Source: an uncultured Chloroflexia bacterium
GTDB lineage: Bacteria > Chloroflexota > Limnocylindria > Limnocylindrales > CSP1-4
Length of the DNA stretch: 64,000 nt
Assembly (NCBI GenBank): GCA_963766735.1
Contig: CAVYBU010000004.1
Location: 64,001 to 128,000, forward strand
Reading direction: 5' to 3'
Part shown: in pieces, positions 1 to 64,000 of the stretch
Position numbering within the stretch: position 1 is the stretch's first letter
How the letters are laid out: the number at the start of each line of letters is the position of its first letter
Translations under genes and position numbers: made by a program
Notes under the pieces: model-generated
What the model was told of the DNA's origin: nothing
Seen by the model: the letters and a program-made list of their open reading frames with translations, nothing else
Database searches by the model: none

Positions 1-141
1 CTAAGACCCTCGTGAGAAAGGGGACAGGCAGGCATGTACCACTCCGACTGACGCCTCGCGTGTGCACGCGCCCGCCACCTTCCCGGCGACGGCGCTCCTC
101 CTTGACGGCTCTCCGTTCACGTCATTCACGCGAGGTTTCCG
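1..141 (+). promoter_or_regulatory. Probable 3' part (P13 hairpin/expression platform) of a cobalamin riboswitch leader; the aptamer would lie upstream of the window
   Basis: Hairpin CCCT-CGTGAGAA-AGGG at 7-22. 9-bp complementarity between 54-62 and 127-135 covers the btuF SD. Directly upstream of btuFCD-cob genes. Aptamer core not visible. Confidence 0.45.
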
Positions 142-1176
142 ATGTCCCGATTCCGCCGAACGCCGGTGGCCGCGTCCCCAATCCTGGTTGCATTCCTGGT
201 CGCGCTGCTAGCGGGTGCCTGCACCGGCGGCGCGTCATCCACGCCCGACACGGCGCCCGGAACACCGGCCGACACCGTCCCGGCTGCCACCCCCGCCCCT
301 GTCTCCACACCTGCTCCCAGCGCGAGCCCCGCGGCCGCGTTCCCGGTCACGGTGACCGGCTTTGACGGCACCGAGGTGGTCATCGAGTCACGGCCGGAGC
401 GGATCGTGTCGCTCACGCCCGCCGCCACCGAGACCCTGTTCGCGATCGGCGCCGGCGACCGGATCGTCGGCCGGTCCGAGGATCCCAACCCCTATCCCGT
501 CGAGGCGGCGGACATCCCCGCCCTCACCAGCATGATGGCCGTGGACCTCGAACAGGTCGTGGCGCTCGAGCCCGACCTCGTGATCGCGGGCGGGCTCGGG
601 TTCACCCCGGACGAGGCGGTGACCCAGCTGCGGAACGCGGGGATCCCCGTGGTTGTCGTGTACGCCATGGATGTGGCCGGAGTGCTGGACGACATCCGGA
701 CCATCGGCAAGGTCTCGGGCGATGAGGAGGCCGCGAACGCCCTCGCCGACGGCATGCGGTCGGACATCGACGCCATCGCCGCGGCGGCCACCGCTACCGG
801 AGCGGCGCGTCCGAGCGTGTTCTACGAGATCGACGCGTCGGGCGACATCTACGGCCCGGCTGACAACTCGTTCATCGCCGAGATGGTCTACCTCGCGGGC
901 GGCGATCCGATCACGACCGGGAGCCCGGACGTGTACTCCATCCCGCTGGAGCGTCTCATCCAGGCCAACCCCGAGGTCATCCTGCTGGGCGATGCGGCCT
1001 ACGGGGTGACACCCGAGGCCGTTGCCGGCCGGACCGGTTGGGGAACCATGGCAGCAGTCGCGTCCGGGGCTGTCCGCCCGGTGGACGACGTCGTGATCAC
1101 GCGGCCGGGACCGCGCCTCGGTGAGGGTCTCCGCGCCCTCGCCACGGCGATCAACCCCGGCGTGACGCTGCCGTAG
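142..1176 (+). CDS. btuF: Cobalamin ABC transporter substrate-binding lipoprotein
   Basis: Lipobox LLAGAC; PERIVSLTPAATETLFAIGAGDRIVG; RPGPRL C-terminal motif; cob gene context. Confidence 0.85.
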   Translation: MSRFRRTPVAASPILVAFLVALLAGACTGGASSTPDTAPGTPADTVPAATPAPVSTPAPSASPAAAFPVTVTGFDGTEVVIESRPERIVSLTPAATETLFAIGAGDRIVGRSEDPNPYPVEAADIPALTSMMAVDLEQVVALEPDLVIAGGLGFTPDEAVTQLRNAGIPVVVVYAMDVAGVLDDIRTIGKVSGDEEAANALADGMRSDIDAIAAAATATGAARPSVFYEIDASGDIYGPADNSFIAEMVYLAGGDPITTGSPDVYSIPLERLIQANPEVILLGDAAYGVTPEAVAGRTGWGTMAAVASGAVRPVDDVVITRPGPRLGEGLRALATAINPGVTLP

Positions 1177-1186
1177 GCCGCGGCGG

Positions 1187-2269
1187 ATGACGGGCAGGGC
1201 GATGCGCCTGTCGCGACCCTGGACCGGGGTACGGCTGCGCATCGGACGGCTCGGGCAGCGGCCCGGGATGCTTGCCGCCGGTGGCGTGGTCGCCCTGCTG
1301 GTCGTGATGATGCTGGCCGTGGCCGCCGGCTCGGTCAGCATCGAGCCGGCCACGACCCTGGCGGTCATTCTTCGTGCCATCGGTCTCCCGGTCACGGAGA
1401 CCTGGGCGCCAAGCACGACGGTCATCGTCATGGACCTGCGGGTCCCGCGGGTCCTGACCGCCGCCGTGGTCGGCGGGGGCCTCGCGGTCGCCGGCGCCAC
1501 GTTCCAGGGCCTGCTCCGCAACCCGCTGGCCGACCCGTACGTGCTGGGCTCGGCGAGCGGCGCCGCCCTGGGAGCGGCGATCGCGGTGCTCATCCCCGTC
1601 CAGATCGCAATCCTCCAGCTGGGACTCCTGAACCTGCTCGCCTTCGCCGGCGCGCTCGGCGCAACGGCCGCGGTGGTCGCCATCGGGCATGCCAGGGGGA
1701 TGGGCTCCATGACCACCCTGCTGCTGACCGGCTACGCGATCAGCTCCCTGCTGGCTGCAGGCCTGGCGATGGCCATGTACGCCTCCGGCACGGAGCTGCG
1801 CCAGATCTTCGACTTCCTGCTCGGCGGCCTCAGCGGCTCAACGTGGACACGGCTGGCCATCGCAGCACCGCTCGTGATCGGGGCCACGGTGGCGATCCAG
1901 TGGCGCGCGGGCGCCCTGGACGGCATGCTGCTCGGCGAGGAGGCGGCCGCGCACCTGGGCGTGAACGTCGGTCGGGAGCGCACGGTCCTGCTGGGCCTCG
2001 GCTCGCTGGCGACGGCCGCCGCGGTCGCGATCAGCGGCCTGATCGGTTTCGTCGGCCTGGTCGCCGCACATGCCGTCAGGCTGGTGGTGGGACCCGAGGC
2101 ACGCCGCGTGATCCCGCTCTCTGCCCTCTTCGGCGCGATCCTCCTGGTGATGGCGGACCTCATCGCGCGGCTCCTGGGCGAGATCCCCGTGGGCGTCGTG
2201 ACGGCCTTGATCGGCGCCCCGATCTTCGTCTGGCTGCTGGTCCGCAGCCGGTCCGCCTACGAGGTATGA
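1187..2269 (+). CDS. btuC: Cobalamin/FecCD-family ABC permease
   Basis: LRVPRVL, FQGLLRNPLADPYVLG, GLIGFVGL, EIPVGVVTALIGAP motifs. Confidence 0.88.
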   Translation: MTGRAMRLSRPWTGVRLRIGRLGQRPGMLAAGGVVALLVVMMLAVAAGSVSIEPATTLAVILRAIGLPVTETWAPSTTVIVMDLRVPRVLTAAVVGGGLAVAGATFQGLLRNPLADPYVLGSASGAALGAAIAVLIPVQIAILQLGLLNLLAFAGALGATAAVVAIGHARGMGSMTTLLLTGYAISSLLAAGLAMAMYASGTELRQIFDFLLGGLSGSTWTRLAIAAPLVIGATVAIQWRAGALDGMLLGEEAAAHLGVNVGRERTVLLGLGSLATAAAVAISGLIGFVGLVAAHAVRLVVGPEARRVIPLSALFGAILLVMADLIARLLGEIPVGVVTALIGAPIFVWLLVRSRSAYEV

Positions 2270-3147
2270 GCGCGATGGCCGAGACCACCGACTCCGCGCC
2301 CAGAACCTCGGACGCCGCCCTCCATGCCGGCGACCCGCCGTCCATCCGGCTGGCCGGGGTGAGCGCCGGGTATCGCGGCCGCCGGGTGCTCCACGACCTG
2401 AACCTCGAGATCGCGCCGGCCGAGCGCATCGTCCTGGTGGGCCCGAACGGCGCCGGCAAGTCCACCATGCTGCGCGTCCTGACGGGAGTGGTGGTACCGG
2501 ACACGGGCACGGTCCACCTGGGCGACGATCTGCTCGCCTCGTTCGACCGGCGGTCGATCGCCCGCAGGATCGCCGTCGTGCCGGGGGGCGCCACTCTGCC
2601 GTTCTCGACCCAGGTGGCCGGGGTGGTGGCCCTCGGCCGGCTTCCGTACATGGATCCGTTCCACGGACCCGGCGAGGCGGACCGGCTTGCCGTCGACGTC
2701 GCCATCGAGGCCACGGGGATCGGCCACCTCCGCGACCGCGACGTGCATGAGCTGTCGCTCGGAGAACGCCAGCTGGTCCTGGTCGCCATGGCCGTCGCCC
2801 AGCACACCCCGATCCTCATCCTCGACGAGCCCACGGTGCACCTCGACCTCCAGCACCAGGTGGCGATGATGGAGCTGCTGGCGACCCTGAACCGCGACCA
2901 CCGGATGACGGTCATCGCGGTCCTCCATGACATCGCCCTCGCGGCGCACTTCTTCGACCGGATGGTCGTCCTGGACAAGGGACGGATCGTGGCCGACGGC
3001 GCGCCGGAGCACGTCCTCACCGGCGGCACCCTGCGCACGACGTTCGGCGTGGAGCCGGCGCTGTTCGCCAGCCTCGCCGGAGCGCTTGGCGGGCCTGCCG
3101 CGAACGGGCATGGGCCTACCCTGGACCCGCCGGGCGCGGACTCGTGA
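2266..3147 (+). CDS. btuD: Cobalamin/siderophore ABC ATP-binding protein
   Basis: Walker A GPNGAGKST, signature LSLGERQ, Walker B ILILDEPT; ATGA overlap with the permease stop. Confidence 0.88.
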   Translation: MSAMAETTDSAPRTSDAALHAGDPPSIRLAGVSAGYRGRRVLHDLNLEIAPAERIVLVGPNGAGKSTMLRVLTGVVVPDTGTVHLGDDLLASFDRRSIARRIAVVPGGATLPFSTQVAGVVALGRLPYMDPFHGPGEADRLAVDVAIEATGIGHLRDRDVHELSLGERQLVLVAMAVAQHTPILILDEPTVHLDLQHQVAMMELLATLNRDHRMTVIAVLHDIALAAHFFDRMVVLDKGRIVADGAPEHVLTGGTLRTTFGVEPALFASLAGALGGPAANGHGPTLDPPGADS

Positions 3148-3184
3148 GCAGCAACCCTGCCCCGCCAACGCCGGGCGCGACGTC

Positions 3185-4003
3185 GTGAGCAGCAGCCCCG
3201 CTGCGTCCTCGCCGGGCCTGGACATCGTGGCCGAGATCCGCGCCGCAACGGCGCTCCTGACCCGGCTGCCGGTCCGCCTGCCAGAGGGCAGGACCGGATC
3301 CGCGGCCTTCGCGGCCGTGGGTGCCGCGCTCGGGGCGCTGGCGGCCTTGCCCGCCGCCCTGCTGGCGGGGATCGCCCCGGTCCTGGGCGCGATGCTCGCG
3401 CTGGGCGCGATCGAGCTCGCGACGGGCTTCCTCCACCTCGACGGCCTCGCCGACACGGCCGACGCGCTCGCGGCCCCGGATCCGTCGCGTGCCGAGGCGG
3501 CCCGGAAGGACCCCCGGATCGGCTCTGCCGGCGCGGGCGCCATCGTCATCGTCCTGGGTGCCGCGGCGGGAGCCCTGGTCGCGATCCCGGCCTCGGCGGT
3601 GGTCGGAGCGCTGGTCGTGGCGGGAGCCGCGTCGCGAGCGGTCCCGGCCGTCGCCGCTCCCCTGATCGGCCGGTCAGGGGCACCGGAGCCGGGATTCGGG
3701 GCCTGGTTTGCAGCTGGGTCGGGACGCGGCGGAGCGGTGGCCTCGCTCATCGTCAGTGGCGTTGTGACCATCCTTGCCGCCACGGCCGGGTGGATGCTGG
3801 CGCCGGGCCCCGGGCCGGACACGGTCACCGTTGTCGCGCCCGTCCTGGGCCTCGCCGCCGGCCTGGCGGCCGGGCTGGCCCTGTGCGCCGGCCTCCGGGC
3901 GCGGTTCGGCCACCTCGTCGGCGACCACTACGGGGCATCCATCGAGGTTGGGTTCCTGGCGGCGCTGGCCGCCCAGGCGATCGCCTGGGGCGTGGTGAGG
4001 TGA
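3185..4003 (+). CDS. cobS: Adenosylcobinamide-GDP ribazoletransferase (cobalamin synthase)
   Basis: LLTRLP, TGFLHLDGLADTADAL, KDPRIGSAG, GHLVGDHYGA motifs; start approximate. Confidence 0.88.
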   Translation: MSSSPAASSPGLDIVAEIRAATALLTRLPVRLPEGRTGSAAFAAVGAALGALAALPAALLAGIAPVLGAMLALGAIELATGFLHLDGLADTADALAAPDPSRAEAARKDPRIGSAGAGAIVIVLGAAAGALVAIPASAVVGALVVAGAASRAVPAVAAPLIGRSGAPEPGFGAWFAAGSGRGGAVASLIVSGVVTILAATAGWMLAPGPGPDTVTVVAPVLGLAAGLAAGLALCAGLRARFGHLVGDHYGASIEVGFLAALAAQAIAWGVVR

Positions 4004-4635
4004 GCGCTGCGCCGCGCGAGAGCGGGAAGCTGATCGCATTCGCCCGACACGGTGAGACGGCCTGGACGGGCAAGCGGTTCGCCGGTCAGAGCGACCTCCC
4101 GCTCACCGACCGCGGACGTGAGAGCGCCGCGTCCCTGGCCGCCCGCGTCGTGAGGTCCGGCGTGGTGGACGACCCGGCATCGGTCATCGTCGCGAGCCCG
4201 CTCCGCCGCGCCCGGGAGACCGCCCAGATCGTGGCGGAGGCCGTGGACCGGCCGGTGGAGACCGATCCTCGATGGATGGAGGTGGGCTTCGGCTCCGTCG
4301 AGGGCCTCACCTTCGACGAGGCGAGCATCGCCTGGCCGGCGATCACTGCCCGCATGGGCGCGGGCGACGTGGCGGTCGACTGGCCGGACGGCGAGACATG
4401 GCTCGGCGTTCTCGAGCGAGTTGCCGCGGCCCTCGATGACGTCCTCGGGCGGGACGTGCCGGTCCTGGTCGTCGGTCACGGCATCGCGATCCGGGCGGCG
4501 CTCACGGTGCTGGTGGGCACGACCGCGGAGCCGGACAGCATCCCCGGGCTGTCCCCGGCAGGATTGATCGTCGCCAGGAGGTCGTCCCGAGGCTGGGTCC
4601 TGGAGACGCCCGGAGTCGATGGGGACCAGGCCTGA
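4000..4635 (+). CDS. cobC: Histidine phosphatase family protein, probable alpha-ribazole phosphatase
   Basis: RHGET, SPLRRARETA, EVGFGSVEG and HG motifs; located between cobS and cobU. Confidence 0.75.
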   Translation: MSAAPRESGKLIAFARHGETAWTGKRFAGQSDLPLTDRGRESAASLAARVVRSGVVDDPASVIVASPLRRARETAQIVAEAVDRPVETDPRWMEVGFGSVEGLTFDEASIAWPAITARMGAGDVAVDWPDGETWLGVLERVAAALDDVLGRDVPVLVVGHGIAIRAALTVLVGTTAEPDSIPGLSPAGLIVARRSSRGWVLETPGVDGDQA

Positions 4636-5270
4636 TGGGCCGCCTGGAGCTGGTCACGGGTGGGGCGCGGAGCGGCAAGAGCGCATTCGCCGAGGGCCGC
4701 GCGCTCACGCTGGCGGAGGCACGGGGCCCGGCGGCCGTCGTCACCTACGTCGCCACCGCGCTCGCCTCCGACAGCGAGATGGAGGCGCGGATCGCCCATC
4801 ACCGTGCACGACGCCCGACGGCGTGGCTGTCGGTGGAGGCCCCGATGCAGCTCGCGGAGGCCCTCGTGGATGCCTGCGTCTCCTCCGACGTGGTGCTGGT
4901 GGACTGCCTGGCGGTGTGGACGGCCAACCGCCTGCTTGCGCTCGGCGATCCCGAGGCATCGGACGGTCCGTCCCCGCCGGCCTGGTGGCGGGAAGTCGCC
5001 GAGCTGGAGGTGATCCTCGTGGCGGAATGCGAGGCGGCGCTCGACTCGGTCGGTATCGGCACCGCGGACGTGGTCCTCGTCACCAACGAGGTGGGCCTGG
5101 GGCTGGTGCCGCCGACGCCGATCGGGCGCGCCTACCGGGACCTCCTCGGCCGCCTCAACCAGCACCTGGCGCGCCGTGCCGATGCCGTCCACCTGGTCGT
5201 CGCCGGCTTCGCGCTCGACCTTGCCACCCTCGCCACCCCGATCCCCAGAGGAGATGACCTTGTCCGCTGA
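4635..5270 (+). CDS. cobU: Bifunctional adenosylcobinamide kinase / cobinamide-phosphate guanylyltransferase
   Basis: VTGGARSGKSAFAE, RIAHHRARRP, VTNEVGLG, YRDLLGRLNQ. Confidence 0.93.
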   Translation: MGRLELVTGGARSGKSAFAEGRALTLAEARGPAAVVTYVATALASDSEMEARIAHHRARRPTAWLSVEAPMQLAEALVDACVSSDVVLVDCLAVWTANRLLALGDPEASDGPSPPAWWREVAELEVILVAECEAALDSVGIGTADVVLVTNEVGLGLVPPTPIGRAYRDLLGRLNQHLARRADAVHLVVAGFALDLATLATPIPRGDDLVR

Positions 5271-6339
5271 CGACCTCCATGCGAGGATCGCGGCCACCAT
5301 CGCCCGGATGCCGCTGCCCGACGAGGCGGCGGCAGCAGCAGCGCGGGAGCGCCAGGTCCAGCTCACCAAGCCGGCCGGCAGCCTCGGCCGCCTGGAGGAC
5401 CTGGCCATCCAGGTGGCCGCGACGACAGGCCGCCCGCGCCCGCGCCTGCCCCGCAAGGCGGTGGTCGTGATGGCGGCCGATCACGGCGTCACCATCGAGG
5501 GCGTGTCCGCGTATCCCGCCGACGTGACCCCCCAGATGGTCGCCAACTTCCTGCGCGGGGGCGCAGCCATCAACGCGCTCGCGCGGGTTGCCGGCGCGCG
5601 GGTCGTGGTCGTGGACATGGGGGTGGCGGTCGAGATGCCGGCGCTCCCGGGGCTCGTGTCCGCGCGGGTGGGTCCCGGGACGCGGAACATGGCTGCCGGC
5701 CCGGCGATGACCCGGGACGAGGCGGCCCAGGCCGTGGCGACGGGGATCCTCATCGCCGAAGGGCTCGTCGCCGACGGCGTCGACCTGGTCGCAACGGGTG
5801 ACATGGGGATCGGCAACACCACCGCGTCGGCCGCCATCACGGCGGTCATCACCGGGACCTCGCCATCCCTCGTCACGGGCCGGGGGACCGGCATCGACGA
5901 CGAGGGCCTCGCGCACAAGACGTCCGTCGTGGAGCGGGCGATCGCGGTCAACGCCCCGGACCCCGCGGACGGCCTCGGCGTGCTCGCCGCCGTCGGCGGC
6001 TTCGAGATCGGCGGACTGGCCGGCGTCATCCTGGGGGCCGCCTCGCTGCGGGTGCCCGTGCTGCTCGACGGGTTCATCTCGGGCGCCGCCGCACTCGTCG
6101 CCGCGACCATGTGCCCCGCCGTGCGTCCCCATCTCGTCGCGTCACACCGGTCCGTGGAGCTCGGCCACCGTGCGGCGCTGGAGTGGCTCGGCCTGGTCCC
6201 CCTCCTGGATCTCGACCTCCGCCTGGGCGAGGGAACGGGCGCCGCCCTGGCGATGCCGGTGATCGACGGCGCCCTCGCGGCCCTCGACGAGATGGCGACC
6301 TTTGCCGAGGCTGCCGTGGCCGGTCCGCTCGAGGCCTGA
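5254..6339 (+). CDS. cobT: Nicotinate-nucleotide--dimethylbenzimidazole phosphoribosyltransferase
   Basis: LTKPAGSLGRLE, ADHGV, GDMGIGNTT, GRGTG, LRLGEGTGA; SD GAGGAG. Confidence 0.95.
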   Translation: MTLSADDLHARIAATIARMPLPDEAAAAAARERQVQLTKPAGSLGRLEDLAIQVAATTGRPRPRLPRKAVVVMAADHGVTIEGVSAYPADVTPQMVANFLRGGAAINALARVAGARVVVVDMGVAVEMPALPGLVSARVGPGTRNMAAGPAMTRDEAAQAVATGILIAEGLVADGVDLVATGDMGIGNTTASAAITAVITGTSPSLVTGRGTGIDDEGLAHKTSVVERAIAVNAPDPADGLGVLAAVGGFEIGGLAGVILGAASLRVPVLLDGFISGAAALVAATMCPAVRPHLVASHRSVELGHRAALEWLGLVPLLDLDLRLGEGTGAALAMPVIDGALAALDEMATFAEAAVAGPLEA

Positions 6340-6404
6340 TCCGGCGTCGCGGATCGAGTCCGCCCGAAGCCTGGTCCGAGGTCGTGGGCCGACTCGGCCC
6401 GCAA

Positions 6405-6450
6405 GTTGCGCACAACGCGTCTTGACCTCGTCCCAGGTGCGTATTACGCT
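6405..6450 (+). promoter_or_regulatory. Sigma70-type promoter of the IclR gene with an adjacent imperfect palindrome
   Basis: TTGACC (6422-6427)-17 bp-TACGCT (6445-6450), 7 nt before the ATG at 6458; GTTG-CGCA-CAAC at 6405-6416. Confidence 0.6.
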
Positions 6451-6457
6451 GCCATCC

Positions 6458-7222
6458 ATGGCACGGATCCAGTCGCTCGACCGCGGTCTCCGCATTCTCG
6501 ATGCGCTCGCCGAGGCCGATGCGGACCCGGTGCGGCGGGACCGCGGCGTGCCGCTCTCGGTCATCACCGCTGAGCTGGACGTCCACAAGACCACCGCCCT
6601 GCGCCTCGTCCAGACGCTCGTCGCATCCGGCTATGCCGCACCCGCGGAGGGTCGAGGCAGCTACCGGCTGGGACCTGCGATGAGCCGGGACCATGACCTC
6701 GCGGCCGGGACCGAGCGCCTGAAGCGCATGGCCAGGCCGTACCTCGAGGACCTGGTGGTCCAGACCGGGGAGTGCGCCCACGCGGCCGTCGCCGACGGCG
6801 ATCGGGCGCTGGTGATCGACGACGTGGAGACGGACCAGCCGCTACGGGTTGTTCCCGCACCCGGCCGGCACGTCCCGCTCCACTGCACGTCGGCCGGCAA
6901 GTGCCTGCTGGCGTTCGGGTCGGCCGAGATGCCGGAGTCCCTTCCGCAGCGGACGGCACGCACGATCACCAGCGCGACCACGCTTCGCGTGCATCTCGGT
7001 GAGATCCGGGATCGGGGCTACGCGGTCGACGACGAGGAGAACGATCCCCACACGCGCTGCATCTCGGCTCCCGTGTTCGGGACGAATGGAATGCCGATCG
7101 GCTGCATCGGCATCGACGCACCCAGCGTCCGGCTCACCGCCGAGCGCATCCCCGCAGCAGCGGCGCTCGTCGCGGACGCGGCCCGACGGCTGTCACACGC
7201 ACTTGGAGGCGGGCGCCCGTAA
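6458..7222 (+). CDS. IclR family transcriptional regulator
   Basis: IQSLDRGLRIL HTH N-terminus, PLHCTSAGKCLLA, RGYAVDDEE, CISAPV. Confidence 0.92.
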   Translation: MARIQSLDRGLRILDALAEADADPVRRDRGVPLSVITAELDVHKTTALRLVQTLVASGYAAPAEGRGSYRLGPAMSRDHDLAAGTERLKRMARPYLEDLVVQTGECAHAAVADGDRALVIDDVETDQPLRVVPAPGRHVPLHCTSAGKCLLAFGSAEMPESLPQRTARTITSATTLRVHLGEIRDRGYAVDDEENDPHTRCISAPVFGTNGMPIGCIGIDAPSVRLTAERIPAAAALVADAARRLSHALGGGRP

Positions 7223-7264
7223 CAGCGGGCTTCCCGGACGATCACAGGTCCTGGAGGATTGGGC

Positions 7265-9175
7265 ATGACCACGATTCGACTCACGACCGGACAGGCGGTC
7301 GTCAACTACCTGGCCAACCAGTACGTCGAGCGGGACGGCATCGAGCACCGCTTCTTCGCCGGCCTCTGGGGCATCTTCGGGCACGGCAACATCGGCGGCG
7401 TCGCCCAGGCGGTCCAGCAGGCGGAGGCCGGCTTCCCGTACTACCTGTGCCGGAACGAGCAGGCGATGGTCCACGCCGCCGTGGGCTACGCCAAGCTCAA
7501 GAACCGCCTCGGTGCGTTCGCGTGCCTGACCTCGATCGGGCCCGGCGCGACCAACATGGTCACCGGCGCCGCTTCGGCGACGATCAACCACGTGCCGGTG
7601 CTGCTGCTCGCGGGCGACGCCTTCGCGGAGCGCGTCCAGTCCCCCGTCCTCCAGCAGCTGGAGCACCCGGGATCACAGGACACCAGCGCGAACGACACGT
7701 TCCGCCCTGTCGTCCGCTACTGGGACCGGATCAACCGACCCGAGCAGGTGATCACGGCGCTGCCCGAGGTCATGCGGATCCTGACCTCGCCCGCCGACAC
7801 GGGCGCGGTCTTCCTCGGCCTGCCGCAGGACATCCAGACCTACGCGTTCGACTTCCCGGAGGAGATGTTCGCGAAGCGGGTCTGGTCGATCGCGCGCAAC
7901 CGGCCCGACCGCGGCCTCGTGGAGGCTGCCGCACGGTGGATCCGCGAGAGCCGGCGCCCCGTGATCTTCGCTGGTGGCGGCGTCCGCTACAGCGAGGCGA
8001 CCGACGCGCTGCGGAGCTTCGCCGAGCAGACGGGGATCCCCGTCGCGGAGACCCACGCAGGCAAGGGCTCGCTCCCCTACGACCACCCCCTGAGCCTCGG
8101 CGGGGCGGGCGTCTCGGGGACGCTGGCCGCCAACATCATCGCGCCCGAGGCGGACCTGGTGATCGGCATCGGGACACGGTTCACGGACTTCCCCACCGCG
8201 TCCAAGACGGCGTTCCAGGATCCGGACGTCCGCTTCATCAACATCAACGTCGCCGAGTTCGATGCCTTCAAGCACGCCGCGGTGCCGCTGGTCGGCGACG
8301 CCCGGGCGACGCTGGAGGAGCTGGCGGTGGCCGTCGGGGACTTCTCGACCGCGCCCGAATACCGGGAGCGTGTCGCTGCCCTGAACAAGGAGTGGGACGC
8401 CGAGGTGGAGCGCGTGTACGCCCACAGCGTCGGCGACATCCTCACCCAGGGCGAGGTCATCGGCGCCGTGGAGGCCTCCGCGGATGCGCGCGACGTGGTC
8501 GTGACGTCCGCGGGCAGCCTGCCGGGCGACCTGCTGAAGCTCTGGCGCTCGCGCGACGCCGCCAGCTACCAGGTGGAGTACGGCTACTCGACCATGGGCT
8601 ATGAGATCGCCGGCGGCCTCGGAGCCAAGCAGGCCGCGCCCGACCGCGAGGTCTACGTGATGGTCGGCGACGGCTCGTTCCAGATGATGAGCTCCGAGAT
8701 CACCACCGCGGTCCAGGAGGGTCTCAAGCTCATCGTCGTTCTCGTGGACAACAAGGGCTTCTCCAGCGTCGGGCGCGTGTCCGAGCAGGTGGGCGCCGAG
8801 GGCTTCGGCTGCCACTACCGTCTCCGGGGACCCTCCGGTGCCTACGACGGTCCGGAGATGCAGCTCGACTTCGTCAGGATCTGCCAGGGGATGGGCGCCA
8901 AGGCACTGGAGGTCAAGACCCTCCCCGACCTCCGGGCGGCCCTCGCGGACGCCCGCGCCGGCACCGAGACGGTCTGCATCGTGGTCCAGACGGACTGGGA
9001 CGAGCGGGTCCGCGGCTACGCCAACTCCTGGTGGGAGATGGCCACGCCACAGGTCTCGGAGATGCCCGCGGTGAACGCCGCCCGCGAGGAGTTCGACCGC
9101 AACAAGGGGCGCCAGCGCTACCTGATGATCCCCGGCGCACCCTACTCCCGGGCGTCGGCCGACACGGACTCCTAG
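7265..9175 (+). CDS. iolD: 3D-(3,5/4)-trihydroxycyclohexane-1,2-dione acylhydrolase, copy 1
   Basis: TIRLTTGQA, GIFGHGN, RNEQAMVH, TSIGPGATN, EYGYSTMGYE, TPP motif GDGS. Confidence 0.93.
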   Translation: MTTIRLTTGQAVVNYLANQYVERDGIEHRFFAGLWGIFGHGNIGGVAQAVQQAEAGFPYYLCRNEQAMVHAAVGYAKLKNRLGAFACLTSIGPGATNMVTGAASATINHVPVLLLAGDAFAERVQSPVLQQLEHPGSQDTSANDTFRPVVRYWDRINRPEQVITALPEVMRILTSPADTGAVFLGLPQDIQTYAFDFPEEMFAKRVWSIARNRPDRGLVEAAARWIRESRRPVIFAGGGVRYSEATDALRSFAEQTGIPVAETHAGKGSLPYDHPLSLGGAGVSGTLAANIIAPEADLVIGIGTRFTDFPTASKTAFQDPDVRFININVAEFDAFKHAAVPLVGDARATLEELAVAVGDFSTAPEYRERVAALNKEWDAEVERVYAHSVGDILTQGEVIGAVEASADARDVVVTSAGSLPGDLLKLWRSRDAASYQVEYGYSTMGYEIAGGLGAKQAAPDREVYVMVGDGSFQMMSSEITTAVQEGLKLIVVLVDNKGFSSVGRVSEQVGAEGFGCHYRLRGPSGAYDGPEMQLDFVRICQGMGAKALEVKTLPDLRAALADARAGTETVCIVVQTDWDERVRGYANSWWEMATPQVSEMPAVNAAREEFDRNKGRQRYLMIPGAPYSRASADTDS

Positions 9176-9179
9176 GGTC

Positions 9180-10277
9180 ATGGACACGCCCGATACCGCG
9201 TCCAGCCTCCTCCTGGACACCGTGCGCACCACTCCCACGGAGTTCTGGAACGATTCGTGCGCCTCCGATGAGCTGGAGCACGCGATCGCCGACGGCGCCA
9301 CGGGCGCCACCTCGAACCCGCCGCTCGTCCTCGACGTGCTGCGCAGGGAGCCGGAGCCCTGGGCCCGCCGGGCCCGCGAGCTGTACGCGGCGTTTCCCAC
9401 TGCAACCGAGGCGGACCTGTCGTGGCGGATCGCGGAGGAGATCGCGGTCCGCGGAGCGAAACTGCTGGAGCCGGTCTTCGAGCGGACCGCGGGACGCCAG
9501 GGGCGCCTGTCGATCCAGGTGAGCCCCGTGCTCTACCGCGACGCCGGGGCGATGGTCGAGCAGGCAGCCCGGTTTGCCGGGCTCGCTCCCAACCTGCAGG
9601 TGAAGCTGCCGGTGACGACCGCGGGCATCGCCGCGATCGAGGAGGCGACGGCCCGGGGTATCAACGTCAACGCGACGGTCAACTTCACGGTGGCGGGCGC
9701 CATCGCGGTGGCCGAGGCCGTGGAGCGGGGGCTTGGGCGCCGGGCGGCCGGCGGTCACGACGTGACGATCCTCCACCCGGTCTGCACGCTGATGGTGGGC
9801 AGGCTGGAGGACTGGATGAGGGTGGTCTGCGAGCGCGACGGCATCCTGATCACCCCAGGCCGCACGGACTGGGCGGGCGTGGCCGCGTTCAAGCGTGCCT
9901 ACGCCATCTATCGGGAGCGCGGGTACCGGACCCGCCTCCTGGGTGGGGCGTTCCGCAACCACCTCCCGTGGTCACAGCTCATCGGCGGGGACATCGTCCT
10001 GACGATCCCTCCGGCGTGGCAGCGGCTGGTCAATGCGTCTTCGATGGAGGTCGTGTCCCGGATCGACGAGCCCGTGGATGACGCGATCCTCGCGGAGCTG
10101 CTCGACAGGATCCCCGACTTCCGGCGGGCGTACGAGCCGGACGGGCTGGCGCCGGGCGAGCTGGAGGGCTACGGCGCCGCCGTCAGGACCCTGCGCCAGT
10201 TCGTCGCCGCCTACCATGACCTGCAGGCACAGGTCCGCGACTTCGTGCTCCCAAACCCCGATCGCCAGGCCCGCTGA
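9180..10277 (+). CDS. Transaldolase-family protein (atypical active site), copy 1
   Basis: FWNDS, GATSNP, catalytic Lys in VKLP, NVNATVNFT, GRLEDW. Confidence 0.85.
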   Translation: MDTPDTASSLLLDTVRTTPTEFWNDSCASDELEHAIADGATGATSNPPLVLDVLRREPEPWARRARELYAAFPTATEADLSWRIAEEIAVRGAKLLEPVFERTAGRQGRLSIQVSPVLYRDAGAMVEQAARFAGLAPNLQVKLPVTTAGIAAIEEATARGINVNATVNFTVAGAIAVAEAVERGLGRRAAGGHDVTILHPVCTLMVGRLEDWMRVVCERDGILITPGRTDWAGVAAFKRAYAIYRERGYRTRLLGGAFRNHLPWSQLIGGDIVLTIPPAWQRLVNASSMEVVSRIDEPVDDAILAELLDRIPDFRRAYEPDGLAPGELEGYGAAVRTLRQFVAAYHDLQAQVRDFVLPNPDRQAR

Positions 10278-10305
10278 GGAACCCTGACCGGGGTTCGGGA
10301 GGGCG

Positions 10306-10364
10306 CAGGTCCAGCCGCCCCAGGTCCCGCCGCCCCAGGTCCAGCCGCCCCAGATCGCCGCCCC
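10306..10364 (+). repeat. 15-bp tandem repeat (CAGGTCCAGCCGCCC) x3 plus a degenerate fourth unit
   Basis: Units at 10306, 10321, 10336 and a partial unit at 10351. Confidence 0.85.
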
Positions 10365-10407
10365 TTGACGCGGCTGGATTGCTGATCTAACGTAGGCAAT
10401 CGATTAC
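10365..10407 (+). promoter_or_regulatory. Promoter of the LacI gene with an operator at the predicted start site
   Basis: TTGACG (10365-10370)-17 bp-TAACGT (10388-10393); GCAATCGATTAC at 10396-10407. Confidence 0.72.
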
Positions 10408-10535
10408 ACAGACACGCCGGAGGCGATCTCGCGCATGCACAACCGATCGCATCGCCCCCGATCGCGCGTCGGTTCCGGAGGCCAGTGCCGGGTCGTCACT
10501 GTCCGCCTCCGGCGTCCATCGGTCGGGTCTCGCTG

Positions 10536-11582
10536 ATGGACAAGACGGCCCGTCCCACCATCAGCGACGTCGCCGAACGCGCGGGCGTGTCCACCGCCAC
10601 GGTCAGCCGCGTCCTCGCGGGCATCGGCCGCTCCCGACCCGACACCGCAGCGGCCGTGGTCGCTGCAGCCGATGAGCTCGGCTACCGCCCCTCGGGCGTC
10701 GCGCGCTCGCTGCGCATGCAGCGGACGCGAACATTCGGGCTGATCGTCTCCGACATCCAGAACCCGTTCTTCCCCGAGCTTGTCCAGGCCGTGGACGACG
10801 CGGCGCGCGCCGTCGACTACTCGATCCTGCTCGGCAGCGCCGCCTACGACGAGAAGCGCGCCGTGCACTACCTGGACCTCATGGTGGACCGCCGCGTCGA
10901 CGGGATGATCGTGGCATCCAGCCTGATCTCGGACACGAGCTGGCGATGGCTGCTCGCCTCCCCCGTTCCGGTCATCGTCGTCAACGTCGAGCCACCGGAC
11001 CACCGTGTTCCCGCCATCGTGAGCGACAACGAGGGCGGCAGTCGGCAGGCCGTGGAGCACCTCGTCGGGCTCGGGCATCGACGGATCGGCTACATCCGTG
11101 GGCCGCAGACGTTCACCGCGGCGGCGCCCCGGCTCGAGGGCTTTCACCAGGCGTGTGCGGATGCCGGGCTGGCACCGGACGACCTGGCGATCCTGCGCGG
11201 CGATGGCCAGGTCGAGGGTGGCGAGCTGGCCGCGGCGCAGATGCTGGTGCAGGCGCCGTGGGTGACGGCGATCGCCTGCTACAACGACCTCACCGCCATC
11301 GGTGCGCTCCAGGCCCTGAGGGCGGCCGGTCGCCGCGTGCCTGGAGACATCAGCGTCATCGGCTTCGACGACATCGCCGCCGCCTCGTGGGTCGTGCCCG
11401 CGCTGACGACGATCGGCCAGGCAAAGGCCGACATGGGCCGGCTCGCAGTCGAATACCTGGTCCGGGCCCTCGAGGGCGGTGCGTCCGAGCCGGTGCCGGA
11501 GGTGCGCCGCCTGGCGCTCGCGCTCCGGGTCCGGGAGTCAACGGGCCCCGCGCCCGTGTCCGCTGGGGCACCTGACCGGTAG
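10536..11582 (+). CDS. LacI family transcriptional regulator (probable inositol regulon repressor)
   Basis: [50 protein letters not shown]. Confidence 0.93.
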
Positions 11583-11653
11583 CGCCGTCACCACATGTCG
11601 TCAATCGCCACGACCCCGATCGCCGGGGCATCGTGACAACAAGGAGTCACCAC

Positions 11654-12553
11654 ATGGTTCGGATAGCGAACGCTCCCTGCTCCTGGGGCGTCATCGAAGG
11701 CATCGAGGGTGACCGGAACGGGTACCGCCGCGTGATCGACGAGATCGCCGAGACGGGCTACGCCGGAACCGAGCTTGGTGACTGGGGCTTCATGCCCACT
11801 GACCCGGAAGAGCTCCGGAGCGAGCTCGATGCCCGCGGACTTGCCCTGGTCGCGTCTTTCTCGGTTCCCGTCCTCCAGGACGCGGCCCGCCACCGGGAGA
11901 GCGCTGATGAGGCGGTCAGGATAGGCAAGCTGCTGGCCGCCGTCGGCGGCCCGGACACCCTGATCGTCCTGGGCAACGATCCGTACGGCGATCCCGTCCG
12001 TGGCGGGATGGCCGGCCGGATCACCGCCGAGCAGGGTATGAGCGAGGAGCAGTGGAAGGTCTTCGCGGAGGGCGCCAACTACCTCGCCGGCCGAGTCAGG
12101 GACGAAGCCGGCATCCGCACGGTCATCCACCAGCACATGGGCACGCTGATCGAGACCGGGGACGAGGTCCGCCGCCTTCTCGAGATGACGGATCCGTCCC
12201 TCCTGGGAGCCTGCCTCGACACCGGGCACTGGACGTTCGGGACGGGCGGAGACCCGGTGGCTGCCGTCCGTGAGCTGGGCGACCGCATCTGGCACGTCCA
12301 CTTCAAGGACTGCGACCCGGCCGTCATGGCCGCGTCCCGCGAGCAGGGGTGGGACGGGCTCACCTCCACCGGACACGGCGTGTTCTGCGAGCTCGGCAAG
12401 GGCTGCGTGGATTTCCCTGGCGTGCTGCGAGCGCTCGACGAGATTGGCTACGACGGCTGGATCGTCGTGGAGCAGGACATCCTGCCCGGCATGGGCATGC
12501 CTCGCGAGAGCGCCCGCCGCAACCGCGAGTACCTGGGGTCCATCGGCGTCTGA
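11654..12553 (+). CDS. iolE: Myo-inosose-2 dehydratase-like TIM-barrel protein, copy 1
   Basis: [42 protein letters not shown]; SD AAGGAG. Confidence 0.75.
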
Positions 12554-12699
12554 CGCCCCTCCCTGCGCGCCGGGCGACACCCCTGCCGTCCGGCGCGCTT
12601 CCCCCGCGGGCCGACCGTACTCCATCGCGGGGCCGCGTCAGCGCGTCGCAGCGTCATCGATTGCGGCGCAGCGGCTGCCGCACGGCTTCGTCAAACCAA

Positions 12700-12723
12700 C
12701 TGCCCGCCGGGACCGGCGGGCAG
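12700..12723. terminator. GC-rich hairpin between convergent genes
   Basis: CTGCCCGCCGG-GA-CCGGCGGGCAG; no U-tract. Confidence 0.45.
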
Positions 12724-12766
12724 CAATCGGGTGGTGGGTCAGCCCGCGTGGGTCAGGCCCGGTTGG

Positions 12767-13627
12767 TCAACTGCTGGCTGGCGACTGCGAACTGGCGTCG
12801 GCGAGAGCCTCGAGCTCGAGCGTCAGCTCATGGAGCTCACTGCCGCCGCCCATGTAGCCGTGAAGCCGCTCGGAGTCGATCTCACCACGTTTGAAGGTGC
12901 CCGAGATTCGTCCCCGTGAGAGCACGGTGAACGTGTCCCCGATCGGCAGGGCGTGGAGCACGTTGTGGGTGATGAACACGACGCCCAGGCCACGGTTCCG
13001 CGCGGCGATGATGTGCCGCAGTACGGTCGCCGCCTGCTTGACGCCCAGCGCCGAGGTGGGCTCGTCGAGGATGAGGACCTTCGCGCCGAAGTACTCCGCG
13101 CGGGCGATGGCCAGCGTCTGGCGTTCGCCACCCGACAGAGTGCCGACCGCCTGGCTGGTGTCGCGGACGTCGATCCCGATCCGCGCCATCTCCTCCTTGG
13201 CGACGCGGTCGGCCATGCCGCCGTCCCATCGCCGGAGCGGACCGTACCCGACGGTGGGCTCGTTCCCCAGGAAGAAGTTTCGGCTGATGCTCATGAGCGG
13301 CATCACCGACAGATCCTGGTACACGGTCGCGACGCCGGCGTCGAGCGCCTCCCGGGGCGCCGAGAAGCGGACGTCCTTGCCGTCCACGGCGAGCGTCCCC
13401 TTGTCGGGCGCGAACACGCCCGAGAGGATCTTGATCAGCGTGGACTTGCCGGCACCGTTGTCGCCCAGCAGGCACACGATCTTGCCGGCGTGAACGGCAA
13501 GCGACACGTCCTCCACCGCAACGACGGCGCCGAAGTACTTGGAGACGTTGCGCGCCTCGAGCAGCGCCGGGCCCTCGGGCGCGGTTGCCGACGTCGCCGG
13601 GGCGAGGGTATCGACTCGGGGTTCCAT
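12767..13627 (-). CDS. Sugar (inositol) ABC transporter ATP-binding protein
   Basis: [27 protein letters not shown]; single ATPase domain. Confidence 0.9.
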
Positions 13628-13643
13628 GATGGTCGGCCCTCCC

Positions 13644-14702
13644 TCAGCGCAGGCCGGCGAAACGGCGCCGGATCCAGTTGTTGAGTACCACCGCGATGAG
13701 CAGCAACGACCCGAGGGCGACGTTGTACCAGTCGGCGTTGATGCCCGCGAAGAAGATGCCGATCTGGGCCATGCCCAGGGCGGCCGCACCGATGGCGGTG
13801 CCAACCACCGAGCCGTAGCCGCCGACCAGCAGCGTGCCGCCGATGACGGCGGTTGTGATGGCGCGCAGCTCCATGCCCTGGCCGCGCAGCACGTCCGAGG
13901 AGTAGTAGGTCATCGACTGGATCGCCGCCAGCACCGCCGCCGAGAGGGCGGTGCCCGCAAACAGCATGATCTTCACGCGGGCCACCGGGACGCCGAGGTT
14001 GCGTGCCGCGACCGCAGAGCCGCCGACGCCGGCAATCCAGTTGCCGAACGACGTTCGCGAGTACACATAGGCCCCGAAAGCCGCGATGACGACCCACCAC
14101 AGGATCGAGACCTTGATGTCGCCACCCATGGGCAACGTGATGCTCGCCCGGAACAGCTGGGCGATGGGATCGGCGTCGATGACGGCCCGGTCGATCGGGA
14201 TGTATGTGATGTTGGTGATCTCGGCGGTGGCGACGATCGTGATGCCCTTGATGATGAACAGCGTGGCCAGCGTGACGATGAACGACGGCAGGCCGGTCCG
14301 CACCACGATGAGGCCATTCATGACGCCCAGCAGCGTCGTCAACAGCATCGAGATCCCGATGGCCGCCCACACCGGAGTGCCGAGCTCGGTGATGCAGATG
14401 CCGGTCACGATGCCCGCGAACCCGACCAGCGAACCGACCGAGAGGTCGAACTCGCCGGCGATCATGAGCAGCGCCACCGCCGTGCCGAGGATCCCGATCT
14501 GGGCGGCGACGTCGAGATAGCTCAACGTGCCTTCGGGGGTCAGGAACCCGCTGCTTCCTCCAAGGATCGCGAACACGACCCACACGAACACCACGATGAT
14601 CGCCGCACCCGCCGCGGGGCGGGCGAGGATGCGCTCGTACAGCGGGATGTGGCGAAGTCGCGAGTTCTGTCCCGACGTTGTCCCGGGTGTCTCTGCCATC
14701 AC
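13644..14702 (-). CDS. Sugar (inositol) ABC transporter permease, RbsC type
   Basis: [30 protein letters not shown]. Confidence 0.9.
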
Positions 14703-14782
14703 CTACCTCCGGCGAGAAACCGGACGGGGCCGGCCGTTGGCCGGCCCCGCCCAGGCACGTTACGTGGTGAGGTTCGAGCCCG

Positions 14783-15811
14783 TCAGCGGAGCCCGGCGGC
14801 GGCGAGTGAGATCACGTCGGCCGCGTCGGCCTGGGTGACGAACCCGGGGCCGGTCATGATCAGGCCGGTCCCATCGCCGGTGGGCAGGTTCTTGGTCTGG
14901 ATGTACTGGATCATGAACATCAGGGAGTCATAGCCCTGGATGTACTGCTGCTGGTCGACGGCGAACTCCATGTTCCCGTCCTTGATCGCGTTGAGCACGT
15001 CGGTGGACAGGTCGAAGGTCGCGGTGCGGATCGTGCCGGTCAGGCCGGCCTCCTCGACCGCCAGCAGCATCGGAGACGCTGCAGACGGGCCCAGGGTCAG
15101 GATGCCGTCGATCGTCGGATCGGCCTGGAACGCCGCCTTGATCGTCGCCGTGATCCCGGCCGGGTCAGAGATCTGGCCCGTGAGGACCTTGTCGCTGCCG
15201 TCAACGCCCATGCCATCGAAGAAGCCGTTGCAGCGGTCGGTCAGCGCCTGGTTGGCGACCTCCTGGTTGAAGCAGACCGGGTTCTTGACCCCGGCCTCCT
15301 TGAACTTGGTCCCGGCGCCGAGGCCGGCCTCGTACTCCGTCTGGCCGACGTGGGCGATGAGGCCGAGCTCCTTGAAAACGGTGGAGCCGGAGTTGATCGA
15401 GATGACCGGGATCCCGGCGGCGACGGCCTTCTGGATGGACGGCCCGAGTGCCTCGGCATTCGGGATCGACACGATCAGGCCCGACGGCTTCTTGGCGATG
15501 GCCGCGTCGATGAGCTGCGACATCTTGACGTAGTCGCTCTCGGCATCGGGGGCGCTGTAGTTGTACGTGATCCCGAAGTCCGAGGCGGCGTTCTTGAAGC
15601 CGTTGCGGACCACGCCCCAGAACCCGTCCACGGCCTGGCCGTGGGTCACGACCTCGATGCTGATGTTGTCACGGGTGACCAGGACGCCATCGGCGTCAGC
15701 GCCACCACCGCCACCACCCGCGTCGCTCGCGGCGGGCTCCGACGACCCGCAGGCGGCGACGAGGATCGCGACGCCGGCAAGTGCGACAAGTGCCCTGCTT
15801 CGCAGAAACAT
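14783..15811 (-). CDS. Sugar (inositol) ABC transporter substrate-binding lipoprotein
   Basis: Lipobox LVAAC; VVTHG..DGFWGVV, INSG, DQQQYIQGY, TGPGFVT. Confidence 0.88.
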   Translation of the reverse strand: MFLRSRALVALAGVAILVAACGSSEPAASDAGGGGGGADADGVLVTRDNISIEVVTHGQAVDGFWGVVRNGFKNAASDFGITYNYSAPDAESDYVKMSQLIDAAIAKKPSGLIVSIPNAEALGPSIQKAVAAGIPVISINSGSTVFKELGLIAHVGQTEYEAGLGAGTKFKEAGVKNPVCFNQEVANQALTDRCNGFFDGMGVDGSDKVLTGQISDPAGITATIKAAFQADPTIDGILTLGPSAASPMLLAVEEAGLTGTIRTATFDLSTDVLNAIKDGNMEFAVDQQQYIQGYDSLMFMIQYIQTKNLPTGDGTGLIMTGPGFVTQADAADVISLAAAGLR

Positions 15812-16083
15812 GCTCGTGCTCCTCCATGTTCCGGGGCGACCTGCCCCGTGTTGCTCCCTGGGTGCCAGATGCGGCGCCCCCCGAGCGGGATGGCCGTGCG
15901 CCCGCAACCGCTCGCCTGCCGCATCGTTGGTGCTTACCGATCCTTTGTCAACCGGGAGTTTGCACCATCCAAGAGGCGCGGTGGCGGCGTACCCGTCGCA
16001 TCGCCGACCGCTCCCGGGCGTGTCGGCCCGGTCCGGCGCTACGATGGTGCTCGAGGTCCGCCACATCGACGCCACGATACTGT

Positions 16084-16095
16084 GTAATCGGTTAC
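16084..16095. promoter_or_regulatory. LacI-type operator GTAATCGGTTAC
   Basis: Near-palindrome in the divergent SBP/dehydrogenase intergenic region, immediately after -10-like TACTGT. Confidence 0.7.
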
Positions 16096-16207
16096 CTGTG
16101 AAGCCCCAAACTGTCGCCACGGGAACCGCCTCGAAGCATCAGCTGCTCCGCGTGGCTGTGTGCGGAGCCGGTCGTACCGGACAGACAGCGCGAACGAGGA
16201 GGCCCAG

Positions 16208-17356
16208 ATGAGCAACACGGTCCGGATCGGCATCGTGGGCACCAGCTGGTGGGCCGACGCCATGTACCTGCCGGCGCTCACGAACCACCCGCTGGCGGAC
16301 GTGCGGGGCGTGGTGGGCGGCACCCGCGCGGAGCACACCCGCGAGTTCGCGGCGCAGTGGGGCATTCCCGGCGCATACGACACGCTCGACGCCATGCTCG
16401 CTGCGGAGCCGCTCGACGCGCTGGTGATCCTGAGTCCCAACGTGCATCACTTTCCGTACACGATGGCGGCGCTCGAGCGCGGACTCCACGTCCTGTGCGA
16501 GAAGCCGCTGGCCTTGACCTCTGCAGAGGCCCGCCTGATGACCGAGGCCGCCGAGCGGGCCGGCGTCGTCACCATGGTGCCGTTCACATACCGCTTCATG
16601 CCGGTCAACCGCTATCTCAAGGAGCTCGTGGACGAGGGCTACATCGGGCGCCCGTACCACCTGAACATGCGCTACTACACCGGCTACGGGCGATCTGGCG
16701 AGTACAGCTGGCGCTTCGACGTCGACCAGGCAGGCTCCGGCGTCACCGGTGACCTGGCGTCACACTGGGCCTACCTGGCGCGCTGGTTCTATGGCGAGAT
16801 CTCGGCCGTCACTGCCGTGTTCGGCCATGCCGTGCCGCGGGCGCCGAGGCCCGACGGCGTCCCGTTCACCGCGGGCGAGGACTCCGCCATGATCCTGCTG
16901 GAATTCGAGAACGGTGCGACCGGATCGCTTCACGTGTCCTCCGTGGCGTACGCGCCCGGTCCGTTCGGGCAGCGCCATGAGATGGACCTGCACGGCAGCG
17001 ATGGCAGCCTGCACGCGATCACGGACTGGGACCTCGTCCAGCGGGTGGACGGCTGCCGGGCGGACGAGCCCGCGACCCATGAGCTACCGATCCCGGACCG
17101 CCTGTTCGGTGGTGCCCGCCGCGACACGGTCGGCAACACCTACAAGGACACGTTCCGCCAGGCCGACCACATGGCGCGCGGGTTCGTCACGGCGATCGCC
17201 CAGCGGACGCCGGCCTCCCCCGACTTCCGCGACGGCCTGGCCGTTCAGCGTGTGCTGGACGCGGCGGGCCGCAGCGCTCGCGAGGGGCGGCGCGTTTCCA
17301 TCGCGGAAATCGTCGCCGACGGGGCCTCGGCGGTGGATCCGGCACACCCGTCGTGA
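16208..17356 (+). CDS. Gfo/Idh/MocA family oxidoreductase
   Basis: RIGIVGT, HVLCEKPLA, GDLASH, PDFRDG; SD GAGGAGG. Confidence 0.88.
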   Translation: MSNTVRIGIVGTSWWADAMYLPALTNHPLADVRGVVGGTRAEHTREFAAQWGIPGAYDTLDAMLAAEPLDALVILSPNVHHFPYTMAALERGLHVLCEKPLALTSAEARLMTEAAERAGVVTMVPFTYRFMPVNRYLKELVDEGYIGRPYHLNMRYYTGYGRSGEYSWRFDVDQAGSGVTGDLASHWAYLARWFYGEISAVTAVFGHAVPRAPRPDGVPFTAGEDSAMILLEFENGATGSLHVSSVAYAPGPFGQRHEMDLHGSDGSLHAITDWDLVQRVDGCRADEPATHELPIPDRLFGGARRDTVGNTYKDTFRQADHMARGFVTAIAQRTPASPDFRDGLAVQRVLDAAGRSAREGRRVSIAEIVADGASAVDPAHPS

Positions 17357-17435
17357 GGGCCCCGACCCTCGGACGACGCGTTGGCCGTGATCAACGCCGG
17401 GATCCCCTCGTGCCCGGCTACCGTCCAGGCTGACG

Positions 17436-18581
17436 ATGAACTCCCGCGAGCGCATCACCGCGGCCCTCTCCCACCGCGAGGCGGACCGCATCCCGATCGA
17501 CCTCGGCGGGACGATGGTCACCTCGATCACCATGGCCGCCTACCTTCCCCTGCGCAAGCACCTCGGGATGCCCGATGAGCCGGTCGCCGTCTCTGATCTC
17601 GTCCAGCAGCTGCCGTACCTGGGCGAGGACCTGCTGGACCGCATGGGCTCCGATGTCCGGGCCGTCCTCCTGCCGCCGGAGATGGTGCAGCCGCCCGAGC
17701 TGATCGACGACGGCGACTACTGGGGGTGGGTGGACCCGTGGGGCGCGAAGCTCCGGATGCCCAAGCGGAACGGCCTGTACTTCGACTGGGTCGGCCACCC
17801 ACTGGCGGACCTCACGGACGAGTCGCTCGACGACTACCGGTGGCCGGCGTTCGAATCGTCCGCGAACCTCGCGGCCATGCGGGAGCAGGCGCTCGGCCTC
17901 CACACGACAACCGACTTCGCGCTGGCCGGCACCGCCAGCATTGGCGGCGGGATCTTCGAGCAGGCATGCCGTCTCGTGGGCACGGAGCAGTTCATGATGG
18001 CGATGCTCACCGATCGAGCCGTTGCCGATCGCCTGCTCGAGCAGCTCACCGAGCACTACATCGAGGCGGTGACCCGGCAGCTCGACGCATTCGGCGAGTT
18101 CCTGGACGTCGTTCAGTACGGCGACGATCTCGCCTCCCAGCAGACGTGGCTGATCAGCCCCGACACCTACGTCGCGATGATCAAGCCGCGCCAGCACCGC
18201 CTGTTCGAGGCGGTCAGGTCCAGGACCTCCGCGAAGCTCATGTTCCACAGCTGCGGCGCCGTCTTCGACGTCATCCCGCACCTGATCGACATCGGGGTGG
18301 ATGTGGTCAACCCGGTCCAGGTCTCGGCGAGAGGCATGGACACGGCGCGGCTCAAGTCGGCCTACGGCAGGGACATCGTGTTCTGGGGTGGCGGGGTCGA
18401 CACCCAGGGCGTGCTGCCGTTTGGGAGCGAGGACGACGTCCGTGCGGAGGTCGTCAGGCGCATCGAGGACCTGGCTCCCGGTGGCGGCTTCGTGTGGGCA
18501 CCGGTCCACAACGTGCAGGCGGGGGTTCCTCCCGCGAACATCGTCGCCGCGTTCGACACCGCCCGCACCTACGGGCTGTAG
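17436..18581 (+). CDS. Uroporphyrinogen decarboxylase / MtaA-CmuA-like family protein
   Basis: MNSRER..DRIPIDLG, GDDL, FHSCG, NPVQ, FWGGGVDTQ, GGGFVWAPVHNVQ..P..NI. Confidence 0.8.
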   Translation: MNSRERITAALSHREADRIPIDLGGTMVTSITMAAYLPLRKHLGMPDEPVAVSDLVQQLPYLGEDLLDRMGSDVRAVLLPPEMVQPPELIDDGDYWGWVDPWGAKLRMPKRNGLYFDWVGHPLADLTDESLDDYRWPAFESSANLAAMREQALGLHTTTDFALAGTASIGGGIFEQACRLVGTEQFMMAMLTDRAVADRLLEQLTEHYIEAVTRQLDAFGEFLDVVQYGDDLASQQTWLISPDTYVAMIKPRQHRLFEAVRSRTSAKLMFHSCGAVFDVIPHLIDIGVDVVNPVQVSARGMDTARLKSAYGRDIVFWGGGVDTQGVLPFGSEDDVRAEVVRRIEDLAPGGGFVWAPVHNVQAGVPPANIVAAFDTARTYGL

Positions 18582-18595
18582 CCCGAGGGCGACCG

Positions 18596-19390
18596 TCAGG
18601 AGCGGCTGAACGCGGTCCGGAACCGCTCCAGCGCCACCACGTCGTCGCCGCTCGCGAACGATTCCAGGCCCACCACGCCCCGGTAGCCGATGTCCTCGAG
18701 GGCCGTGGCCACAGCCGGCCAGTTGACTTCGCCCGTTCCCGGCTCCATCCGCCCGGGGACGTCCGCCACCTGGATCTCCCCGATGAGCGGCCCGGCCGTG
18801 CGCACGAGCTCGACCAGGTTCCCCTCCCCGATCTGGGCGTGGTACAGGTCCAGCATCATCCGCACGCCCGGTCGGTCGAGCGTCCCGACCAGGGTCATCG
18901 TGTCCTCGGCCCGCCCGAAGGGAACGCCGGGGTGGTCGGTGTGGAGATTGAGGTTCTCGAGGCAGAACACCACGCCGTTGGCCTCGCCGAGGTCGGCCAG
19001 CTCCTCGAGCGTCCGGTAGGCGTTGAGCCACATCCGGCCGGTCGTCACGGCCTGGGGCCGGAATGGGAGACCGCCACGCGACCCGTCCAGCTCCGCGCCG
19101 TGGACGACCAGGCGCGGGCAGTTGAGCTTCTTCGCGGCCTCCACCGAGAGCTTCGCGGTGCGCACCATCTCGCGACCGCCATCGGCGTCGTACAGGTCCC
19201 CGTGGACGTAGCCGGTCATCGTGGACCACGTGGCCCCGATCGACGCCACGGCCTCGAGGTCCTTGGCGGTCCAGTCCCACATCTCGACCTGGAAGCCAAG
19301 CTCGTGGATCCTGCGTACCCGGTCCAGGTACGGGAGGTCGAGGAACACCATCTCAGTCGTGACGGCCAGCGGGAACATCGGGGTGCTCAT
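18596..19390 (-). CDS. Hydroxypyruvate-isomerase-family TIM barrel (possible inosose isomerase)
   Basis: LENLN, LDLYHAQIGEGN, IQVADVPGRMEPGTGEVN. Confidence 0.8.
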   Translation of the reverse strand: MSTPMFPLAVTTEMVFLDLPYLDRVRRIHELGFQVEMWDWTAKDLEAVASIGATWSTMTGYVHGDLYDADGGREMVRTAKLSVEAAKKLNCPRLVVHGAELDGSRGGLPFRPQAVTTGRMWLNAYRTLEELADLGEANGVVFCLENLNLHTDHPGVPFGRAEDTMTLVGTLDRPGVRMMLDLYHAQIGEGNLVELVRTAGPLIGEIQVADVPGRMEPGTGEVNWPAVATALEDIGYRGVVGLESFASGDDVVALERFRTAFSRS

Positions 19391-19454
19391 GGGGGGTTCT
19401 CCTTCCCGAGAAGATGCTCCGAGCGGGTCCTGCAGACTCGAAACACCGCTGATC

Positions 19455-19466
19455 GTAATCGATTGC
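19455..19466. promoter_or_regulatory. LacI-type operator GTAATCGATTGC
   Basis: Upstream of the Hyi-like gene. Confidence 0.7.
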
Positions 19467-19644
19467 GTCGCGCGGGTTCGTCCCCGCTCACGGCTGGACA
19501 CGTCCCATTCCCTGTGCCGGGGACCGGCCGAGCGACCGCGAACGATGCAGGGCGGTGACGACGGACGAGCGGCGAGAGCGGACGTTGGGATGCCTGCGTC
19601 GCGGCTCGACCACCTTGCGCGGACGCCAACCGGACGCATACCAT

Positions 19645-19656
19645 GTAATCGGTTAC
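19645..19656. promoter_or_regulatory. LacI-type operator GTAATCGGTTAC
   Basis: Follows TTGCGC-18 bp-TACCAT, upstream of iolG. Confidence 0.7.
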
Positions 19657-19702
19657 CTGCGAAGCCCAAGCCGTCGCCGCAGGACCCTCTTGGAGGCCTC
19701 AC

Positions 19703-20701
19703 ATGCTTCGCGTGGCTTTGTTCGGAGCCGGCCGTATCGGCCAGGTTCATGCACGCTCCGTCGCCGAGTCCGGTGGTGCCCAGCTGGCCTGGGTCTGCGA
19801 TCCCATCGAAGGGGCGGCAACGACCCTGGCGGGCAGCCACGGAGCGCGCGCGAGCGCAGAGCCCCAGGATGCGCTCGAGGACCCGAGCGTCGATGCCGTC
19901 CTGATCGCCTCATCCACCCCGACCCACGTCGACCTGATCCGGCGCTCGGTGCTCGCCGGCAAGAAGGTCTTGTGCGAGAAGCCGATCGACCTCGACATGG
20001 GGGCCATCGACCAGTGCTGGCGCGATATCGCCGGCCATGCGCCGTTCGTGATGCTCGGCTTCAACCGGCGCTTCGACCCCTCGTTCCGCGAAGTCCGCGA
20101 GCGGGTCGCGGCCGGCGAGATCGGGCCGATTCGCGCCCTGCGGGTCATCAGCCGCGATCCCGCGCCGCCGCCGGCCGCCTACCTCGGCGTGTCCGGGGGC
20201 ATGTTCCGCGACATGACGATCCACGACTTCGACATGGCCCGCTTCCAGCTGGGCGAGATCGTCGAGGTCCAGGCGATGACGTCCACGAACGGACTCGAGA
20301 TGTTCGAGGCCGTCAACGATCATGCCCAGGCGATCGTGGTGATGCGTGCGGCGTCGGGTGCCTTGTGCACGATCGTCAACAGCCGCAGCTGCGCCTACGG
20401 CTACGACCAGCGCCTCGAGGCGTTCGGAGACCTCGGGTCGCTCGAGGCCGGCAACATGACCGCCACGACAGTCCGCGCCTTCAGCGCCTCGGAAACGGAG
20501 GCGGCGGGCCCCGTCCTGAACTTCTTCCTGGAGCGCTACATGCCGGCCTACAAGGCGGAGTTCGCCGAGTTCCTGGCGGCGATCAATGAGGATCGCGCCC
20601 CGTCCGTGGGATTCGCCGACGGCCGCGCCGCCCTCGTCCTCGCCGAGGCGGCAGGCGAGAGCGTTGCGACCGGGCGGGCTGTCCCGATCCCCGGCGCCTG
20701 A
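19703..20701 (+). CDS. iolG: Inositol 2-dehydrogenase
   Basis: GAGRIG, CEKPID, GFNRRFD, SRDP, SGGMFRDMTIHDFD, YGYDQRLE, FFLERY. Confidence 0.92.
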   Translation: MLRVALFGAGRIGQVHARSVAESGGAQLAWVCDPIEGAATTLAGSHGARASAEPQDALEDPSVDAVLIASSTPTHVDLIRRSVLAGKKVLCEKPIDLDMGAIDQCWRDIAGHAPFVMLGFNRRFDPSFREVRERVAAGEIGPIRALRVISRDPAPPPAAYLGVSGGMFRDMTIHDFDMARFQLGEIVEVQAMTSTNGLEMFEAVNDHAQAIVVMRAASGALCTIVNSRSCAYGYDQRLEAFGDLGSLEAGNMTATTVRAFSASETEAAGPVLNFFLERYMPAYKAEFAEFLAAINEDRAPSVGFADGRAALVLAEAAGESVATGRAVPIPGA

Positions 20702-20805
20702 CGCAACCCACCGGCGGCTGATCCGCCCGCCTGCCGGTCCGGCAACCGGCGGGCGCTGCGGACAGTTGCCCCGGACCGTGAGCGCTGGGCCCGGCGTCCG
20801 GGCTG

Positions 20806-21837
20806 CTAGGCGGTCACCTCGTCCAGGCGGACGGGCCGGTTCTCGCGCCAGCTCCTGGTGCAGGCCACGGCGAGGCGCAGCGTCTCGAACGCATCGTCCG
20901 GCCCCGGCTTCGGCGTGCGACCGGCCCCCAGGTCCGCGAAGAAGACCTCCAGCTCGCGCCGGTAGGCGATCTCGAAGCGGTCCATGAAGTCGCCGTAGAG
21001 GTCGCCCTCCGCGGCCACCTTGCGGAAGTGCGTCGCAGGGGTCTTCTGGCCGCCGTCCACAACCACCTTGCCCACGGCGCCCGCGACCTCGGCCCGAATG
21101 TCGTAGCCCCAGGTGGAGTGCCGGGCCGTCTCGACCACGCCCAGGGCCCCGTTGCGGAACTTCATCATGATCACGGACGTGTCCCAGTCGTCCGCCTTCG
21201 CGAAGCGGTCGTCGAACAGGACCGACGCCCAGGCATGGACCTCCTCCACCTCGCCCACCAGGAACCGGGCCACGTCGAGGTCATGGACGGACATGTCCAG
21301 GAACGAGCCGCCGCAGGTCAGCAGGAACTCGAGGGGCGGCGGATTGGTGTCCCGCGAGAGGGCGCGAAACTGCTCGATCCGGCCCAGCTCACCGCTGTCG
21401 ATCAGCTGCTTGGCTCGCTCGTAGCCGGGGTCGAAGCGGCGCATGAACCCGACCTGGACCGGGATCCCGGTCTCGCGCCAGAGATCCACGATCCGCGCGG
21501 TGTCGGCCAGCTCCTGGGCAATCGGCTTCTCGGTCCAGACCGCCTTTCCGGCGCGCAGCGCGGCCTCGATCAGCTCGGCGTGGGTCGTGGTGGGCGTGAC
21601 GATCACGACGGCGTCCACGTCAGGATCGTGAACCGCCTCCATCGGGTCGGTGGAGGCGCGCCGGGCCCGGGCGAGATCTCGCCCGCGTTCCGCCGCCCCC
21701 GCGTCCGGGTCCGCGACGACGATCACGTTCGCGTTGGGGATCGCCCCCAGGTTGCGGACGTGGACCCGGCCCATCCGGCCGGCACCGAGCACGGCCACGC
21801 CGATGTTGTTGGGATCCCTGAGCGTGAAGCTGCCCAT
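20806..21837 (-). CDS. Inositol dehydrogenase-like Gfo/Idh/MocA protein (IolG paralogue)
   Basis: GAGRMG, EKPIA, GFMRRFD, GGSFLDMSVHDLD, GYDIRAE. Confidence 0.85.
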   Translation of the reverse strand: MGSFTLRDPNNIGVAVLGAGRMGRVHVRNLGAIPNANVIVVADPDAGAAERGRDLARARRASTDPMEAVHDPDVDAVVIVTPTTTHAELIEAALRAGKAVWTEKPIAQELADTARIVDLWRETGIPVQVGFMRRFDPGYERAKQLIDSGELGRIEQFRALSRDTNPPPLEFLLTCGGSFLDMSVHDLDVARFLVGEVEEVHAWASVLFDDRFAKADDWDTSVIMMKFRNGALGVVETARHSTWGYDIRAEVAGAVGKVVVDGGQKTPATHFRKVAAEGDLYGDFMDRFEIAYRRELEVFFADLGAGRTPKPGPDDAFETLRLAVACTRSWRENRPVRLDEVTA

Positions 21838-21951
21838 CAGAACTCCTTGCGGGCCTCGTGGCCCATCAGTCTGCGTCCACGACGTCCGCCTGCACGATGC
21901 GGCTCGGGCGTGGATCCGTGAAGCGTCAGGTTCGAGGCTGCGCGGCTTCCA

Positions 21952-22836
21952 TCAGCCGGTGCCGGCTCCGACCAGCAGCGCCTCCAGGTACTCGCGGTTC
22001 TTGCGTGCCGTGATCATCGGGCTGCCCGGGGTTGTGTCCTGCTCCAGGACAAACCAACCGTCGTAGCCGCGCCCGAGCAGATTTGCCACGACCTCGGGTA
22101 CCTGCGCGATCCCCTCCCCCAGCGGCGGGAAGATGAAGGTCTTGAGCGCGGTGCCGAAGCTCCAGCCCTCGGCCCTGGCCTTCGCCAGGACCTTGCCGTC
22201 GACGTCCTTGAGGTGGATGTGGGCGACGCGGTCGCCGTACCGGTCCAGCATCGCCAGGCTGTTGCCGCCCCCGTAGGCGAGGTGCCCGATGTCCAGGCAC
22301 CAGCCCACCTTCGTCGGATCCGTCTCGTCCAGGAGGCGGGCGGTCTCCGCAGGGGTCTCGACATACGTGCCCACGTGATTGTGGAAGACGACCTTCATGC
22401 CCAGGGGCACGAGGTTGTCGGCAAGGTCGTGGAGCCCCGCGGCCAGGTTCCGCCACTGCGCGTCGGTCAGGCCGTTCGGCTCATCCACGTGCCCCGCTTC
22501 TCCGCGGCGCCGGTCATCCCCGCCCTCCGCGGCGATCAGGAGCCGGCCACCGGTGGCGTGAAGCCGGCGGGCGATCTCCATGGCCTTCGCCATCTCGGCG
22601 TCGTAGCGATCGGCATCGCGGAAGCCCAGGCCCACGAACGCGCCGACCATGTCCAGGCCGCGGGCGTCGAGCGCCTCCTTCAGCTCGGCGGGGTCCTCGG
22701 GCATGCCCGGGCCCCACTCGGTGGCGTCGTACCCGGCCTCCACGAACTCGTCCATCATCTGCCGGTACGGAAGCCAGGCCCGGTACTCCGGGACATCGGG
22801 GCTGTTCCAGTTGACGGGCGCGGTCGCGATCCTCAC
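21952..22836 (-). CDS. iolE: Myo-inosose-2 dehydratase-like TIM-barrel protein, copy 2
   Basis: RIATAPVNW, FHNHVGTYVE, LDIGH, HIHLKD, WFVLEQD; overlaps the iolD2 stop. Confidence 0.75.
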   Translation of the reverse strand: MRIATAPVNWNSPDVPEYRAWLPYRQMMDEFVEAGYDATEWGPGMPEDPAELKEALDARGLDMVGAFVGLGFRDADRYDAEMAKAMEIARRLHATGGRLLIAAEGGDDRRRGEAGHVDEPNGLTDAQWRNLAAGLHDLADNLVPLGMKVVFHNHVGTYVETPAETARLLDETDPTKVGWCLDIGHLAYGGGNSLAMLDRYGDRVAHIHLKDVDGKVLAKARAEGWSFGTALKTFIFPPLGEGIAQVPEVVANLLGRGYDGWFVLEQDTTPGSPMITARKNREYLEALLVGAGTG

Positions 22837-24719
22837 AGCAGCTCCCTCCGCTGGTTGCCCACGGCCGTCTCATACCGCTCGCGGGCGCCGCGGACTCCGT
22901 CCTGCGCGCTCACGGCAGCCGGCGGCACGTCCCACCATCCTTCGTAGCCGGGCGCCCGCTTCTCGGGCGAGACGGCGACATGGATCACGGTGATCCGGTC
23001 GGCTGCGCGGGCCGCGGCCAGGGCGGCCCGGATGTCATCCTCGGTGCGCGCGTAGAGGGCGAGGGCGCCCATCGACTCCGCGTGCTTCTTGAAATCCACC
23101 GGCACGTAGCCGCCCGTGAGGCGATTGCGCGCCGGATCGCGGAACCGCAGCTCGTTGCCGAACTGCCCGATCCCCACGCTCGCGGCGAGATCCTTGATGC
23201 ACTGGAAGCCGTGGTTGTCGAAGACGACGACCGTGATCCTGATCCCCTCGGCGACCGCGGTCACGATCTCGGAGTTGAGCATCAGGTAGGTGCCGTCGCC
23301 GATGGCGACCACCACCTCACGTTCCGGCTCGGCAAGCTTGACGCCAAGGCCGGCCGGGATCTCGTAGCCCATGCACGAGTAGCCGTACTCGAGGTGGTAG
23401 GCCTTGGAGTCCTCGGGCCGCCACAGCTTGAGCAGGTCGCCCGGAAGGCTGCCGGCGGCACAGACGACCGTGGCATGGCCGCCAACCGCGTCGTTGACGA
23501 TGCCGATGACCTCGGGCTGGGCCAGCTCCTCGGTCTCGCCGTTTGGCGTGCGGTGATAGTCGACGCGGGCGTCCCACTCGGCCTTGAGGTCCGTGACCCG
23601 TTGCCGGTACTCCGGCGAGGTGCCCGGGTGGCCGGCTTCCGCCAGCGCGGCCGTGATGGCGGTCAGCGCCTCGCGGGCATCTGCGACCACCGGCACGGAG
23701 CGGAGCTTGGCCGCGTCGAACCCGTTGACGTTGATGCCCACGAAGGACACGTCGGGATCCTGGAACTGGGCCTTGGAGGCCGTGACAAAGTCGCCCAGGC
23801 GCGTGCCGACGGCGATCACGAGGTCCGCGTCGCGCGCGAGCCGGTTGGCGGCGAGACCCCCGGCGGCGCCGACCGGGCCCGCGTTGAGGGGATGGTTCCA
23901 GGGCAGGACGCCCTTGCCCGCCTGGGACTCCGTGACCGGGATCCCGAACCTGGTGGCGAGGTCGTCGAGAGCCGCCTCCGCCCCGGAGTAGATGGCGCCA
24001 CCGCCGGCGATGATGATCGGCCGCGCGGCGGCGCGGATGAGGTCCACGACCTCAGCGACGACCGCCTCGTCCGGACGGGGCCGCCGGACGCGCCAGACAC
24101 GGCGCTCGAAGAAGCGCTCCGGCCAGTCGTAGACCTCGGACTGCACGTCCTCGGGCAGGGAGATCGTCACGGCGCCGGTCTCGGCCGGGTCGGTCAGGAC
24201 GCGGAAGGCCTCCGGGAGGCTGGACAGCAGCTGTTCGGGGCGGGAGATGCGGTCGAAGTAGCGGGAGACGGGGCGGAAGGCATCGGAGGCAGAGACGTCG
24301 CGCTCCACCGGGTGCTCGACCTGCTGGAGCACCGGGTCCGGGAGGCGGTTGGCGAAGTAGTCGCTGGGGAACAGCAGCACCGGCAACCGGTTGATGGTGG
24401 CACCCGCGGCGCCGGTGATCATGTTCGTGGCGCCCGGGCCAATGGACGAGGTGCAGGCGAACGTCTGGAGGCGGTTCTTGTGCTTCGCGTACGCGGCAGC
24501 CAGGTGCACCTGCGCCTGCTCGTTCTGCGGGCGGTAGTAGGGCATCTCGCACTCGTCGCCGAGCTCCTCGAGAGCCTGCCCCAGGCCGGCGACGTTGCCG
24601 TGCCCGAAGATGCCCCAGACACCGGCGATGAAACGGGACTGGACCCCGTCCCGCTCCACGTACTGCTCCGCCATGAAGCGGACGATCGCCTGCCCGACGG
24701 TCAGCTGAACCGTGCCCAC
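22833..24719 (-). CDS. iolD: 3D-(3,5/4)-trihydroxycyclohexane-1,2-dione acylhydrolase, copy 2
   Basis: QLTVGQA, GIFGHGN, SSIGPGATN, HLEYGYSCMGYE, GDGT; GTG start with SD GAGGAG. Confidence 0.93.
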   Translation of the reverse strand: MGTVQLTVGQAIVRFMAEQYVERDGVQSRFIAGVWGIFGHGNVAGLGQALEELGDECEMPYYRPQNEQAQVHLAAAYAKHKNRLQTFACTSSIGPGATNMITGAAGATINRLPVLLFPSDYFANRLPDPVLQQVEHPVERDVSASDAFRPVSRYFDRISRPEQLLSSLPEAFRVLTDPAETGAVTISLPEDVQSEVYDWPERFFERRVWRVRRPRPDEAVVAEVVDLIRAAARPIIIAGGGAIYSGAEAALDDLATRFGIPVTESQAGKGVLPWNHPLNAGPVGAAGGLAANRLARDADLVIAVGTRLGDFVTASKAQFQDPDVSFVGINVNGFDAAKLRSVPVVADAREALTAITAALAEAGHPGTSPEYRQRVTDLKAEWDARVDYHRTPNGETEELAQPEVIGIVNDAVGGHATVVCAAGSLPGDLLKLWRPEDSKAYHLEYGYSCMGYEIPAGLGVKLAEPEREVVVAIGDGTYLMLNSEIVTAVAEGIRITVVVFDNHGFQCIKDLAASVGIGQFGNELRFRDPARNRLTGGYVPVDFKKHAESMGALALYARTEDDIRAALAAARAADRITVIHVAVSPEKRAPGYEGWWDVPPAAVSAQDGVRGARERYETAVGNQRRELL

Positions 24720-24787
24720 TGATCGCTCCTCTCGACTCACTCGAACCCACCTGGCTCACTCGACCGGGATAGATCGTCTCATACCGT

Positions 24788-24799
24788 GCAATCGATTAC
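24788..24799. promoter_or_regulatory. LacI-type operator GCAATCGATTAC
   Basis: Between divergent iolD2 and the trehalose cassette. Confidence 0.72.
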
Positions 24800-24992
24800 A
24801 AGGTCCAGGGACCCCGGCAGGACCGCCGATGCCCATAGGCTAGTATTGGAGTCCTGCCGCTGTGCGCCGTTCCCGCTGTCCCCGGCCCGGCCCCAAGGAG
24901 ATCACGATGCCCAGGCTGCGATCGGCACAACGTTCCACGAGGGACTCGCTGCCGACGGGACCCGGGCAGGCGGCCGAGGCACGGGCCTTGGG

Positions 24993-25643
24993 ATGACCCG
25001 TCCCTTCGTGTTCTGGGGCTGCCACGAGATCCGCGAGAACCTCGGCGTGCGCGCGGACACCGTGCTTGAGCTCGCGGAGCACCTCCGGACGATCGACTCG
25101 GATTCGATCTTCTACCACTCCGTCCGGTGCCTGATGCGCCACCAGGCCGGCCGCAATGCCTATCCCGACGACTTCGCCCGCTGGGTCGCGCAGGAGGCGG
25201 GCGACCCGGAGCTGGCCGAGCGACTGGCCCTGTTCTCGCCCTTCGACCTGCCATCGATCGAGGACTTCCGGGCGCACCTCATCGCCATCATCGAGGATCA
25301 CCTCGACTCCTCACCCGTTGCCCGGGTCACCGCCCGGACGCCGTTCCGCTTCCTGCGGGGGCACATGGCCACGCTGCCCATCGGGCTCGACGCCGATGAC
25401 CTCTCAACCCTCCGGGCCGGTCTGGCAGCGGTTGACGAGAGCTCCATCTACTTCCACACGGTGGAGTCGCCCGGTGAGCGGGGCGATTGGCGCAACGACA
25501 TCGCCGCCTGGGTGGACGCGGACCTCGGGCTGCCCACCCTGACCATCCGCCTTGCGGAGGTGGACCCGTTCGTGGCCGGCCTGGGACACACCAGGAGCCT
25601 GCTCCTCGCGGCGATCGACGGCTACTCAGGCGAGACGGCATGA
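24993..25643 (+). CDS. DUF5752-like protein associated with trehalose synthase
   Basis: Internal duplication (SIFYH..DDFARWV / SIYFH..NDIAAWV); stop overlaps the treT start. Confidence 0.7.
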   Translation: MTRPFVFWGCHEIRENLGVRADTVLELAEHLRTIDSDSIFYHSVRCLMRHQAGRNAYPDDFARWVAQEAGDPELAERLALFSPFDLPSIEDFRAHLIAIIEDHLDSSPVARVTARTPFRFLRGHMATLPIGLDADDLSTLRAGLAAVDESSIYFHTVESPGERGDWRNDIAAWVDADLGLPTLTIRLAEVDPFVAGLGHTRSLLLAAIDGYSGETA

Positions 25644-26902
25644 CGATGCCCCGCAGGGACCCCACCCGCACCGGTTCGGGGATGGGCGCCGCGTCTCATC
25701 CGCTCGCACAGTACGAGGGCCTGGCCGCGCCTGGGACCCTTCGACTGGCAAGGCACCTGGCCGGGGACCTCGCCGGACACTCGTTCCTGCACATCAACGC
25801 GACCAAGCGGGGCGGAGGCGTCGCGGAGATCCTCGAGCGCATCCTGCCACTCCTGGACGAACTCGGGATCCGGACCCGCTGGGAGGTGATCAGCGGGGAG
25901 CCCGAGTTCTACGTCGCCACGAAGAGGATGCACAACGCCCTCCAGGGCTCGAAGGAGCCGCTGACCACCGCGGACCAGGAGGTCTACAACGAGACGAACC
26001 GGCAGGCGATCGGGACGCTTGACCTGGACGCCGAGCTGGCGATGATCCACGATCCCCAGCCTGCGGGGCTGATCGACGGCCGGCCGAACGGTGCCCGATG
26101 GATCTGGCGCTGCCACATCGACCTCTCCGCCCCCCAACGCGCGGCGTGGGGGTTCCTCGAGCCGAACGTCGCCCGCTATGACGGCACGGTCTTCCACCTC
26201 GCTGCCTTCGCCCGAAGGCTCCCCGTCCCCACGTACCTGATCCACCCGAGCATCGACCCGCTGTCGGCCAAGAACCGGGAGATGGCGCGCCCGGAGGTCG
26301 AGCGCCGCCTGGAGGCGATGGGCGTCCCGTTCGATCGGCCACTGATCGTCCAGGTCTCGCGGTTCGACCCGTTCAAGGACCCGGTCGGCGTGATCGACGC
26401 GTACCGGCTGGTCCGCAGGTTCCAGGACGCCGTCCTCGTCCTGGCGGGCGGGTCCGCGGACGACGACCCGGAGGGCGCGGAGGTGCTGGCCCGGGTCAGG
26501 GAGGCGGCGAACGGCGAGCCCGACATCCACGTGCTCGAGCTTCCGCCCGATGCCCACGAGGACATCAACGCCCTCCAGACGGCCGCCACGGTCGTGGTCC
26601 AGAAGTCTCTCCGGGAAGGCTTCGGCCTGACCGTGGCCGAGGCGATGTGGAAGGGCAAGGCGGTCGTCGGCGGCGCCGTCGGCGGGGTCGCCGTCCAGAT
26701 CGAGGACGGGGTGACGGGTCTCCTCGTCCACTCGGTGGAGGGGGCGGCGTATGCGCTGCGTCGCCTGCTGGGAGACGCCGAGCTGCGGGATGGCATGGGT
26801 GCGCTGGCCCGGGAGCACGCTCGGCGGAACATCCTCATCACCCGGCACCTGGTGGACTACCTGCTCCTGCTCCGCCTCCAGCTGGAGGCATCCCGTGGCT
26901 GA
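25640..26902 (+). CDS. treT: Trehalose synthase (GT4 glycosyltransferase)
   Basis: INATKRGGGVAEIL, HNALQG, IHDPQP, WRCHID, QVSRFDPFKD, QKSLREGFGLTVAEAMWK. Confidence 0.88.
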   Translation: MTMPRRDPTRTGSGMGAASHPLAQYEGLAAPGTLRLARHLAGDLAGHSFLHINATKRGGGVAEILERILPLLDELGIRTRWEVISGEPEFYVATKRMHNALQGSKEPLTTADQEVYNETNRQAIGTLDLDAELAMIHDPQPAGLIDGRPNGARWIWRCHIDLSAPQRAAWGFLEPNVARYDGTVFHLAAFARRLPVPTYLIHPSIDPLSAKNREMARPEVERRLEAMGVPFDRPLIVQVSRFDPFKDPVGVIDAYRLVRRFQDAVLVLAGGSADDDPEGAEVLARVREAANGEPDIHVLELPPDAHEDINALQTAATVVVQKSLREGFGLTVAEAMWKGKAVVGGAVGGVAVQIEDGVTGLLVHSVEGAAYALRRLLGDAELRDGMGALAREHARRNILITRHLVDYLLLLRLQLEASRG

Positions 26903-29120
26903 CCGCCTGGTCGTGGTCGCGAACCGACTGCCCCTCACCGTGCGGCGGACCGGTGGGCGGTGGCATGGTGAGCGAAGCAGCGGCGGGCTCGTCGCGGCGC
27001 TCTCGCCGGTCCTGGAGCGGGTCGAGGGCCTGTGGATCGGCTGGCCGGGCGATGCCCTCTCGGGCGATCTCACGGGACGGGCAGAGCTCCTGGAGTCGCT
27101 GGAGCGCGAGCAGTCGCTCGCGTCCGTGGACCTGCCCCCGAAGATCAGCCGGGCGTTCTACGAGGGATACAGCAACAACACCCTGTGGCCGCTCCTGCAC
27201 GGGTTCCCGTCCCGGGTGACGTTCGATCGGGAGGCCTACCATGCCTATCGTGACGCGAACGGCCGGTTTGCAGCCGCCGTGCTGGACCGGCTTCGGCCGG
27301 ACGACCTCGTCTGGGTGCACGACTACCAGCTCATGCTCGTGCCGAACCTCCTCCGCGAGCAGCGGCCCGACGTGCGCGTCGCGTTCTTCCTCCACATCCC
27401 GTTCCCGCCGCCGGAGGTCTTCCGGATCCTTCCCCAGCGCGAGGAGCTCCTGACCGGGCTGCTCGGAGCGGACGTCATCGGCTTCCAGACGCACGAGCAC
27501 CTCGGGGCCTTCCGACGGGCCCTCCTGCAGGTCCTGGGCATCGAGAGCCGCATGGATCGGGTCGAGATCGACGGACGAACCGTCGCGCTGGAGGCTCGGC
27601 CGATCGGGATCGTGCCCGACGAATGGGAGCGGCTCGTGACCGCCGACGCCGATGTTGCCCGCCGGATCCGCGAGATCCATGGCCGCCACGCCGGGCGGAA
27701 GCTCGTCTTCGCCGTCGACCGCCTTGACTACACGAAAGGGATCCCGGAGCGTCTCCGCACGTTCCACCATTTCCTGGTCTCGCGGCCGGAATGGCGGGGC
27801 AAGGTGACGCTGATCCAGGTGGCCGTCCCGTCGCGAGAGCGGATCGCGAGGTACGCGGCGCTTCGGCGCGAAGTCAACGAGGTGGTCGGCGAGATCAACG
27901 GCGAGCTCGGTACCGCGGAGTGGAATCCCATCATCTACCTCCGCCGCTCGGTGTCGCGTGCGGAGCTTGCAGCCTTGTATGCGGCCGCAGACGTCGGCTG
28001 GGTCGCGTCGCTCCGGGACGGCATGAACCTCGTGGCCAAGGAGTTCGTGGCCTGCCAGCAGGACCGGGCGGGGGTCCTGCTGCTGAGCGAGTTCGCGGGC
28101 GCGGCCGGTGAGATGGGCGAAGCGATCCGGGTCAATCCCTACGATGAGACCGGCTCCGCCGCTGCGCTCGAGCGAGCTCTGACGATGACCGACGAGGAGC
28201 GCCGGGAGCGGCAGGAGGCCCTGCTGTATCGCGTCCGCCAGAACAGCGCGGTCGCCTGGGCGGAGCGATCCGTGGCGGACCTCGAGCGGACCGTCGCCGA
28301 GCGGAGCCTGAGCCCCGGGGCAATCCCAGCTCCTCCGATCGTGGAGATCCGTCGCGCCTACCGGGCCGCGGCTCACCGCGCCTGCTATCTCGACTACGAC
28401 GGCACCCTCACCCCCCTCGTTGCCCGCCCGGCCGATGCGGTACCCGGGCCGGCGGTCGTCGACATCGTCACGGCGTTGGCGCGCAACCGAAAGACGACGC
28501 TCGTCATCGTCTCGGGCCGGCCCGCCGCAGATCTCGAACGCTGGTTCGGCCACGTCGAGGGGGCATGGCTTGCAGCGGAGCACGGGGCCCTGCTCCGGGA
28601 GCCCGGAGGACACGATTGGCGCCCGCTTCGACCGGGAGCCGACAACGAGTGGAAGTCCCGCGTTCGACCGGTGCTGGACCACTTTGCCGAGCGCGCCCCG
28701 GGGAGCAGGGTCGAGGAGAAGGAGTACGCGCTGGCCTGGCACTTCCGGCTGGTCGAACGGGAGTTCGGCGACTGGCTGGCGAACGAGCTCGCGGTGGCGC
28801 TCGACCAGCAGCTGGCTGGCACCGAGCTCGCCGTGCTCCGCGGCAACAAGGTCGTCGAGGTCCGTTTCGCGTGGGCGAACAAGGGCGAGGTGGCCGCTCA
28901 CGTCCGTGCGGCAGGTCCAACGCCGGCGTTCGAGATCGCGATCGGCGATGACCGGACGGACGAAGACCTGTTCGAGCGCCTCCCCGAGGAGGCCTACACG
29001 ATCCGCGTCGGGCCCGGCTCCACCAGGGCGCGCTTCCGCATCGCCGGTCCGGAGGCTGTGATCGGGCTGCTGGCCAGCATCGTCGCCCGGCGCACCGGGG
29101 GCGCCGCTCCAGGTCCCTGA
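26895..29120 (+). CDS. otsAB: Bifunctional trehalose-6-phosphate synthase/phosphatase
   Basis: [39 protein letters not shown]; C-terminal HAD domain [15 protein letters not shown]. Confidence 0.92.
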
Positions 29121-29129
29121 ACATGCAGA

Positions 29130-29164
29130 AGCCGGCCCCGGACCCGAGGGTCGCGAGGCCGGCT
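29130..29164. terminator. Hairpin between convergent otsAB and iolA
   Basis: AGCCGGCC...GGCCGGCT outer stem with GACCC/GGGTC inner stem. Confidence 0.5.
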
Positions 29165-29178
29165 CCGTGCGGCAGGTC

Positions 29179-30705
29179 CTAGGAGTTGCCGGGGAAGACC
29201 AGGCTCAGCGGCCCCTGCTTGCCGGGCTCGGGCCAGCGCTCGGTGACCATCTTCTGCTGGGTGAAGAAGCGGACACCGTCCTCACCGCGCATGGCCATGT
29301 CGCCGATCGCCGATTCCTTGGCGCCCGAGAAGCTCATGTAGCCGGCCGGGACCGGGATCGGCACGTTGACGCCGATCATCGGGACCTCGACCTCGAGCTT
29401 GAACCGCCGGGCCGCGCCGCCGTCGGTCGTGAACACCGCGGTGCCGTTGGCGTACTTGTGGTCGTTGATGAGCTTGAGGCCTTCCTCGAACGTGTCGGCG
29501 TACACGATTCCGAAGACCGGGCCGAAGATCTCCTCCTGGTAGACCTGCATGCTCGGGGTGACGTGGTCGAACAGCGTCACGCCGAGGAAGAAGCCATCGG
29601 GATTGGGACCCTCGAACGTCCGGCCGTCGACCAGGAGCTCGGCTCCCTCCGCCTCGCCGACGCCGATCCACTTGATGATCGACTCGCGGTGGTCGTTGCT
29701 GTAGATCGGGCCCATGTCGACGCCCGCGTCCATGCCGTTGCCGATCTTGAGCCGTGCGATCCGCTCCATGATCTTGGGCTTGAGGCGCTCGCCGGTGTCG
29801 CCGACCGCGATCAGCAACGTCTGGGCCATGCAACGCTCGCCGGCGGAGCCGAAGCCCGCCGCGACCGCCGCGTCCGCGGCAAGATCCATGTCCGCGTCCG
29901 GCAGGACGAGCATCGCGTTCTTGGCGCTGGTGTAGGACCCGACGCGCTTGCCGCGCTTGGTCCCCTCCTCGTAGACATACCGGCCGACGGCCGTGGAGCC
30001 GACGAACTGGATCGCGCGGATGTCCTCGTGCTCGACGATCGCCTTGACCGCCTCCCGGCCCCCATAGACGACGTTCAAGGTGCCGTCGGGGCCACCGGCC
30101 TGCGTCCACAGCTCGGCCTGGAGCTGCGTGGCGCCGGGCGTGTGGGAGGACGGCTTGAAGACGACCGTGTTCCCGCACATCAGGGCGATCGGGTAGATCC
30201 AGGTCGGGACCATCACCGGGAAGTTGAACGGCGTGATCGCCGCCACCACGCCCAGCGGCTGGCGCAACGTGAACGCGTCCACGTTGGTGGAGACATTGGG
30301 GCTCATCATGCCGGCCAGGTGGCCCGGCAGGCCGCACGCGAAGTCCACGGTCTCCAGGCCGCGGAGGACCTCGGCCAGGGCATCCGGGAAGGTCTTGCCG
30401 TGGTCGCGCGTGATGAGCGCGGCCAGCTCTTCGCGATGCTCGTACATGAGGCCGCGGAACGCGAAGAAGATGTTGGAGCGGGCGATGAGCGGCATGTCGC
30501 GCCAGGCCGGGAAGGCAGCCTTCGCAGCGGCCACCGCCTGGTCGACCTCTGCCACGCCACCGCGCGGCACGCGGGCGAAGACCTGACCGGTCGCCGGGTT
30601 GGTGATGGGGCCGGTCTGGTCGGGCAGGACCTCGACGGCCGTGCCGTTGATCCAGTGCGAGAGGATCGGCAGGACCGCCGTCTGGTCAGGAGTTTCGATC
30701 GCCAC
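29179..30705 (-). CDS. iolA: CoA-acylating (methyl)malonate-semialdehyde dehydrogenase
   Basis: ITPFNFP, FVGST, AKN, GSAGERCMA, EEIFGP, GVNVPIPVP. Confidence 0.92.
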   Translation of the reverse strand: MAIETPDQTAVLPILSHWINGTAVEVLPDQTGPITNPATGQVFARVPRGGVAEVDQAVAAAKAAFPAWRDMPLIARSNIFFAFRGLMYEHREELAALITRDHGKTFPDALAEVLRGLETVDFACGLPGHLAGMMSPNVSTNVDAFTLRQPLGVVAAITPFNFPVMVPTWIYPIALMCGNTVVFKPSSHTPGATQLQAELWTQAGGPDGTLNVVYGGREAVKAIVEHEDIRAIQFVGSTAVGRYVYEEGTKRGKRVGSYTSAKNAMLVLPDADMDLAADAAVAAGFGSAGERCMAQTLLIAVGDTGERLKPKIMERIARLKIGNGMDAGVDMGPIYSNDHRESIIKWIGVGEAEGAELLVDGRTFEGPNPDGFFLGVTLFDHVTPSMQVYQEEIFGPVFGIVYADTFEEGLKLINDHKYANGTAVFTTDGGAARRFKLEVEVPMIGVNVPIPVPAGYMSFSGAKESAIGDMAMRGEDGVRFFTQQKMVTERWPEPGKQGPLSLVFPGNS

Positions 30706-30752
30706 GTGCTGTGCCTCCGGTGTGATGTGGGTCCGAGAGATGGAGTTTCGGG

Positions 30753-31847
30753 TCAGGCCGGCTTGACGTCCGGGTTCGGCAGGACGATGTCGCGTACGAC
30801 GGCCTGGAGATCATGGTACGACGAGACGAAGCCGCGCAGCGTGCGCGCGGTGGCTCCGAAGCCCTCGAACTCCGCGGGCACCATGCCATCGGGCTCGTAG
30901 GCGCGGACGAAATCCGGGACCCGGCGCTGCAGATCGTCGATGAGCTGGGGATCGACGGGGACGTCGATCCGGCTGGCGGGCTCGATGCCCGAGGCGTTGA
31001 ACCGGACCTGCCAGGGGTACGGCATCGTGAGGACGACGTCGCCGCCCACGAGCTCGGTCCAATGGAGCCGGTGGCGGTACGCCGCCGCCAGCAGCCGGGT
31101 CCGGTACCCGCGTTCCTGGAAGATGCCGTAGGCGCGCTTGAACGCGGCGATGCCCGCCCAGTTGGCGGCAGACGGGTCGAGGGCGATGCTGTCCTTCTCG
31201 ACGAGCACCTTGATCCAGTCGTCCAGGCGCCCGATCATCAGCGAGCAGACCGGGCTGAACCGGCTGGTGTCGCCGCCAGCCTGCTCGTACCGGCGCAGGC
31301 CCCGCTCCACCGCCTCGGCCGCAGCGATGCACTGGGCAACGGTGAAGACAACCGTGACGTTGGCAACGACGCCCCGCGCCGTGGCGTCCTCCACGGCCTG
31401 GAGGCCGGCTGCAGTACACGGAAACTTGACCTGGATGTTCGGAGCCAGGGTGCTGAAGTGGACCGCCTGCTCGACCATGCGGTCGGGGGTGCGGTAGTTG
31501 GCAGGGTTCGTCTGCAGCGACAGCCTGCCCTTGCGGCCGTCCTCCTGCTCGAACACCGGCGCCAGGACCCCGGCGCCACGAGCGCCCATCTCCTCGATCA
31601 GCGCCCAGGTGAGCTCGACCTCGGACCAGGTGGGGTTGGCGGCCGCCATCTCGCGGACGCGCGGCACCCAGTGGTCCTTCTCCTTCTTCATCACCTCGAC
31701 CACGATCACGGGGTTCGAGGTGGCGCCGGTCCCGCCGCGCTCGACGGCGTAGGCGAGCTCTGCGATCGCGCAGGAGTCGTTCCAGAAGTCGGTGGGCGTC
31801 TGCTCCACCATGCGGGATAGCGGGCTGTTGACCGTGATCAGGGTCAT
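30753..31847 (-). CDS. Transaldolase-family protein (atypical active site), copy 2
   Basis: FWNDS, GATSNP, VKFP, ANVTVVFT, GRLDDW; ATGA-coupled to iolB. Confidence 0.85.
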   Translation of the reverse strand: MTLITVNSPLSRMVEQTPTDFWNDSCAIAELAYAVERGGTGATSNPVIVVEVMKKEKDHWVPRVREMAAANPTWSEVELTWALIEEMGARGAGVLAPVFEQEDGRKGRLSLQTNPANYRTPDRMVEQAVHFSTLAPNIQVKFPCTAAGLQAVEDATARGVVANVTVVFTVAQCIAAAEAVERGLRRYEQAGGDTSRFSPVCSLMIGRLDDWIKVLVEKDSIALDPSAANWAGIAAFKRAYGIFQERGYRTRLLAAAYRHRLHWTELVGGDVVLTMPYPWQVRFNASGIEPASRIDVPVDPQLIDDLQRRVPDFVRAYEPDGMVPAEFEGFGATARTLRGFVSSYHDLQAVVRDIVLPNPDVKPA

Positions 31848-32714
31848 CGGGTGGCGTCCTCCGTGGCCGCAACGGGTGCGGCCGGATCCCAGTTCATCAA
31901 CCAGGCGTGGTCGGGGTCGAGCGTGAAGTACCAGGCTCGGTTGGGGCCGGCCATCACGTTGAGGTAGTAGCAGTCGTACCCATGGGGCGCACCCACCGGG
32001 TGGTAGCCCTCGGGCACGACGATCAGGTCGCAGTCGCCCGGGGTCATGGCCTCGTCGAGGGAGCGGTCAGCGGTGTAGACGCGGGCGAACGCGAAACCCT
32101 GGGGCTTGGCGAAGCGGTAGAAGTACAGCTCTTCCAGGCGGGCCTCGACCGGCGGGTTCTCCGTGTCGTGCTTGTGGGGCGGGTAGCTGGACCAGTTGCC
32201 GCCGGGCGTGAACGCTTCGAAAGCGATCAGGCGGCCGGCCTCGGCGGACGGTGGCAGCAGGTGGTGGATCCGGCGCTCGGTCTGCCCGGACCCGCGATTC
32301 TCGACCAGGACGTCCTCCGGCGGCGACGAGGGCGGTTCGATGGACTGGGCCGCCGGGTGCCGCCCCGATCACGACGAGGGCATCGGTCTCCGCGACGACG
32401 TCCACGGGCAAGCCCGGCTCCACCAGGATCACGGGGCACGGCGGACCGTCGAACACGGTGGTCCGCGAGCCGACGACGCCGAAGTCGTGCTCCCCCGCCG
32501 TGACGGACGCGCGTCCCTCGAGAACGAGGATCAGCCGCTCCTGGTCGTCCGCCGGACGGCCCACCGCCTGGCCCGGCTGCAGGCGGTAGACGTGGCACGA
32601 CGTGTAGTCCCACCCGGCGGAGGCGGGATCGACCCCGACGATGAGCCCATCGGGCCCGGGGGTGGCCGCGCGGCGGAGGAGGCGCCGCGCGGCTCCCGGT
32701 CGGTCAATGCTCAT
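31844..32714 (-). CDS. iolB: 5-deoxy-glucuronate isomerase, with an apparent 1-bp frameshift near 32321
   Basis: N-terminal frame (AGWDY, SRTTVFDG) switches to a frame giving RGSGQTERRIHH, TPGGNWSSYPPHKHD, LEELYFY, VPEGYHP, YYLNVMAGP. Confidence 0.85.
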
Positions 32715-32892
32715 CGGGGGGCCCGCCCGCTGCGGTCCCGGCCGGGCTTCTGGGGGGTGCCCGCCGCCTCGCTGTTCATGTCGCCCTCCACGGTCGGGCC
32801 TGTGGCCCCGCCCGTCACTCGCCTGGCCGGGGGCCCCTCGGTCCCGTCCGGCGACCGTCCGCCGAGCAGTCCACGGGTCGGCATGTTCCCTA

Positions 32893-32976
32893 ACAATCGA
32901 TTATCGAGCATACCCGCTGACTGGCCCGAGGTCAACCCGTCCGCGTCCAGTCGTCCACCGCTCAGCAATCGATTAC
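32893..32976. promoter_or_regulatory. Two LacI-type operators upstream of iolB
   Basis: ACAATCGATTAT at 32893-32904 and GCAATCGATTAC at 32965-32976. Confidence 0.68.
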
Positions 32977-33150
32977 ATGGACCATCTTGCGCTCATGCCG
33001 GACCAGCGTCAAGGGCGTCCGGTGAGGCTTGGGGGCGGCCGGCGGCGCAATCCGAGCGGACCGGCGCTCCCGCGGCGATCGCGTCCCGGATGAGGACCGG
33101 CCCGGGCGCAAGCCCGGGCCGGTGGTTCCTCGAATGCTTCGCCGGACGGC

Positions 33151-34479
33151 TCAGGGGCGGCGCATCGACTTCCCGTCCGCGGTGCGCATCCGGGACGAGT
33201 TGCTCGCCGCAAAGTGGCGCCGCTTGAGGTCCATCTCGGCCATCGGCGCCGAGTAGGCTGGTGCCTCCTCCTGCAGGTTCTGGGCCATCTCGCGAAGCTC
33301 GAGGTCGTTTCCCGCGTACTCCTCGATCCGGACGCGGACCCGGGCCAGCAGGTCGCCCGCCTCGACGTAGCGGCCCTCGCGATTGAGGTTCACGGCGTCC
33401 TGGCGTGCCCGTTCCGCGAACAGCCGTGCCACGACGCGGTCCACGTCCTTGTCCCGCGGCTGGACGTCGTTCGCGGCGTGGTCCGCATACTGCCACGCGA
33501 GCGAGACCGGCTCCGGGGCGGGAAGGGCCGTCTCGAACGCGCGATCCCGGTCCGAGACGCGGACGATCACTCCGACCTCGCGGCCCACATCGCCGAAGTC
33601 GAAGGTGACCCGAAGGACGACCGAGAGCACCTGCCCCGACAACATGTCGCCGAGGTAGACACGGGCGCGGCCGGGGCTCTGCTCCACGCGGAATGGCGAG
33701 AGAGGGGCCACCCGCACCAATTCAGGCAGCGTCAGGTCGAGGACAACCTCGCGGGCGACGACCTCCAGGGTCTCCCCCACCTCACTCGTGATGTGGTCGC
33801 GCATCTGCGCCACGTCCCCGATGAAGTAGAAGTGGCCGCCGCCGCTGTCCGCCATTGCCTGGAGGAGCGACTCGTCGAAGTCCGTTCCGACGCCGAAGGT
33901 ACTGGTGGTGACCCCGCGGCGACGCAGGTCGTAGGCAAGGCGCGCGAGCTCCTCGTGGTCGGTGACGCCGCGGTTGGCGAGGCCGTCCGTGAGCAGGAGG
34001 ACACGGTTGACGCCCTCGGCCGCCAGGCCCGCCGCAACCTGCTCGCAGCCGCTCAGCCAGCCGCCGTGCAGGTCCGTGCTGTTGCGTGCGCCGATCGAAC
34101 GCAGGCGCTCAGCCGCAGCGCCCCGGGACGCCGTGGTGGCCTCGGTGCCCGGCACCACGACATCCACCTGGTCGTCGTACGTGACCACGGCAAAGCGATC
34201 CGGGGCGTTCAGCCGGTGGATGGCCTCCACCACGGCCTGCTTGGCGAGCGCGATCTTGTTGTGGCCACCCATGGATCCTGAGCGGTCCAGCACGAAACCG
34301 AGGTTGACCGGAGGGCGGCGGCGCTCCGGATCCGGGGCGACGGTCGGGGCGACGACATCCACGAGCAGGAAACGCTCGCTGCGGCCGTGGGCGCGGATGA
34401 GCCGGCGGTCCGGGCGGACCACCAGGCGGGGATCGGCGAGTCGGGCCGGACCGTGGTCCGGCGTCTGGGGCGTGGTCAT
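33151..34479 (-). CDS. VWA domain protein (YfbK/Ca-activated chloride channel-like family)
   Basis: MIDAS VLDRSGSM, LLLTDGLANRG, GVGTDFDE, GGGHFYFI. Confidence 0.88.
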   Translation of the reverse strand: MTTPQTPDHGPARLADPRLVVRPDRRLIRAHGRSERFLLVDVVAPTVAPDPERRRPPVNLGFVLDRSGSMGGHNKIALAKQAVVEAIHRLNAPDRFAVVTYDDQVDVVVPGTEATTASRGAAAERLRSIGARNSTDLHGGWLSGCEQVAAGLAAEGVNRVLLLTDGLANRGVTDHEELARLAYDLRRRGVTTSTFGVGTDFDESLLQAMADSGGGHFYFIGDVAQMRDHITSEVGETLEVVAREVVLDLTLPELVRVAPLSPFRVEQSPGRARVYLGDMLSGQVLSVVLRVTFDFGDVGREVGVIVRVSDRDRAFETALPAPEPVSLAWQYADHAANDVQPRDKDVDRVVARLFAERARQDAVNLNREGRYVEAGDLLARVRVRIEEYAGNDLELREMAQNLQEEAPAYSAPMAEMDLKRRHFAASNSSRMRTADGKSMRRP

Positions 34480-34604
34480 GGAAGGGCCTCCTTCTCGAAG
34501 CGGCTTCGAGGCCCGAATGGGGCGGGTCTCACGATGGGCGGCAGGACGTTCGGCGGCGTCCGGTCGCCGGGTGGAAGGTGGGGCCGCAAGCCCCGCGTGT
34601 ACGG

Positions 34605-35354
34605 CTACGGATCCTCGTCGAACAGCTCCCGGGCGATGCGGGCGAGCTGGTCGACGCGCTTGTTGGCGATGCGGTCCAGGGGCCGGCGGACGTGGATCTC
34701 CACGTCCGCACTGATGACGAGACGCTCCCAGGTGCTGCGGTCCCCGGCAACCGGACGGGAGGGAGCGGCGGGCTCCGCAGCGGCGTCGGGCTCCGTGGCA
34801 GCTGCCCGCGCGAGCGCGAGTGGAGTGGCGTGGTCCGCGACGTGTCCCGACGCGACCTCCTCCGCCGGGTCCCTGAAGAACCCGGCTGGCGGTTCGCCGG
34901 TGGGCGGCCCGGGGGCATGCAGGGCAGCCAGACCCGGAATGGCCCGCGTCGTGGGCGCGGCCGACGCGGCGTATGGGGCGACGGCCTCCGACGCCTGGCC
35001 GTGGACGCGCGGCGAGACGCCGGCCTTCGCCATCAGCGTTCGCACGTAGTCCAGCGTCTCCTCGCCAGACCGGGGCGGCTCCGGGGTCACGTTGCCAGAC
35101 GCATCCAGCAGCGCCCGGACCTCTTCGTCCCCCATCCGCTCCAGGCGGATCCGGATCTCCGCCAGCGGCAGGTGGTCCCGCTGCAGGCGCCTGATGAGGC
35201 GCAGCCGCGCAAGGTGCCCGTCGCCGTAGCGCGTCGCCGGGCCGGCGGCCTCCGGCGAGGGCAGCAGGCCCTGGGCCACGTAGTAGCGGACCGTGCGTGG
35301 GGTCACGTCCGCCAGGCGGGCCAGGTCGGCAAGGCTGTACGGGTCATCGGGCAT
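34605..35354 (-). CDS. MerR-like HTH regulator with low-complexity linker and short C-terminal motif
   Basis: YSLADLARLADVTPRTVRYYVAQGLL..Y..HLARLRLIRRLQ. Confidence 0.85.
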   Translation of the reverse strand: MPDDPYSLADLARLADVTPRTVRYYVAQGLLPSPEAAGPATRYGDGHLARLRLIRRLQRDHLPLAEIRIRLERMGDEEVRALLDASGNVTPEPPRSGEETLDYVRTLMAKAGVSPRVHGQASEAVAPYAASAAPTTRAIPGLAALHAPGPPTGEPPAGFFRDPAEEVASGHVADHATPLALARAAATEPDAAAEPAAPSRPVAGDRSTWERLVISADVEIHVRRPLDRIANKRVDQLARIARELFDEDP

Positions 35355-35360
35355 GCGCCG

Positions 35361-35389
35361 ATTGTGACACTACTACGTGCGACTGTCAA
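35361..35389 (-). promoter_or_regulatory. Leaderless promoter of the MerR-like gene with an overlapping inverted repeat
   Basis: TTGACA-17 bp-CACAAT, 6 nt before ATG; TGACA-N14-TGTCA at 35365-35388. Confidence 0.72.
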
Positions 35390-35467
35390 GACCTGCTTGG
35401 CCATTGCAGTACCCATAGCCCGAAAGGCCGTCTACCGCCGTTGGCGTTGGTCTGGCACCCTCCTGGC

Positions 35468-37093
35468 ATGCGATCGATCATCACCGTGCTCGCCATCGCC
35501 GTCGCGCTCATCGTGCCGGCCGCCCTTCCCGGCCCGACTGCGGCCGCGGAGCCGGACTTCCCGACCTCCATGAGCGGCTACCACAACTGGACCGAGCTGG
35601 TCGACGAGATCACGCAGGTGCAAGCGGACCATCCGGACATCGTCTCGGTCTTCTCGATCGGCAAGAGCGCACAGGGACGTGACATCTGGGCCGCCAAGAT
35701 CAGCGACAACGTGGCGACGGACGAGGCCGAACCCGAGGTCCTGATCGATGCCCTCCACCACGCCCGTGAGCACCTGACAACCGAGCAGGCGCTTGCGCTC
35801 CTGGGCTGGCTGACCGCGGATTACGGAACCGATGAGACCGTGACGCGCCTGGTCGATACCCGCGAGATCTTCGTCATCTTCGCGGTCAACCCGGACGGCC
35901 TCAGGTACGACCTGACCGGCTCCCCGTTCCGCGCCTGGCGCAAGAACCGCCAGCCGAACGCGGGCTCCACGGCCGTGGGCACCGACCTGAACCGCAACTA
36001 CGGGTATCGCTGGGGATGCTGTTCGGGCTCGTCCGGCAACCCCAAGTCCATCTTCTACCGCGGTCCAGCCGCGTTCTCCGCGCCCGAGACGCGGGCCGTC
36101 CGGGACTTCGTGAGCGGCCGCGTGATCGGCGGTGTCCAGCAGATCCGGACGCACATCACGCTCCACACCAACGGCCGGCTCATCCTGTGGCCGTACGGCT
36201 ACACGCGGACCGACATCCCGCCGGACATGACCACGCTCGATCACAGCACGTTCGTCTCCCTTGGCCGGGCGATGGCCGCGCTCAATGGGTACGCGGCCAA
36301 GCAGTCGTCGAGCATGTACGTCACCGACGGCGACCAGATCGACTGGATGTACGGGGCACACCGGATCTTCAGCTACACCTTCGAGCTGTATCCGCCCGAG
36401 ACGGGATCGGTCCTGACCGACCACTACCCGCCCGAATCCGTGATCACCCCCCAGACAGAACGCAACCGTGACGCGATCCTGCTGCTGATCGACCGCGCGG
36501 CGTGCCCGTACGCGACCCTCGGGACCGCGGCCAGGCGGGCGGATTGCGGTCCCCTGTACGACGACCTGGAGATCAACCGGGGCTGGGTGCGCAACCCCTT
36601 CCGCACGGACACCGCTACCCGGGGCCTGTGGGCGGTCGGCAACCCACAGCCGACGGCCTCCTACGGGCGGAAGCAGCTCGGGACTGTGGTCTCGGGCCGG
36701 CGCGCGCTCGTGACGGGAGCGGCAGCCGGTCGCAGCGCGACCTACGGGGACGTCGATGGCGGCCGGACCACGATCCGGAGCCGGGCGATCACGCTGCCCG
36801 CGGACCCGGCGAAGTTCGGCCACCTGACCTTCCGCTACTACCTGGCCCATCGTTCCAACGCGACGTCCACGGACTACCTCCGGATGATCGTCGAAGCGGA
36901 GGATGGCACCCAGACGGTCGTCCTCCAGGAGCGCGGTGCCCCGAACGACGACGACGCGGCCTGGGCGTCCGCCTCGGTGTCGGTGGCGAGGTGGGCGGGA
37001 CAGACGATCCACCTGATCGTCGCCGCGAACGATGGCGGGAGGGCGAGCCTGGTCGAGGCCGCCGTGGACGATATCCGGATCCGCCTCCCGTAG
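35468..37093 (+). CDS. Secreted M14 zinc carboxypeptidase (carboxypeptidase T-like) with a C-terminal beta-sandwich-like domain
   Basis: Signal peptide; HHAREH, NPDG, WRKNR, DLNRNY, TLHT, YTFEL. Confidence 0.88.
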   Translation: MRSIITVLAIAVALIVPAALPGPTAAAEPDFPTSMSGYHNWTELVDEITQVQADHPDIVSVFSIGKSAQGRDIWAAKISDNVATDEAEPEVLIDALHHAREHLTTEQALALLGWLTADYGTDETVTRLVDTREIFVIFAVNPDGLRYDLTGSPFRAWRKNRQPNAGSTAVGTDLNRNYGYRWGCCSGSSGNPKSIFYRGPAAFSAPETRAVRDFVSGRVIGGVQQIRTHITLHTNGRLILWPYGYTRTDIPPDMTTLDHSTFVSLGRAMAALNGYAAKQSSSMYVTDGDQIDWMYGAHRIFSYTFELYPPETGSVLTDHYPPESVITPQTERNRDAILLLIDRAACPYATLGTAARRADCGPLYDDLEINRGWVRNPFRTDTATRGLWAVGNPQPTASYGRKQLGTVVSGRRALVTGAAAGRSATYGDVDGGRTTIRSRAITLPADPAKFGHLTFRYYLAHRSNATSTDYLRMIVEAEDGTQTVVLQERGAPNDDDAAWASASVSVARWAGQTIHLIVAANDGGRASLVEAAVDDIRIRLP

Positions 37094-37172
37094 CAGCCCG
37101 GGGCACCGTCGTCGTGTAGCCTCGTGCGGAACGAGACCACTCGGTCCGGCATGGTTTGACCCGGGAGGCGGC

Positions 37173-38115
37173 ATGGGCGACATCGGCGCACTGCGCGGGG
37201 TCTGGAACATCGTGCCGACGCCGTTTGCGCCCGACGGCGCGGTGGACGACGCGTCGATCCCGGGCCTGGTCTCCTTCGTCCGCGCGACGGGCGTGGACGG
37301 GATGACGATCCTGGGCGTGCTCGGTGAGGCCGGCCGGCTGGGTGACGCGGAACGCACGCTCGTCCTGGCCGGTGTCCTCGAGGCCGCCGCGGGCACGATC
37401 CCCGTCTGCGTCGGCGTCTCGCACGCCGCCACGGACCGCGCGATCGCGTTCGCCCGGGAAGCCGAGGCCGCCGGCGCCCACTCGGTGATGCTGGCCCCGC
37501 CGCCGCTCGCCCGACCCACGGACGCGGCGCTCCGCCGCCACTACCTCGCCGTCGCGGAGGCGATCTCGATCCCGGTCGTCGTGCAGGATCACCCGGCGAG
37601 CTCCGGGGTGCCGATGACATCCGACTTCCTGCTGTCGCTGGCGGCCGAGTCGCCGCAGTGTCGCGTGATCAAGCTGGAGGAGGAGCCGACGCCACCGAAG
37701 GCGGGTCGGCTCGTCGCCGGATCGCCGGACGTGCTGGTCCTGGGCGGGCTCGGCGGCGAGATGCTCATCGAGGAGCTGCGGCCGGGGCACCCACGGGACG
37801 ATGACGGGCTTCGGGTTCCCGGAGGTGCTGGTCGCGGTGGTGCGGCGCTGGTTCGCCGGTGACCGGGCCGGGGCCGCGGGCATCTTCGACCGCTACGCCA
37901 CGCTGATCCGGTTCGAGAACCAGGCCCTGCTCAACCTGCCGATCCGGAAGCTGGTCTACCAGCGGCGTGGGGCGATCGCCCATGCAACGGTCCGGGCGCC
38001 CGGCGTGGGTCCGGACCCGGCGACGATCGGCGACCTGGACGACGTGCTGCGGCGGACGGGCCTCGACCGGCACCTGGCCGCGGGCTCGGTGCTGGGCGAG
38101 CTGCTGGGAGGCTGA
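37173..38115 (+). CDS. Dihydrodipicolinate synthase-family aldolase/dehydratase, with an apparent 1-bp frameshift near 37782
   Basis: PTPF, GVLGE, MLAPP, VQD, IKLEE; continuation THGTMTGFGFPE..IRKLVYQRRG is in another frame. Confidence 0.78.
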
Positions 38116-38242
38116 GGCCCGGTCGCGTCGCGGGTCTCTCGCGCCTGCAACGCTGCTGCAGGCCCGCTGCGCCGGTCAGCCGCGGGACCCGTCGCTGACG
38201 TCCGGACTCGCCGGCGCCGTGCCTGGACCGCGCGTCGTGGGT

Positions 38243-39010
38243 CTACGGCAGCGCGCGGATCATGCCTCCGTCCACCGGCACGATCGCCCCGGTCACGAAC
38301 GACGCGGCCGGCGAGAGCAGGAACGCCCCAACCCGGCCGATCTCCGCCACGTCCCCGTAGCGACCGAGCGGGATGGTCGCCTGGGTCCGCCGAGCGATCT
38401 CCTCGGGCGTGACGCCGGCCGCCTCCGCCCGCTTGCCGTCCAGGAACGCGATCCTGTCCGTTGCGATCCGGCCGGGTGCCAGCCCGTTGATCCGGATCGG
38501 AGCGATCTCCGCGGTCAGCGACTTGACGAGGCCGGCCAGCCCCGGACGCAGGACGTTGGACGTCGTGAGGGCCGGGATCGGCTCCCGGACGGACGAGGAC
38601 AGCACGATGAGGATCGAAGGGTTCACGCCCGCCCGCAGGTGCGGCAGGGAGGCCCGGATCAGACGGAGCGTGGACTGGAGCGTCCCGGCGATCGCCGCCT
38701 CCCACTCCGCCTCGCCGAGGGTCTCGAACGTGCCGCCGGGAGGGCCCCCGGTGTTGACGACCACGAGGTCGAGCCCTCCGAGCGCAGCGACAGCCTCCTC
38801 GACGGCGCCACGCGGGCCATCGGGCGACGCGAGATCCGCGACGACACCCACGCCTCCCAGGCGGACCGCCTCGGCCTCGATCCGCGCCCTTGTCCGGCCC
38901 ACGAGCGCCACGCGCGCGCCCTCGCCCGCCAGGGCCGTGGCGATCCCGCCGCCGATCCCCGATCCCCCGCCGCCGACGAGCGCCCGTCGGCCGTTCAGTC
39001 CCAGATCCAT
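38243..39010 (-). CDS. SDR family oxidoreductase
   Basis: MDLGL..GGGSGIG, NTGGPP, SNVLR, PGRIAT, PLGRYG, VDGG. Confidence 0.88.
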   Translation of the reverse strand: MDLGLNGRRALVGGGGSGIGGGIATALAGEGARVALVGRTRARIEAEAVRLGGVGVVADLASPDGPRGAVEEAVAALGGLDLVVVNTGGPPGGTFETLGEAEWEAAIAGTLQSTLRLIRASLPHLRAGVNPSILIVLSSSVREPIPALTTSNVLRPGLAGLVKSLTAEIAPIRINGLAPGRIATDRIAFLDGKRAEAAGVTPEEIARRTQATIPLGRYGDVAEIGRVGAFLLSPAASFVTGAIVPVDGGMIRALP

Positions 39011-39053
39011 GGCTGCCTCCGGTGTGTGACGCGATCAGCGTACCGGGCGCCCG

Positions 39054-40319
39054 CTACACGAGGTACCGCAGGTACAGGTACACAGTCGAGATCGCCAGCG
39101 AAGCGGCAACCACTCCGAACCCGTATCGGAAGAACTGGAAGAACGTGATCGGGTGGCCGTCCCGTGCGGCCACGTTGGACACGACGATGTTCGCCGACGC
39201 CCCCACGATCGTCAGGTTGCCGCCCAGGCATGCCCCGAGGGCCAGCGCCCACCACAGGGGCTCCGCCGGCAGGCCCGTCGCCGCCAGCTGCTGGACGACC
39301 GGGATCGCGGTAGCGGTGTACGGGATGTTGTCCACGATCGCCGAGACCCCGGCGGAGAACCACAGGATCGCGATCGTGGCGACCGTGAGATTGCCGCCGG
39401 TCGCATTCGCCACCGCATCTGCGATCCCGCCCACGATCCCGACCTGGACGATGGCCTCGACCATGATGAACAGCCCGACGAAGAAGAACAGCGTGTTCCA
39501 CTCGACCTCGCTGAGGGCTTCGTGCGGCTCCAGGCGGCCGAGCAGCATGACCAGCGTCGCACCCAGGAGGGCGATCGTGGCGGCCTCCAGATGCAGGGCC
39601 GAATGGAACACGAAGGCGACCATCGTCGCGCCCAGGACGATCAGGATCCGGATCATCAGCGGGCGATCCAGGATCGCGGCCGACGGATCCACCAGGGCGA
39701 GTCGATCCAGGCGGTCCGCGTCGTCGTCCATGTGATACCGGAACGTCAGCCGCATGATCCCCAGGAACACGACGAAGATGATCACGACCACGGGGGCCAG
39801 GTTGACCAGGAAGTCGGCGAAGCTCAGGCCCGCCGCGGATCCGATCATGATGTTGGGCGGATCGCCGATCAGGGTCGCCGTCCCGCCGATGTTCGAGGCG
39901 AAGATCTCGCTGATCAGGTAGGGGAACGGATTGACCCGGAGCGTGCGCGTGATCGCGAGCGTGACCGGTGTCAGCAGGACGACCGTCGTCACGTTGTCCA
40001 GCATGGCCGAGAGCACGGCCGTCAGGATCGAGAGGAAGATCAGGAGGCGGAACGGCTCGCCCTTCGAGAAGTGGATCGCGTAGCCCGCGACGTACTCGAA
40101 GAAGCCGGTCTTGCGGAGCGCTCCCGCCATCACCATCATCCCCGCCAGCAGGAAGATGACGTTGAAGTCGATGGCGGCGAAGGCTTCGCCCTGCTCGAGG
40201 ATCCCGAGCACGATGACGAGCATCCCGCCGAGCAGGGCCACCTTGGTCCGGTCGACACGCTCGGTGGCGATCAGGAGGTAGGCGACGAGGAAGATTCCAC
40301 CCGCGATGTAGACGTCCAC
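39054..40319 (-). CDS. ArsB/NhaD (SLC13-like) family transporter
   Basis: LDNVTTVVL, SNIGGTATLIGDPPN, DNIP, GACLGGNLTIVGASAN. Confidence 0.87.
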   Translation of the reverse strand: MDVYIAGGIFLVAYLLIATERVDRTKVALLGGMLVIVLGILEQGEAFAAIDFNVIFLLAGMMVMAGALRKTGFFEYVAGYAIHFSKGEPFRLLIFLSILTAVLSAMLDNVTTVVLLTPVTLAITRTLRVNPFPYLISEIFASNIGGTATLIGDPPNIMIGSAAGLSFADFLVNLAPVVVIIFVVFLGIMRLTFRYHMDDDADRLDRLALVDPSAAILDRPLMIRILIVLGATMVAFVFHSALHLEAATIALLGATLVMLLGRLEPHEALSEVEWNTLFFFVGLFIMVEAIVQVGIVGGIADAVANATGGNLTVATIAILWFSAGVSAIVDNIPYTATAIPVVQQLAATGLPAEPLWWALALGACLGGNLTIVGASANIVVSNVAARDGHPITFFQFFRYGFGVVAASLAISTVYLYLRYLV

Positions 40320-40320
40320 G

Positions 40321-41652
40321 TCAGGTCGCGTCGGGCGCGACGACCCTCCGGTTGGCGAGGACAAGGACGGCGAGGCCCCCGGCGCCCGCTATCGCGGACG
40401 CCACGAGGATTCCCAGCTTGGCTGCCTCCAGCATCGCCCCCTCCGGGAACGCCAGCTCGGAGACGAAGAGCGACATCGTGAACCCGATCCCGCCGAGCCA
40501 TGCCGCGCCGTACATGTGCCGCCAGCCGACGCCACGCGGCAGCGACGCGATCCCCGATCGCACGACGAGCCAGGCGGCGGCGATGATGCCGAGCTGCTTG
40601 CCCACCACGAGGCCCACCACGATGCCGATGACCAGAGGCTGGGACAGGGCGGAGCCGAGGTCCGATGGGATCCGGACGCCGGCGTTGGCGAACGCGAACA
40701 GCGGCACGATGATGAAGGCGACGAATGGCTCCAGGGCATGCTCCAGGCGCAGCATCGGCGCCTGGGCATGGTTCGTGATGTCCTCGAGCTCCCAGAGCGC
40801 CGCGTGTCGCTCCTTGATGCCCGCGTCGCTCCGGAACCGTGCCGCGACCTCGCGGAGCTGGTCGGCGGCCCGCTCCACGTACGAGGGACCATCGAGCCGC
40901 GTTCGCGCGGGGATCGTGAGCGCCAGCAATACGCCGGCGATCGTCGCGTGGACGCCCGACGCGTACACGGCGAGCCAGAGCAGCACGCCTGGGATCGCAT
41001 AGGCCGCCAGGCGCCGGACCCCGAGGAAGTTCATCACCATCAACAGGGCGACCAGGCCGCCCGCCGCGGCGGCGGCGCCCAGGTCGAGCTGGTCCGTGTA
41101 GAAGAGCGCGATGACCACCACGGCCAGCAGGTCGTCCACGATGGCGAGGGCCGTGAGGAAGATCCGCAGCCCGAGAGGCGCCAGGCCACGCAGCAGCGCG
41201 AGGACCCCGAGCGCGAATGCGATGTCGGTGGCCATCGGCACGCCCCAGCCGCGCGTCGCGGGCGAATCCAGCCCGACCACGAGGATGAAGATCAGCGCCG
41301 GGATCACGGCACCCCCCACTGCGGCCACGGCCGGCAGGGCCGCGCCGCGCACCGAGTCGAGCTCGCCGACGAGCACCTCGCGCTTGATCTCGAGGCCGAT
41401 CACCAGGAAGAAGATCGCCATCAACGCGTCGTTTACCCAGAAGTGCAGGTCACGGGTCAGGTCGAACCCGGCGAGGCTGATCCCAAGCTCCGTGTGCAAC
41501 AGGGCGTCGTACGAGGCGGCCCAGGGAGAGTTGACCCAGACAAGGGCAACAATGGTGGCGAGCATGAGCAGCACGCCGCCAGATGCGCTGCCATCCGTGA
41601 ACGCCCGCAGCGGCGCCAGGATCCTGTCGATGGGTTGGGGCTCCTGTGTCAT
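40321..41652 (-). CDS. nhaA: Na+/H+ antiporter
   Basis: WVNDALMAIFF, GLEIKRE, ATDIAF, LAIVDD, SGVHAT, GIGFTMSLF. Confidence 0.95.
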   Translation of the reverse strand: MTQEPQPIDRILAPLRAFTDGSASGGVLLMLATIVALVWVNSPWAASYDALLHTELGISLAGFDLTRDLHFWVNDALMAIFFLVIGLEIKREVLVGELDSVRGAALPAVAAVGGAVIPALIFILVVGLDSPATRGWGVPMATDIAFALGVLALLRGLAPLGLRIFLTALAIVDDLLAVVVIALFYTDQLDLGAAAAAGGLVALLMVMNFLGVRRLAAYAIPGVLLWLAVYASGVHATIAGVLLALTIPARTRLDGPSYVERAADQLREVAARFRSDAGIKERHAALWELEDITNHAQAPMLRLEHALEPFVAFIIVPLFAFANAGVRIPSDLGSALSQPLVIGIVVGLVVGKQLGIIAAAWLVVRSGIASLPRGVGWRHMYGAAWLGGIGFTMSLFVSELAFPEGAMLEAAKLGILVASAIAGAGGLAVLVLANRRVVAPDAT

Positions 41653-41843
41653 AGCGCCATGATCGCTGATGCGAGCCGTTCGCGAGACGTCGCGAGCGAA
41701 GCCCCTCGACGCGCCAGACGCGGGGGCCGATCCCGGGCGGACGCAACGTCACCGCAACCGGGCGCGACCAAGACGGTTCTGCCTCGGTCCCGCCTGCGCG
41801 CGCTGACTGGCGTACGCGTGGCCGCGAACCTCCGCGCATCACG

Positions 41844-42251
41844 GTGCCGATCCCCATGGGTCCGGCTGGCAGCGCGCGTGGCGGGCTTGCGATCGGCCTG
41901 ATCGCCGGCGACCTCTGCTATGGCGCCACGCTCCGCCGTGAGCGGGTCCGCATCGACGACGCCCTCGACGTGTTCGCCGTCCACGGCGTGGGAGGCATGT
42001 TCGGCGCGGTGATCACGGGCGTGTTCGCAACCACCGCGATCAACGCGCTGGGCCGCGGCGCCATCGACGGCAACCCGGGGCAGATCCTGGTCCAGCTCGT
42101 CGCCGTGGGTGCAACGATCACGTATGCGGTGGGTGCCACCCTCGTCATCGTCAAGCTCGTGGATCTTCTGCTCGGCCTCCGGGTCCCGGCCCACGAGGAG
42201 GAGATGGGTCTTGATCTGTCGGTCCACGGCGAGGTCGCATACCAGGCCTGA
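41844..42251 (+). pseudogene. amt: C-terminal remnant of an ammonium transporter
   Basis: IDDALDVFAVHGVGG, GLRV..EE..GLDLSVHGEVAY; roughly the N-terminal two thirds are missing. Confidence 0.78.
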
Positions 42252-42477
42252 CCGAGCTCGCAGGCTGCAGGCGCCACGGAAGCCCGCGGCCTGCAACCCA
42301 AACGCAACCGGGTCGTCGCCGCCGCGGTGTCGTCGCGGGCGCGCCGCCCGGCGCACGATCCACGCCCGGCAAGGGATCCGTCCCGACCCGGTACGTCCAG
42401 CGGATCCGATCGCGGTCCGTCCGCCCCTCCGGCCTTCGCAGGCCCCTCGTCCGACTCGCGAACGGAAGGACTCCAAC

Positions 42478-42696
42478 ATGACCTACCCCGCCTACAACAC
42501 CGACGGGCTCATCGGCTCCGAGGAAGGTGTCAGCAGCCCCGTGACCTGTTCGTCCTGCGGTTGTCGCCTGGAGCATGCCGCCGATCTCAACGGGTGGCTC
42601 CACTTCGCACCGATGGCCGGCCGCGACGCCCGCGGTTGTCGCGTCGCCTGCGCCGACCAGGTGCACGACGCCCGGGGATACGCCCTCTCCGGCTAG
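42478..42696 (+). CDS. Small Cys/His-rich hypothetical protein (72 aa)
   Basis: SD GAAGGA, ATG start, GC3-rich codons; CSSCGC..H..CRVAC..H. Confidence 0.65.
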   Translation: MTYPAYNTDGLIGSEEGVSSPVTCSSCGCRLEHAADLNGWLHFAPMAGRDARGCRVACADQVHDARGYALSG

Positions 42697-42778
42697 TGCC
42701 GCCGGAATGGTGACCCCTCCACCACACCGACGCGACCCCGGGCCAGCCCCCGGGGTCGTTTCGATTCCAACCGGGAAC

Positions 42779-43504
42779 TCAGGCGGCCTCGTCGGCCTCG
42801 ATCCGGTACCCGACGGAGCGGACGGCGACGATGCGCGGACCGCCGACGGCCTCCAGCTTCGATCGCAGGCGCGCGAGGTGCGGCTTGAGCCACAGCAGGT
42901 CGGGATCCGGCTCCGCGGGCCACCCGGCGCGGGCCAGGCGATGGTGGGCCACGAGATCGCCCCCGGCTCGGACGAGCGCCTCCAGCAGGCGGAACTCCGT
43001 GGGCGTGAGACTCAGGGCGATCGCCCCGACCCGCGCCTCGTGGCGTGCGGGCTCCAGCGTGAGCGAGCCGGCCGCCAGGACGGACTGCGCGCCTTCGCCG
43101 CTCCCGGAGCCGCGGCCGGTCCCGGCCAGGTCCACCCGGCGCATGACCGCGGAGATCCGGGCCAGCAGCTCCTGCTTGCCGAAGGGCTTGACCAGGTAGT
43201 CGTCCGCGCCGATGCCCAGCGCCTTGACCTTGGCGGCCTCGGCGCTCTCGCCGGATACCACGAGCACCGGGACGTTCCCCGATGCGCGCAGCTGGCCGAT
43301 GACGGTGAACCCGTCCGGGCCCGGCATCGCCAGGTCCAGGAGGACGAGATCCGGCCGCTCCTCCCGAAACCGCTTGACGGCGGTCAGTCCGTCGTAGGCG
43401 GTGATGACCTGGTGGCCCTCGGTGCCGACCAGGGCGGTGATGGCGCCAACCATCGCGGGGTCGTCGTCCACGACCAGGATCCGGAGGGGTCGTGTCCCTA
43501 GCAT
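42779..43504 (-). CDS. OmpR/KdpE-family response regulator (no kinase in window)
   Basis: ILVVDDD, LLDLAMP, GADDYLVKPF, LTPTEF, VRSVGYR. Confidence 0.92.
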   Translation of the reverse strand: MLGTRPLRILVVDDDPAMVGAITALVGTEGHQVITAYDGLTAVKRFREERPDLVLLDLAMPGPDGFTVIGQLRASGNVPVLVVSGESAEAAKVKALGIGADDYLVKPFGKQELLARISAVMRRVDLAGTGRGSGSGEGAQSVLAAGSLTLEPARHEARVGAIALSLTPTEFRLLEALVRAGGDLVAHHRLARAGWPAEPDPDLLWLKPHLARLRSKLEAVGGPRIVAVRSVGYRIEADEAA

Positions 43505-43651
43505 CTCGTCCTGCCTCTCTCTAGCGGAACAAGCGTAGGCGCCATCGCTACCTTCGTTGGTTGCGGGGAGGTACCGGGACAGTGCCCTTGCAGTCGAACC
43601 GTAACCCGTGACGGCTGGCGATGCATCCGCTGACAAGCCATCATCTCCCGC

Positions 43652-46600
43652 ATGGCCCCCAGCGTCCCGCGTGCCACTCGTTCCTCGCCGCCGGGTGATC
43701 ACCTGCCTGCGGCGCCGCGGCGCGGGGCGGAGAACCGGTTTGCCGCCGTCGCCGCGGAGCCACCCGGCCCCGGCATGGGCCGGGCCAGGGATCCCGTCGC
43801 CCACGAGGTCCGCCTGCTGGGAGCGCTGCTCGGGCAGGTGATCGCGGAGCAGGGCGGTCCGGACCTGTTCGCTCTCGTCGAGCGGATCCGTCGCCGCACC
43901 ATCACGCTCCGCCGCGGCGGGTCCGGGGCGCCCCCGGAGCCGGACCTGGAGCGCAAGCGCCTGACGTCGGAGATCGCGGCCCTGGACCTTGGGCGGGCGG
44001 CCGAGGTGGTCAAGGCATTCACCCTCTACTTCCAGCTGGTCAACCTCGCCGAGGAGCGCAATCGCATTCGCGTCCTGCGCAACCATGCCCGACAAGCGCA
44101 CGGTGACGCGATCGACGGCTCGATCGGCGAGGCAGTCCGACTGCTTGCCGCGACCCGCGGCGCCGCCGGAGTGGAGGCCCTCCTGGGTCGCGTCGCCGTC
44201 CACTCCGTGCTCACGGCCCACCCCACCGAGGCTCGGCGTCGGACACTCCTGGTGGCCCTGCGCCGGATCCGTCGGTTGCTCGATGGGCTCGACGCGCCGC
44301 TCATGACACCAGATGAAGACGCCGACCTGCGGCGCCGGATCCGCGAGGAGATCTCCCTGCTCTGGCATACGGGCGGCGTGCGCGCCGTGGCCCCGACGCC
44401 ACTGGACGAGGTGCGGTCGGCGCTGGCGATCTTCGACGAGACGCTGTTCACCGTCGTGCCCCGGTTCCAGCGGGCCGTCGACCGCGCGCTGGATGCCGCG
44501 ACCGCCGGCGATCGGGGGTCCGGCGAGCCCGCCGGCACAGCTCCCGAGCCAGCCGGAACAGCTCTGCGGCCCGTGTATGCCGGCGACTCCGGCAGGACGG
44601 GGACGCGGCCCGTGGCGGCCCCCGCGCTTCTCCGGTTCGGCTCGTGGATCGGCGCAGACCGGGACGGGCACCCGGGGGTGACCTCGGATGTGACGCTCGA
44701 CGCCGCGCGGCTCCAGGCGGAGCACCTGTTCCGTGGCTACGAGGCGGTGGCCTCTCGCCTGATGCAGACGATCGCGGCGCGGGTTCCACCGCATCGGATC
44801 GACCGGGCGCTCGGGAGCCGGTTGGCGCGCGATGCCGAGGAGCTGCCCGAGACCATGCGCCAGCTGCGGCGCCGCTTCCCCGAGGAGCCGTACCGGCAGC
44901 GGCTGGGCGCCATCGCGGAGCGGCTGCGGCGGACCCGGGCGGCGCTCACCGGCCAGGCGGCTCCACGCAGCGGCGGCTATCCCGATGCCGGCGCGCTCGA
45001 CCGAGAGCTCGCGGAGGTCCAGGACGCGCTGGCCGCCGACGGGCTGGCGCGGGTGGCACACGGCCAGCTCGCCGACCTGCGCTGGCAGCTCGCCACGTAC
45101 GGGTTCCACCTGGCGTCACTGGAGGTCCGCCAGCACGCGGGCGTCCACCGGGCGGCCCTGGAGGCGTTGCGCACGGGCGCGGGACCGGACACGGAGGTCG
45201 CGGCGGGTGTTTCCCTGGGCGAGGTGCTGGCCACGTTCCGGTCCATCGCCCGCCTCCAGGGTCGCCACGGCGTGGCGGCCTGCCACCGCTACGTGATCTC
45301 GTTCACCACGTCCCCCCAGGACGTTGCCAACGTGCTGGAGCTGGCGCGCCGCGCCTCGGAACCGGAGCCGTTCGGGTCGCCGGCGCCGGCGCTGGCCGAT
45401 CTGCCGCCGTCGCTGCCCGTGCTGGACGTGGTGCCGCTGCTGGAATCCGCGGACGCGCTGGCGGGGGCCGGGGGCCTGCTGGACGCACTCCTGTCAGATC
45501 CCGCCTACCGCGCCCACGTCCGGGAACGGGGGGGTGCCCAGGAAGTCATGCTCGGCTACTCGGATTCATCGAAGGAGAGCGGGTTCCTCGCCGCCAACTG
45601 GCTCCTGTACCGGGCCCAGGAGGCGCTGGTCGCCACTGCGCGGCGACACGGAATCGCGCTCACGCTGTTCCATGGACGGGGCGGCGCCATCGGGCGGGGC
45701 GGTGGTCCCGCGAACCGGGCGATCCTGGCGCAGGCCGCGGGCTCCGTGGACGGCCGTCTCAAATTCACCGAGCAGGGCGAGGTCATCGCGGCCCACTACG
45801 CGGACGTGACGATCGCGCAGCGCCACCTGGAACAGGTGACGTCGGCTGCACTGCTCGCCTCGACGCCCGAGCACGAAGCGGAGGTTGCCAGCGCATCGGC
45901 GGCAGGAGCGGGCACGATGGCGGAGCTGACGGCGATATCCCGGACCGCCTACCGCGCGCTCGTGGAGCACCCGACGTTCGGCTCGTTCTTCCGCGCCGCC
46001 ACGCCCATCGACCTCATCGCCGGGCTGGGACTTGGTTCGCGGCCTTCATCCAGGCCCGCCTCGCGACCATCATCCAGACCCGGCGCTCGGCCCGGCACCG
46101 GGCAGGCGGCCCGGGCTGCATCGGCCTCCCCTGGGTGGGCCGTCGGCGCGTCGGCCGACCCGGTCCTGCGCGGCGAGGAGGTCGCCTCGCTCCGCGCGAT
46201 CCCGTGGGTGTTCGCCTGGTCGCAGGCTCGCGCGAACGTGCCGGGCTGGTACGGCCTGGGAACGGCGCTGGAGGCGGTGACCGCGCGAGGCGGCCGGGAG
46301 ATGGTCGATCACCTCGCGGAGCTCTACCGTGGCTGGCCGTTCTTCGCCTCCGTCCTGGACAACGCAGAGCTCTCGCTGGCCAAGGCAGACCTCGGCACAT
46401 TCCGGCGGTACGCGGACCTCGCCTCGGGTCCCGAGGCAACGGCGATGCGGGGCATGATCGAGGCGGAGCACGCGAGATCGGTCCGCATGCTGCTCCTGGT
46501 CACCGGGCGGGACCGGTTGCTGGCAGGCGACACGGACCTTGCCCGCTCCATCGAGTTGCGCAACCCGTACATCGATGCGTTGTCGGCCGTCCAGGTGGAG

Positions 46601-46714
46601 CTGCTCGGCCGGCTCCGGGATCCATCGCTCGACGCGCGCAGCGCGACTGCCACCAGGGCCGTCATCGGTGCGACCATCAATGGGATCGCCGCGGGTCTCC
46701 AGAACACCGGCTAG
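43652..46714 (+). CDS. ppc: Phosphoenolpyruvate carboxylase
   Basis: VLTAHPTE, SWIGADRDG, VMLGYSDSSKE, FHGRGG..GRGG, LRAIPWVFAWSQ, LRNPY, GLQNTG; start uncertain. Confidence 0.93.
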   Translation: MAPSVPRATRSSPPGDHLPAAPRRGAENRFAAVAAEPPGPGMGRARDPVAHEVRLLGALLGQVIAEQGGPDLFALVERIRRRTITLRRGGSGAPPEPDLERKRLTSEIAALDLGRAAEVVKAFTLYFQLVNLAEERNRIRVLRNHARQAHGDAIDGSIGEAVRLLAATRGAAGVEALLGRVAVHSVLTAHPTEARRRTLLVALRRIRRLLDGLDAPLMTPDEDADLRRRIREEISLLWHTGGVRAVAPTPLDEVRSALAIFDETLFTVVPRFQRAVDRALDAATAGDRGSGEPAGTAPEPAGTALRPVYAGDSGRTGTRPVAAPALLRFGSWIGADRDGHPGVTSDVTLDAARLQAEHLFRGYEAVASRLMQTIAARVPPHRIDRALGSRLARDAEELPETMRQLRRRFPEEPYRQRLGAIAERLRRTRAALTGQAAPRSGGYPDAGALDRELAEVQDALAADGLARVAHGQLADLRWQLATYGFHLASLEVRQHAGVHRAALEALRTGAGPDTEVAAGVSLGEVLATFRSIARLQGRHGVAACHRYVISFTTSPQDVANVLELARRASEPEPFGSPAPALADLPPSLPVLDVVPLLESADALAGAGGLLDALLSDPAYRAHVRERGGAQEVMLGYSDSSKESGFLAANWLLYRAQEALVATARRHGIALTLFHGRGGAIGRGGGPANRAILAQAAGSVDGRLKFTEQGEVIAAHYADVTIAQRHLEQVTSAALLASTPEHEAEVASASAAGAGTMAELTAISRTAYRALVEHPTFGSFFRAATPIDLIAGLGLGSRPSSRPASRPSSRPGARPGTGQAARAASASPGWAVGASADPVLRGEEVASLRAIPWVFAWSQARANVPGWYGLGTALEAVTARGGREMVDHLAELYRGWPFFASVLDNAELSLAKADLGTFRRYADLASGPEATAMRGMIEAEHARSVRMLLLVTGRDRLLAGDTDLARSIELRNPYIDALSAVQVELLGRLRDPSLDARSATATRAVIGATINGIAAGLQNTG

Positions 46715-46744
46715 CGCGGCGACGAGACGCTCCTGGAGGACACG

Positions 46745-47863
46745 ATGCGCGAGGTCGACGCGGCTGTCATCGAACGGGCCGGCGTACCGGTCTCCATCGA
46801 GACGCTGTCACTCGCGGACCCGGGCCCGGACGAGGTCCTGGTGCGCATGACCTCGGCCGGCGTCTGCCACTCCGACCTCCACGTGCGCGACGGACACTGG
46901 AAGCGCCCGGGGCCAATCGTCATGGGGCACGAGGGCGCCGCCGTCGTCGAGGCGGTCGGTCCAGGGGTCGATGGGTCCATCGTCGGGCGGTCCGTCGCCC
47001 TGTCCTGGTATGCCCCGTGCCTGCGGTGTCGCGAATGCCAGCGGGGCCGCCAGTGGCTCTGCTCGGGCTCCCCGTCCCTCCGCCACGCACAGGCCGACGG
47101 CACCACGCGCCTGTCCCGTCCCGACGGCACGCCCGTTCTCGCCTACCTGTCGATCGGGACGATGGCGTCCGCACAGGTCGTGCCCGCGACGGCCGTCGTG
47201 CCGATGCCCGACGGTGTCTCCCCCGAGGTCGCGGCGCTCATCGGCTGCGGCGTCTCGACCGGTGTCGGGGCGGTGGTCAAGACCGCCGAGGTCCCGGCCG
47301 GCGCCACGGTTGCGGTCATCGGGCTCGGCGGCGTCGGGCTCTCGTGCGTGATGGGGGCGGCGCTCGCTGGCGCCTCCCGGATCATCGCGGTGGACGTCAG
47401 CGCGGGAAAGATCGACCTTGCCGGCGACCTCGGGGCAACGCACCGGATCCTCGCCGACCCGGCCGACCCCACCGCGACAGTGGACGCGATCCGCACCGCC
47501 GCAGGGCACGGCGGCCCGGACTTCGTGTTCGAGGCCATCGGGCTGCCGGCGACCATCTCCGAGGCGATCGCCTCGCTGCCCCCGGGCGGGACCGCCGTGC
47601 TGGTCGGCCTCACGCGGTTCGGGCAGGACGCGTCGTTCGAGGCGTTCCCGTTCGTGGACGGAGGGCGGCGGATCCTGGGCTCAAACTACGGGTCCGCGGT
47701 GGCCGCCATCGACTTCCCGAAGTACGCGGAGGCCTACCTGGCCGGACGCCTGCCGATCGACCGGCTGATCGACCGCCGCCTCCCGCTGGAGGACCTCGAG
47801 GACGCGTTCGATCGGCTGCGCTCCGGCGGCGCGGCGCGCCAGATGGTGATGTTCCAGGTGTAG
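46745..47863 (+). CDS. Zn-dependent alcohol dehydrogenase (class III-like)
   Basis: GVCHSD, GHEGA, CxxCxxC...C, GCGVSTG, GLGGVG. Confidence 0.9.
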   Translation: MREVDAAVIERAGVPVSIETLSLADPGPDEVLVRMTSAGVCHSDLHVRDGHWKRPGPIVMGHEGAAVVEAVGPGVDGSIVGRSVALSWYAPCLRCRECQRGRQWLCSGSPSLRHAQADGTTRLSRPDGTPVLAYLSIGTMASAQVVPATAVVPMPDGVSPEVAALIGCGVSTGVGAVVKTAEVPAGATVAVIGLGGVGLSCVMGAALAGASRIIAVDVSAGKIDLAGDLGATHRILADPADPTATVDAIRTAAGHGGPDFVFEAIGLPATISEAIASLPPGGTAVLVGLTRFGQDASFEAFPFVDGGRRILGSNYGSAVAAIDFPKYAEAYLAGRLPIDRLIDRRLPLEDLEDAFDRLRSGGAARQMVMFQV

Positions 47864-47926
47864 CGGCGAGGCAATGCTCCCGGCCCGGAGCGCGACTGGC
47901 AAGGGACCGGTCACCCGTCCGGAACG

Positions 47927-47962
47927 GCACAACGGCCCCCTCTGGTGAGGGAGCCGTTGTGC
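47927..47962. terminator. Hairpin between convergent adh and ppdK
   Basis: GCACAACGGC-CCCCTC-TGGT-GAGGGA-GCCGTTGTGC. Confidence 0.65.
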
Positions 47963-48005
47963 TCGACGTGCGTTGGAGGCCGGGCGCGGGACGCCCGGCA
48001 GCGGG

Positions 48006-50819
<2,814 letters not shown>

Positions 50820-50943
50820 CGCGTGGGGCTCCTTGGCTGGCGGACGAGCGTGCGCCGTGGCGGCGCGATCCGCGGATTCACCTCTCGGGGATTGCCTGAA
50901 TTGTACGCCGAGCGCCGGGATCGGCTGGGTTGCACCAGGGTTG

Positions 50944-50975
50944 CGTTCGCGTGGGCCGATGTGCCCACGCGAACG
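50944..50975. repeat. Perfect 13-bp inverted repeat between divergent ppdK and fpr
   Basis: CGTTCGCGTGGGC-CGATGT-GCCCACGCGAACG. Confidence 0.75.
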
Positions 50976-51161
50976 GGCCGTTCGGTTCGCCGCCGGGAGC
51001 CGAGCGGGGGTGGTCGGGTCCAGGGACGCCCGCCGGGTGCACGGATCGGGGCCGCGACCCCAATCGGACCGGGATCGGTCGGACAGCCCGGCGGTACACT
51101 TTCACAAGCCGCCATCCGGAATCCAGCGGCCGTCTGCGACCCTCCTGCAGGAGCCGATCCC

Positions 51162-51971
51162 GTGACCCAGCCCGACCACGACACCCGCGTCATCGAGCAG
51201 GACGCCGAGGCGTACAACGCAACGCTCCTCACCCGCGAGGACATCGGTCCCGACCTCGGCTACTTCCGGGTCAAGCTGGACGGCCCACCCGTGCCCTTCG
51301 AGCCCGGCCAGTACATGACGATCGGCGTCGTCGCGGACGGCAAGATGCTGCAGCGTCCGTACTCGGTGGCGTCGGCTCCCGCGGTCTCGGGAACGGACGG
51401 CTACGAGTTCTTCGTCCGACACGTGCCCATCGTCCGGTTCACGACTGCCCTGTGGCGGCTCCCCGTCGGCCAGCGGATGCGCATGATCGGGCCCAAGGGC
51501 AAGTTCATGCTCGAACCGGACGACAACCGGACTCACCTGTACGTGTCCACCGGCACCGGCATCGCCCCGTTCATCGCCATGGTCCGCGAGACCATGGCCC
51601 ACGGGAAGCCACGCAAGACCGTGATGCTCAACGGGGTCTCGTTCTCGGACGAGCTGGGCTATCGAGTGGAGCTGGAGGCCTGGCAGCAGGACCCCGCCTA
51701 CCGGCTCACCTACGTGCCGACGGTCTCGCGACCCAACGACCCGAGGAATGCGGGCTGGACGGGCAGGGTCGGGCGCGCCGAGCAGGTCATCACGGACACG
51801 TGCAAGGACCTGGGCCTCAAGCCCGACAGGACCGTGGTCTACATCTGCGGCAACCCGGAGATGATCCTCAACGTGGAGCGGGTCCTGATGGACCGCGGGT
51901 TCCCGGAGTTCCACGTGAAGAAGGAGCTCTACTGGCCGAAGGGGAAGGCACCGGCGCCCACCCCCGGCTGA
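51162..51971 (+). CDS. fpr: Ferredoxin--NADP+ reductase
   Basis: FEPGQY, RPYSVAS, GPKGKF, TGTGIAPF, YICGNPEM, ELYW. Confidence 0.88.
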   Translation: MTQPDHDTRVIEQDAEAYNATLLTREDIGPDLGYFRVKLDGPPVPFEPGQYMTIGVVADGKMLQRPYSVASAPAVSGTDGYEFFVRHVPIVRFTTALWRLPVGQRMRMIGPKGKFMLEPDDNRTHLYVSTGTGIAPFIAMVRETMAHGKPRKTVMLNGVSFSDELGYRVELEAWQQDPAYRLTYVPTVSRPNDPRNAGWTGRVGRAEQVITDTCKDLGLKPDRTVVYICGNPEMILNVERVLMDRGFPEFHVKKELYWPKGKAPAPTPG

Positions 51972-52076
51972 TCCGGGGCGGACCGTCGGCTGATCCGGCG
52001 GCGCGCCCTCTGTCTCGCGAACCCACGCTCAGATACGCGCCCAGGGGCTCGAGCGGGCACGCGCCCCAACGCAGGG

Positions 52077-52844
52077 TCAGATCCGGCCGAGCAGCTCCGT
52101 CTTCTTGGTGTCGTACTCCTCCGGAGTGATTGCGCCCGAGTCACGGAGCTGGGCGAGCGACGCCAGGGTCTTGGTGACGTCGTCGGCCGTCGGCTCGGGT
52201 GCCGGAGCGGGCGCGGCCGGCGCGGACATCGGTGCCACCGGAGCGGCCGGGGGGGGCGTCACGGGTGCCGCGGCGCGGATCGGCGGCGTGGTGGTCCGTG
52301 GCGTGTTGATCGTGACCATGCGCTCGGTCTTCGCTTCCATCAGGGCCGTCTTGAACCCGATCGGGTCACGCAGGGCCCGCAGGTCCTCGATGCCTGCCTC
52401 CGACGCCGTCATGAACACCAGGTCGCCGAAGCCGAGCATCCGGCCGAGCCAGGGGATCGTGATCTGGGCATCCGTGATGTTCTCGAGCGAGCTGTCCGAG
52501 GACTGCTTGTTGATGACGCCCTTGACGTGCATCACGCGAACGTCCGTCAGGACGTACTCCTGCGTCTGCCACTGGACGACCGACCACACGAACCCGACGA
52601 TCGCGATGAGGATCGCGGCGAAGGTCACCCACCCGACGAGCGTGTCCAGCACGCCGATGACGCTATCGATGACCGACGTGCCGTCTGAACGCAGCACGAA
52701 GGAGCTGATCAGGAAGCCGACGATCCCGACCACGACGGCAATCGCCACCCACTTGCCGGCGATGAGAAATGGGAAGATCCAGTGCTGGCGCTCGCGGCGC
52801 ATGATTGTCTCGCCAGGTGCCAGCAGACGCTCCGCGTACGCCAT
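52077..52844 (-). CDS. Membrane protein with bacterial PH domain and C-terminal SHOCT domain
   Basis: Two TM helices, YVLTDVR..GVI, GRMLGFGD, LAQLRDSGAITPEEYDTKK. Confidence 0.82.
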   Translation of the reverse strand: MAYAERLLAPGETIMRRERQHWIFPFLIAGKWVAIAVVVGIVGFLISSFVLRSDGTSVIDSVIGVLDTLVGWVTFAAILIAIVGFVWSVVQWQTQEYVLTDVRVMHVKGVINKQSSDSSLENITDAQITIPWLGRMLGFGDLVFMTASEAGIEDLRALRDPIGFKTALMEAKTERMVTINTPRTTTPPIRAAAPVTPPPAAPVAPMSAPAAPAPAPEPTADDVTKTLASLAQLRDSGAITPEEYDTKKTELLGRI

Positions 52845-53177
52845 GTCCGTTGACCTCCCTCGGGATCGGCCCGCAGCCGCGTGCCGCCTCATCATGTCGT
52901 GTTCGACGCCCCGTCCGACTCCTTGACGGCGCACCAGTGATGCTCGCACGCCGGGCGCCCGTTTGCACGCTGCAAACGCCTCATGTCGCGCTGCCCAATG
53001 CGTCAGGCCGGAAACCGCCCCCGCCGGCCCGGCGGGGTACCCTTGCGGCAGCGTTCAGCGCCGGTCGGCCCGCGTCCGTCGTGACCTTCGGACCCTGTGG
53101 CGGGGCCATGGGCAGGTAACGCGGGCGCGACCATGTAGGCGACGATCCGGCGGTCACGAAGTATCAGCGAGGTTCCA

Positions 53178-54035
53178 TTGCATCCTGTCGTCGAGCGAGA
53201 ACAGCTCTCCCCGAACGTCGTCCGCCTCGTCGTCGAGGCTCCGCGGATCGCGAAGGTCCGGCGTCCCGGCCAGTTCGTCATCGTCCGGACGGGGCCCGGC
53301 GGCGAGCGAATCCCGCTGACGATCGCCGACACCGATGTCGAGGCAGGGACCATCACGCTGATGATCCAGGCCGTCGGCGTCAGCACCACCGAGCTCACCA
53401 ACCTGCAGGTCGGTGACGCCATCCAGGATGTCGCCGGCCCCCTGGGCCAGGAGACGGAGCTGCTCACGAGCGGGCACGCGATCTGCGTCGGTGGCGGCGT
53501 GGGCACCGCGGTGATCCTGCCGATCGCCCGCGAGCTCTCGCGGCGCGGCGTCCACGTGACCAGCGTCATCGGCGGCCGCTCGAAGGAGTGGGTCATCCTG
53601 GAGCCGGAGCTCCGGGTCGCGGGCGACGTGGTCGTCTGCACCGACGACGGCAGCTACGGTCGCCACGGCTTCGTCACCCAGGCCCTCAAGGACCTGCTGG
53701 ACGCGGGCGGGGTGGACGCGGTGTACGCCGTCGGCCCCGTGCCGATGATGCGCGCCGTCTCCGAGATGACGCAGCCCTACGGCGTGGAGACCACCGTCTC
53801 CCTCAACGCGATCATGGTGGACGGCACAGGGATGTGCGGCGGCTGCCGCGTGACCATCGCCGGTGAGACCAAGTACGCCTGCGTTGACGGCCCCGAGTTC
53901 GATGCCCACAAGGTGAACTTCCAGGAGCTGGCGGACCGCCTGACCACGTATCGCTCCTTCGAGCAGGCCGCCCTCCAGCGCCAGGCGGACGACGCGGCGA
54001 AGGGGGCCTGCGCGACCACAGAGGTGAAGGCATGA
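53178..54035 (+). CDS. nfnA: Electron-bifurcating transhydrogenase small subunit (SudB/NfnA type)
   Basis: PGQFVIVR, ERIPLTIAD, GPLG, TDDGSYG, MVDGTGMCGGCRV, CVDGPEF. Confidence 0.88.
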   Translation: MHPVVEREQLSPNVVRLVVEAPRIAKVRRPGQFVIVRTGPGGERIPLTIADTDVEAGTITLMIQAVGVSTTELTNLQVGDAIQDVAGPLGQETELLTSGHAICVGGGVGTAVILPIARELSRRGVHVTSVIGGRSKEWVILEPELRVAGDVVVCTDDGSYGRHGFVTQALKDLLDAGGVDAVYAVGPVPMMRAVSEMTQPYGVETTVSLNAIMVDGTGMCGGCRVTIAGETKYACVDGPEFDAHKVNFQELADRLTTYRSFEQAALQRQADDAAKGACATTEVKA

Positions 54036-55546
54036 CCGAGCCCGCGTCCCCGGGACCGGCGGAAGGGTCTGACGACACTCCTGCCAAGCCCGCGCTCAGC
54101 AACAAGGAGCGGATGACCATCGGCCGGGTGTCCATGCCCGAGCAGGAAGGCGAGGTCCGCGCCCAGAACTTCGGCGAGGTCAACCTGGGCCTCACCTACG
54201 AGCTGGCGATGCTGGAGGCGGAGCGCTGCATCCAGTGCCCGAAGCCGTTCTGCGTGGACGGTTGCCCGGTCCGCGTGGACATCCCGCGGTTCATCAAGTT
54301 CCTGCGCGATGGAGACCTCCCGTCCGCGGCGGAGAGCCTCCTCGGCGACAACGCCCTGCCCTGCGTGACCGGGCGCGTCTGCCCGCAGGAGATCCAGTGC
54401 GAGGGCGTCTGCATCCGGACCAAGAAGGGCGACTCGGTCGCCATCGGCTACCTCGAGCGGTTCGTCGCCGACTGGGCCCAGCAGAACCCTGAGGCGCTGC
54501 CGAAGCTGCACCCGACCCAGACCGGCAAGAAGATCGGCATCGTGGGCTCCGGCCCGGCGGGCCTCACCGCCGCCGGCGAGCTTGCCCACAAGGGTCACGA
54601 CGTAACGGTGTTCGAGGCGTTCCACGCGCCGGGCGGCGTCCTCATCTACGGCATCCCGGAGTTCCGGCTTCCGAAGGACATCGTCCAGGCCGAGGTGGAC
54701 CGGCTGGTGTCCGAGGGCGTGAAGATCGAGGTCGACGCGATCATCGGCCGCACCTACACGGTTCCCGAGCTGCGCGAGGAGTTCGACGCGCTCTTCCTCG
54801 CCGTCGGAGCGGGCCTCCCGGTGTTCATGAACGTCCCGGGCGAGAACTACAAGGGCGTCTACTCGGCCAACGAGTACCTGACCCGGGTCAACCTGATGGG
54901 CGCCTGGAACGCGGACTCCAAGACCCCGATCCTCCACGGCCAGCGGGTCGTGGTGGTCGGCGGCGGCAACGTGGCGATGGACGCGGTCAGGACCGCGAAG
55001 CGCCTGGGCGCCGCCGAGGCAACCATCGTCTACCGCCGCTCCGCGGACGAGCTCCCGGCCCGCAAGGAGGAGGTCCACCACGCGATCGACGAGGGCGTGG
55101 TGTTCAACTTCCTCACCGCCCCGACCGAGGTCCTCGCGGACGAGAACCGCTGGGTCACCGGGATCAAGTGCGTGAAGATGGAGCTGGGCGAGCCGGACAA
55201 GAGCGGCCGCCGGCGCCCCATCAAGATCGACGGCTCCGAGTTCACGATCGACTGCGACCTCGTGGTCGTGGCCATCGGAACAAAGGCCAACCCGCTGCTC
55301 ACGGGCAGCGCTCCGGAGCTCACCGTCAACGAGTACGGCTACCTGATGGCGGACGAGTACGGGATGACGAGCATGCCGGGCGTCTTCGCCGGCGGCGACA
55401 TCGTGCGCGGCGCTGCAACCGTGATCCTCGCCATGGGCGACGGGAAGCGGTCGGCCTACGCGATCGACTCCTGGCTGAACGGGGTCTGGCCGCCTGTGGG
55501 GGCCGACACGGAGACGAAGGCGGAGGAGCCCGCCGCCGCTGGCTGA
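54032..55546 (+). CDS. nfnB: Electron-bifurcating transhydrogenase large subunit (GltD/SudA/NfnB type)
   Basis: RCIQC..CVDGCP, GRVCPQEIQCE, GSGPAG, YGIPEFRLP, GGGNVAMD, GAATVILAM; coupled to nfnA, no gltB nearby. Confidence 0.88.
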   Translation: MTEPASPGPAEGSDDTPAKPALSNKERMTIGRVSMPEQEGEVRAQNFGEVNLGLTYELAMLEAERCIQCPKPFCVDGCPVRVDIPRFIKFLRDGDLPSAAESLLGDNALPCVTGRVCPQEIQCEGVCIRTKKGDSVAIGYLERFVADWAQQNPEALPKLHPTQTGKKIGIVGSGPAGLTAAGELAHKGHDVTVFEAFHAPGGVLIYGIPEFRLPKDIVQAEVDRLVSEGVKIEVDAIIGRTYTVPELREEFDALFLAVGAGLPVFMNVPGENYKGVYSANEYLTRVNLMGAWNADSKTPILHGQRVVVVGGGNVAMDAVRTAKRLGAAEATIVYRRSADELPARKEEVHHAIDEGVVFNFLTAPTEVLADENRWVTGIKCVKMELGEPDKSGRRRPIKIDGSEFTIDCDLVVVAIGTKANPLLTGSAPELTVNEYGYLMADEYGMTSMPGVFAGGDIVRGAATVILAMGDGKRSAYAIDSWLNGVWPPVGADTETKAEEPAAAG

Positions 55547-55871
55547 ACTCGGTTCACCAGAATGTGCCAATAGGCACTGCATCGAACCTCGACGCACCCG
55601 GACCATCGATGCCACCGGGTGTTCCCCCACGACTTCCTCACCCGGCTAGTCGGCGGAAGCCGCGTGTCACAGGAGGCGGACCGGACGCAGTCACTCGCAC
55701 TGCCGACCCCGGCAGGCATGCTGGCCCAGCGGAGCGCGACGTCAGGCGGCGCCTCGCAGCAGTTCCCGGCCGGCGTACTCGAGCATCGGCGACCCGGTGC
55801 AGGCGATCCCTCTGACCGCGGGCGCACCGAAGCCACGGAGCACGACGAGACAAGAAAGGACGAAAGCCGGC

Positions 55872-57599
55872 ATGGACAAGATCCTGCGCATCGACATGGG
55901 CGCCGATGGCGGCCCGACGACGACAGTCGAGCCGGTCGATCAGTACGCCGGCCTGGGCGGTCGCGCCATGACCTCGATCGTGGTCAGCAAGGAAGTCGAC
56001 CCTCTCTGTCATCCCCTGAGCGCAGCGAACAAGCTCGTGTTCGCCCCGGGGCTGCTCACCGGAACCGCCGCCTCGACGAGCGGCCGGATCTCGGTCGGCT
56101 GCAAGAGCCCGCTCACGGGCGGCATCAAGGAGGCGAACGCCGGCGGCCAGGCGGGCCAGGCACTGGCGCGGCTCGGCTATGCCGCGGTGATCGTCGAGGG
56201 CGCGCCCGCCGGCGACGACCTGTGGACGGTCAAGATCGACAAGGACGGTGTCTCGTTCAAGGTCGACAACAGCCTCAAGATGACGGGGACGTACGCCACG
56301 GTCGAGAAGCTCGTCGGCGAGTACGGATCCAAGGTCACCTTCATGGTCATCGGCCAGGCAGGTGAGATGAAGCTCGCCGGCGCATCGATCGCGGCCTGCG
56401 ACCGTGAGCTGCGTCCCACCCGGCACATGGGCCGCGGCGGCGTCGGTGCCGTGATGGGCTCCAAGAAGATCAAGGCGTTCATCCTCGACGAGAGCGGCAC
56501 GTCGCTGCGCCAGCCGCTGCACCCGGAGCGCTTCAAGGCTGCCGCGAAGATCTTCAACGATGGTCTCCGCAGCCACGGCGTCTCGGGACAGGGCCTGCCC
56601 CTCTTCGGCACCAACGTCCTGACCAACATCCTCAACGAGGTCGGCGGCTACCCCACCCGCAACTTCAGCTCGGGCCAGTTCGAGGGTGCGACGAAGATCA
56701 GCGGCGAGACCCAGGCCGCGACGATGACCGAGCGCGGCGGCGAGGCGACCCACGCCTGCCACCGCGGCTGCATCATCCAGTGTTCGGGCATCTTCAACGA
56801 CGCAACCGGCAAGTACGTCAGCAAGCAGGCCGAATACGAGACCATCTGGTCGCACGGCGGCCACTGCGGCATCGACGACCTCGACATCATCCAGCAGCTC
56901 GACCGCATGGACGACGACTTCGGCCTCGATACGATCGAGACCGGCGTCGCGATCGGCGTGGCGATGGAAGGCGGCCTGCTGCCGTTCGGCGATGGCGAGG
57001 GCGCCATCCGCGTCCTCGCGGAAGTCGGCGAGGGCACCCCGCTCGGCCGGATCATCGGCAGCGGTGCCGGGGCCACGGGCAGGGCATTTGGCGTCTCGCG
57101 CGTCCCGGTGGTGAAGAACCAGGCCTTCCCGGCCTACGACCCGCGTGCCGTCCAGGGTATCGGCGTCACGTATGCGACCACCCCGATGGGCGCCGACCAC
57201 ACGGCCGGCTACGCGGTCACGGCGAACGTGCTCAAGGTCGGCGGGTTCATCGATCCGCTCCAGACCGAGGGCCAGGTCGACCTGTCGCGCGCCCTCCAGA
57301 TCAACACGGCCGTCATCGATTCGAGCGGGATGTGCCTGTTCGTGGCCTTCCCGGTCATCGACCAGCCGGAGACGTTCACCGCCTTCGTGGAGCTCGTCAA
57401 CAGCTTCTATGGCATCGAGGCCGACGTCACGGCTTTCGGCCAGCAGATCCTGTCGGCCGAGCGTGACTTCAATGCCCGCGCCGGGTTCACGGCGATCGAC
57501 GATCGCCTGCCGCGCTTCTTCGAGACGGAGCCACTCGCCCCCCATGACGTCACCTTCAACGTGACGCACGAGGAGCTGGACTCGGTCTTCAACTGGTAG
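55872..57599 (+). CDS. aor: Aldehyde:ferredoxin oxidoreductase (tungsten family)
   Basis: KSPLTGGIKEANAGG, GRGGVGAVMGSK, CHRGCIIQC, EYETI, DDFGLDTI, GADH. Confidence 0.9.
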   Translation: MDKILRIDMGADGGPTTTVEPVDQYAGLGGRAMTSIVVSKEVDPLCHPLSAANKLVFAPGLLTGTAASTSGRISVGCKSPLTGGIKEANAGGQAGQALARLGYAAVIVEGAPAGDDLWTVKIDKDGVSFKVDNSLKMTGTYATVEKLVGEYGSKVTFMVIGQAGEMKLAGASIAACDRELRPTRHMGRGGVGAVMGSKKIKAFILDESGTSLRQPLHPERFKAAAKIFNDGLRSHGVSGQGLPLFGTNVLTNILNEVGGYPTRNFSSGQFEGATKISGETQAATMTERGGEATHACHRGCIIQCSGIFNDATGKYVSKQAEYETIWSHGGHCGIDDLDIIQQLDRMDDDFGLDTIETGVAIGVAMEGGLLPFGDGEGAIRVLAEVGEGTPLGRIIGSGAGATGRAFGVSRVPVVKNQAFPAYDPRAVQGIGVTYATTPMGADHTAGYAVTANVLKVGGFIDPLQTEGQVDLSRALQINTAVIDSSGMCLFVAFPVIDQPETFTAFVELVNSFYGIEADVTAFGQQILSAERDFNARAGFTAIDDRLPRFFETEPLAPHDVTFNVTHEELDSVFNW

Positions 57600-57665
57600 T
57601 CACCGTTACTCTGGCCTGAGGGCGAGCCGCACCGGTCGACGGCGCGCCTCGCCCTCAGGGCGCGC

Positions 57666-59096
57666 ATGCCTGAGCCGGTGCAGCCGGCGCAAGGGACCTG
57701 GACCCGCGAGCGCACGCCGTGCCACCGGCCGGCCGACCAGCGGGATGGGAGTCTGCGAGTGGTCGTGAAGCGTCCCACCACCGATCCGGCGTCAGGCATT
57801 GGTCTGCCAGCCCACCGGCGCACCCATCCGTCCAAGCTGTTCGTCGAGGTCACGACGCGCTGCAATCTCCGGTGTGCGATGTGCGTGAAGTACGCGCCGG
57901 GGCAGGGCCTTGTCGATGGCGACATGACCGAGGAGACGTTCGAGCGCCTCGCGCCCGCCTTTCCGCACCTTGAGTCGCTGGTGCTCAACGGCATCGGCGA
58001 GCCACTCCTCCACCGGGGCCTCGAGGGGTTCATCGCGCGCGCCAAGGCGAGCATGCCGGCCGATGCCTGGGTCGGCTTCCAGACCAACGGTCAGCTCATC
58101 GGGCCCCGCCGCGCGCAGGCGCTCGTGGCGGCCGGCGTGGACCGGATCGCGATCTCGGCGGACGCCGTGAGCCCCGAGAGGCTCCGCTCGATCCACGGCG
58201 GGGCCCGGCTGGCACCCATCGAGGCTGCCGCCGGACGCCTCCACGAAAGCGCCGCGGCCCTCGGGCGGCGACTTTCCCTGGGCCTCGAGTTCGTCGCGAT
58301 GCGCGACAACCTCGACCAGCTGCCGCTGCTCGTCCGCTGGGCGGCACGCCACCGGTTCGAGTTCATCATCGTCAGCCACCTCCTCGCCTACGACCCGTCG
58401 ATGGCGGAGCACGCCGCATTCAGCCCGGTGTCTGACCGGGCGCTGGCGGTGTACCGGACATGGCGCGCCCGGGCAGAGGCCGACGGGATCGACCTCCGTC
58501 GCTACCTCGAGTCGCGGAACCGGTTCGCACCGCCGGAGGCGGATGGGCGGGCGATCGAGCTGGTGCAGGAGATGGTCGCGGACGCCAGGGCCCGCGGCAT
58601 CTCGCTCCGGATCGCGGATCTTCTGCACTTCGATGAGGCGCGCCTCGAGACCACCGAGGCCGCTTTCGACGAGGCTGCGTCGGTGGCGGCCGTGCTGGGC
58701 GTCGAGCTCCGGCTGCCATCGACGGTGCCCACCCAGGTCCGGCGCTGCGAGTTCGTGGAGGAGGGGTCCGCCTTCGTGTCCTGGGACGGCGACCTCCATC
58801 CGTGCTACTTCCTGTGGCACCGGTTCGACTGCTACCTCGGCGGGGTCGCGAAGACCGTCCGTCCGAGGTCGTTCGGCAATGTGGGCGAGGACGGGATCCT
58901 CGAGACCTGGAACGGGCAGCCGTGGCGGACGTTTCGGGGCGACGTCGTCCGGTATGACTTCCCGTTCTGCTACGACTGCAACCTTGCGATGTGCGACTAC
59001 GTTCGGGACGGCGACTTCGAGCAGGACTGCCATGTGGTCGAAGTTCCATGTGCCGCGTGCCTGTGGTGCACGGGCCCGTTTCAGTGCCTGCGCTGA
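57666..59096 (+). CDS. Radical SAM/SPASM metalloenzyme maturase (AOR-associated)
   Basis: CNLRCAMC, GIGEPL, SPASM CEF..DG..HPC, Cys-rich C-terminus CYDC..C..C..CAACLWC..C; true start may be about 57759. Confidence 0.83.
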   Translation: MPEPVQPAQGTWTRERTPCHRPADQRDGSLRVVVKRPTTDPASGIGLPAHRRTHPSKLFVEVTTRCNLRCAMCVKYAPGQGLVDGDMTEETFERLAPAFPHLESLVLNGIGEPLLHRGLEGFIARAKASMPADAWVGFQTNGQLIGPRRAQALVAAGVDRIAISADAVSPERLRSIHGGARLAPIEAAAGRLHESAAALGRRLSLGLEFVAMRDNLDQLPLLVRWAARHRFEFIIVSHLLAYDPSMAEHAAFSPVSDRALAVYRTWRARAEADGIDLRRYLESRNRFAPPEADGRAIELVQEMVADARARGISLRIADLLHFDEARLETTEAAFDEAASVAAVLGVELRLPSTVPTQVRRCEFVEEGSAFVSWDGDLHPCYFLWHRFDCYLGGVAKTVRPRSFGNVGEDGILETWNGQPWRTFRGDVVRYDFPFCYDCNLAMCDYVRDGDFEQDCHVVEVPCAACLWCTGPFQCLR

Positions 59097-59109
59097 GAGA
59101 CGGCGTCGG

Positions 59110-59907
59110 TCATCCCGTGACCCCGGCTTCGAGATACTCGAAACGGCGTTCGACGCAGCACGGGCAGTCCGGGCGCCGGGGCGAGCCCTCGGCCTGGAGA
59201 TGGTCGTTCGCCCACACGTCGAACGCGGTGAGGCCGCGGTTGAGGTGCTCGCGGTCCCCGACGAGGAGCTTCACCGTCTCTGTCCACTGCATCGCGGCGA
59301 CGGTCACGACGCTCGACGCAAGCACGCCCGCGGTGTCGCAGGTCTCCATCGTGCCCTCCGGCAGGGGCTCTGGAAACAGGCACCGGAAGCAGGCCGTCTC
59401 GCCCGGCAGGATCGTCATCGACATCCCGGTTGAGCCGACCGCGCCGCCGTAGATCCAGGGAACGCCCGCCTTGACGCAGGCGTCGTTGAGGAGATAGCGC
59501 GTCTCGAGGTTGTCCGTCCCGTCGATCACGACGTCGGCGCGGGCGACCAGCGCCTCCACGTTGGCGGCGGTGACATCGGCCACGACCGGCTCGACCTCGA
59601 CCGTGGCGTTGATCCGGCCGACGGCCTGGGCCGCGGCCACCGCCTTGGGCGTCGCGGCGGCGGCGTCGGCCTCGTCGTACAGCAGCTGGCGATGCAGGTT
59701 GCTGAGCTCCACGAGATCGCGGTCGACGACCACCAGGTGGCCGACGCCGGAACGGGCCAGCAGGCTGATCGCCGATGAACCCAGGCCGCCACACCCGACC
59801 ACGAGGACGCGGCCGGTCGCGAGTCGCGCCTGTCCCTCGGCACCGATGCCCCAGAACCGGGCCTGGCGCGAGTAGCGGTCCCCGGTCGCGCGGGCGCTGG
59901 GTGCCAC
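59110..59907 (-). CDS. moeB: ThiF/MoeB family adenylyltransferase
   Basis: RYSRQ, GCGGLG, DRDLVELSNLHRQ, DGTDN, CFRC, TCDTAGV, CPCC. Confidence 0.85.
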   Translation of the reverse strand: MAPSARATGDRYSRQARFWGIGAEGQARLATGRVLVVGCGGLGSSAISLLARSGVGHLVVVDRDLVELSNLHRQLLYDEADAAAATPKAVAAAQAVGRINATVEVEPVVADVTAANVEALVARADVVIDGTDNLETRYLLNDACVKAGVPWIYGGAVGSTGMSMTILPGETACFRCLFPEPLPEGTMETCDTAGVLASSVVTVAAMQWTETVKLLVGDREHLNRGLTAFDVWANDHLQAEGSPRRPDCPCCVERRFEYLEAGVTG

Positions 59908-59910
59908 GGA

Positions 59911-60141
59911 TCACCCGCCACCGATCACAGGGAAAATGGCGAGGACGCTGCCCTCCGCGGGTCGGTCGTCAAACTCGACGTTGCGACCGTTGACCATCAT
60001 CACCCCGACCTCGTGCCGGGGGATCGCAAGCTCGTCGACGATCTCGCCGGCCGTCGGAGGCTCGTCGTAGGTGCGCGTCTCGATGGCAAACCTGCCACGT
60101 TGGAAGCTGGCGAACAGCTTGATCGTCAGTTGCACCGACAC
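59911..60141 (-). CDS. moaD: MoaD/ThiS sulfur carrier protein
   Basis: IKLFA, VNG, C-terminal FPVIGGG. Confidence 0.85.
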   Translation of the reverse strand: MSVQLTIKLFASFQRGRFAIETRTYDEPPTAGEIVDELAIPRHEVGVMMVNGRNVEFDDRPAEGSVLAIFPVIGGG

Positions 60142-60169
60142 CTGCGCGTGACCTCCAACCCGGGCGCCG

Positions 60170-60703
60170 TCAGGCGGCTATGCGGAGCAGGATCTCACGA
60201 TCCCCGGCGATGCGCTCCAGGTCCGGATCGGTGCCCATGATCCTGACCGCCTCGTCATGGGCCAGCACGATCCCGCGGCGCAGGATCGAAGGGCCGACGC
60301 CCGGGATGATGAGGTTGAACAGCTTCACCCGGATGGTCTGGGCCGACTCGTCGCGGGCACTCGAGGAACCCTCGCGCCAGCTGACCTCGGCGCGCATCGC
60401 CGCGTAGTAGCTGGACCGGCGGAGCGTGGCCCCAACGAGCCCCGGCATCGCCGCCGAGAGCGTCAAGGTGGACCCGGGATGGAGCATCGCGCGGTCCAGG
60501 TCATCAACCACCATCGCGTCCACGAACACGGTCGCGATCGTGTGGCGGACGTAGTCGGGCTCGATCTCCAGGTCGATTGCGAGGAAGTCGGCGACCGAGC
60601 GCGCGCCATTGATCGGGACGACGACACCGCGCTGGAACAGGGTGCTGAGATCGCTCCAGGGCAAGCGGTCGGCGGGAATGGTGAGGGCGACGGGACCGGT
60701 CAT
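60170..60703 (-). CDS. Hypothetical protein upstream of moaD with an internal beta-grasp-like segment
   Basis: Coding-like ORF; TVFVD..VDDLD..L.PGSTLTLSAAMPGLVGATLRR. Confidence 0.68.
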   Translation of the reverse strand: MTGPVALTIPADRLPWSDLSTLFQRGVVVPINGARSVADFLAIDLEIEPDYVRHTIATVFVDAMVVDDLDRAMLHPGSTLTLSAAMPGLVGATLRRSSYYAAMRAEVSWREGSSSARDESAQTIRVKLFNLIIPGVGPSILRRGIVLAHDEAVRIMGTDPDLERIAGDREILLRIAA

Positions 60704-61028
60704 CGTCCGTGCATCATTCGGGAGCCACCCGCTCCGGGTCACGGGCCGGATGGACCGTCGAGACGGGGATCCCATGCCCGCGGACGACAGGAAGCCCGCG
60801 CCGGACGTGGACGGACGCGGCCGCCTTTGGTTCCGCACGGCGACCGCGTCCCTGCCCCGGATGTTCGCGCCTTGGCAGATGGCCCACCATGACCCGCTGG
60901 TCCCCTCCTGGTGCGGGCCCACACCGGACCGCCGGATGGTGCGCCCGGGCACCCGCGACCGGCGATGCCGCCGGATGATCGGCCGGGTAGGACCCGGCGA
61001 CGGGCCCGTCAACGCGGCGGCGGGCCAT

Positions 61029-61130
61029 TCAACCAGCGGCGAGCACGTCGAACAGGCGCCAGCCCACGATCACACCCAGGACGGCGGAACCGAGCATGAT
61101 CACGTTGACCAGAAGCCGGAAGCTGGTCAT
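61029..61130 (-). CDS. Unannotated 33-aa single-pass membrane protein
   Basis: MTSFRLLVNVIMLGSAVLGVIVGWRLFDVLAAG; ATGA overlap with the upstream SHOCT gene stop. Confidence 0.6.
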   Translation of the reverse strand: MTSFRLLVNVIMLGSAVLGVIVGWRLFDVLAAG

Positions 61131-61917
61131 GTGCGGCTCTCCAGCTCGGCGACGATCGGCCCCTTCGCGGTCTCGAACTCCTCGACGGTGAGCAGCCCGC
61201 GGTCCCGCATGTCGCCCAGGCGCTCGAGACGGTCAAGCAGCGCCTGGCTCCCCTCTGAGAATCCGGTCCCCTCTTCGGGGGCCTCGTCGGGAGCCGGGCC
61301 GCCGACCGGCTCAGGCACCCCCTCCGCCATCCCGACCGTGGCGTGGGCCCAGGGCGTGTCGGTCGTGTCCCGCACAGGCTGCCCGGGACCGGGCATCGCC
61401 CTCGACGCGCCGATGCCGGCCTGTCCGAGGTGGACATCGAGACCTGCGCGGCGAGTCGCCCGCCAGCCGATGACCGCGAACACCAGAGCGGCGCGAAGGC
61501 CATCACCTCGAACACCACGCCCGGGATGAGCCAGCCCCAGACGATCCCATCTGCCTCGGGCGGCGGATTGAACAGGCCGTAGTCCAGGAAGTTCCAGCCC
61601 AGGGTCGCGAACAGGGCAGTCCACGCCAGCAACGGGACGGCCCCCCAGATACCGCCGAGACGGCTGCCGTACACCATCGCAATGGCGCCGAACAGGAACC
61701 CCCCGAAGATCCCGCCGACGAGGGCGATCGGAACGCCCTCCGGACAGGCCGGCGCGGCAACATACGTCGCCCCGTCGGCGCACTGGCCGCCGATGTCCAT
61801 GACCGCGCGCATGCCCCGGAACATCAGGGTGATGCACATCGCCAGGCCACCCATGCCGAGTGCGGCGATCAGCACGTCGCCGGTCGTCGGGTCCCGGCGC
61901 GATGCCCCGAAGCCCAT
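61127..61917 (-). CDS. Membrane protein with C-terminal SHOCT domain, with an apparent frameshift near 61486
   Basis: Four TM segments in one frame; LERLGDMRDRGLLTVEEFETAK in another. Confidence 0.7.
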
Positions 61918-61970
61918 GTCGCCTCCCGCCCCGCTCCGGTTGACCCGGGCGGGGCCGTGTCAGCGGACCG

Positions 61971-63380
61971 CTAGGGCCGGACGTTCGCCATGCGATCCAG
62001 GATCAGGCGCTTGACGCCCTCGAGCGGCACCCGCTCCTGCGTCATCGAATCGCGGTCGCGGATCGTGACCGCGCCGTCTTCCAGTGAGTCTACGTCCACC
62101 GTCACGCACCACGGCGTGCCGATCTCGTCCTGGCGCCGATAGAGCTTGCCGATCGCGGCGGTGTCGTCGTAGACCGCCATCATGTCGCGCTTGAGATCGC
62201 CCAGGAGGCGGTGGCACATGTCCACGATCTCCGGGCGCTTCTTGAGCAGTGGCAGCACGGCCACCTTGTACGGCGCGAGGTCCGGGTGGAGCCCCAGCAC
62301 GACGCGCGTCTCGCCGCGGACCTCCTCCTCCCGGTAGGCATCGATGAGGAACGTGAACGCCGCCCGGTCGGCCCCGGCCGCCGTCTCGACGACCCAGGGG
62401 ATGAAGTGCTCGTCCGCGGCCTGGTCGAAGTACTCCAGGTTCTCGCCGGAGGCCTTCGCGTGCGCGCCCAGGTCGAAGTCGCCGCGGTTGTGGATGCCCT
62501 CCAGCTCCTTCCAGCCGAACGGGAAGCGGTACTCGACGTCGATCGCCTTCTTCGCGTAGTGCGCCAGCTCGTCCGGGGCATGCTCCCGGAAGCGGAGGCG
62601 CGCGGGACTCACCCCGTAGGCCTCATACCAGGCCATGCGCCGCGGGAGCCACTCCTCGAAGGCCCGCGCGGCACCCTCCTCGGGACGCACGAAGTACTGC
62701 ATCTCCATCTGCTCGAACTCGCGCATCCGGAACACGAAGTTGCCGGGCGAGATCTCGTTGCGGAAGGACTTGCCGATCTGCGCGATGCCGAACGGGATCT
62801 TCTTGCGCGAGCTCTGCTGGACGTTCTTGAAGTTGACGTAGGACCCCTGCGCGGTCTCCGGGCGGAAGTAGACGACCGCGGCGTCATCCTCCACCGGTCC
62901 CATGTGCGAGGTGAACATCAGGTTGAACCGGCGCGGCGCCGACAGCGGCTTGCCGTCGTTGGGGCAGACCAGGCCGAGCCGGGCGGTGATCGTCTCGTCC
63001 CGGAGGTCCGTGGCGGAGAGATCCTCGGCGCCCGGCAGCTCGTCCAGGCGGTAGCGGCGGTGGCACTCGGCGCACTCGACCAGCGGATCGCTGAAGGAGC
63101 CGACGTGGCCCGATGTGACCCAGACCTGCGGGTGCATCAGGATGCCGGCGTCCAGACCAACGATGTCGTTGCGGTCCTGGACCATCGCGCGCCACCAGGC
63201 ACGCTTGACGTTGTTCTTGAGCTCCACTCCCAGGGGCCCGTAGTCCCACACGGCGTTGATGCCGCCGTAGATCTCGGAGGAGGGGAAGATGAAGCCGCGG
63301 CGCTTGGACAGGCTGACGATGGTCTCGAGGTTGGCCACCGCGGGTGCGACGGCGTTGGGATCGAGGGGGTCGGGGGTCAC
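61971..63380 (-). CDS. glyQS: Glycine--tRNA ligase, alpha2 homodimeric type
   Basis: [62 protein letters not shown]. Confidence 0.96.
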
Positions 63381-63551
63381 GGGGTGGGATCTCCGCTGCG
63401 ACGCGACCGTGGCATGGCCGCGCGGGACCTCGATCCTACCAGCCGGGGTTGGCCCGCGGCCCACGGCAGCTCAGGCCGGCCGCGCAATGGCCAGGGTCCC
63501 GACGGCCACGGCCCCCGCGACCAGGACCGCCCCGGCGTTGCCCGCTCATTG

Positions 63552-63971
63552 TCAGAACGAACGTCCGCGAGTCGGCCTGATCCGGATCGGGACGTTGTAG
63601 ACCGTGGCCATCTCCGCGGCCGAGTTGAACGAGGCGATGATCCGGTCGCCGTACTTGGCCAGGTAGGCGGCGTGATCCGGGACGTCCGGCGCCGTCTCGT
63701 CGATGCGGGCCTCGCCTTCGAGGACGACGACGTCCCCACCCGTGCCGTTGTCGTTGAGGTGCAGGCTGACCCGAGGGTTGTGGGCGATGTTGACGTTCCG
63801 CTTGGCCCGCCTGTCGGAGTAGATCAACGCTTCGCCATCCTCCCAGAGGAACCAGATCGGGAACGTCTGCGGCTGGCCGTCCGGCGTCACCGTCGTGAGC
63901 CAGCCGATGGTGTCGGTCTCCAGCCGCTCGAGGGCGTGACGATCGACGTCGCTGCCGGTGTCAAAGACCAC
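63552..63971 (-). CDS. PPOX-class (F420-dependent) oxidoreductase
   Basis: WLTTVTPDGQPQ..PIWF, NIAHNPRVSL, YLAKY, IRIRP. Confidence 0.82.
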   Translation of the reverse strand: MVFDTGSDVDRHALERLETDTIGWLTTVTPDGQPQTFPIWFLWEDGEALIYSDRRAKRNVNIAHNPRVSLHLNDNGTGGDVVVLEGEARIDETAPDVPDHAAYLAKYGDRIIASFNSAAEMATVYNVPIRIRPTRGRSF

Positions 63972-64000
63972 TGGTATCTCCCCTGCTCGTCAGGCCGGTG

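Follow-up and report, generated by a model that had tools for sequence, protein, structure and literature searches.

Which enzyme processes the IolB product when an inositol cluster contains neither iolC nor iolJ? In Bacillus subtilis, the canonical myo-inositol pathway comprises IolG, IolE, IolD, IolB, IolC, IolJ, and IolA. We examined a 64,000-nucleotide stretch of DNA (the window) from the genome of an uncultured soil Chloroflexota of the class Limnocylindria (93.85% complete, 35 contigs, 3.6 Mb). An earlier note on this DNA had described a cluster of iolG, iolE, iolD, iolB, and iolA with two transaldolase-family genes and no iolC or iolJ. GC3-based gene calling, with families assigned using Pfam and NCBIfam profiles, recovered this gene set at the same positions: the window contains iolG, two iolE-like genes, two iolD genes, iolB, iolA, and two TAL_FSA genes, referred to here as TAL1 and TAL2. 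The iolG, iolE-like, iolD, iolB, and final iolA genes are all shared with the B. subtilis pathway. Public annotations name TAL1 and TAL2 "transaldolase."

An IclR-family regulator (6302..7222, + strand; PF01614, PF09339) lies directly 5' of iolD1, which encodes trihydroxycyclohexane-1,2-dione acylhydrolase (7259..9175, +; TIGR04377, 852.6 bits; cut-off, 715), and TAL1 (P0001; 9180..10277, +). The iolD1 stop and the TAL1 start are 4 nt apart, as the earlier note had claimed. These genes are followed by a LacI-family regulator (10485..11582, +; PF00356, PF13377, PF00532), a first iolE-like inosose dehydratase gene (11633..12553, +; PF01261; TIGR04379, 182.8 bits, below the cut-off of 290), an ABC importer consisting of an ATPase, a permease, and a sugar-type binding protein (12767..16120, −; PF00005, PF02653, PF13407), and a GFO/IDH/MocA oxidoreductase that is a distant relative of IolG (16160..17356, +; PF01408, PF22725; TIGR04380, 117.9 bits). 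Next come a sugar-isomerase-like open reading frame (18596-19840, −), the inositol 2-dehydrogenase gene iolG (19703..20701, +; TIGR04380, 378.6 bits; cut-off, 355), an IolG-like dehydrogenase (20806..21837, −; 333.9 bits with the same model), a second iolE-like inosose dehydratase gene (21952..22836, −; TIGR04379, 217.1 bits, again below 290), and iolD2 (22833..24740, −; TIGR04377, 884.7 bits; TPP domains).

The remaining genes form the group iolB-TAL2-iolA. The gene for 5-deoxyglucuronate isomerase, iolB (31844..32714, −), precedes TAL2 (P0002; 30753..31847, −) and iolA, which encodes a CoA-acylating (methyl)malonate-semialdehyde dehydrogenase (MMSDH; 29179..30705, −; TIGR01722, 611.7 bits; cut-off, 448.5) and is present in a single copy, the next best genomic match being 30% identical. 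TAL2 had been described as ATGA-coupled between iolB and iolA. Its start does overlap the iolB stop in an ATGA, but 47 nt separate it from iolA. In this assembly, iolB is split by a frameshift: PF04962 is matched in two frames, with KduI profile positions 11-121 and 109-262 in different frames. Alignment with three relatives that have an intact iolB revealed one extra base near 32323-32325, and this base is absent from near-relative contigs of three runs.

The absence of iolC and iolJ held when the whole genome was searched. No match to IolC (TIGR04382) reached the cut-off (best, 77.8 bits versus 300), and the three PfkB genes of the genome resemble ribokinase or fructokinase. No IolJ-type class II aldolase was found in the genome; the only PF01116 match was weak (47.6 bits), to a 484-amino-acid protein without an NCBIfam family. 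The DUF2090 aldolase likewise had no match in the 93.85%-complete genome. A different contig encodes a canonical transaldolase (406.7 bits with NF002881; cut-off, 367). Because the genome lacks IolC, IolJ, and DUF2090 yet has a normal transaldolase, TAL1 and TAL2 are extra proteins.

TAL1 and TAL2 are 57% identical to each other and exceed the PF00923 gathering cut-off of 27 (132.3 and 124.7 bits, respectively). Their scores are far below the cut-offs of the transaldolase models NF002881 (109 and 113 bits; cut-off, 367), TIGR00876 (78-79 bits; 233.75), and TIGR00874 (44-54 bits; 396.2). A structural comparison, which the earlier note had proposed, matched the transaldolase fold: the AF2 model of TAL2 (pLDDT 96.5), searched with Foldseek, aligned to the C. 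glutamicum transaldolase 3r5e, its closest solved structure, with a TM score of 0.80, and to TalB (1onr) with a TM score of 0.68. K141 of P0002 aligns with the Schiff-base Lys both in 3r5e and in the canonical transaldolase of the genome. This Lys is invariant in 161/161 family members, a Thr and two Arg are likewise invariant, and an Asp is kept too, all as in TalB, FSA, and 3r5e.

Both 3r5e and the canonical transaldolase of the genome have the catalytic Glu of transaldolase (Glu96 in TalB). TAL1 and TAL2 have Gln at this position (GRLSIQV and GRLSLQT) and Met at the position of the TalB Phe and the FSA Tyr (TLMVGR and SLMIGR). Alignment confirmed both substitutions, which the earlier note had read from motifs, and 160/161 family members share them. 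At the Ser-x-Arg site, which in transaldolase carries a phosphate-binding Ser, the family has Ala-Tyr/Phe-Arg (GAFR in TAL1 and AAYR in TAL2) with an invariant Arg, an assignment made by motif position only in a region that aligns poorly with the actinobacterial-type enzyme. TalB R181 is reported to bind the acceptor phosphate (PMC3962226). TAL1 and TAL2 fall within a large branch of the transaldolase/FSA fold whose members are uncharacterised and, judged from their sequences, are something other than ordinary transaldolases. Since Gln and Met occur family-wide, including in clades outside inositol contexts, these hallmarks alone do not point to the IolB product, 5-dehydro-2-deoxy-D-gluconate (DKG), as the substrate.

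Operator-like sites link the genes of the cluster. The palindrome AATCGATT has just 12 occurrences across the 3.6 Mb of the genome. Five are at iol-cluster promoters, including two upstream of iolB-TAL2-iolA, and in 31/38 relatives a copy lies no more than 400 nt upstream of iolB. One site (CAATCGATTA; 10397..10406) lies 5' of the LacI gene, another (19456..19465) between the sugar-isomerase-like gene (−) and iolG (+), and a third (24789..24798) about 50 nt upstream of iolD2. As the Pfam match of the sugar-isomerase-like frame begins only at residue 199, its true start lies downstream of the 19456..19465 site. The two sites upstream of iolB-TAL2-iolA differ in flavour. Flavour F2 (GCAATCGATTAC; 32966..32975) is common to the iolB-TAL2-iolA, lacI, iolG, and iolD2 promoters. 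The second flavour, F1 (TCGATTATCGA; 32894..32903), also precedes the operon for a cupin and a split transketolase on contigs C13 and C30.

Among 301 Chloroflexota genomes, 29 contain both IolB (KduI/IolB family) and IolD. IolC exceeded the cut-off in 16 of the 29 (10 genera), a TAL-like protein was present in eight (six genera), and five had neither. The two were never found together, either in these 29 genomes or in all 301. In related genomes, iolB is directly upstream of the TAL gene in 39/80 loci and iolA is present in 47/80; no locus of the 80 had an IolC-level match, the one weak PfkB match (64-74 bits) being in L045. In a diverse metagenome sample (GC, 0.32-0.72), IolB, IolD, or IolE adjoins the TAL gene in 18/80 loci, and IolC in none of the 80. 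TAL and iolB are neighbours in many separate lineages (G079, G261, G285, G142, G196, G296, G024, G065, and G200) and in the low-GC loci L115, L118, L122, and L134, and the order iolD1-TAL1-iolE1 is found again in L113, L116, L125, and L129. Fusion proteins also occur, joining TAL to KduI/IolB (P0147) or AP_endonuc_2 to TAL (P0129). The iolB-TAL-iolA order, the fusions, and the common operator-like site together connect the TAL-like gene with IolB and IolA.

We lean slightly toward the reading that TAL1 and TAL2 are DKG transaldolases, which would use the product of IolB in its unphosphorylated form. This reading draws on gene content, on synteny and co-regulation sites, on conserved residues, and on a distribution complementary to that of IolC. 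DKG bears the CH2OH-CO-CHOH end required of transaldolase donors, and the cleavage of its phosphate ester by a homologue of FBP aldolase implies fructose-like stereochemistry. In the proposed mechanism, DKG would be bound through its CH2OH-CO end as a Schiff base of the conserved Lys, and cleavage of the ketose end between C3 and C4 would free malonate semialdehyde, which IolA would oxidise. The dihydroxyacetone unit, still bound to the enzyme, would be passed to an aldehyde acceptor, for example, glyceraldehyde 3-phosphate (GAP), which would yield fructose 6-phosphate. Malonate semialdehyde for IolA would again be the end product, as in B. subtilis; unlike in B. subtilis, the route would run through an unphosphorylated intermediate, and its C3 unit would reach metabolism as a sugar phosphate rather than as DHAP. 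We counted several observations against this reading: the iolB-less loci and genomes, the Clavibacter cluster, and the non-inositol clades of the family described below, the frameshift in iolB in this assembly, the five IolB- and IolD-containing genomes with neither IolC nor a TAL-like protein, the sub-cut-off PfkB matches described below, and the lack of both the TalB Glu and the FSA Tyr as acid/base in the TAL-like proteins.

Sulfofructose transaldolase of the sulfo-TAL pathway offers a precedent for a donor that is anionic and non-phosphorylated: it is described as cleaving such a ketose and handing its dihydroxyacetone unit on to GAP (Frommeyer et al. 2020, PMC7491151). The reaction proposed for TAL1 and TAL2 would use the same donor type and the same transfer to GAP, with a carboxylate as the anionic group in place of the sulfonate. 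TAL2 belongs to a different subfamily from BmSF-TAL (PDB 8bc3), a short TalC/FSA-type protein of 226 amino acids to which P0002 has a weak match (32.7 bits, E = 3.9e-7, residues 109-196). In the literature searched, we found no description of DKG cleavage by a transaldolase-like enzyme.

A less probable reading, to which we still give some weight, is that the substrate is another carboxylated or non-phosphorylated ketose and that unrecognised enzymes carry out the DKG step. Additional dehydrogenases and isomerases in the cluster might produce such a ketose, or it might come from the cupin/transketolase module, with which iolB-TAL2-iolA shares operator flavour F1. The earlier note had proposed to test whether the subfamily accompanies iolBD and avoids iolC; avoidance of IolC held within the 301 Chloroflexota genomes, but the subfamily is not confined to iolC-less inositol clusters. 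Of close TAL2 orthologues, 41/80 are in loci without iolB, which have the order TAL-iolA-cupin-split transketolase with GntR regulators nearby. This linkage of a split transketolase to TAL2-iolA recalls the bifurcated transketolase/transaldolase version reported for a sulfo-pathway (PMC11659671). Genome-wide, a KduI/IolB-family gene is absent from 7/22 TAL-positive genomes (six plus the distant G012), and IolD, at the thresholds used, from 13/22. On plasmid pCI3 of Clavibacter michiganensis, an iol cluster encodes iolC and a DeoC-type aldolase and has at its end a TAL-like gene, whose product is 50% identical and carries the same Gln, Met, and Ala-Phe-Arg motifs; replacement of IolC and IolJ by a TAL-like protein is therefore not obligatory. 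Other clades of the Gln/Met family adjoin TRAP transporters, amidohydrolases, aminotransferases, or M24 peptidase-like genes. Against this reading stand the iolB adjacency in many separate lineages and in low-GC loci and the clear MMSDH/IolA identity of the partner dehydrogenase (611.7 bits). The substrates of MMSDH/IolA are malonate semialdehyde and methylmalonate semialdehyde, and DKG is the sole ketose of the known pathway that would give either.

It is improbable that TAL1 and TAL2 are true FSA-like aldolases that release malonate semialdehyde and free dihydroxyacetone from DKG, the latter being phosphorylated or reduced elsewhere. Their Gln is FSA-like, and FGGY-family kinases in the genome might phosphorylate dihydroxyacetone. 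However, in FSA, Gln59, Thr109, and Tyr131 are described as forming a water network in which Tyr is the proton shuttle (PMC13259622), and this Tyr is replaced by Met in 160/161 members. We found the Gln-Thr-Met combination in neither TalB nor FSA. In TalB, the F178Y substitution is reported to convert the transaldolase to an aldolase (PMC3962226). In addition, TIGR00875, the model for FSA, gives 40-48 bits, far from its cut-off of 245.95, and no Dak1-type dihydroxyacetone kinase was found in the genome. The non-protic Met in place of the proton-shuttling Tyr leads us to favour transfer by a DKG transaldolase over free release.

We consider it very unlikely that iolC and iolJ are present but were missed, through incomplete assembly or divergence, and that the TAL-like genes are accessory. 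The genome is incomplete and in 35 contigs, and PfkB matches of 225-235 bits, below the IolC cut-off of 300, occur in two TAL-positive genomes from one genus. But IolC exceeded the cut-off in 0/22 TAL-positive genomes (completeness mostly 90-100%) and is also missing from five further genomes with TAL loci; the flanks of all 160 loci lack an IolC-level match; and in G199 the kinase that falls short of the cut-off shares 29-34% identity with IolC references and lies outside an iol context. That TAL1 and TAL2 are ordinary pentose-phosphate transaldolase paralogues located among iol genes by chance is scarcely credible: the Pfam TAL_FSA match, the transaldolase fold, and the public annotation fit this idea, but a canonical transaldolase is encoded elsewhere, every transaldolase equivalog model is far under its cut-off, the catalytic Glu is replaced, and synteny and operator are conserved over dozens of genomes.

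In the pathway variant put forward by Price et al. 2022 (PMC9007349), IolC is paired with DUF2090 as an alternative DKGP aldolase. Unlike that variant and the B. subtilis pathway, the genome studied here lacks a DKG kinase, IolJ, and DUF2090 and encodes a Schiff-base transaldolase-fold protein between iolB and iolA. If TAL1 and TAL2 are indeed DKG transaldolases, one enzyme would replace both the kinase IolC and the aldolase, IolJ or DUF2090, and one ATP would be saved.

Genes in the window, whose G+C content is 70% and whose proteins are most closely related to those of MAGs labelled Candidatus Limnocylindrales or Chloroflexota, were called by third-position G+C and scanned with Pfam and NCBIfam profiles. 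An inositol catabolic region spans approximately 6.3 to 33 kb. It opens with an IclR regulator, iolD1 and a gene for a transaldolase-fold protein (TAL1, 9180-10277, plus strand), followed by a LacI regulator and iolE-like 1; then come an ABC importer, a GFO oxidoreductase, a URO-D/MtaA-like protein and a sugar-isomerase-like barrel; iolG, an IolG-like dehydrogenase, iolE-like 2 and iolD2; three trehalose genes; and, on the minus strand, iolB, a second transaldolase-like gene (TAL2, 30753-31847) and iolA. An earlier note on this DNA had read Gln, Met and Ala in both proteins where canonical enzymes have Glu, Phe and Ser, and our gene calls and translations show its coordinates and all three motif pairs to be correct. 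Of the tight gene placement that it described, TAL1 does start 4 nt past iolD1 and TAL2 overlaps the iolB stop codon (ATGA), but iolA lies 47 nt from TAL2.

The trehalose genes between iolD2 and iolA (24786-29120, plus strand) encode DUF5752, a TreT-type trehalose synthase and a fused OtsA-OtsB (GT20 plus trehalose phosphatase, 789 aa); OtsAB stands at the matching place in relatives, e.g., at loci L011, L019 and L022. The URO-D fold protein (17436-18581, plus strand), of which the genome holds three further paralogues, has its best NCBIfam matches among MtaA/CmuA-type corrinoid methyltransferases, at 48-60 bits and far under the cut-offs; it might be a candidate for handling O-methyl inositols such as pinitol. 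On the 3' side of TAL1, a G+C-rich tandem array of about three CCGCCCCAGGTCC-like units (10300-10360) stands immediately ahead of the lacI promoter and its operator. An RNA-library contig (X15) covers the iolB/TAL2 junction (31606-32124) with 12 differing positions and may be DNA carry-over, for which reason it is not counted as a sign of transcription.

Searches for TAL-like, IolC, IolB-family and IolD proteins all used the same sample of 301 Chloroflexota genomes. TAL-like proteins (E <= 1e-60) were detected in 22 genomes (16 genera), IolC over its cut-off in 16 genomes (10 genera), a KduI/IolB-family gene in 69 and IolD in 57, including one genome (G227) that is left out of later use; genus counts replace a statistical test because related genomes are not independent. 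An IolB-family gene and IolD occur together in 29 of the 301 genomes, with IolC in 16 of these, a TAL-like protein in 8, both in 0 and neither in 5. Three of the last five (G007, G158 and G219) have IolC-like matches of 205-295 bits, below the cut-off. IolC was likewise not found in five genomes reached via TAL loci (G301-G305). A PfkB match of 225-235 bits is present in two TAL-positive genomes of one genus; the gene of this class in G199 shares 29-34% identity with IolC references, and no iol genes lie around it. Within the sample, IolD over cut-off was seen in thirteen Chloroflexota genomes of two genera (g62 and g26, e.g., G116 and G010; two copies in g26) that have no KduI/IolB-family, IolC or TAL-like match at the thresholds used, and in these the IolD product may have yet another fate.

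The anti-correlation with IolC for which the earlier note proposed a test is seen in the 29 Chloroflexota genomes, but a plasmid cluster of Clavibacter carries both genes. The only matches in the plasmid collection were two Clavibacter michiganensis plasmids, where a TAL-like gene that shares these hallmark residues lies at the cluster end, divergent from a GntR gene, and the cluster also carries iolC, a DeoC-type aldolase, iolB and iolD. The iolA homologue of plasmid pCI3 (L095, NZ_CP021037, 5092-6578) lies in two segments in different frames and has no entry in the gene table of the plasmid, and may thus be a pseudogene. The swap pattern is confirmed in Chloroflexota and in metagenome lineages.

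The 80 genome loci nearest to TAL2 (69-96% identity) include 39 with iolB directly upstream of the TAL gene, 47 with iolA and 25 with both. In the phylum sample, a TAL1-like gene adjoins an IolB-family gene in G079, G261, G285, G142, G196, G296, G024, G065 and G200. A metagenome scan seeded with distant members gave 80 loci (36-99% identity to the seed, G+C 0.32-0.72); IolB, IolD or IolE stands beside the TAL gene in 18 (L134 has the order IolB-TAL-IolD-IolA-IolE), an aldehyde dehydrogenase alone in 7, and IolC in the flanks of 0. Representatives include fusions of TAL with KduI/IolB and of AP_endonuc_2 with TAL.

The most economical reading, to which we give slightly better than an even chance, is that the iol-linked TAL-like members cleave unphosphorylated 5-dehydro-2-deoxy-D-gluconate (DKG), the product of IolB. 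Of the known pathway's intermediates, DKG is, to our knowledge, the only one to have the donor end of a transaldolase substrate, and its cleavage would give exactly the substrate of IolA, malonate-semialdehyde dehydrogenase. The reaction would be DKG + GAP -> F6P + malonate semialdehyde, an ATP-free ending in place of the DKG kinase IolC plus the aldolase IolJ. Sulfofructose transaldolase sets a precedent, its donor being anionic and not phosphorylated (PMC7491151).

Some members have other surroundings. One clade of about 30 sampled metagenome genes (L132-L174), 52-57% identical to TAL2, adjoins TRAP transporter genes (DctM and DctP), next to which are genes for an amidohydrolase and a HAD hydrolase but none of the iol set (e.g., L150:1166-5132 and L159:5128-6111), a context that suggests another acidic substrate for that clade. 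Further clades adjoin a class III aminotransferase or an M24 peptidase-like gene. Six TAL-positive Chloroflexota genomes with close orthologues (G088, G221, G245, G253, G058 and G034) and a distant one (G012) have no KduI/IolB-family gene. Use of another ketose by the TAL-like proteins is an unlikely alternative, if one to be taken seriously. In the 161-member tree, iol-linked members are spread across many clades, and the supported branches require 13 or more label changes.

By sequence, the solved structure closest to the two proteins is C. glutamicum transaldolase 3r5e (E 3e-21), with GRLSLQT opposite GRVSIEV and SLMIGRLD opposite SFFVSRVD; an AlphaFold model from a 35-sequence alignment (pLDDT 96.5) gave TM 0.80 against 3r5e and 0.68 against E. 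coli TalB. In a survey of 161 family members drawn from the analyzed loci, the Schiff-base Lys, one Thr, one Asn and two Arg are invariant, Gln replaces the catalytic Glu in 160 and Met replaces Phe in 160, while the canonical transaldolase of the same genome keeps Glu and Phe. FSA keeps its catalytic water in place through Gln59-Thr109-Tyr131, of which Tyr is the principal proton shuttle (PMC13259622), TalB F178Y acquires aldolase activity, and TalB binds the acceptor phosphate with two Arg and one Ser (PMC3962226). The Gln-Thr-Met set of the TAL-like family is thus found in neither enzyme. Met is non-protic, which argues for holding bound dihydroxyacetone until an acceptor comes, and the retained Arg pair could grip the carboxylate or the acceptor's phosphate. 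FGGY kinases are present in the genome, but no Dak1-type kinase was found there; with the Met, this makes transfer to GAP likelier than release of free dihydroxyacetone. We regard FSA-like aldolase activity, to which Gln and Thr would be suited, as quite improbable.

It is very unlikely that iolC and iolJ are present but were missed. The assembly (35 contigs) is 93.85% complete. The absence reported for the cluster extended to all 35 contigs: no IolC reached the cut-off (top score 77.8 vs 300 bits), DUF2090 was not detected, and the sole class II aldolase-like match (47.6 bits) is a 484-aa protein without an NCBIfam family. The three PfkB genes resemble ribokinase or fructokinase; iolA and iolB have one copy each. 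One contig end (C32:41970-44469) is a 99.8% identical copy of C4:96801-99300 (window 32801-35300), upstream of iolB, and part of contig C30 is repeated on C13, so the assembly contains redundant or strain-variant pieces, consistent with its contamination estimate of 4.22%. That TAL1 and TAL2, which share the transaldolase fold, are ordinary transaldolases is scarcely credible; a canonical transaldolase on C30 scores 406.7 bits on a model (cut-off 367) on which they score only 109 and 113.

The KduI/IolB profile match of the window's iolB falls in two frames, with one additional base near 32323-32325 when aligned against three relatives with intact iolB. Contigs of three DNA runs from three studies bridge the site without the extra base, which is missing in 2.1 of 2.1 depth in X1, in 3.13 of 3.13 in X2 but in only 6.3 of 18.2 in X4; they differ from the window elsewhere and so derive from related strains. 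Judged by these alignments, the frameshift is an assembly error or strain-specific and not a lineage feature.

Five sites in the window carry the palindrome CAATCGATTA, every one in a cluster promoter region: one precedes lacI, one lies in the gap that separates the isomerase-like gene from iolG, one precedes iolD2, and two precede iolB-TAL2-iolA. With both strands and one mismatch allowed there are 11 matches, against an expectation of 2.65; none of 100 shuffles gave as many. The core AATCGATT has only 12 occurrences in the 3.6-Mb genome; at 31 of 38 related loci it stands upstream of iolB at a distance of no more than 400 nt. No palindrome site accompanies the iolD1-TAL1 pair, which is preceded by an IclR gene.

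iolB is absent from 41 of the 80 close TAL2 orthologue loci. Neighbors there are GntR/FCD regulators (30), a PEP-utilizer protein (30), the N (23) and C (19) parts of a split transketolase, a small cupin (20), a Mo-hydroxylase large subunit (20) and UPF0261 (17), in the order TAL-iolA-cupin-TKn-TKc in, for example, G253. An operon of small cupin and split transketolase, the halves being separate genes, was seen also at L066, L075, L089 and L178. The window's own genome has it at C30:205604-207839, with a second copy at C13:4412-6647, neither adjoining TAL or iolA; ahead of it stands AATCGATT, here extended to TCGATTATCGA, a form that also lies upstream of iolB-TAL2-iolA. The extended flavor of the palindrome (F1) is upstream of the TAL gene in 28 of the 41 iolB-less loci, and a second flavor (F2) stands alone before iolB in 26 of 38 loci, with both in 5, the window among them. 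Because F1 marks iolB-less TAL loci, F2 marks iolB loci and some carry both, TAL2-iolA looks like a lower module common to two regulons.

A broader reading, put forward tentatively and at rather less than even confidence, would make the Gln/Met branch widespread transferases for non-phosphorylated, mostly carboxylated ketoses, with an ATP-free inositol ending that replaces IolC plus IolJ and with Limnocylindria TAL2-IolA under LacI-type inositol and GntR-type regulons. In the GntR-type regulon, the cupin isomerase and the atypical split transketolase might convert a C4 hydroxy-aldehyde acid into this same keto-acid; speculatively, this route would leave DKG the common substrate in iolB-less genomes. 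The branch comprises 328 clusters at 50% identity (E <= 1e-30). Its protein atlas matches are 'transaldolase' clusters only, from Chloroflexota and Actinomycetota, and the single taxon named among the listed cluster members is an Oligoflexales MAG.

Myo-inositol catabolism is a textbook pathway and the basis of annotation for thousands of genomes. A 2022 genome survey puts a missing core gene (e.g., iolC) down to assembly problems (PMC9430895). We found no transaldolase assigned to inositol catabolism in full-text literature, with subscription journals and supplements outside coverage. The available part of a Dysosmobacter paper proposes class II FBP aldolases and no transaldolase (PMC13311982), and the accessible text of Price et al. 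2022 gives IolJ and DUF2090 as the only DKGP aldolases and finds neither in 8 of 26 inositol utilizers (PMC9007349). New here are the tally in which TAL-like proteins and IolC complement each other, the two flavors of conserved operator, the iolB frameshift, the tie between TAL2-iolA and the cupin/split-transketolase module, and the Clavibacter counter-example. If DKG is cleaved in the transaldolase manner, the reaction would fill part of the gap left where IolJ and DUF2090 are lacking, spare one ATP per inositol and bring carbon in as fructose 6-phosphate. A protein family that is very abundant in soil and sediment and at present bears the label 'transaldolase' would also gain a function, and its members would be biocatalysts for non-phosphorylated acidic substrates.
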